This document shows, in pieces, positions 1-31,612 of a DNA stretch of 31,612 nucleotides (position 1 is its first letter; each line of letters begins with the position of its first letter). Below the pieces are notes generated by a model, which made no database searches, was not told where the DNA came from, and was given only the letters and a program-made list of their open reading frames with translations. The translations under genes were made by a program, and so were the position numbers. This DNA comes from Synechococcus sp. GTDB lineage: Bacteria > Cyanobacteriota > Cyanobacteriia > Thermostichales > PCC-7336. Location of the stretch: contig JBFRWN010000089.1 of the NCBI GenBank assembly GCA_051439605.1, forward strand, positions 1 through 31,612, read 5' to 3'.

Positions 1-253
1 TGGACTTTGAGATAAACATCCCTTCCTGACAAATCAGGTTTACTTAGCGTCAGGCTTTCCATCTAAGTCCTTCCAGGAAGTTGTACTCAAGCTTCATCAC
101 AACTCGATCGCGGCTGTGACTGTCACGCTCGCAGGACTGCACAGCATGAGTTGTCGCTATAGAGGTTTCCCATTTAGCCAGTATTTATTGGCTCAACACA
201 GAAGATGGCTTAATCGGGGATTGTTGCAACTTTAGGAAAGCTTCTCAAGTTAA

Positions 254-439
254 TGTTCCGTTAGGCTGTTGGAGTGCGTGACGGCGACATGCGATTTGGT
301 GGAGGCTTTTTTTCAGCTGGGGTTGACCGATCGGGGGATGGGGGAATCGGGGTTAGTGAAGAAGGCGATCGGGCGGGCGATTCGCTTGTTTGCGGAGATG
401 GATGCGGGGGGGCAGGTGGCGCGGGTGGAACGGAGTTAG
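254..439 (+). pseudogene. C-terminal remnant of a cyanobacterial TPR-containing (NB-ARC/TPR-type) protein
   Basis: Not in the ORF track. The frame is open from 254 (after TAA 251-253) to TAG 437-439 and reads ...LLECVTATCDLVEAFFQLGLTDRGMGESGLVKKAIGRAIRLFAEMDAGGQVARVERS*. This resembles the CDLAEAYFQLGLT...AIxLFxEMxAPxQVxRV terminus I recall from cyanobacterial TPR proteins. Confidence 0.55.
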
Positions 440-2745
440 GTTTCTGACTTTTTTCGGGCTTTGTAGGCTTTGATTTCGGACATGGGGAGGAAGAGGGTGT
501 CTTTGATTTCTTGGAGGACTTCGCTGCTGACGTTGCAATCGGTGTAGAGGCAGTTGGATAGGAGTTTGTTAGCTTCGTAATAGCTTTCGAGCAATTCGAG
601 GTTGTTAAATTTCCAATCGTGGCAGATATTTCTGATTTTGCGGATCAGACCCAAAAAATCTTCAATCCATTGAAGCCCATTCTCACTAAACCACGCAGCT
701 AGTTCTTCTTTCCTTCCTTTAGGAAATGTGTTCATTAATAGTTCTAGACGCTGAACTTCTACATTATTTGAATCCTTGAGAAGGGTAATAGCCTTGGAAA
801 AGGGATAATTAAATCTATTAGGTACTGCGAATAGTATTAGAGTACTCCCTATGGTGCTATCGTTGGCTATGACACGCTTCATAGAAACAATAAAGTAGAT
901 GATACTGTAAAGGTAATAGTCGATCTCAAACTCAAGCCCAAGCTTGAACTTAGGCAAAATGTCACTAGGATTAGGTTTTTGCATTGTATTGCTAAAAAAT
1001 AATCCTGATTCAATGTTTTGCTCTAGGGCAAAGTAAATTGCTCGACTCGCTATAATATCAGGTGGTTTTGCCGCTGGCTCAGATTTTTGTTTCAACCATA
1101 GAAGAAAATCTTGAATGCCTCGATCTTGAATAATAAGTGAATCAATATTTTCTTTAAGAAGAAGCAGTAATTCGTCTGCACTATTTAATCCATTGGCCGT
1201 CCACAAAACAATTTCTCGCCAAGCTTTATCTGTAATCCTGGAAGTTAGTACCTTATATGAATCAGGCCTGTGTTCGATAATTTGACGTGCTGCAAAATAT
1301 TCTTGCAATGTCAAATGAGAAAAAGAATAGATTCCTCTCGCCCGTTCAACCAATAACCCGTGATGGGCTTCGATCGCTTTGAGCACTGCTTCTCCATCCA
1401 AAGCCAAAGCCTCCGGATCTTCCTTTGCCCCAGGCAAGTTGCGCACGTACTGACAAATTCTGTCTTCCAATCGTTTCTGCTTGAAAAAATATTCCCCCTC
1501 TTCAAAAGCCGATAGAGCCACTTGACTCAATAAATCTTGTTTTCGTTGGGCGGACAGATTTTTATAGATTTCTCCTCGTTCAATATTTCGCTTGGCATCC
1601 CATTTCTTTAACAGGACAGATACCCCTTCGCCATACAGTTCGTATCGATTGGAAGGGAAATCGGTATTGTCTTCAAACAACAGGCATAGCAGTGTCAGCA
1701 GGAGTGGACTTGACGCTAACTCTTTGACGCGCTTGCTCTTATCAATCTTTTCAATAAATTTTTCCGCTTTGGCAGGATTTCGCTCTCCAAACCATTTGCT
1801 GGCAAACTCTTCGATCTGCTTGCGCTCAAAGTCTGCCACCTCAACTTCGGTGAACTTCTCAAACGTGTATTCCTTCGCGGCAATTCGGCAAGTGACTACA
1901 ATAATGCAATTACCCGCTCTGCTAGCAAAGCCCTCAATTTGCTGCAATATGCGACCTGAATCTTCCTTTTTGACCTCGTCCAAACCGTCGAGGAGAACAA
2001 TTGCCGAACCCGTCTCCAAGAGCTTGTCCAATATCTCGTCAGGTTTTGAAACTTTAGATTTGGCAAACTGACCTTCAACGTACTTCGGCAGTGTGGGTAA
2101 ACCTTCTGACTCTGCAAACTCTTTGAGCGTTACAAAGATGGGCACCAGTTCTTTAAACTGTTCTCCCTGATTGCATTGAGTTGCCAAGTACTTCAGAAAT
2201 GTTGTTTTTCCCGCTCCGGGCTTGCCCAACACCATCAAGCGGTTATGGTCCTTTACTGCTTGTAACCCTGGAACTTTCTCTTGCTTAACATCTGCTAGAC
2301 CGAACCTCTCGAATTCCTCGATGCCGCAAGCTTCCATCAGCTGCTTAATGTTTAAGCGTTTTGCTCCGGTAATCTTTTCCAGAATGTTGACTTGGGTGTA
2401 GATTTTCCCCAATCCAATGGGTTGAGTCATGTCCAGCACGCGCATGGTGCCGCAGCGGTAGTTGATGTCTTGGTAGACTTTGGCGCGGACTTCTTTGACT
2501 AAGGCTGAAATATCAGCTTCTTCTTCATAACCATCGATTATCTGCTCAACTTTAAGACCTAGGACATCGCATAAACCAACAAAATTTTCTGATTTCACTG
2601 GCTTTCCATTCATAAAATTTGAGACGGACCAGCGCGAGACTTCTGCGCGGATTGCAAGCTTTTCCTGGCTTATGCCAAGTCGTTTAAAAGCTTCTCTCGC
2701 TAGTTTCACTCCGTCTTGAGAAGCTTGCAACGAACGCCCCGACAT
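436..2745 (-). CDS. XRE-type HTH + NACHT NTPase (NLR-like STAND protein) with C-terminal helical domain
   Basis: N-terminal HTH (GISQEKLAIRAEVSRWSVSNFMNGKPV), Walker A GKPGAGKT, Walker B VLLDGLDE, VTCR sensor, PLLL motif, winged-helix FSHLTLQEYFAA, and a C-terminal HDWKF...YYEANKLL motif of the cyanobacterial NACHT C-terminal helical domain. Confidence 0.92.
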   Translation of the reverse strand: MSGRSLQASQDGVKLAREAFKRLGISQEKLAIRAEVSRWSVSNFMNGKPVKSENFVGLCDVLGLKVEQIIDGYEEEADISALVKEVRAKVYQDINYRCGTMRVLDMTQPIGLGKIYTQVNILEKITGAKRLNIKQLMEACGIEEFERFGLADVKQEKVPGLQAVKDHNRLMVLGKPGAGKTTFLKYLATQCNQGEQFKELVPIFVTLKEFAESEGLPTLPKYVEGQFAKSKVSKPDEILDKLLETGSAIVLLDGLDEVKKEDSGRILQQIEGFASRAGNCIIVVTCRIAAKEYTFEKFTEVEVADFERKQIEEFASKWFGERNPAKAEKFIEKIDKSKRVKELASSPLLLTLLCLLFEDNTDFPSNRYELYGEGVSVLLKKWDAKRNIERGEIYKNLSAQRKQDLLSQVALSAFEEGEYFFKQKRLEDRICQYVRNLPGAKEDPEALALDGEAVLKAIEAHHGLLVERARGIYSFSHLTLQEYFAARQIIEHRPDSYKVLTSRITDKAWREIVLWTANGLNSADELLLLLKENIDSLIIQDRGIQDFLLWLKQKSEPAAKPPDIIASRAIYFALEQNIESGLFFSNTMQKPNPSDILPKFKLGLEFEIDYYLYSIIYFIVSMKRVIANDSTIGSTLILFAVPNRFNYPFSKAITLLKDSNNVEVQRLELLMNTFPKGRKEELAAWFSENGLQWIEDFLGLIRKIRNICHDWKFNNLELLESYYEANKLLSNCLYTDCNVSSEVLQEIKDTLFLPMSEIKAYKARKKSET

Positions 2746-2807
2746 ACTTTCAAACGGAATTCAATAGCCCCAATCTACCTTCTAAACAGAGATGTCTGGC
2801 AATACAA

Positions 2808-2832
2808 ACAAAAGTCACACAAAAGTCACACA
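2808..2832. repeat. Tandem 11-bp direct repeat ACAAAAGTCAC x2 (+ACA), candidate operator
   Basis: Exact copies at 2808-2818 and 2819-2829 in the divergent region between the NACHT gene and the small ORFs. Confidence 0.6.
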
Positions 2833-2894
2833 TTGCAGCTGCCACAGCCACACGGAGTCTCTGTCACCTTAGGACATACGGAACGGAAAACCTC

Positions 2895-2987
2895 ATGAAA
2901 AACCTTCTTTTCATCATCTTGTATGCCCTCATTTCCTGGGCGACGAGGAAAATAGCCAACTACCTCTGGCAAACGATTCGGAAATAG
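2895..2987 (+). CDS. Putative 30-aa hydrophobic/cationic membrane peptide MKNLLFIILYALISWATRKIANYLWQTIRK
   Basis: ATG 2895 to TAG 2985-2987 read by hand; hydrophobic N-half and basic amphipathic C-half; weak RBS. Confidence 0.45.
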   Translation: MKNLLFIILYALISWATRKIANYLWQTIRK

Positions 2988-3046
2988 AAGAAATAGTTTC
3001 CGACTCTTCATTTGCATCCTAAAACCCCGATCGCAGGAGCATCCCC

Positions 3047-3187
3047 ATGCAACCCATCCAAACAACCCCACCCGCCCCAACTCCAGACTTCCCAATCCCC
3101 CCTATACCAGCCCCTCAATCTTCCGACCTTCCCGTTGTCCTAGCCTTCGTCCTGCTCGCCAAAATCCTCTTCAATGGCAAAAACTAA
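3047..3187 (+). CDS. Putative 46-aa Pro-rich peptide with C-terminal hydrophobic segment
   Basis: AGGAG at 3035-3039, ATG 3047, TAA 3185-3187; MQPIQTTPPAPTPDFPIPPIPAPQSSDLPVVLAFVLLAKILFNGKN. Confidence 0.55.
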   Translation: MQPIQTTPPAPTPDFPIPPIPAPQSSDLPVVLAFVLLAKILFNGKN

Positions 3188-3249
3188 CCCCCCAATCGTG
3201 CCCTCTACAGTTCAAGAGCCAACGGTGCGATTCCCAACCGCCATCGCTC

Positions 3250-3726
3250 TCAAACTTGCACGGTCAACACCGAACAGGAGGTGTGCCATGTCACGTAATT
3301 GCTCGCACTGCCCAGAGCCTTCCCCGCCCTACCCCCCGATCCATGTCGGCCCATAACGATTAAATCTGCGTTCCACTGGCTCGCCAACCAACAGATAGTC
3401 CTGCCCACGTCCCCCAACGTTTGACGAATCTCAGACTCAATCCCCTGTTCCCGAGCGCGATCGGCATAGGTTTGCAACAGTTTGAGGCTGTTCTGCTCGT
3501 CCGCTTGCAATTGCTCTAGGTACCGCTCTCTGGCCGCTGCATGCTCGGGAGACTCTAACGCTTCGGGCAATGAATAGGTTTCTTCAGAAAGGGGATCGGT
3601 TAGGGGGGATAGAATGTGTACCAACAAAAATTTTGATTGATTCGTACTGGCCACCGAGAGAGCTTGCTCGAACACTACGTTGCTACTGTCAGAGTGGTCC
3701 AAGGCCACCAAAATTTTTTGAAACAC
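3250..3726 (-). CDS. Universal stress protein (UspA family)
   Basis: FQKILVALDHS N-terminus and ADLIVMGRHG...LGSASNYVTWHTSCSVLTV motif; start placed at GTG 3726 behind GGAG (ORF track start 3753). Confidence 0.93.
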   Translation of the reverse strand: MFQKILVALDHSDSSNVVFEQALSVASTNQSKFLLVHILSPLTDPLSEETYSLPEALESPEHAAARERYLEQLQADEQNSLKLLQTYADRAREQGIESEIRQTLGDVGRTICWLASQWNADLIVMGRHGSGGRAGKALGSASNYVTWHTSCSVLTVQV

Positions 3727-3906
3727 TCTCGTTGGCTCCAAGAGAAGAGGCACTTTACTAAGCTAAGCGCTACCGCAGGCAAATGCTGGGAAAAAAGACA
3801 AAAAAACAGACTAGCCCCGGATTGAAGTCGACCAGCAGAACTGGGTGCGCTGTCGAGTTACCGATCGCCTATTGTCGAGTCAGAAGCAGCGAGGTCCGCA
3901 CGAACA

Positions 3907-4914
3907 GTGAACCAGTCCGACATTGCGCTATTTGCCCTGAATGCCACGCATGAGTTTGGCGAAAAAGTCAGCCAAGCACTGGCACTTCCCTTAAGCCAGC
4001 ACGAAGAACGGGAATTTGAAGCAGGCGAACACAAGGCCCGACCGCTGGTCAACGTTCGCAACAAAGATGTCTACGTGATTCAGTCACTGCACGGCGATGC
4101 TAATCACAGTGCTAACGACAAGCTCTGTCGGCTGTTGTTTTTTATCGGCGCCCTCAAAGACGCCGCGGCCGCTCGCGTCACCGTGTTCGCTCCCTATTTG
4201 TGCTACTCCCGCAAAGACCGAAAAACCAAGTCCCGCGACCCCGTCACCACCCGCTATGTGGCAGCCCTATTCGAAGCCGTCGGCTGCGATCGCTTCGTTA
4301 CCCTAGATGTGCACAATCTCGCTGCCTTTCAGAATGCCTTCCGCTGTCGCACCGAACATCTAGAAGCCAAAACCCTCTTCGTGCGTCATTTCGTACCGCT
4401 CGTGGGGGAGAGTCAAGTGGCCGTTGTGTCGCCGGATGTGGGGGGAGCCAAACGGGCGGAACAGTTTCGACAGGCTCTCAGCCGCGCCCTCGACCAGGAG
4501 ATTTCCACTGCTTTTGTAGAGAAGTATCGCAGTTCTGGGGTGGTGTCCGGTCAAGCGATTGTGGGGGATGTGCAAGCACGAGTGGCTATTATCATCGACG
4601 ACATGATTTGCGGCGGTACCACCATGGCAAGGGCTGCCGAAGCCTGTCGCAGCAAGGGGGCCATTCGGGTGTATGTCGCCGCTTCTCACGGTCTGTTTAC
4701 CGAAAAGGCCAATCGAGTTCTGGCCACACCGGCCCTCGATCGGATCGCGATCGCCGACTGTATTACCCCGTTTCGGCTGACCTCGCCGGAGGTGCTATCC
4801 AAGCTGGATGCGATCCCAACGGCGCCGTTGGTAGCCGAGGCCATTCGTCGCATGCACGAGGGTGGCTCGTTCGTGGATCTGTTGGACCCTCCCTTCTCTA
4901 GCAGTGTCAGCTAA
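3907..4914 (+). CDS. prs: Ribose-phosphate pyrophosphokinase (Prs family, divergent paralogue)
   Basis: [28 protein letters not shown] and PRPP-binding [12 protein letters not shown] motifs, plus ASHGLF. Confidence 0.88.
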
Positions 4915-5962
4915 CGCGATCGCTCGCCTCGGGCAGAGGAAGGTGCTGTTCGGCTAGATCGAGATAGCGCACGGCCAGATCGAACCAGGTTTTGGTATCC
5001 CCTTTTCCGGGTTCTCGCGTATGCCAGATGGCAATTTTGGCCCGCAAGTAAGCTCGGTAACTCTTGTAGAACTCCACAAGCAAGATGGGTGGCCGATCGC
5101 CAGTTGTGCTGGAGTAGGTATCCATGACGAGAGGCCCAATCCAAGCTGCCCCCAGTCGTTCGCATTCCAATGCCAGAAATGCCAGTTCGTCCACGGGATC
5201 GAGAATGCGAAACTCCCGCTTGAATTCCAGACAATCGATAATGGTTGGCTGGGGTTTTAGGCAGATGTGCTCGGGACGAAGATCGCCGTGACCCTCAATA
5301 ATTCGGCCCAATTGGACACGGCGATCGAGCTGTTCCGACTGACCATCGAGAAACGCCAGTTGTCCGGCAGCGATGGCTCGCACCCGATCTTCCGGCAGGT
5401 CGTAGGCAGGATCGAGAAGTACGTTCGAGGTGGCGTTGACATCTTGGCGTAAGCGATCGCGATAGGCAGAAGTGCTGAGGGCCACGGGAGGCAACTGCTG
5501 GTAAAACCGCGCCAGGAAGCGGGCAATGTCGCGAACCTCTTCCTTCTGAACGGTTTGATGCTGAATGCCCCAGTCCAGCATGCACTGCCACGGCAATCGG
5601 CGCATCTTCACCAGCCAATCTACAGTTCGACCTGTATCCGTCAGAGTCAGGCTGTCGTGCTCATCGAGGGCCAACGGTACGATGTCGAGGTAGACATCAG
5701 GAGCGAGTCTGCGATTGAGGCGCAGTTCGGCTTCGCAATCTCTGAGCCTAGCCTCCACAGTGCTGAAATCCAAAAACTCGTAGCGTACGGGCTTCTTCAG
5801 CTTGTAGGCGAAATGGTCTGTCAAAAAGACCCAGGACATGTGGGTTTCGATCGCTTCTACGGTTTGGGGACGGTCAGCATAATTGGTCGGTTGGCTGAGG
5901 AACCTCACCTTGTGTTCTGTCGCTGAGTCAGAATTTCTGGATTCAAATTCGCCCATGGCCAT
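4907..5962 (-). CDS. Aminoglycoside phosphotransferase-like kinase (N-terminal module of the Rv2004c-type family, no P-loop domain)
   Basis: [39 protein letters not shown] (catalytic loop) and IIDCLEF motifs. Confidence 0.85.
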
Positions 5963-6201
5963 AAGACGGTGTCTCGCTTGTGCCGCGATCGCCTGCCTTT
6001 GTTATATCCGCCAATCGAGGCAATGCTAGCGCGTAACAACGGTCGATCGCTGTCTATCTCTGACCGTAAATAGTGAGAACTATTCAATTGGCTATTCTGT
6101 AGATTTTTACCCACAAGCTTGAGTGGAATTCAAACATTCAGAATGCTGGGTTTACATGCAGCTTGCGACAGTGTCCATTCCCTGCAGAACGAGCGCAAAA
6201 A

Positions 6202-6210
6202 TGCTATTAT
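6202..6210 (+). promoter_or_regulatory. Extended -10 promoter element TG-C-TATTAT
   Basis: TGCTATTAT lies 6-7 nt upstream of the start of a long predicted helix at 6216-6217. Confidence 0.5.
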
Positions 6211-6215
6211 ATAGA

Positions 6216-6429
6216 TGGAAGCGGAGGTAGCTTCCCCCACCACGGCGGGTAGTGGCAAGGCTCAAATGAAGGGCTAAGCCAACCAGGATCTGGGATGATT
6301 CAACCGCGTGAGGAAGTGGGCTTCGGTTCCAGACGGTTTGATTCTGCGAAGGAGGTTAAGCCCGTTGACAATTTATTTCTCATCCAGTTAGCGAGCGATC
6401 GGATTTCGACGATGGCTCGCTAATTTATT
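6216..6429 (+). ncRNA. Candidate structured non-coding RNA of unknown family
   Basis: GC-rich patch in an AT-rich intergenic region; nested helices 6216-6226/6321-6331, 6230-6235/6312-6317 and 6241-6248/6304-6310; internal hairpins; GCGA tetraloop hairpin at 6333-6365; flanked by a promoter-like element and a terminator-like hairpin. Confidence 0.5.
6388..6429 (+). terminator. Terminator-like hairpin
   Basis: TTAGCGAGC (6388-6396) pairs with GCTCGCTAA (6415-6423), ATCG pairs with CGAT inside, followed by TTTATT. Confidence 0.5.
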
Positions 6430-6684
6430 GCAACTACCACCACATCAATCGTGTGACGAGTGTTCGCGAATTGTTGTTGAAATGATGTCTGGACAGTGCT
6501 CCAATATTCTTGAAAAACTTTTAGTTACTCTTTTGAGATTTATGAATCTTCTGTGGTTTACTGATCGATCTCTGTTAACACCAGCCTGTTGATTAGAAGG
6601 TTGGTAACGTACTTATGCTTTCTGGACTTACACAATAAATTGTCACCTTAAAATAAAGATAGAGTTTCGATAGCTAAAAGTCTG

Positions 6685-7113
6685 GTGGCTGATTTACATC
6701 CCACAGTTTGTGATGGCTTTGAAGAAGTCGAGCATACGGCAGAGTGGGCCTACCGGGTGTGGGGGGCGAGTTTAGAAGAGCTATTCGTTCGTGCCGCTGC
6801 AGGGCTTTATTCGCTTGCGGGCGTTGAGTTGGAGAATTCTCCCCACGTCGATCGCGAGATTCATTTGGATGGGATCGACCGTATTAGCTTGCTAGTGGCT
6901 TGGTTGAACGAGCTGCTGTTTCTGTTCGAGAGCGAGGGGTTAGCCTTCGATCGCTTTGAGATTTTGCAGTTGGATGGTGGCTTGCTGCGGGCCCGAGTCA
7001 GTGGTGCCCCTGTAAAGGAGTGGATGAAACACATCAAGGCGGCAACCTACAGCAACCTATCGATCCGCCAGACGGATGCGGGAGTTGAAGCGACAGTCGT
7101 TCTCGACGTTTAA
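6685..7113 (+). CDS. Archease (RtcB activator)
   Basis: EEVEHTAE, G-x-SLEELF, LLVAWLNELLF, IKAATY and C-terminal VVLDV; directly upstream of rtcB. Confidence 0.92.
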   Translation: MADLHPTVCDGFEEVEHTAEWAYRVWGASLEELFVRAAAGLYSLAGVELENSPHVDREIHLDGIDRISLLVAWLNELLFLFESEGLAFDRFEILQLDGGLLRARVSGAPVKEWMKHIKAATYSNLSIRQTDAGVEATVVLDV

Positions 7114-7182
7114 GGCGGGATCGATGGCGTTCTGAGGCATGAAGATACCGCTGGGCAGTTTTCGAAACCCATCGTATTTTGG

Positions 7183-7198
7183 GCGATCGCGCGATCGC
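7183..7198. repeat. Tandem HIP1 octamers (GCGATCGC x2), representative of many HIP1 sites in the window
   Basis: GCGATCGCGCGATCGC just before the rtcB ATG; single copies throughout, e.g. 4916-4923. Confidence 0.85.
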
Positions 7199-7205
7199 TG
7201 GGGCC

Positions 7206-8657
7206 ATGGTCAGCAAACAGGACTTCCGCCACATTGATACCTATGTTTGGGAGATTCCCACGTCCTTTCACTCCGATATGAACATCCCCGTCTGGATCTT
7301 TGCAGATGAGGAATTGCTGGAAGACGCATTAGGGGATCTATCCGTACAGCAGGCGGTGAATGTGGCTTGCTTGCCGGGCTTAGTGGGGCATGTGGCAGTG
7401 ATGCCGGACGTCCACCAAGGATACGGCATGCCGATTGGTGGTGTGATGGCGGCACGAGTGCCGGATGGAATTATTTCTCCGGGGGCAGTGGGATACGACA
7501 TCAACTGTGGTGTCCGGGTGTTGGCTTCTGACATCGACTACGAGTCTGCCAAGCCCTATATGGCCGACTTGGCAACGGTGCTGTACGCGAACTGTCCCAG
7601 CGGGGTAGGGAGAGGGGGGAAAATCCACCTGTCTACGGGCGAATTAGACCGAGTCTGTCAGAAAGGAGCACAGTGGGCCAAAGAACAAGGCTACGCCGAA
7701 CCAGAGGATTTAGAACGCACGGAAGAGTTTGGTTGTATTGCAGGTGCCGACCCCGAATCGACCAGCGAGCGGGCAAAACAGCGGGGCAAAAAGCAACTGG
7801 GCACGCTGGGGGCGGGCAATCACTTTTTGGAAGTGGATGTTGTGAAATTCATCTACAACCGCGAAGCTGCCGACGTTATGGGATTGTCAGAAGGCTGTTT
7901 GGCAGTCCAGATTCACTGCGGGTCGCGGGGATTCGGCCATCAGGTCTGCACCGACTACGTACACGATTTTCAGTGGGCGGTGCAGCGCTACGGTATCCAC
8001 CTGCCCGATCGCGAGCTGGTTTGCGCTCCCATTAACTCGCCGGAAGGTGAAGCCTATCTGGGGGGCATGAGGTCGGCGGCCAATTTTGCCTTTGCCAACC
8101 GGCAGGTTTTGGCCCATCGCGCTCGCGAAAGTTTCCAGAAGATTTTCGGAACGCAAGCGGGGGCGCATCCACTGCGGCAGGTTTACGACATTGCCCACAA
8201 CATGGCCAAGATGGAAACCCATAATATCGACGGTCAAGAGAGAGAGGTTTGCGTGCACCGCAAGGGGGCAACGCGGGCATTCGGACCGGGGTTTTCCGGG
8301 TTGCCCCCCGAGTATCGCCCCCTCGGTCAACCTGTGCTGGTGCCCGGTTCGATGGGGACCGAGAGTTGGATTTTGCTGGGGACGGCGGAGAACGATCGCC
8401 TGTCGTTTGGCTCTAGCTGTCACGGGGCCGGACGGGTGATGAGTCGGCGGAGGGCGAAGCGGACGATCCGGGGGGACGCTCTGCGGGATGAACTAGAGCA
8501 CGAGGGCATTTGCGTGCGTGCGGGGTCGATGCCGGGATTGGCGGAAGAAGCCCCCAAGGTTTACAAGGACGTCAGCCGCGTGGTGCAGACGGTGAGCAAG
8601 GCAGGGATAGCCCGTAAGGTCGCGATGCTGCAGCCGGTGGCAGTGGTTAAGGGTTAG
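7206..8657 (+). CDS. rtcB: RNA ligase RtcB (3'-phosphate/5'-OH ligase)
   Basis: [53 protein letters not shown] and SCHGAGR are all intact; ATG 7206 preferred over TTG 7179. Confidence 0.97.
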
Positions 8658-8709
8658 TTCTTCGGGGTCGATTGCTTGCAAGAGGTGAGCGTTTGGAGGT
8701 TCGCGTGTT

Positions 8710-9759
8710 ATGAAACTTGCGACGACGTTACCGATTCCTCCCCACTTCCGATCGGACCGCGTGGGAGAGGTTTGGCGGGTTCCCTATGCAGAGAGGGCGG
8801 CTGCAGCTGAGGCATGGGCGAAACAGTACGGCATTCTCCCAGCAGCAACCGATCGCGTCCACATTGGCTTGCTGGCGATCGACATCCAGAATACGTTCTG
8901 CATCCCCGATTTTGAACTGTTTATCGGAGGGCGATCGGGAGTTGCCGCAATTGAGGATAATGTCCGACTGTGCGAGTTTATTTACCGCAACTTAGGCAGT
9001 CTTTCCAAAATCATCTTCACGCTCGATACCCACACTGCACTGCAAATTTTTCACCCCATCTTTTGGGTCAACGATCGCGGAGAGCATCCGGCCCCTGCCG
9101 CAACCGTCATTTCCTCGCAGGATGTTCAACAAGGGATTTGGCAGGTTAATCCGGCGATCGCCGCTGATTGGTTTGACGGCGATCGCGCAGCGGCGGACTA
9201 TGCCTTGCATTACGTGCAGACTCTGGAACGTGCAGGTAAATATTCGCTTACGGTGTGGCCCTATCACTCGATGCTGGGGGGAATCGGCCACGCGCTGGTT
9301 TCGGCTGTCGAAGAAGCTGCCTTTTTCCACAGCATTGCTCGACAAAGTTCCACTCAGTTCGAACTGAAAGGGCGACATCCGCTGACCGAGCACTATTCGG
9401 TTTTGCAACCGGAAGTGATGACCGCTGCAGGCGATCGCCCCCTCGCACAAAAGAACGAATTGTTGATTCAGCAATTGCTGGCGTTCGATGCCCTGCTGGT
9501 TGCCGGTCAAGCCAAGAGCCACTGCGTCGTTTGGACGCTAGAGAATCTACTGGCGGAGATTCAAGCCCTCGATCCTCAACTGGCTGAGCGGGTTTACTTG
9601 CTAGAGGACTGCACCTCCCCGGTGATCGTTCCAGAGGTTGTGGATTTCACCCAACAGGCTGATGACGCGTTCGATCGCTTTGCAGCCGCAGGGATGCACG
9701 TCGTGCGTTCCACCGATCCGGTAGACAGTTGGCCAGACTTTCCCCATGAAGGGGGATAG
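8710..9759 (+). CDS. Isochorismatase/cysteine hydrolase family, probable nicotinamidase
   Basis: Asp-Lys-Cys triad motifs IDIQNTF, KG...EHYS and GQAKSHCV; metal ligands TLDTH and WPYH; adjacent to pncB. Confidence 0.82.
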   Translation: MKLATTLPIPPHFRSDRVGEVWRVPYAERAAAAEAWAKQYGILPAATDRVHIGLLAIDIQNTFCIPDFELFIGGRSGVAAIEDNVRLCEFIYRNLGSLSKIIFTLDTHTALQIFHPIFWVNDRGEHPAPAATVISSQDVQQGIWQVNPAIAADWFDGDRAAADYALHYVQTLERAGKYSLTVWPYHSMLGGIGHALVSAVEEAAFFHSIARQSSTQFELKGRHPLTEHYSVLQPEVMTAAGDRPLAQKNELLIQQLLAFDALLVAGQAKSHCVVWTLENLLAEIQALDPQLAERVYLLEDCTSPVIVPEVVDFTQQADDAFDRFAAAGMHVVRSTDPVDSWPDFPHEGG

Positions 9760-9795
9760 TTTTGGAACAGAAGGATTATTGGCTCCACTCTCGCA

Positions 9796-11151
9796 ATGGA
9801 AGATAAAGAACTCATCATCAAGCCCGATGAATACGGCCTGCTGACCGATCAGTACGAACTGACCATGGCCGCCTGTTACGTCGGTGAGAATCTGGATCGA
9901 TCTCGGGCCAGCTTTGAGTTGTTTGTCCGTCACCTTCCAGAAGGATTTGGGTATTTGATTGCCATGGGGTTAGCCCAGGCACTGGACTTTTTGGAAAAGT
10001 TTCGATTTGGTCCCGATCAGATTCAGGTCCTCAAGTCCACCGGTCTGTTCGATCGCGCCCCCGACCGCTTCTGGTCGCTGTTAGCCGAAGCGAAATTCTG
10101 TGGCGATGTGTGGGCCGTCCCGGAAGGCACCGCCGTGTTTGTCAACGAACCGCTATTGCGGGTGGAAGCGCCTTTCTGGCAAGCACAAATCGTAGAGACG
10201 TATTTGCTCAACACCATCAACTACCAAACCACGATTGCCACCCGCGCAGCCCGTCTGAGGGATGCTGCTGGTCCAGACGCCACCATCCTGGAATTTGGCA
10301 CCCGTCGGGCATTTAGTCCCCAAGCCTCCATTTGGGCAGCTCGGGCAGCGCTGGCGGCTGGTTTGGACGCCACCTCTAATGTTTTGGCGGCGTTGAAGCT
10401 CGGTCGCAAGCCGGCAGGCACGATGGCCCATTCTCTGGTGATGGGTCTCGATGCGAAGGAAGGCAGTGAAATGGAAGCTTTTAAGGCCTTCCATCGCTAC
10501 TTTCCCGGTGCCACCTTGTTGATCGATACCTATGACACCGTTGCTGCAGCCCGGGACTTGGCTCTGCAGATCGAAGCGGGTGAGATGAGCGTCAAGGGGG
10601 TCAGGCTAGATTCCGGGGACTTGGCCGCTTTGTCTCAACAGGTGCGCTCCCTATTACCGGAGGTGTCTATTTTTGCTAGCGGTGATTTAAACGAATGGAA
10701 AATTGCCGAACTGCGAGCTGATGGAGCAGACATTGACGGTTACGGAGTAGGAACCTGTTTGGTGACTGGCTCCCCCGTGAATGGGGTGTACAAGCTAGTA
10801 GAGATCGACGACATTCCCGTTATGAAAGAGTCCAAAGGGAAAGCGACATATCCCTCCTGTAAGCAAATTTTTCGCCGCATCGACAATGGCAGGTTGGGTG
10901 TAGATCGCTTGGGGCTCCAGTCCGAATCTGCTCGACCAGGGGAACATCCCCTAATGGAGCGATGGATTGAGGCAGGAAAGTGTGTCAAATCCCCCGAAAC
11001 GCTGGAAGAGATAGCCCGCAGAACCGCAATGTCCGTTGCTCAACTCCCCGAGACGGTGCGCAGGGTCGATCGCCCCGTTCCGCTCTCCCCTGAGATTTCC
11101 GAGCAGCTACAGAGTATGACTCAACAGACGCAGCAGAGGAGAAAAAGGTAG
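9796..11151 (+). CDS. pncB: Nicotinate phosphoribosyltransferase
   Basis: LLTDQYELTM, EFGTRR, ATSNV, GTMAHS (phospho-His), LIDTYD, VRLDSGD, ASGDL and VYKLV. Confidence 0.95.
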   Translation: MEDKELIIKPDEYGLLTDQYELTMAACYVGENLDRSRASFELFVRHLPEGFGYLIAMGLAQALDFLEKFRFGPDQIQVLKSTGLFDRAPDRFWSLLAEAKFCGDVWAVPEGTAVFVNEPLLRVEAPFWQAQIVETYLLNTINYQTTIATRAARLRDAAGPDATILEFGTRRAFSPQASIWAARAALAAGLDATSNVLAALKLGRKPAGTMAHSLVMGLDAKEGSEMEAFKAFHRYFPGATLLIDTYDTVAAARDLALQIEAGEMSVKGVRLDSGDLAALSQQVRSLLPEVSIFASGDLNEWKIAELRADGADIDGYGVGTCLVTGSPVNGVYKLVEIDDIPVMKESKGKATYPSCKQIFRRIDNGRLGVDRLGLQSESARPGEHPLMERWIEAGKCVKSPETLEEIARRTAMSVAQLPETVRRVDRPVPLSPEISEQLQSMTQQTQQRRKR

Positions 11152-11313
11152 TGTATTTTACGGATATATGAGGATTACCTATGCAATTAGATATAAATTG
11201 TGCTTTCTAGAACGCTTTTCTGGTTCGTACTTTATATTCCTGAATAAGCTCGCTGGAACTGCCTCGTTTGCAGCGGAGTGCAATTTCCAGTTGAAATCGA
11301 TGTGTGTGCTGAT

Positions 11314-12282
11314 ATGCAGCTCAGTGTCATCATTTGCACCCGTAACAGGGCGGAGAAATTGGAGCGTTTACTCCAATCGATCGCCGATTGCGATCGCCCC
11401 ACGACCGATCGGCAATGGGAGGCGATCGTCGTGGACAACGGATCTAGCGATCGTACCTGCGAGATCGCAACCGCTTTTCAGGCATCACTTCCCGTACGCA
11501 TCGTCAAAGAAGAGCGGGCCGGTTTGTCGCATGCTCGCAATTGCGGTGTGGAAGTTGCTCGGGGTGAATGGCTGGTGTGGACCGACGATGACGTCACGGT
11601 CGGGTCAAACTGGTTGATTGCGTATTTCAACGCGATCGACACCTATCCCGACGCCCACATTTTCGGAGGCCCGATTGCCGTTCATTTTGAAGGGACTCCG
11701 CCAGCTTGGTTGGTGCGCGGGCTGGCTCATGTCCGGTCGGCTTACGCTGGGCTAGAACCCGGTGATGTTGGGATTAAACTGAGTGCAAATTCCGGGCTGC
11801 CCTACGGTGCAAATTTCGCGTTACGGCGATCGACTGCCCAGCAGTATCCCTTTAATTCCCGTCTCGGCCGCCACCCAGATCGACCCACCCGGAGTAATGA
11901 AGAAACCTCGGTCATGCGGGATATTCTCCATGCAGGAGGCAGTGGGCACTGGTTACCAGAAGCCAGGGTTTTGCACCACATTGATTCAACTCGCCAAACC
12001 AGTGCCTACCTGCGGTCTTACTATGTCGAGGCGGCCTTCATGAATACCCTTGACCGATCCAGCCGAATGAACAGCCTGGTCGTAGCCAAAAATCTGGCAT
12101 ACGCCCTCAGTCGGGTGGCAATCGTTAACGTCAACCATCTGGCGGCGATCGCCAGCTCAGATGATTCCCATCGTACGGTTCGAGTGCGTGCGACTGCCTT
12201 ACCCTGGGGACGGGCAATGGGCTATTTAGCAATGCTGTTGCATCGTCTGCGTCACACGCAGGAGGATTGTTTGCCGTTATGA
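11314..12282 (+). CDS. Glycosyltransferase family 2
   Basis: LSVIICTRNR, VVDNGSSD, GLSHARN, WTDDD (DxD) and GANFA; ATG 11314 preferred. Confidence 0.92.
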   Translation: MQLSVIICTRNRAEKLERLLQSIADCDRPTTDRQWEAIVVDNGSSDRTCEIATAFQASLPVRIVKEERAGLSHARNCGVEVARGEWLVWTDDDVTVGSNWLIAYFNAIDTYPDAHIFGGPIAVHFEGTPPAWLVRGLAHVRSAYAGLEPGDVGIKLSANSGLPYGANFALRRSTAQQYPFNSRLGRHPDRPTRSNEETSVMRDILHAGGSGHWLPEARVLHHIDSTRQTSAYLRSYYVEAAFMNTLDRSSRMNSLVVAKNLAYALSRVAIVNVNHLAAIASSDDSHRTVRVRATALPWGRAMGYLAMLLHRLRHTQEDCLPL

Positions 12283-13922
12283 ACAAGCGCTTGCTTGTCA
12301 TTGGGCTCGATGGTTTCGAGACAACCATTGCGGAACGTCTGATTGCCGAAGGGCGGATGCCCAATCTCGCCAAGACGATGGTTCGCGCTGCCCGTGCGAA
12401 TCTCGATCACGGATCGGCCAAGCGCACGGGGCTTGCATGGGAGCACTTTGCGACCGGGCTGTCACCGGCTGGAGCAAAACGTTGGTCGGCGGTCACCTTC
12501 GACCCCGAGGACTACCGCTGTTGGCAGGAACTCACCAGAATGACGCCGTTCCCAGCAGGGCTTGACGTTGACACAGTTGTTTTCGATGCGCCTTACTTCG
12601 ATCTGCGCAAGGCGAAGAACGTCCGCGGTTTGGTCAGTTGGGGGGCCCACGACCCCGGTACTCCCCAGACCGCCAATCCGTCTTCACTCCTCAAGGAGAT
12701 CCGCAGTCGGTTCGGTCCCTACCCTGCAAAGCCTTGGATCTATGGCTATACGTGGGCCAGTGCTTCCCGCACGCAAACTATGGGTGAGGCCCTCGTTGCT
12801 GCCACCAAGCAGCGGGGGGGAATTACCCGCTGGTTGCTCGGCGAACGCTTTCCAGATTGGTCTCTCGGTATCGTTGTTGTCAGCGAGCTCCATTCGGCAG
12901 TTGAGGCATTGTGGCACGGGTTGGATGGGTCGCACCCCCTCTACAGCATGCCGTCTGCGGCACCGGCCCGGCGCGGGCTCGAAGCCGTATACGAATCCGT
13001 CGACGAGCTGATTGGCTTACTGATCGAGAGTTTTCCGGACAGTTCTCACCTGTTAGTTTCCCTGCACGGCATGGGGCCGAACGAATCGGATATCCCGAGC
13101 ATGGCCCTACTCCCAGAGTTTCTCTACCGGCGAGCCTTTGGCAAGCCTCTAATGAAGCAGACTGCGGACGACCCGTGCCAGCTGCTAGCGGTGGGTGAAG
13201 AGGAAAACTGGACTGCCCATGTTAAGGCGCAGATGCTAGACGGAGTTTACCAGGATAACCAATCCCGCACGGGGCTCCTGCCCAAGCCAGTGCAGCGCAG
13301 AGCAAAGGCCTTGATGAACCTGTTCCGAAAAGACTGCGAGGCAGGCAGAACTTCCTACCTTCGTTGGATGCCAGCCAGCTGGTATTCGTCTTACTGGCCA
13401 CAGATGCAGGCGTTCGCTATGCCATCGTTCTACGACGGTCAAATCCGACTCAACGTCAAGGGTCGCGAGGCTAAAGGGCTGGTTGACGTCGATGATTACG
13501 ACACTGTCTGTCAAGACATCGCTGCAACGCTGAGCGCCTGCATCGATCCGAGCACCGGTCTGAGCGTGGTCGACGAAGTCATTTTTACGCACCCGGGTGC
13601 ACCGATGGCAGTTACGGACACCGAGGCCGACATCATTGTTTTGTGGCAAGGTTCTCCCCTCGCACTGCAACCGCCCGGTGCGGATGTTATTGGCCCGATC
13701 GCCTATCGCCGGCCAGGGGGGCATACCGGCGGTTACGGTCTATCGCTATGGCTGGGGGAGGACATAGTCCCGGGGGAATACGGACTTCACTCCGCTTTTG
13801 ACGTGGTGCCAACCCTTGTCGATTACCTTGACGGCACTATAAACCCTGCATGGGACGGACAGAGTTTTCTCTCGGAGTTGACATCCGAGAGCGGATTGCA
13901 AGTCAAGGCAGCGCACGATTAG
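12279..13922 (+). CDS. Alkaline phosphatase superfamily / type I phosphodiesterase-nucleotide pyrophosphatase-like protein
   Basis: LLVIGLDG, GRMPNL, W..FATG, VSLHGM, IRLNVKGRE, GGH and FDVVPT motifs; ATGA overlap with the GT2 stop. Confidence 0.85.
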   Translation: MNKRLLVIGLDGFETTIAERLIAEGRMPNLAKTMVRAARANLDHGSAKRTGLAWEHFATGLSPAGAKRWSAVTFDPEDYRCWQELTRMTPFPAGLDVDTVVFDAPYFDLRKAKNVRGLVSWGAHDPGTPQTANPSSLLKEIRSRFGPYPAKPWIYGYTWASASRTQTMGEALVAATKQRGGITRWLLGERFPDWSLGIVVVSELHSAVEALWHGLDGSHPLYSMPSAAPARRGLEAVYESVDELIGLLIESFPDSSHLLVSLHGMGPNESDIPSMALLPEFLYRRAFGKPLMKQTADDPCQLLAVGEEENWTAHVKAQMLDGVYQDNQSRTGLLPKPVQRRAKALMNLFRKDCEAGRTSYLRWMPASWYSSYWPQMQAFAMPSFYDGQIRLNVKGREAKGLVDVDDYDTVCQDIAATLSACIDPSTGLSVVDEVIFTHPGAPMAVTDTEADIIVLWQGSPLALQPPGADVIGPIAYRRPGGHTGGYGLSLWLGEDIVPGEYGLHSAFDVVPTLVDYLDGTINPAWDGQSFLSELTSESGLQVKAAHD

Positions 13923-13925
13923 ATT

Positions 13926-16292
13926 TCAAGCGGTTAACGAAGTCGGTTGCTTTGCCGGATGGAGCACAACGGGTAAGACTTCGTCTACGTGCTCCACGAA
14001 GATGAATTGGAGCTGCGATCGCGCCGATTCCGATACCTCCCGCAAGTCCCGCTCGTTCTGTTTCGGTAGGATAACTGTTTGAATACCGACCCGCTGGGCG
14101 GCTAGTACTTTTTCCTTAATGCCTCCCACCGGCAGAACTCGACCGCGCAAGGCGATTTCCCCCGTCATGGCGACTTGTTTGCTCGCGCAGCGCTCCGTCA
14201 GTGCCGAGATTAGGGCTACGGTCATGGCAATTCCGGCCGAAGGACCATCCTTAGGGACAGCACCTGCCGGGACGTGAATGTGTACGTCGCTGGTTTGGTA
14301 GAAGTCTTTCGGTAGCCCCAAGCTGGCCGCCCGCGATCGCGCGTAGGTCAGCGCTGCTTTGGCGGACTCTTTCATGACATCCCCCAAATGGCCCGTCAGG
14401 GTCAATTTGCCCTCCCCTGGGATAACGGCCGCCTCAACGGACAGAATTTCGCCTCCGACTGGCGTCCACGCTAACCCGATGGAGACTCCGACTTCGTCTT
14501 TACCCAACGGCAAGTCACTCCGATAGGTACCCGGTTCGATCAAGTCATCCAGATCGTCAGCTTTGACAGTAAAGGGACCGGGGTCGCCTTCTGCTACGCG
14601 ACAGGCCATTTTGCGACAGATGGAACCAATTTGGCGCTCCAGATTGCGCACCCCCGCTTCGCGCGTGTATTCCCTGATGAGGCGTTTCAGGATTGTGTCA
14701 TCCAGAGCCAGCTGATTCTCCTTCAAGCCACTCTCGTTCAGCTGGCGCGGCATCAGGTAGCGATGGGCGATGTTCAGTTTCTCTTCCTCGGTGTACCCCG
14801 GCAGGTGCAGGACTTCCATGCGATCGAGTAGGGCGGGGGGAATCGTGTCGCTGACGTTGGCGGTACAGATAAACATCACCTGCCTCAAGTTAAACGATAC
14901 GTCCAGGTAGCGATCGAGGAATGCGTGGTTCTGTTCCGGATCCAACACCTCCAATAGGGCGGCGGCGGGATCCCCCTGAAACCCCACCATCAGCTTGTCA
15001 ACCTCGTCCAGCATAAAGACGGGATTGTTAGAGCCCGCTTGCCGCAGTAGCTGGAGAATTCGGCCGGGAAGGGCTCCGACGTAGGTGCGGCGATGGCCGC
15101 GAATTTCGGCTTCGTCGCGCACTCCCCCCAGCGAAAGGCGGACGAACTTGCGACTTAACGTGCGAGCGATCGATTGACCCACGCTGGTTTTACCCACCCC
15201 CGGTGGCCCCACAAAACACAGGATGGGTCCTTTTGCTTCGGGCTGCAGCTTGCGCACCGCCAAGTACTCGATAATGCGCTGTTTGACTTTGTCCAGATCG
15301 TAGTGGTCCTCATCCAGCACTTGGCGAGCACGGGCAAGGTCGAGGTTATCGTCCGTACTGATATTCCACGGTAGGTCGATCAGCCAGTCGAGATAGGTAT
15401 GCGACACGCTATACTCTGGCGATGCAGTGTGCATGTTGGCCAAGCGTTTCAACTCCCGATCGGCTTCCGTGCGGGCCTCATCCGGTAGTTGTGCCTCCTC
15501 CAATTTCTGGCGGAGTTTGGCAATTTCCGACTCTTGCTCGTCCCCTTCCCCCAATTCCTGCCGGATCTTTTCCAGTTGCTTGCGCAAGACATACTCCCGC
15601 TGGGTTTGAGAGATGTCTTCCTGAGCTTTGCGGGCGACTTCCAAAATTTCCTTCTCGCGATTGAGGATGGCAATCACGTCCCGCAGTCGTTCGGCAATAT
15701 CGAGGGTATCCAGAATTCGCTGCTCCTCCTTCGCTTTCAAACCCAACGTTGCTGCAATGGAGTCGGCCATCATGCCCGCATTGGGGACCTCCGCCAGGGC
15801 TTTGACGAGGTCGTCCGAAAGATAGGGGGCGAGGTCAACTACCTCTGTGAACAGCACTAATGCCGAACGCGACAGACCCTCCAATTCGACAGTGGTTTCG
15901 ATCGCGTTTTCGAATACTTCCATGTGAGCCAAGGGATAGGGCTCGGTTTGTGACAGTTGCCGAATTTGCACGCGAGCCAGTCCTTGCACAAACAGATGAA
16001 GACTTCCATCTGGCAGGCGTGACATGCGTAGAATTTGCGTGGCAGTTCCCGTTTTGCCGAGAGAGAGTAAATCAAAGCTGTTCTCGGGACCGTCGTAGTG
16101 AAATAAAGCAATGACTTTGTGGTGCAGGAGCACCTCTTCCACCATCTTCACCCAGCGCTCTCCCCGTACGACGAGAGCGGGCAGTGTCATGAATGGAAAA
16201 ACAACCACCTTGCGGATCGGGAGAATCGGCAGTTGTTCCGGCACCTCGGAGGTGGATTGACTCGCCTCGGAGAAGGTGGTGACGTAAGTCAT
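13926..16292 (-). CDS. lon: ATP-dependent Lon protease (LonA)
   Basis: N-terminal LON domain, DHYDL, Walker [25 protein letters not shown], and the catalytic dyad PKDGPSAG / GGIKEK. Confidence 0.98.
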
Positions 16293-16294
16293 GG

Positions 16295-16765
16295 TTATTC
16301 TCCTTCTCGAACGAGGATGCGAATGGGGCCTTGCTGGCGATCGCCGCTAGCCCTCTTGGGAAACGTCACCTCCAATAGACCTGCACAATAGCGGGTGGCT
16401 GCTGCTTCTAGATCGAGACCGGATGGCAGCGCAACTTCGACAGAAAAGGGACCGGACCAAATTTCTATTTGATGGATCCTGCAGACTTTTTCGGGCAAGA
16501 TGCCGGCTCGCTGCCCTTGAATGACGAGCTGACCTGGCTGCAGTTGAAGGGTGATGTCTTCGGGAGTCAGTCCTGCTAGCTCTGCTAACACGACAAAGGT
16601 GTCATCGGTTTCGTAGACATCAAGGGCCGGCCTACAGGGGGCCGTACACAGCGCTGACTGAAGATGCCGAGAATTGGAAATTGCTTGCATCCGATCCATC
16701 CACCGATCGACCGAGCGGTTCCACTCCTCAACGCGATCGAAAAGACTGTCCCACTGTTGGTTCAT
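16295..16765 (-). CDS. Hsp20/alpha-crystallin small heat shock protein
   Basis: PALDVYET, AELAGL, LVIQGQR, GPF and A.Y.AGLLEVTFPK motifs; AGGAG RBS. Confidence 0.9.
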   Translation of the reverse strand: MNQQWDSLFDRVEEWNRSVDRWMDRMQAISNSRHLQSALCTAPCRPALDVYETDDTFVVLAELAGLTPEDITLQLQPGQLVIQGQRAGILPEKVCRIHQIEIWSGPFSVEVALPSGLDLEAAATRYCAGLLEVTFPKRASGDRQQGPIRILVREGE

Positions 16766-16770
16766 GGTTG

Positions 16771-16795
16771 ACTCCTGAAGCCGATCTCAAGAAGT
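16771..16795 (-). promoter_or_regulatory. RBS-occluding hairpin, candidate RNA thermometer of hsp20
   Basis: The minus strand reads ACTTCTTGA-GATCGGCT-TCAGGAGT-CAACC-ATG; the 5' arm pairs imperfectly with the AGGAG RBS. Confidence 0.5.
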
Positions 16796-16850
16796 ATGCG
16801 ATGGGAGGTATGTCGAGATTCGCCTGTCACAAGCCAATCTCACCCGATCG

Positions 16851-18059
16851 CTAGCGGCCCGCGTCGAGCAGTTCCCCCGGACGCACGGAAATTTGCTGGG
16901 AGAGATCGCCCCTCTGGACTTCAAACATCAGGGGTTCTCCAATCTCGCTGTTCTCTACTAAAGTTTGCAATTGTTCGCTATCGACGATCTCTGTCCCTTC
17001 GATGTCCGTCACTACGTCCCCCCTGCGCAAACCAGCCTTTGCAGCGGGGCTATCGGGGACCACTTGCACCACCAACACCCCATTGATTTCCGGAAGCAGA
17101 TAGGGAGAGTTGGGATCGTCGTTGTAAGTTTTGGCCAGTTCGGGGGTCAGCGTCAGCATGCGAATACCGATATAGGGGTGGGGAATCGTTTCCCCGCGGG
17201 CTAGTCGGTCTTGAATTGCTTTGGCCCGATCGATCGGAATCGCAAAGTTAATTCCTTCAGCACCGGGGCGAATGGCTGTATTGATGCCAATCACCTCCCC
17301 TCGATCGTTGAGCAGCGGCCCTCCGGAGTTACCCGGATTGATGGCTGCATCGGTTTGCAGGAAGTCTAGGCGCTTATCGGGGATGCCAACTTGGGCGCTA
17401 GAGCGACTGAGGGCACTGATGATGCCGAGAGAAACCGTGTTGTCCAAGCCCAACGGATTACCAACAGCGATCGCCCAATCCCCCACCTGCAGTTCGCTGG
17501 AGCTTCCCAAAGGGGCCACCGGCAGATTGCTGCCCTCAATTTTGACCACGGCTAGATCTGAGGGGTCGTCAATTCCTCGCACCTCACCGCGTAACGTGCG
17601 TCCATCCCTCAGGTTGACGGTCACCATCTCTGCCCCGCTGACCACGTGGGCGTTGGTCAGAATAATGCCGCTGCGATCGACAATGAAGCCCGAGCCTTGT
17701 CCTCTGACGCGACGTTCTCGGGGCAAGTCCGGGAAGGCATCCTCGCCGAAAAAGCGACGGAAGAAGGGGTCATCGAAGAAAGGATTGGGTGCCGTGGTGA
17801 CGGTGCGTTCGGTGTCAATCCGAACGACGGCGGCTCCTACGCGATTGACCGCAGCGGTGACAAAGTTGCGGGAATTGTTCGGGAAGTCTTGCGTTCTGTC
17901 CACTACTGCTGGGATTTCAGCAATGTGCCCGGGACCAGGAAAGGGGAGCCTGACTCCGGGAAATATTTGCGGGACACCCAAAATAATGGCAATGACCACC
18001 GCAACGGTCATGGCGAGAGTACTCAGGGGTATCAAATATCTCTCTTGAGAAGAAGACAT
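16851..18059 (-). CDS. HtrA/DegQ (HhoA/HhoB-type) serine protease with PDZ domain
   Basis: N-terminal membrane anchor, GSGFI, LTNAHVV, DLAV, QTDAAINPGNSGGPL and a C-terminal PDZ. Confidence 0.96.
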   Translation of the reverse strand: MSSSQERYLIPLSTLAMTVAVVIAIILGVPQIFPGVRLPFPGPGHIAEIPAVVDRTQDFPNNSRNFVTAAVNRVGAAVVRIDTERTVTTAPNPFFDDPFFRRFFGEDAFPDLPRERRVRGQGSGFIVDRSGIILTNAHVVSGAEMVTVNLRDGRTLRGEVRGIDDPSDLAVVKIEGSNLPVAPLGSSSELQVGDWAIAVGNPLGLDNTVSLGIISALSRSSAQVGIPDKRLDFLQTDAAINPGNSGGPLLNDRGEVIGINTAIRPGAEGINFAIPIDRAKAIQDRLARGETIPHPYIGIRMLTLTPELAKTYNDDPNSPYLLPEINGVLVVQVVPDSPAAKAGLRRGDVVTDIEGTEIVDSEQLQTLVENSEIGEPLMFEVQRGDLSQQISVRPGELLDAGR

Positions 18060-18107
18060 TCATTTGTCCTCCCGTTCAATCAAAGCAGGAACTGAACAAG
18101 AACCTGA

Positions 18108-18338
18108 TTATTTCCGCATCCGGTAGGTAATCCGTCCTCGGGTCAAATCGTAAGGAGATAACTCTACCTTGACGCGATCGCCAGGCAGAATTTTGATGTA
18201 GTGGCGCCGAATCTTACCGGAAATATGGGCTAAGACATTGACACCGTTGTCCAGATCGACTCTAAACATGGCATTCGGCAGAGACTCTGTTACGAGTCCT
18301 TCCATTTCAATTGCATTTTCCTTGGTTGAACTAGCCAT
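18108..18338 (-). CDS. infA: Translation initiation factor IF-1
   Basis: [18 protein letters not shown]...[37 protein letters not shown]. Confidence 0.97.
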
Positions 18339-18449
18339 CGACTCCGTACCTTCCTGATTAGGATTGTTGAACGATTAATATTTGGTTCAAAACCATAGTC
18401 TCATTTGTACACCTGAAAAGTCTTCCTCCTTAGCGAGCAGTAAAGTGAA

Positions 18450-20336
18450 CTACTTGCTGTCTACAAAATCAGCATCGATTACATCTTCCTCATCACCAGT
18501 TCCGCTGGGTTGCGATCCTGTCGTATCAGCGCCAGCATGGGCATACACTGCGCTGCCCACTAGCATCAAGGCTTGTTGTAAGTCTTCGGAGAGGGACTTG
18601 ATGCGATCGTACTCTTCGCGCTCGATCGCTTCGCGCAGCGTTTTTACCAACTCTTCCACCCGAGTTCTGTCCGCCGCCGGAACCTTGTCCCCCAGTTCTT
18701 TCAGTTGTTTTTCGGCTTGGTAGGCCAGCGAGTCAGCCTGATTTTTGAGCTCAACTTGTTCGCGCCGCTGTTTATCTTCAGCAGCACGAGCTTCAGCCTC
18801 TTGAACCATGCGTTCTACTTCGCTCTTGTTGAGGGTAGAAGCACCGGTGATGCTAATGGATTGCTGCTTTCCGGTGCCTTTGTCTTGGGCCGTAACCGAG
18901 AGAATGCCATTGGCGTTGATATCGAACGCTACCTCGATTTGGGGGATACCCCGTGGAGCGGTGGGAATGCCGGCAAGGTTGAAGGTACCCAGGCTCTTGT
19001 TGTCTGTTGCCATATCCCGCTCCCCTTGCAGCACGTGAATCTGGACGGTGGTTTGTCCGTCGGCGGCCGTGCTGAAGATCTCTGATTTACGCACCGGAAT
19101 CGTGGTGTTGCGGTCGATCAGTCGGGTCATGACGCCACCCAACGTTTCCACCCCCAGAGACAGCGGGGTGACATCGAGTAGCAGGATATCGGTGACTTCC
19201 CCACCGAGGACTCCGGCTTGCAAGGCAGCACCTACCGCCACCACCTCGTCAGGATTGACTCCCTGACAGGGGTCTTTACCCGTCATTTTCCGCACTAACT
19301 CCTGGACGGCAGGCATTCTGGTGGAGCCCCCAACCAAGACGACTTCGTCAATATCGGAAGCGGTCAGCTTTGCGTCTTTCAACGCCTGGTGAACCGGACC
19401 GCGACAGCGATCGAGTAAGTCCGCGCACATCTGCTCGAACTGCGATCGCGTCAGGGTGCGATCGAGGTGTTTGGGACCGGTGGCCGTTGCAGTAATAAAC
19501 GGGAGATTGATGTTGGTTTGGGAAGTGCTGGAAAGTTCGATTTTGGCTTTTTCGGCGGCTTCTGTCAGCCGTTGCAGGGCTTGTTTATCTTTGCGTAAGT
19601 CGATGCCTTCGTCTTGAAGAAATTCCTCGGCGAGCCAATCGACAACCATCTTGTCAAAGTCATCCCCACCCAAATGGGTATCGCCGCTTGTGGAGCGTAC
19701 TTCAGCCACTCCCTCACCCACATCGAGGACAGAAACGTCAAAGGTGCCGCCCCCCAAGTCAAACACCAAAATAGTCTCGCTGCCTTTCTTATCTAACCCG
19801 TAGGCCAGAGAAGCCGCGGTGGGTTCGTTAATGATTCGCTTGACGTCGAGCCCTGCAATGATGCCCGCATCCCGGGTTGCCTGTCGCTGAGAGTCGTTGA
19901 AATAGGCTGGAACCGTTATCACCGCTTGCTTAATAGGCTCACCCAGGTACTTGCTGGCGTCATCCACCAGCTTGCGCAGCACCTGAGCGGAGATTTCTTC
20001 AGGGGCGAATTCCTTTCTAAGTTGTGGGCAATCGAGCTTGACGTTACCGGTGTTGTCCCGCTTCACGGTATAGGACACCTCGGTTGCCTCGTGGGTAATC
20101 TCGTCGAATTTGCGCCCGACAAACCGCTTGATCGAATAAAAGGTATTTTCTGGGTTCATGACGGCTTGGCGTTTGGCAATTTGTCCCACCAAACATTCAC
20201 CCTCTTTCGTATAGGCCACCACTGAAGGTGTGGTCCGTCCCCCTTCCGCATTGGCGATGACGGTGGGCTGTCCGCCTTCCATGACTGCCAAGCAGGAGTT
20301 TGTGGTGCCCAGATCGATACCGACAATCTTTGCCAT
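18450..20336 (-). CDS. dnaK: Hsp70 chaperone DnaK
   Basis: [40 protein letters not shown] linker and DVIDADF terminus; likely start MAKIVG at 20336 with GAAGGA RBS. Confidence 0.98.
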
Positions 20337-20600
20337 GACATATCCTTCCGCGTGTTGGGATCTGGTCTGCGTCCGATCTCGTTCGCGTTCCAATTCAGGA
20401 TTGACGAAACTGTTTCTAGCGAAGTTGATGTTTGCTTCAAGCGCCAAGATCGGCAGTTCTCAGGCTGGCTCGATGGGGAACGCGCCCAAGAGACAGTTGA
20501 GCCCACTTTTACGCTAGCTCGCTATACGTGAGCAACTGGTGAGGATGTTACAGAACTCAAACAATACTCTACGGAGACGATCCTCCTTGCCAGCTTCAAC

Positions 20601-21767
20601 CTAAGAGCAGCCTGTTTCCAGCAGCACACTATCCTTGGGCTGAACTACCCGGTGCCGCAGGGTGTCTTCCCTCAGGTCTCGTTCCAATGCCGCAATCACC
20701 GATCGCAGAGAACCAGTCTCTCGGAATACCCTGCGCTGGCGCATGTAGCCAGGCCCGTCTTCAAGATATCGAGCCAACTGGTTGAGGTACTCTCTTTCCA
20801 TCAAGTCTTCAGCGGTAGCGGCGATCGCCTCTAGAGTGTCTTCAAAAACTGCTCTGAGCGATCGGCAAGGACCTCGGTCGTTTTCGATGCAGTTTGCATC
20901 GATTCCCTGGCGAGACGCTTGGAAGTAATTCTCTTTTTCGATCCACCACGGGCCAGGATGCAGTTGAAATCCTGCTTCCTCCCCCTCTCGACAGCGCTGC
21001 AAGTAGGTGGTCAGGGTACGGACGAAAGACGCTAGCATCAGCGCTTCGCTCAAGGTTGAGGGGGCATCCATCGTCCGGATCTCCAACGTACCCAAGCGAG
21101 GCTGCAGGCGCAGATCCCAATGGATATCCCGAATACCATTGAATAAGCGTGCCTGTTTGGCTTGCTCGAAAAAGTCAGAGAACTCCTGCCACGAACAAAA
21201 TACAGGCGGCATTCCGTAGGATCTTCTGCTTGCCAACAAGCGCTGGCGGAAGGAGGCGTAACCGGTGTCGCAGCCCCACCAAAAGGGGGAACTGGCCGAT
21301 AGTCCTAGCAGTAGAGGCAGATAGGGCCTGAGCTGGTTCATGGTGGCGATCGCCTCGTCCCCAGACCGCATACCGATATGAACGTGCATGGCAAACGTGA
21401 CGAAATTTGCCAGATAGCCCGCGGTGGCCGATTGGCCTAGATATCTTGGGTCTGGAGTAATGGCGGCCAGCTGGCTGCCGAAGGGATGGGTTCCGGCACC
21501 GCACAGAGTCATACCCAGCGTGCGGCATCTGGCCGACAGCTGTGTAAGTAGGGCAGCGAGGTCTGCCTCTAACTCTGCGATCGTCGCGCAAATCCCCGAC
21601 TTGATTTCCACTGTGGCTTGGTTGTATTCCGTCGCGATTGCGGGATTTCTCGGTCTGAAGGCGACGAGCGGGAGGATGCCGTTTGCCAAATCCAGTGTTT
21701 CGGGATCGAGCAGTTGCAATTCTAGTTCCATCCCTAGAGACGGGATGGGGGAAGCGTGGAATTCCAT
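20601..21767 (-). CDS. YbdK-family carboxylate-amine (glutamate-cysteine-like) ligase
   Basis: SLGMELELQLLD, GAGTHPF, MHVHIG, LSASSPFW, WDLR and GTLEIRTMD. Confidence 0.92.
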   Translation of the reverse strand: MEFHASPIPSLGMELELQLLDPETLDLANGILPLVAFRPRNPAIATEYNQATVEIKSGICATIAELEADLAALLTQLSARCRTLGMTLCGAGTHPFGSQLAAITPDPRYLGQSATAGYLANFVTFAMHVHIGMRSGDEAIATMNQLRPYLPLLLGLSASSPFWWGCDTGYASFRQRLLASRRSYGMPPVFCSWQEFSDFFEQAKQARLFNGIRDIHWDLRLQPRLGTLEIRTMDAPSTLSEALMLASFVRTLTTYLQRCREGEEAGFQLHPGPWWIEKENYFQASRQGIDANCIENDRGPCRSLRAVFEDTLEAIAATAEDLMEREYLNQLARYLEDGPGYMRQRRVFRETGSLRSVIAALERDLREDTLRHRVVQPKDSVLLETGCS

Positions 21768-21782
21768 GGCGTTCTGGGATGG

Positions 21783-22955
21783 CTAGGCATATGCTTGCAA
21801 GGCTTCTCTGGCGACGCGATCGAAGAAGGCAGCAGCGTATTTCATCGCCTCCTCGTCGAAGTCGAAGGATGGACTGTGCAGCGGGATATTCTCCCACCCC
21901 TCCCGGCGAGCCCCGAATCGGACGTAGCAGCCCGGCACCTGCTGCAGGTAATAGGAAAAGTCCTCCGAGCCCATGCTGGGTTGATCCATTTCTGCTAAGC
22001 CTTCGGGGCCAAACGCTGCTAGCACTGCTCGTCGGGCAATTTCAGCTTCCCGAGCCGTATTGACCACTGGAGGATAGCCCTCCCGAATCTCCACTTGGAT
22101 CTGGGCATTGTGGAGATCTCCCACCGCTTTGGCCATCCGTTGCAGGCCCTCGATAAGATGAGCTCTCACATCGGGGGTGGTGGTTCGAATCGATCCTTGG
22201 AGCGTGGCCTCCTCGGCAATGACGTTCCCGGCAGAGCCAGCTTCAACTTTGCCCACCGTCACGACGGAGGGATGGGCTGGGTTGATTTCTCGCGACACCA
22301 ACGTTTGGATGGCCACAATCAGCAACCCCGTCACGACAACGGCGTCGACAGCCTCGTGGGGGCGCGCGCCATGTCCTCCCCGGCCTTTCACCCGAATCGT
22401 AAACGCATCAGATTGAGCGGTAATCGTACCGCTAGCCACCATAATTTGTCCCACTGGGTAGTGGCGCGTCACGTGCCCGCCAAAAATGGCTTTTACCCCT
22501 GCCAAAGCCCCAGACTCAATCATGACTTTGGCTCCGCCCCCTCGCTCCTCGGCGGGTTGAAAGATGAGGAGCACCTTGCCTTCAGTGGGTGGATTTGCCT
22601 GCAATAGCGCTGCTGCCCCTAACAGAGAGGCCACATGTCCGTCGTGACCGCAGGCATGCATCTTGCCCGCATGCTCTGACGAGAACGGCAAGCCGGTATT
22701 TTCAAATCCAGGCAAAGCATCCATATCCGCCCTCAATCCCACCACGGGAACTCCTGGCTGGGCCGATCCAATGGCGGCGACGATCCCCCCGCCGACGCCA
22801 CCGTATTCAAAGGGGATCTCGAGACGTTGGAGTTCGTCCGCAATGAGGCGGGCGGTCTTTTCCTCCTCGAAGGCAAGCTCGGGATGACGATGCAGCATTC
22901 TCCTCAGTTCGACCATTCTGGGAAAAACTCGTTCGGATTGAAGGACCGTTTTCAT
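21783..22955 (-). CDS. M20D family amidohydrolase
   Basis: LHRHPELAFEE, LRADMDAL, MHACGHD, FQPAEE, GGHGARPH, MGSEDF and LHSPSF. Confidence 0.94.
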   Translation of the reverse strand: MKTVLQSERVFPRMVELRRMLHRHPELAFEEEKTARLIADELQRLEIPFEYGGVGGGIVAAIGSAQPGVPVVGLRADMDALPGFENTGLPFSSEHAGKMHACGHDGHVASLLGAAALLQANPPTEGKVLLIFQPAEERGGGAKVMIESGALAGVKAIFGGHVTRHYPVGQIMVASGTITAQSDAFTIRVKGRGGHGARPHEAVDAVVVTGLLIVAIQTLVSREINPAHPSVVTVGKVEAGSAGNVIAEEATLQGSIRTTTPDVRAHLIEGLQRMAKAVGDLHNAQIQVEIREGYPPVVNTAREAEIARRAVLAAFGPEGLAEMDQPSMGSEDFSYYLQQVPGCYVRFGARREGWENIPLHSPSFDFDEEAMKYAAAFFDRVAREALQAYA

Positions 22956-22997
22956 GGCGCAACTCCTGCGAGAAAGACTGGTATAGGTGAATGGCAG

Positions 22998-23312
22998 CTA
23001 CAATTGCCGCGATAAATCAGAACGATAGGCCTGCAGCTGTGCTTTCAATTGGGTAATTTCACGAGCCATCTCTAGAGCGATCGCCGCACCGGCTAGATTC
23101 AGCTCCAAATCCGCTTGCAGGCGAGCAATCTGACCGATGCGTCCGACATCCCGCGATCGCACCATCACCCCAACCGGCACGATTACCCCCAGGTCAACTA
23201 GCTGTTCGATCGTTACGATGGACGTTTGCGTTAGCAGAGCCGTTCGCTCGAAGGTATGGAGGCGTTCGCCATCTGGCGAGAACACGAAGGTGGACAGACT
23301 GTACTGACTCAT
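22998..23312 (-). CDS. cbpM: Chaperone modulator CbpM-like (MerR-like HTH)
   Basis: LVDLGVI and RLQADLELNLAGAAIALEM; ATGA overlap with the upstream J-domain gene. Confidence 0.75.
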   Translation of the reverse strand: MSQYSLSTFVFSPDGERLHTFERTALLTQTSIVTIEQLVDLGVIVPVGVMVRSRDVGRIGQIARLQADLELNLAGAAIALEMAREITQLKAQLQAYRSDLSRQL

Positions 23313-24286
23313 AGCCTTACCCCGCTCAAGCGATCGCGGGGGGTAAAACTGCGCTGGCTGCGAATTTTCTCGTAGTATTCGCGTTCGAGGGTACTCAACT
23401 CCGGCGGGGCCACCACCTGCAGCTCGACATACTGGTCTCCTCGCTGACCCTTATGAAGCCAGCCCTTGCCCTTTAATCTCAGCATTTGGCCGGAATGCAC
23501 CCCCGGTGGGACGGTCACCCTAACGCTGCCGTCAGGAGTGGGGACGTCGATCTGAGTCCCCAAGACCGCCTCGTCTGGGGTGAGAGGCACCTGACACTTG
23601 AGGCGATCGCCCTCCAGCCGGAAGAAGGTGTGGGGGCTCAACTCGACGATGAGATAGAGATCCCCCCTCTTCTGGTTCAACGGGTTAGGGCGACCTTTCC
23701 CTTTCACGCGAATGCGACTGCCTGCCTTGGCTCCCGGCGGAATGCGAATCGTGAGGGTTTCTCCGTCTACCTTCAGTCGCTTTTGCACCCCTCGAAAGGC
23801 TTCTGACAGGGTGAGCACAATCGAGGCTTCGGTATCGGCAACAGGAGACTGGGCGCGAAACTCGCTAAACATGTCTTCAAATCCGCCCGCTCCCCCTGGC
23901 ATGCCTCCCGTTGTGGTGTAGGTATACACCCGCCCTCCGGGGCGATCGCCCATCCGGCCTAGTAGTTCGTTAATAAACTCGTCAAAGCTGCCATAGCGGC
24001 TGAAGTCGAAGCCCCCCACTCCCGCTCCTGGCGGGACTCCACCTCCGCGGCCTTGCTGCCAGTACTGTCCGAACTGGTCGTATTGCTGGCGTTTTTGGGG
24101 ATCGGAGAGAACTTCGTGGGCTTCGTTCAGGTCTTTGAATCGTGCTTCCGCAGCTGTATCACCAGGATTGAGATCGGGATGGTACTTGCGCGCGAGCTTG
24201 CGATAGGCCCGCTTGATGTCGTCAGCGGTAGCCGTTTTGCTCACGCCCAGAATTGCGTAATAGTCTTTGAAGTCCGTTGCTACCAC
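23309..24286 (-). CDS. dnaJ: Class B J-domain co-chaperone (DnaJ/CbpA-like, no zinc finger)
   Basis: DYYAILGV...KYHPDLN J-domain, G/F-rich linker and C-terminal substrate-binding domain. Confidence 0.93.
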   Translation of the reverse strand: MVATDFKDYYAILGVSKTATADDIKRAYRKLARKYHPDLNPGDTAAEARFKDLNEAHEVLSDPQKRQQYDQFGQYWQQGRGGGVPPGAGVGGFDFSRYGSFDEFINELLGRMGDRPGGRVYTYTTTGGMPGGAGGFEDMFSEFRAQSPVADTEASIVLTLSEAFRGVQKRLKVDGETLTIRIPPGAKAGSRIRVKGKGRPNPLNQKRGDLYLIVELSPHTFFRLEGDRLKCQVPLTPDEAVLGTQIDVPTPDGSVRVTVPPGVHSGQMLRLKGKGWLHKGQRGDQYVELQVVAPPELSTLEREYYEKIRSQRSFTPRDRLSGVRL

Positions 24287-24611
24287 CGCGATCGCCTATC
24301 TATTTCGAATTCGAGACTCTGGCTGAGGTCAAAATGATTCGACTGCTGCCTCCTGCGAACGATATCAAGCACTGCTGGTTTCAAGGGGGTCGAGAGAGCA
24401 TGCAATGCTTGAGTCCTTTATTTCTAGCCTAAACAGCAAGTTTGAGATCGATGTGTGGAACAGGGCAACGAAGGTGTTAATTTACGTTTCTACATCGGCA
24501 ATGCACGCTGAATCACAGCCAAGTCCTCTGCTATTCCGTCGGTATTTCGAGGCGCTAGATTCGCGAAAATTTTCTCACTGTTCCTTACGGTTCACAGGGG
24601 ATGACTGAGGT

Positions 24612-26543
24612 CTATTGGGTGCGGTATCCACGAGGGGTGATGGGATGGTTGGCATGGATGAAGGTGCTGGAATTGCCGATCAGCACCGTGGAGAGCATAT
24701 CCACTTCTGTAACGTCGAACTGCTTTAGGGTCGTAACCTTTGTTGATTCAGCAGGCCGGTAGGCGGATTTGACAATGCTGACAGGGGTATTGGGGGAGCG
24801 GTGCTGCAAAAAAATATCTCTGGCAGCGATCAGCCCTTGGGTGCGGGTGCGCGATCGCGGATTGTAGAGGGCCACTACAAAATCGGCGATTGCGGCGGCC
24901 TTGAGACGACGTTCGATGGTGTCCCAAGGGGTGAGCAAGTCCGAGAGGGAGATGGCACAAAAATCGTGCATCAAAGGGGTGCCTACGCGAGCTGCTGCCG
25001 CCTGTAGGGCAGTGATTCCAGGCAGCACTTCCACGCGGGGCGAGTCGCCATCCCATCCCGCTTGCGCCAATTGCTCCATGACCAACCCCGCCATGCCGTA
25101 AATGCCGCAGTCTCCAGAAGAAATAACGGCGACGGATAACCCGCGTTGGGCCACAGCAATGGCGGTTTCCGCCCGCTGTACTTCTTGGGTGATGGGGCTG
25201 GCCCGCACAATCTGTTGGGGGGAGAGGAAGGGGGCGATCAAATCGAGGTAAAGCTGGTAACCCACAACGACATCCGCCTGCCCGATCGCCGCCCGAGCCG
25301 CTGGGGTGATTTGGTCCAAAGCGCCCGGCCCAATGCCAACTAGATACAAACGACCGTTGCGATCGCTATATTCCTGTTGCGCCCTAGCGATGGCCACCGT
25401 ACAGGCTCCCGCTTGCGGGGTTTGCGTCACCTGCTTTTCAACAATTAAGGCCTCGCTGTTGGCGGCTAAAAGGGCAGCGGCCTCGGCGACAGAAGGAGTG
25501 CCAACCGCCTGTTTCACAACTGCCGAAGGATTGGGAACGGTGACTGATGCGAGGCGATCGGCCGGATACCAGGCGGTGGGCCAGCTGTGGGTGCGAGCCA
25601 ATTCCAGCAGTCCCCGTTCATCCTGCTTGAGGTCGATGGACGCTAAACCTGCAATGGACTCCCAGGCTAAACCATAGGTTTGTAACGTGGTGCGAATGGC
25701 GGTTTCGATAGTGTCTGCTGTTGTGCCCCGCTCGCATCCAACCCCCAACCATAAGGTGCGCGGATGCCAGCAAACGTAGGGGCTGACCAGATCTCGGGGG
25801 GGCTTGCGATCGGAAATCCAGAGACTCGCTTTTACAACATTCTTATCCGGCTTCTCACCTGCGGGATAGGCGATGGGACCGTCAGATAACCGGAACGGAT
25901 GCCGGCTGGGGAGGCGATCGCGCCAAATCTCCCATCCACAGGTTTGATGGACGGTGATGGTTGCCCCATGGCTGCGGTCTGTACCGCTAGCAGCTGCCCG
26001 CAGGATGGCACTGGCCACCTCCGTCCAGTCCCCTTTCCCCCGACGCCAGCCCAGGGACTCGCCCAACGTATCTAAGGCTGGAAGCTGATAAGCCGACGAT
26101 CCAGAAGAGAACGCAGCTGTAGCCCCCACCAGCGCTGAAATCTGCCGAGCAAGCTGCTCCCCACCCGCGACATGACTGCCACATAACGGAATCACGTAGT
26201 GTCCGGTTTCATCCACTGCGAGGACAGCTGGGTCGATGTGTTTGTGGGTTAGGAGGGGGGCAATCAGGCGGACGCTGGCACCAGTAGCCAGAATAAAAAT
26301 GATGGCATCTACAGTGGACCAGAGCTGTTCGACTAAGAGTTTGAACGAGCCATCGTAGAATCGCACGCCGTCAGGAAAGGACGAATCGGCTCGAGTCTTG
26401 TCAAGGTCTGTACGACGAGTCCAAATCGTTGCTTGCGGCAGCCCCGATCGCATGCGGTGGCCCAAGGCTACTGCAGCGGGTGTGGGAGCAATAATGGCGA
26501 TCGCTGCTGGGGCAAAGGATTGGGGCATCTTGGTTTTGGGCAA
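24612..26543 (-). CDS. cobJ: Fused CbiG / precorrin-3B C17-methyltransferase
   Basis: DPAVLAVDE and LGVGCERG, SVAEAAAL (CbiG); VGIGPG, SSGDCGIYGMAG, HDFCAISLSDLLTPW and ITPRGY (CobJ). Confidence 0.95.
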   Translation of the reverse strand: MPKTKMPQSFAPAAIAIIAPTPAAVALGHRMRSGLPQATIWTRRTDLDKTRADSSFPDGVRFYDGSFKLLVEQLWSTVDAIIFILATGASVRLIAPLLTHKHIDPAVLAVDETGHYVIPLCGSHVAGGEQLARQISALVGATAAFSSGSSAYQLPALDTLGESLGWRRGKGDWTEVASAILRAAASGTDRSHGATITVHQTCGWEIWRDRLPSRHPFRLSDGPIAYPAGEKPDKNVVKASLWISDRKPPRDLVSPYVCWHPRTLWLGVGCERGTTADTIETAIRTTLQTYGLAWESIAGLASIDLKQDERGLLELARTHSWPTAWYPADRLASVTVPNPSAVVKQAVGTPSVAEAAALLAANSEALIVEKQVTQTPQAGACTVAIARAQQEYSDRNGRLYLVGIGPGALDQITPAARAAIGQADVVVGYQLYLDLIAPFLSPQQIVRASPITQEVQRAETAIAVAQRGLSVAVISSGDCGIYGMAGLVMEQLAQAGWDGDSPRVEVLPGITALQAAAARVGTPLMHDFCAISLSDLLTPWDTIERRLKAAAIADFVVALYNPRSRTRTQGLIAARDIFLQHRSPNTPVSIVKSAYRPAESTKVTTLKQFDVTEVDMLSTVLIGNSSTFIHANHPITPRGYRTQ

Positions 26544-26664
26544 GCGAGAACAATAGAGTTTCGCAGCGTGCGGTCAGGATGTCACGACAAGCCGCTAATT
26601 CCCAACAGATGGCGTCAAACTCCGGCCCAAAAACTCTAGCCTAAAAAAACTTTCCCCCAAAGCA

Positions 26665-27183
26665 TTAGCCCAATGAAAGTATGGCGGAGAGGGTGCTGCT
26701 GGTCCATCCCATCGCCACAATGCCACCGACAAAAGCAAGGGGGACAATCCATATCAGCCGCTCCCAGGGGATTTCCAACGCGATCGCTGCTGCTCGTAAT
26801 TCCCAAACGGCAAACCAGACCAATGCGGCTAGGCCGCCCAAAGCCCCCAGCGGCCCTCCCAGCGCCTGTGCTGGGGCCAAAAATATCCAGGGCAACCCCC
26901 CGAACGCAATCAGCACGAGGACGGAGTCAAAGCGAGGATCGAGGTTAAAGGTATAGGCTAGCCCCCGCAACAAGGCTCCCAAGATGACCCAACCCACCAG
27001 CCCAGAGATCGCCGCTGCCAGCAAAATTAATAAGCTAAAGCCTCCCCGACGACCGGCGTCCAGGACATTCAGCAGAATGGTGATCGAGCCCGCTTGCCAG
27101 ATAGGCGGATTGTCCCGCAGAAAGCGAAAGGTTCTGTCCGGGAAAAACCACGCACCGTAGATGTTATCTAGCAGGGCTTCCAT
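26665..27183 (-). CDS. Yip1-like multi-pass membrane protein
   Basis: About five hydrophobic segments; FFPDRTF and LPWIF motifs. Confidence 0.65.
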   Translation of the reverse strand: MEALLDNIYGAWFFPDRTFRFLRDNPPIWQAGSITILLNVLDAGRRGGFSLLILLAAAISGLVGWVILGALLRGLAYTFNLDPRFDSVLVLIAFGGLPWIFLAPAQALGGPLGALGGLAALVWFAVWELRAAAIALEIPWERLIWIVPLAFVGGIVAMGWTSSTLSAILSLG

Positions 27184-28275
27184 TCGCGGTATCCTCGCTC
27201 GGGCTGTTGGGGCAGATGTGGGGTCGGATGGCAGCCGTCAAGCGGCTTTGAATATTTCACGGGCAGCAGTCTTCTATCACGCTAGTCTGTCTGCCGCTAT
27301 TGAAATCTCTAAGACACTAAGATAGCGCGATGCCATAGCTGGCGATCGCTACCTGTCGGACAATTTTTTACCTCTCCCTATCCATCCCTCATGCATCTCC
27401 AAGATCCACACACAGGCAAATCTGACCTGGTTCGTTGCAAGGTTACAGTCCGAGAAGTGTTTTTCAAGACGAGCAGCTGCAGATAGGGGCAAAGGACTTC
27501 GGGCTGGTCATGAACTATCTTGGCGAGACGTTCTCTGTCAACCATCGGAAATTTTTACGCAGCCACTATCCCTAGCGGGTTAGCAAAAGTCCAACGGAAC
27601 TGATGGACGGGGAAAGCGTATCTTCATTGGCTGGAGCTTTTAGGATTTGAGCGCTTCCGACGCAATTAAGTCTAATAACCTTTGGTGCTAGTTGCGCAAA
27701 CGATTTTTGGGGATTTCGGCAATCACAATTTTAGAAAATAGCCTCCAGGTGCTTGGGTTCAGACACTTGGCCTTACAATCTAAGCCGGATTCCCTAATAA
27801 GTCTTCAAATGGAATGCAGAAATCGCTTTTAGCCTTAGCACCATTGGTTGCTATCGCAGCCTAACGACCGGTTGAGATCGTTCAGACGGCCATCATTAAG
27901 TTGGCTCGCTTTCGCCTGTTTATTGGTTACCCTAAATTGCAAATTTTGAACTACGTTTTTTGAGGGATTATCCTCCAAAGCTTTTCAGACATAAGTTTTA
28001 GCAGTTTCTCTTGCAAAGCAGCATACTGTATCCTGAAGATACACTAATGTTCTTAGTTATACATTGGGAGTTTTGTCGAGAAAAGGCAAATAATTCCAAC
28101 AAGAATTGTAAAAATGATTGTTATATGATTCAAATTCAAGGATATATTCAATGTACTACTCAGTTGGTGCTTGAAAACTACAATATGATTTTTAAGTATC
28201 CAAAGGCTACTTTCTCCTTTCTGCTCTTAATTCCGATCGTGCTTTTAAAGCTTGCGTAAAGTTTGAAAGTAGGCA

Positions 28276-29655
28276 ATGACTCATTCTCAGCTTGAGATTG
28301 TGCTTCAGCATTATGAAGCAGTGTTAAGTGAACTTGAAGCTGCGACTAGAAGCAAGTTCAATGATACCTCTCTGCATCGGATTAAATATTGTAGTCGGCG
28401 AAATCTTCCCCTCTTTTTTAGAAAGATTTGGTTGCACTTAAAGAAGCGGAATTTAACTGCACCTATAATTCCCCCCGATCGGCTCCTTAACGTTCTGAAA
28501 GCACGGGATGCCGTTCGGTCGGCCCTGCAACAGAGCATTCCAAACAATAAAATAAAGTTAATTACTGTTGTCAATCTGGACAGACGTCTAAAGAAGCAGG
28601 CTAAGTGGGTTGTCAGGTCAGTACATCTAGATGATTGGCGAACGAGTTTTAATCCACCACCAGAAGCTTGGTGGTGGTTCCTCGAACAACAGTTTAGCTT
28701 GGGGTGGAGATTTCTTTCTCTAGGGTTTCTTGCCATCTCATCCAGCCTGATCGGAAATATTGCTCCCCGATTTCTAACTGGCGGTCCCGATTTTACTGGA
28801 ATTCTTGCAGTTATCTTCCAAAGTGTTTTTGCTCTGGTTGCCGGGGGGAGCATTTTCTCCAAAACAGCTGGGAAAAAACTTGCAAAGTTATTTCCTAGAC
28901 GGCTTCGGGAGGAATGGGGCACATTCTTGACATTATCGTTATTGACGTTCTTGTTACTCTTTCAACTTTCTTTGCCTCAAATAGCAGTTTGCTACCGCGA
29001 TCGCGGTTTGAATAACTACGAGGCTGGTCGCTTAGCGAGCGCTGAGTTTAATTACCAACGATCGCTCGCACTCAACCCTAATGATGGAAAAACTCATTTT
29101 TATCTAGGTTCGCTATACGAAGCACTGAATGATATTGATGCTGCACGCTCTGAATACCAAATTGCAATGGTGAGTGGATCTGTAGGTGCATTTAACAATA
29201 TGGCCCGCTTGCATATCCTTGATGAAAACTACGATTCCGCCGCCTATTTATTGAGACAGGTAGCATCATTGTTCGAATTTCAAGCAGTTCGAGACGAGAT
29301 TCTGCACTACAGCCTGCACAAGAACCTAGGATGGGTGCGATTGCGGCAGGGGCTACGTGCAGAGGAAGAAGCAGAGAGACGGATTTTCTTATCTGAAGCT
29401 AAGGCAAAACTTCAAACAGCTCTTGAGCTTGCGGAGGAATACCAATTACCGGCAGAAAATCAAGCACCCGCGCATTGTCTTCTAGCTCAGGTGATCGAAG
29501 CCAGAGTTGATGATTCCCAACAGGCGATAGCAGATTGGGAATACTGTCTCGATCATTCTTTAGCACTAACACCTGAGGAATATGACTGGAAAGTAGAAGC
29601 ACAGAGGCGGCTAATTCTTACCGAAATTCCTAATTTAGGAGGAGATGGATCGTGA
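28276..29655 (+). CDS. Membrane-anchored TPR protein with uncharacterised N-terminal domain
   Basis: N-terminal helical region ending DWRTSFNPPPEAWWWF, about three TM segments, then TPR-like repeats (YQRSLALNPND.KTHFYLGSLYE, AFNNMARL, HKNLGWVR). Confidence 0.8.
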   Translation: MTHSQLEIVLQHYEAVLSELEAATRSKFNDTSLHRIKYCSRRNLPLFFRKIWLHLKKRNLTAPIIPPDRLLNVLKARDAVRSALQQSIPNNKIKLITVVNLDRRLKKQAKWVVRSVHLDDWRTSFNPPPEAWWWFLEQQFSLGWRFLSLGFLAISSSLIGNIAPRFLTGGPDFTGILAVIFQSVFALVAGGSIFSKTAGKKLAKLFPRRLREEWGTFLTLSLLTFLLLFQLSLPQIAVCYRDRGLNNYEAGRLASAEFNYQRSLALNPNDGKTHFYLGSLYEALNDIDAARSEYQIAMVSGSVGAFNNMARLHILDENYDSAAYLLRQVASLFEFQAVRDEILHYSLHKNLGWVRLRQGLRAEEEAERRIFLSEAKAKLQTALELAEEYQLPAENQAPAHCLLAQVIEARVDDSQQAIADWEYCLDHSLALTPEEYDWKVEAQRRLILTEIPNLGGDGS

Positions 29656-30701
29656 ACAGCAAAACGTTATTTCGTTGGATAAACCACTTGTTTGCAGAAA
29701 AAAAAATATTTCCGCAAGTGAAGATACTATTTCCTTTGGTGACTGTTGCAGTTGTAGTCGGAGCCATGTCTTCTGTATCCGCTCAGTTGGTTATCGAGAG
29801 CAGTGGCGAACTATTGCTCAAACGGGGCAATTCTGAATATCGTCAATCCGGTGTTGGTGAAAGGCTCGTGCCAGGAGATCGCCTTTATCCTTTAGCGGGG
29901 GTAGTTGCTAAGATACTCTGCGATAACTCGTATATCTGGCGAGTCCCTGATGGCATTCCTTCCGCTCTAAACTCGGGTTGTCCTACTCTGATGACGAATT
30001 TAGTACGCGGAGAAACTAGTAATAGACCTGGAGGGAGCGATCCGAATATTCCTTACATCCTCTATCCCCGCATGACGTACGTGTTTCGCGAACGTCCAAC
30101 TTTTCGCTGGAATGGCGTACCGGGTGCTACTCGCTATACCGTTCGATTATTGGGGCCGGGAGGAGTAGAGTGGCAAAGTGAAGTTAGCTCTACAGAGGTA
30201 TCTTATCCTGACGATGCTCCCCCTTTGAATTGGGCAACAAAATATTTGGTGGCTGTAGAGGCAACCAACGGGTCGTCTTCGTTGGACGACAGTGGAGGTA
30301 CATTTGGGTTCGAGATGCTCGATGAATTCGACATCCAGTACGTGCAAGCAGAAGCCGAGAGAATTTTGGGATTGGAGGAATTGACGGAGGGCGAACGAGC
30401 TATCGCATTAGCTGAAATGTATCGCAGGGAAAGTCTGTTTGCAGAAGCGATCGCAACATTAGAAGCACAGATCGAGCAAGGAAATCAGTCTGCTCTGGTA
30501 TACAGTCTGTTAGCCGACCTCTACTCGGAAGTAGGGCTGAATTCGTTGGCGGAGGCTCGCCACTCTAGTGCAGTAGCTCTTCCCGATTACCACAGTTGGG
30601 TGGATCCGAACGGTGCTTTCCTGAAGATACTTCCAGAAGTCTCCGATCCCAGCGAAGTCGACAGCAGTTCATTCATTCAGATCCTGACGCCGAGAGACTA
30701 A
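29652..30701 (+). CDS. Secreted or membrane-anchored protein, DUF928-like beta domain with C-terminal TPR-like helices
   Basis: Hydrophobic N-terminal segment, RPGG...IPYILYPR, PTFRWNGV, Y.VRL and LAEMY...AEAIATLE; GTGA overlap with the upstream gene. Confidence 0.6.
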   Translation: MNSKTLFRWINHLFAEKKIFPQVKILFPLVTVAVVVGAMSSVSAQLVIESSGELLLKRGNSEYRQSGVGERLVPGDRLYPLAGVVAKILCDNSYIWRVPDGIPSALNSGCPTLMTNLVRGETSNRPGGSDPNIPYILYPRMTYVFRERPTFRWNGVPGATRYTVRLLGPGGVEWQSEVSSTEVSYPDDAPPLNWATKYLVAVEATNGSSSLDDSGGTFGFEMLDEFDIQYVQAEAERILGLEELTEGERAIALAEMYRRESLFAEAIATLEAQIEQGNQSALVYSLLADLYSEVGLNSLAEARHSSAVALPDYHSWVDPNGAFLKILPEVSDPSEVDSSSFIQILTPRD

Positions 30702-30715
30702 CAGCTGCATCCTTA

Positions 30716-31612
30716 CTACCAGGGATTGCCAACAACTGTGAAGCCACTCCAATAGTATGGATGGCTGAAATCGCGGTTCCCCAACTGGGCTATCTCTGGA
30801 GGAAGGGGAAAGCTGTTTCCGCTTGAGAGTAGCTGGCCGTCTACCTGTCTGACTTCCTGCTGAATCATGGCTAGTTGTGCCTGGCGCAAGGCTTCTGCTT
30901 TGATTGGGGCTTCTTTTAACTGTTCGTAGAAGTTGGTCATGAGTCCCAGCGTTCCTTCGTCGCTGACATACCACAGACTGGCCATGACTGATTTGACCCC
31001 TGCTTGCGTGGCCATACCAGCAAATCCCAACTCTGCTTCTGCAGATCCTAAGGCCGTGCGGCAAGCACTCAAAACCATGAGTTCGACGGGAGGATCGCTC
31101 AAGCTCAATTGCCGCAGTTGGTCGAGTTGCAGCCTGCCATCCCACAGCTGGATGTAGGAGTTGCGGAGATCGCCGGGCTGAAAGTTGGCATGGGTGGATA
31201 AATGTACGATGCCGTAAGACTGGGCAGAACGGGCTCCTCGCAAATTGTTGAGGGTAAAGTCTTCGTTGAGGAAGGATCGACCTGACCAAAGCTGATTAGA
31301 GATGGCGTCTAATGCTACCGGAACCGTTGGCAAAGGGGTTTGATCGGTAAATTCGTCAGCCCCCATAGCCAAGACTGATGTATTTCTGACATCTACGTAG
31401 CGGGTATCGGTTAGGGAGAGACTGGGCATCAAACCAACGCTGTATCGCTCGACGATGAATCCTTCTCCGTCGTGCAGGGCAGCTACGGGTAGGGAGCGCA
31501 GGCCTGAATCCATCAGGAAGACGAGGTTGCCGATCTCCCGATCTTGCAAATCCTCTTCCAATGAAGCAACAAGCCACTGATAGAGTTCCTGGGCGCTATC
31601 GAGGTAGGGGCG
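30716..31612 (-). CDS. CHAT (caspase HetF-associated) domain protein, 5'-truncated by the window edge
   Basis: Frame open to the window end (RPYLDSAQELYQWLV...); LRSLPVAALHDG, HLSTHA (His), LSACRTA (Cys), ASLWYVSDEGT and HPYYWSGF. Confidence 0.93.
   Translation of the reverse strand, partial: RPYLDSAQELYQWLVASLEEDLQDREIGNLVFLMDSGLRSLPVAALHDGEGFIVERYSVGLMPSLSLTDTRYVDVRNTSVLAMGADEFTDQTPLPTVPVALDAISNQLWSGRSFLNEDFTLNNLRGARSAQSYGIVHLSTHANFQPGDLRNSYIQLWDGRLQLDQLRQLSLSDPPVELMVLSACRTALGSAEAELGFAGMATQAGVKSVMASLWYVSDEGTLGLMTNFYEQLKEAPIKAEALRQAQLAMIQQEVRQVDGQLLSSGNSFPLPPEIAQLGNRDFSHPYYWSGFTVVGNPW

Follow-up and report, generated by a model that had tools for sequence, protein, structure and literature searches.

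The window analysed here is a 31,612-nucleotide stretch of DNA from a Synechococcus sp. (contig JBFRWN010000089.1), in which positions 3250-24286 hold an island of stress, repair and salvage genes and one structured RNA. The features are listed with strand and, in brackets, the basis of each assignment.

3250..3753, −, universal stress protein, USP (Pfam PF00582, E 5e-29)
3907..4914, +, Prs (PRPP synthetase), second copy, its type being that of low-oxygen islands in proteobacteria (Pfam/NCBIfam)
4907..5962, −, stand-alone kinase of predicted APH/choline-kinase fold, convergent with prs (predicted model, Foldseek)
6202..6210, +, extended −10 promoter-like element, TG-N-TATTAT (sequence)
6214..6432, +, structured RNA of about 215 nt (fold, conservation, covariation)
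about 6216-6331, +, closing stem and three-way junction of the RNA (fold, covariation)
6349-6355, +, Shine-Dalgarno of the RNA (sequence)
6365-6391, +, TTG-started 8-codon frame of the RNA (sequence)
6388-6423, +, terminator-like hairpin of the RNA (fold)
6685..7113, +, archease, RtcB activator (PF01951, E 2e-34)
7206..8657, +, RtcB RNA ligase, archaeal type (PF01139; frame open from 7179, ATG at 7206 the likely start)
8710..9759, +, predicted nicotinamidase, PncA-like, long type (alignment, profile, fold)
9796..11151, +, PncB nicotinate phosphoribosyltransferase, sole copy found (NF006696 above cut-off)
11278..13922, +, GT2 glycosyltransferase and phosphodiesterase-family gene (Pfam)
13926-16292, −, second LonA protease (45% identity with the other Lon of the genome)
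16295-16765, −, Hsp20 (Pfam/NCBIfam)
16851-18059, −, HhoA/HtrA protease (Pfam/NCBIfam)
18108-18338, −, IF-1, extra copy (Pfam/NCBIfam)
within 16851..20336, −, DnaK, likely start 20336 (Pfam/NCBIfam)
20601..22955, −, M20 amidohydrolase and YbdK-type carboxylate-amine ligase (NCBIfam)
22998..24286, −, CbpA-type DnaJ and its modulator CbpM (Pfam/NCBIfam)

All genes named in a sequence-only reading of 3250-24286, from USP to Lon, were present where it had placed them, most by Pfam/NCBIfam matches and the kinase and nicotinamidase by fold. Four further genes in the span (GT2, phosphodiesterase-family, YbdK and M20) and the non-coding RNA at 6214-6432 had been omitted from that reading. The 21 kb breaks down into four or more transcription units, with a NACHT gene at its left edge and cobJ next to the island site. 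HIP1 (GCGATCGC) occurs 25 times in the 21 kb, or 1.19/kb against 0.86/kb in the whole genome, a count between the 75th (22) and 90th (26) percentiles of 419 genomic 21-kb windows; the GC content of 55.7% is slightly above the 99th percentile (55.4%) of the same windows. The HIP1 density is thus native-like. Long residence, which had been deduced from it, does not follow, since DNA from a cyanobacterial donor would also carry HIP1, and the congeners are without the genes.

The genome has six USP matches, the island copy among them. Prs shares 30% identity with the genome's other Prs and has a close match in one of 400 other genomes of the class; in the congener G002 the gene is a broken remnant with deletions. 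Neither the kinase nor the nicotinamidase had a Pfam or NCBIfam match, and single-sequence PDB searches were without success for both. The kinase (351 aa, single domain, HGDLRPEH loop and Asp243) gave a structure model of pLDDT 93 whose top Foldseek matches were APH(2''), YihE and maltokinase at E ~1e-7, and the model places it in the APH fold. A longer paralogue, 29-32% identical, occurs in the source genome and its congeners. Kinase matches were found in 17 plasmids, with prs nearby in most, and the islands of these plasmid relatives also contain BCAM0308-family, USP, Hsp20, PncB and Crp/Fnr genes; in Sinorhizobium and Azospirillum the pair is accompanied by USPs, Hsp20, CBS, PfkB, HPF, PncB, a BCAM0308-family gene and Crp/Fnr. 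The prs-kinase module recurs in proteobacterial low-oxygen (lxa-type) islands, and an island-type prs next to an APH-like kinase with USP, Hsp20 and PncB near, a trait of lxa/FNR-FixK islands, is present here.

The archease gene is directly upstream of rtcB. RtcB aligned full-length to Pyrococcus RtcB (1uc2, E 3e-159), and its DINCG, GNHF, HCGSRG, IAHN and CHGAGR motifs align as well, leaving the metal-binding and guanylylation motifs intact; ligase type and activator are those of Pyrococcus-type archease-RtcB operons. In a quick tree the island RtcB belonged to a clade of cyanobacterial sequences whose sister group was formed by sequences from Anaerolineales. Horizontal gain of archease-RtcB in mat cyanobacteria, including the thermophilic Synechococcus A' clade (PMC9600594), and stress control of rtcB by TrcR in Anabaena (PMC10272220) have already been described; the joining of RtcB to NAD salvage and to the RNA, as seen here, was found in neither paper, as far as their available portions go. 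The product of 8710-9759 shows conserved D58, D106, H108, W183, H186, K220 and C272 in an alignment of 92 sequences. Its profile matched the nicotinamidases 2h0r, 2wt9 and 3pl1, and Foldseek matched 2wta (E 2e-11). With an Asp-Lys-Cys triad, an Asp/His/His metal site and an isochorismatase fold, it is a predicted nicotinamidase.

No further locus examined had the GT2 and phosphodiesterase pair alongside the remaining modules, and the pair is likely a separate insert. The M20-YbdK pair is found beside rtcB in two genomes and inside a cbpA-cbpM-htrA operon in another. Taken alone, the proteostasis block is compatible with a plain heat-stress operon.

Other copies of prs, dnaK, infA, lon, htrA, cbpA, USP and hsp20 exist elsewhere in the genome, and pncA, pncB, rtcB and archease are the sole close copies; the separate housekeeping copies that had been proposed for checking were thus found for prs, dnaK and infA, and pncB is single. 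The congeners G001-G003 have no close RtcB, kinase, PncA, PncB, YbdK ligase, Lon or Hsp20, and the whole island is absent from them, save the broken prs remnant. A whole-cluster DNA search of 40 relatives returned single-gene matches only, and more than five of the island gene families stand together in no other locus among those examined. The 21 kb is not conserved as a unit in the neighbourhood comparison, and its modules recur apart. In G381, from another cyanobacterial family, archease-rtcB-isochorismatase-pncB occurs with an RtcB that branches separately, and hsp20-cbpA-cbpM-htrA-M20-YbdK adjoins the structured RNA, the two operons being on different contigs. We consider it probable that the island is accessory, lineage-patchy and assembled from separate modules, a judgement made jointly with a stress role and a trans-acting RNA.

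These data bear on two other readings. The island might be a chance pile-up of horizontally gained pieces at a hotspot beside cobJ, with no joint function and the RNA as a passenger. The neighbours of archease-rtcB vary across 11 cyanobacterial loci, the GT2 and phosphodiesterase genes look unrelated, a NACHT gene sits at the left edge and G002 shows decay, all of which would suit a pile-up; G381, however, built the same gene combinations from non-orthologous parts, and the RNA is structurally constrained and tracks the modules across families, which makes this reading quite improbable. The sequence-only reading took the entire 21 kb as one co-regulated dormancy/resuscitation unit equivalent to the DosR regulon. 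We regard this as unlikely, though less so than a pile-up. Families overlap with DosR genes (PMC5309233, in its available portion), both operons occur in G381 and M20-YbdK joins both halves in other genomes; but the unit was not seen whole elsewhere, falls into several transcription units and has no common box among those scanned, and other contigs of the source genome carry additional families of DosR type (PRTase, PGA_cap, M50-CBS, P-type ATPase). What survives of a physically clustered stress-recovery system is the extra gene copies, the recurrence of modules and the presence of prs-kinase in lxa/FNR islands; conservation as one unit does not.

No response regulator or sensor kinase was found among the genes of the window, and no Fnr-type gene in the cluster; a regulator may lie elsewhere in the genome. 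The cluster's intergenic DNA had no match to lxa, FNR or CRP patterns (two 2-mismatch sites only) and no CIRCE inverted repeat within 5 mismatches. A low-oxygen trigger is therefore borrowed from the relatives. Six families had been counted as common with DosR. Two of them, archease and the APH-like kinase, depend on Rv2630, which we take to be an archease, and on Rv2004c, presumably an APH-like kinase, longer and fused to a P-loop domain, whereas the island kinase is a single 351-aa domain. The other four agree with the available portion of PMC5309233: USP with the stress gene Rv2623, Hsp20 with the alpha-crystallin Rv2031c, RtcB with Rv2631 and PncB with Rv0573c, assigned to nicotinamide recycling. 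Membership of the DosR regulon is defined by a two-component system of DosR/DosS-DosT type acting through Dev boxes and by induction with hypoxia, NO or CO. The DosR (DevR) regulon is under two-component control in nine blocks, whereas the island has no such regulator within it; its DnaK, Lon, IF-1 and Prs were not found named for DosR in the portion available (PMC5309233).

Burkholderia cenocepacia's lxa locus (low-oxygen-activated; BCAM0275a-0323) is likewise a cluster of strain-variable survival genes with USPs and a small heat-shock protein, according to the available part of PMC3721108. By that part, lxa has six USPs against one here, and TGA-N6-TCA boxes, which the island's intergenic DNA lacks, as the island lacks an Fnr-type gene; beyond the lxa plan, the island has archease-RtcB, a complete operon of chaperones and proteases, IF-1 and the structured RNA. 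By analogy, the island likely works like the DosR and lxa sets, with no membership implied. The transmissible locus of stress tolerance (tLST/LHR) comprises mobile heat-resistance islands. The mobile extra set of Hsp20, protease and chaperone is alike, but the window is without ClpK/ClpG, YfdX, FtsH and thioredoxin, and uses DnaK-CbpA-CbpM and Lon.

The RNA has a folding z-score of −3.2 and shares 79% identity with its G002 homologue, compared with 38% for four-fold sites. A similar extended −10 element precedes all 14 homologues first collected. Rfam 15 covariance models gave no gathering-score match in the window (chance snoRNA matches at E 3.6-4.8) and nothing relevant at 13 further loci; ARAGORN made no prediction within the window, and the normal tmRNA that it detected is located elsewhere in the genome. 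By these searches a cobalamin or TPP riboswitch, SRP, 6S, tmRNA or Y RNA was ruled out. On both strands, longer frames across the RNA were also rejected, as their stops differ in G002 or their changes are nearly all non-synonymous. By sequence search, the RNA family matches no catalogued Rfam family. Cluster and RNA were described in none of the papers listed by the literature searches; supplements, RNA-motif surveys and subscription papers might hold the motif.

BLAST with the RNA matched G002 only, among 29 genomes of the order and 400 of the class, and nothing in plasmids or phages. One exact-motif metagenome scan returned a single strain, 98% identical, and one scan of viral contigs had no match. 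Distant homologues were reached by covariance models, and several come from closely related genomes; G032 and a weak G633 match (partial or unlike) and the core-only relatives G334, G051 and G042 were left out of the set. With model R3 on 13 homologues, 94.6% of cells were paired and 26 of 31 pairs showed two-sided change. Pairing as high was reached in none of 500 shuffles, slid controls gave 28-46%, and an alignment not fitted to the structure still yielded the junction hairpins and terminator. The covariation indicates an RNA under structural constraint.

Of 15 genomes with the island RtcB type, 13 yielded the RNA (G634 and G636 did not); few other genomes had it. In G381 and G424 the RNA was found first and RtcB afterwards. 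Further carriers are G075, with the M20-YbdK pair but without an RtcB match, and G002, where only remnants are left. A Fisher test of RNA against RtcB (6/9 vs 2/139, p 2e-7) is not relied on, because genomes are related and search depth differed (150, 89, 55 or 16 candidates scored), so that the contrast with control genomes is overstated.

A mini-frame of 8-9 codons occurs in 13 of the 14 homologues, with a chance of about 8% each; in the four homologues added later, the frame has 8 codons in one and 7 in another, and two are without a clean short frame. Its stop codon lies inside the 5' arm of the terminator in nearly all homologues. This arrangement would suit a cis-acting, translation-coupled attenuator, in which a ribosome stalled on the mini-frame blocks that arm and permits read-through to archease-rtcB or to different stress genes. 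In 11/14 homologues the gene that follows shares the strand of the RNA; for G000, G639 and G640 this gene is archease-rtcB or the partner usually found with it. An alternative fold that hides the Shine-Dalgarno exists in two homologues, at 5 and 10 kcal/mol over the best fold. Against this, downstream genes vary and are convergent in 4 of 18 homologues (G002, G009, G381, G075), which fits a stand-alone transcript, and in the window archease begins about 260 nt beyond the RNA, behind a promoter-like site of its own (6627-6654). An attenuator is a minority possibility that we would not dismiss. Very improbable is a small mRNA that acts through its 8-9-residue peptide: the Shine-Dalgarno is strong, length is fixed and, in most of one subfamily, the third residue is Asn and the fifth Ile, but peptide sequence is weakly conserved, this pattern is absent from G000, G002 and G009, and four of five changed codons between G000 and G002 are non-synonymous. 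Peptides of 8-9 residues are, moreover, usually unstable.

Y RNAs (YrlA/YrlB) are structured non-coding RNAs with a long closing stem, encoded in rsr-yrl-rtcB operons. The island RNA is similar in its long closing stem and its link to an RtcB repair system, but it has no Rfam Y-RNA match and no conserved T-loop, and the Ro60 gene is absent from the loci examined; unlike Y RNAs, it carries a Shine-Dalgarno, a mini-frame and a terminator.

We favour, with some confidence, an island of separate survival modules for growth arrest, including a trans-acting ribosome-loading RNA of the repair arm. Arrest would most likely be triggered by night-time anoxia or heat in mats. From family knowledge, RtcB and archease would re-seal cut tRNA or rRNA; Prs would supply PRPP, PncA nicotinate and PncB NaMN for NAD recovery; Hsp20 would hold damaged protein, DnaK-CbpA-CbpM refold it and Lon and HtrA degrade it; and extra IF-1 would aid re-initiation. 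The RNA might be transcribed from its own extended −10 promoter, bind a protein at its junction and park or test ribosomes; alternatively, it might itself be cut and then re-sealed by RtcB. A trans role of either kind is a real possibility, somewhat short of an even chance.

More tentatively, mat cyanobacteria may possess a DosR-like system for stasis and repair that is dispersed and includes a new class of structured, ribosome-loading RNA, part scaffold and part mini-mRNA, partnering archease-RtcB as substrate, decoy or damaged-ribosome sensor. Direct testing is possible, as the RNA is carried by G002, a congener with a complete genome, and by G424, which has six contigs. The gene set would extend the DosR/lxa type of survival island to oxygen-producing bacteria facing night anoxia. 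RNA repair and NAD salvage are joined twice, from different parts, and a covarying RNA that follows RtcB across cyanobacterial families would be a concrete candidate for a substrate or partner of archease-dependent RtcB.

The window is a complete contig (31.6 kb, in a cyanobacterial assembly of 4.9 Mb) and was searched against Pfam and NCBIfam. USP, Prs, archease, RtcB, PncB, Lon, Hsp20, HtrA, IF-1, DnaK, CbpM and a CbpA-type DnaJ were confirmed, and a GT2 glycosyltransferase, a phosphodiesterase-family gene, a YbdK-type ligase and an M20 amidohydrolase were added. The kinase and nicotinamidase-like ORFs had no family match in either database and were identified by fold or residue set; all the genes named in the sequence-only reading are present. 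The features discussed below are:

4907-5962, minus strand: APH-fold kinase; structure model with pLDDT 93, matching APH, choline-kinase and maltokinase structures
6214-6432, plus strand: structured RNA of ~215 nt with a three-way junction, Shine-Dalgarno, TTG mini-frame and terminator
7206-8657, plus strand: archaeal-type RtcB, aligning over its whole length to that of Pyrococcus, motifs intact
8710-9759, plus strand: nicotinamidase-like PncA; nicotinamidase residue set kept across 92 aligned sequences, top profile and structure-model matches nicotinamidases

At the left edge of the island, low-GC DNA encodes an HTH-NACHT-NCH2 protein (436-2745, minus strand) with weak, below-cut-off similarity to antiphage NACHT models; short direct repeats lie beside it (~2811-2832). 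A repeat element at 27480-27950 is present on about nine other contigs, and lower-GC DNA at 28276-31561 carries genes for a TPR membrane protein, a 349-aa protein and a CHAT-domain (caspase-like) protein.

Separate housekeeping copies exist for prs, dnaK and infA, whereas pncB has none in the genome. The paralogues share 30% identity for Prs, 70% and 58% for DnaK, 85% and 81% for IF-1 and 45% for Lon; HtrA, CbpA, USP and Hsp20 also have further copies. RtcB, archease, PncA, PncB, the YbdK ligase and CbpM have no second copy in this genome. IF-1 gave three full-length matches and one partial match, the window's included (other contigs C124, C39 and C68).

HIP1 density and GC3 are native-like and overall GC is high. 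The long residence in the lineage that had been proposed from HIP1 gained no support from the congeners. PncA, PncB and the YbdK ligase were unmatched in three congeners, one a complete genome (G002), and RtcB, the kinase, Lon and Hsp20 had distant matches only. The flanking cobJ is common to the congeners (64-70%), and in two of them yip1-cobJ is followed by other genes. G002 retains a prs remnant with its middle deleted, in which 30/52 four-fold sites are identical, versus 394/1035 in eight neighbouring orthologues. These absences and the decayed prs indicate that island pieces moved among, and decayed in, cyanobacteria.

RtcB of the island type is rare: 300 genomes of the phylum gave nothing above 51%, 40 relatives gave one match, and a GTDB-wide pattern scan returned 29 loci, 11 of them cyanobacterial (10 genomes). 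In a quick tree 13 cyanobacterial RtcBs grouped as a clade with support 99, its sister being Anaerolineales; the RtcB of genome G381 fell outside. Neighbours of this RtcB type vary: locus L017 has DnaK, L022 and L023 have YbdK-M20, genome G009 has Lon, USP and hydrogenase genes, and L018 has FtsH, PGA_cap and a PRTase; at several other loci they are unrelated. PDPW-motif proteins of 114-118 aa, a family that Pfam does not match, are encoded beside or close to archease-rtcB in five loci and 3' of the RNA in two, and none turned up in the window's genome. The members are:

L018:4811-5167, PDPW-motif protein
L019:8940-9287, PDPW-motif protein
L020:3795-4151, PDPW-motif protein
L021:197-541, PDPW-motif protein
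L024:8494-8850, PDPW-motif protein
L099:946-1272, PDPW-motif protein

The proposed likeness to the M. tuberculosis DosR regulon held module by module; a single co-regulated unit was not supported. The modules recur separately, and a scan of the island's intergenic DNA for FNR, lxa, CRP and CIRCE sites found none. The island prs type occurred in 1 of 400 class genomes, there too convergent with the kinase, and on 19 proteobacterial plasmids; the kinase was on 17 plasmids, mostly near prs. Four plasmid prs-kinase regions were read. Those of Sinorhizobium and Azospirillum hold USPs, Hsp20, CBS or HPF, PfkB, PncB, a BCAM0308-family gene and Crp/Fnr, and that of Burkholderia holds HPF, CBS, BON and Crp/Fnr. 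These three are islands of the lxa type, the low-oxygen-activated locus of B. cenocepacia, described as a 50-gene locus overlapping DosR (PMC3721108). The Methylocella region has NAD synthase and no low-oxygen-type island. In G381, one contig carries hsp20-cbpA-cbpM-htrA-M20-YbdK and a different contig archease-rtcB-isochorismatase-pncB; thus both operon designs recur, the archease-rtcB one with non-orthologous parts.

Outside the window, contigs C7, C30, C50, C105, C128 and C139 carry further DosR-like or anoxia families: PRTase with dienelactone hydrolase, M50-CBS, P-type ATPase, two PCMTs, PGA_cap, Mut7-C RNase and bidirectional hydrogenase. Genome G023 has a separate general-stress block (L053:1345-11602; hsp20-dnaK, ChaB/YflT, BON, TMEM175, YfdX, cbpA-cbpM-clpB), and neither an RtcB match nor the RNA was found in it.

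From established family functions, the RtcB arm would re-seal cut RNA, NAD would be rebuilt from nicotinamide, damaged protein would be held, refolded or degraded, and re-initiation would be supported. What triggers the island we infer from the islands of its relatives.

Eight intergenic stretches were compared with G002, and 6203-6431 was the only one to match. Its 79% identity is far over the neutral level at four-fold sites, and the fold beats shuffles in both copies (z -3.2 and -5.7, window and G002). Differences in a near-identical strain fall mainly in one hairpin loop. Across 13 sequences (mean identity ~57%, alignment fitted to a model), both sides change in 26 of 31 pairs and 94.6% of cells are paired, exceeding shuffled and slid controls; an unfitted alignment also gives the junction hairpins and terminator. 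Upstream, 6060-6110 has similar sequence in G002 and contains CTATTC-like repeats 11 bp apart, possibly a response-regulator site.

Covariance models were built in three rounds from 2, 4 and 13 sequences. The first found homologues in G009 and L018; the next, in 7 of 10 RtcB-type genomes, one of these a training sequence. A shallower search of 140 class genomes matched G009, G381, G424 and one terminator fragment, and in G381 and G424 the RNA was matched first and RtcB or a fragment of it found afterwards. With the last model, G562, G635, G075 and a further copy in G424 joined the homologues. It gave no match in G634, G636, two congeners, six distant-RtcB genomes, two non-class genomes and five non-cyanobacteria, and weak core-only matches in two distant-RtcB genomes. 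A 39-genome phylum sample (13 of the same class) yielded G075 and one weak match. In total the RNA is in 13 of 15 RtcB-type genomes and also in G002 and G075, two genomes with other parts of the island. By eye, and as a raw count, 13 of the 18 copies have island-type genes nearby (Hsp20, PRTase, PGA_cap, M50-CBS, PCMT, P-type ATPase, archease-rtcB).

G009 has a partial second copy, the 3' tail and terminator (L094:8871-8983), just upstream of a catalase-peroxidase-like gene. Weak junction-core relatives without Shine-Dalgarno or mini-frame occur in G334 (L116:1501-1673), G042 (L119:1501-1711) and G051 (L117); they share a GTGTCTCC motif in front, two are divergent to alaS, and perhaps they form a sister RNA family.

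An extended -10-like element, Shine-Dalgarno and TTG (one GTG) are present in 14/14 first homologues. A frame of 8-9 codons ends in the terminator arm in 13 of these and has 11 codons in the remaining one, while other frames have scattered lengths; four later homologues are less tidy (8 codons, 7 codons and two unclear). The main rival reading of the RNA is a stalling-controlled attenuator. We favour a stand-alone transcript that would load a ribosome and act in trans with the repair arm, because the RNA has a predicted promoter and a terminator of its own, has a convergent gene opposite it in 4/18 cases, occurs in two copies in some genomes and co-occurs with RtcB within genomes more than it sits beside it. 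The RNA has no match in Rfam, and no description of it was found in the literature searched on RtcB/archease, cyanobacterial RNA motifs or DosR-like stress; it is the part of the island worth bench work.
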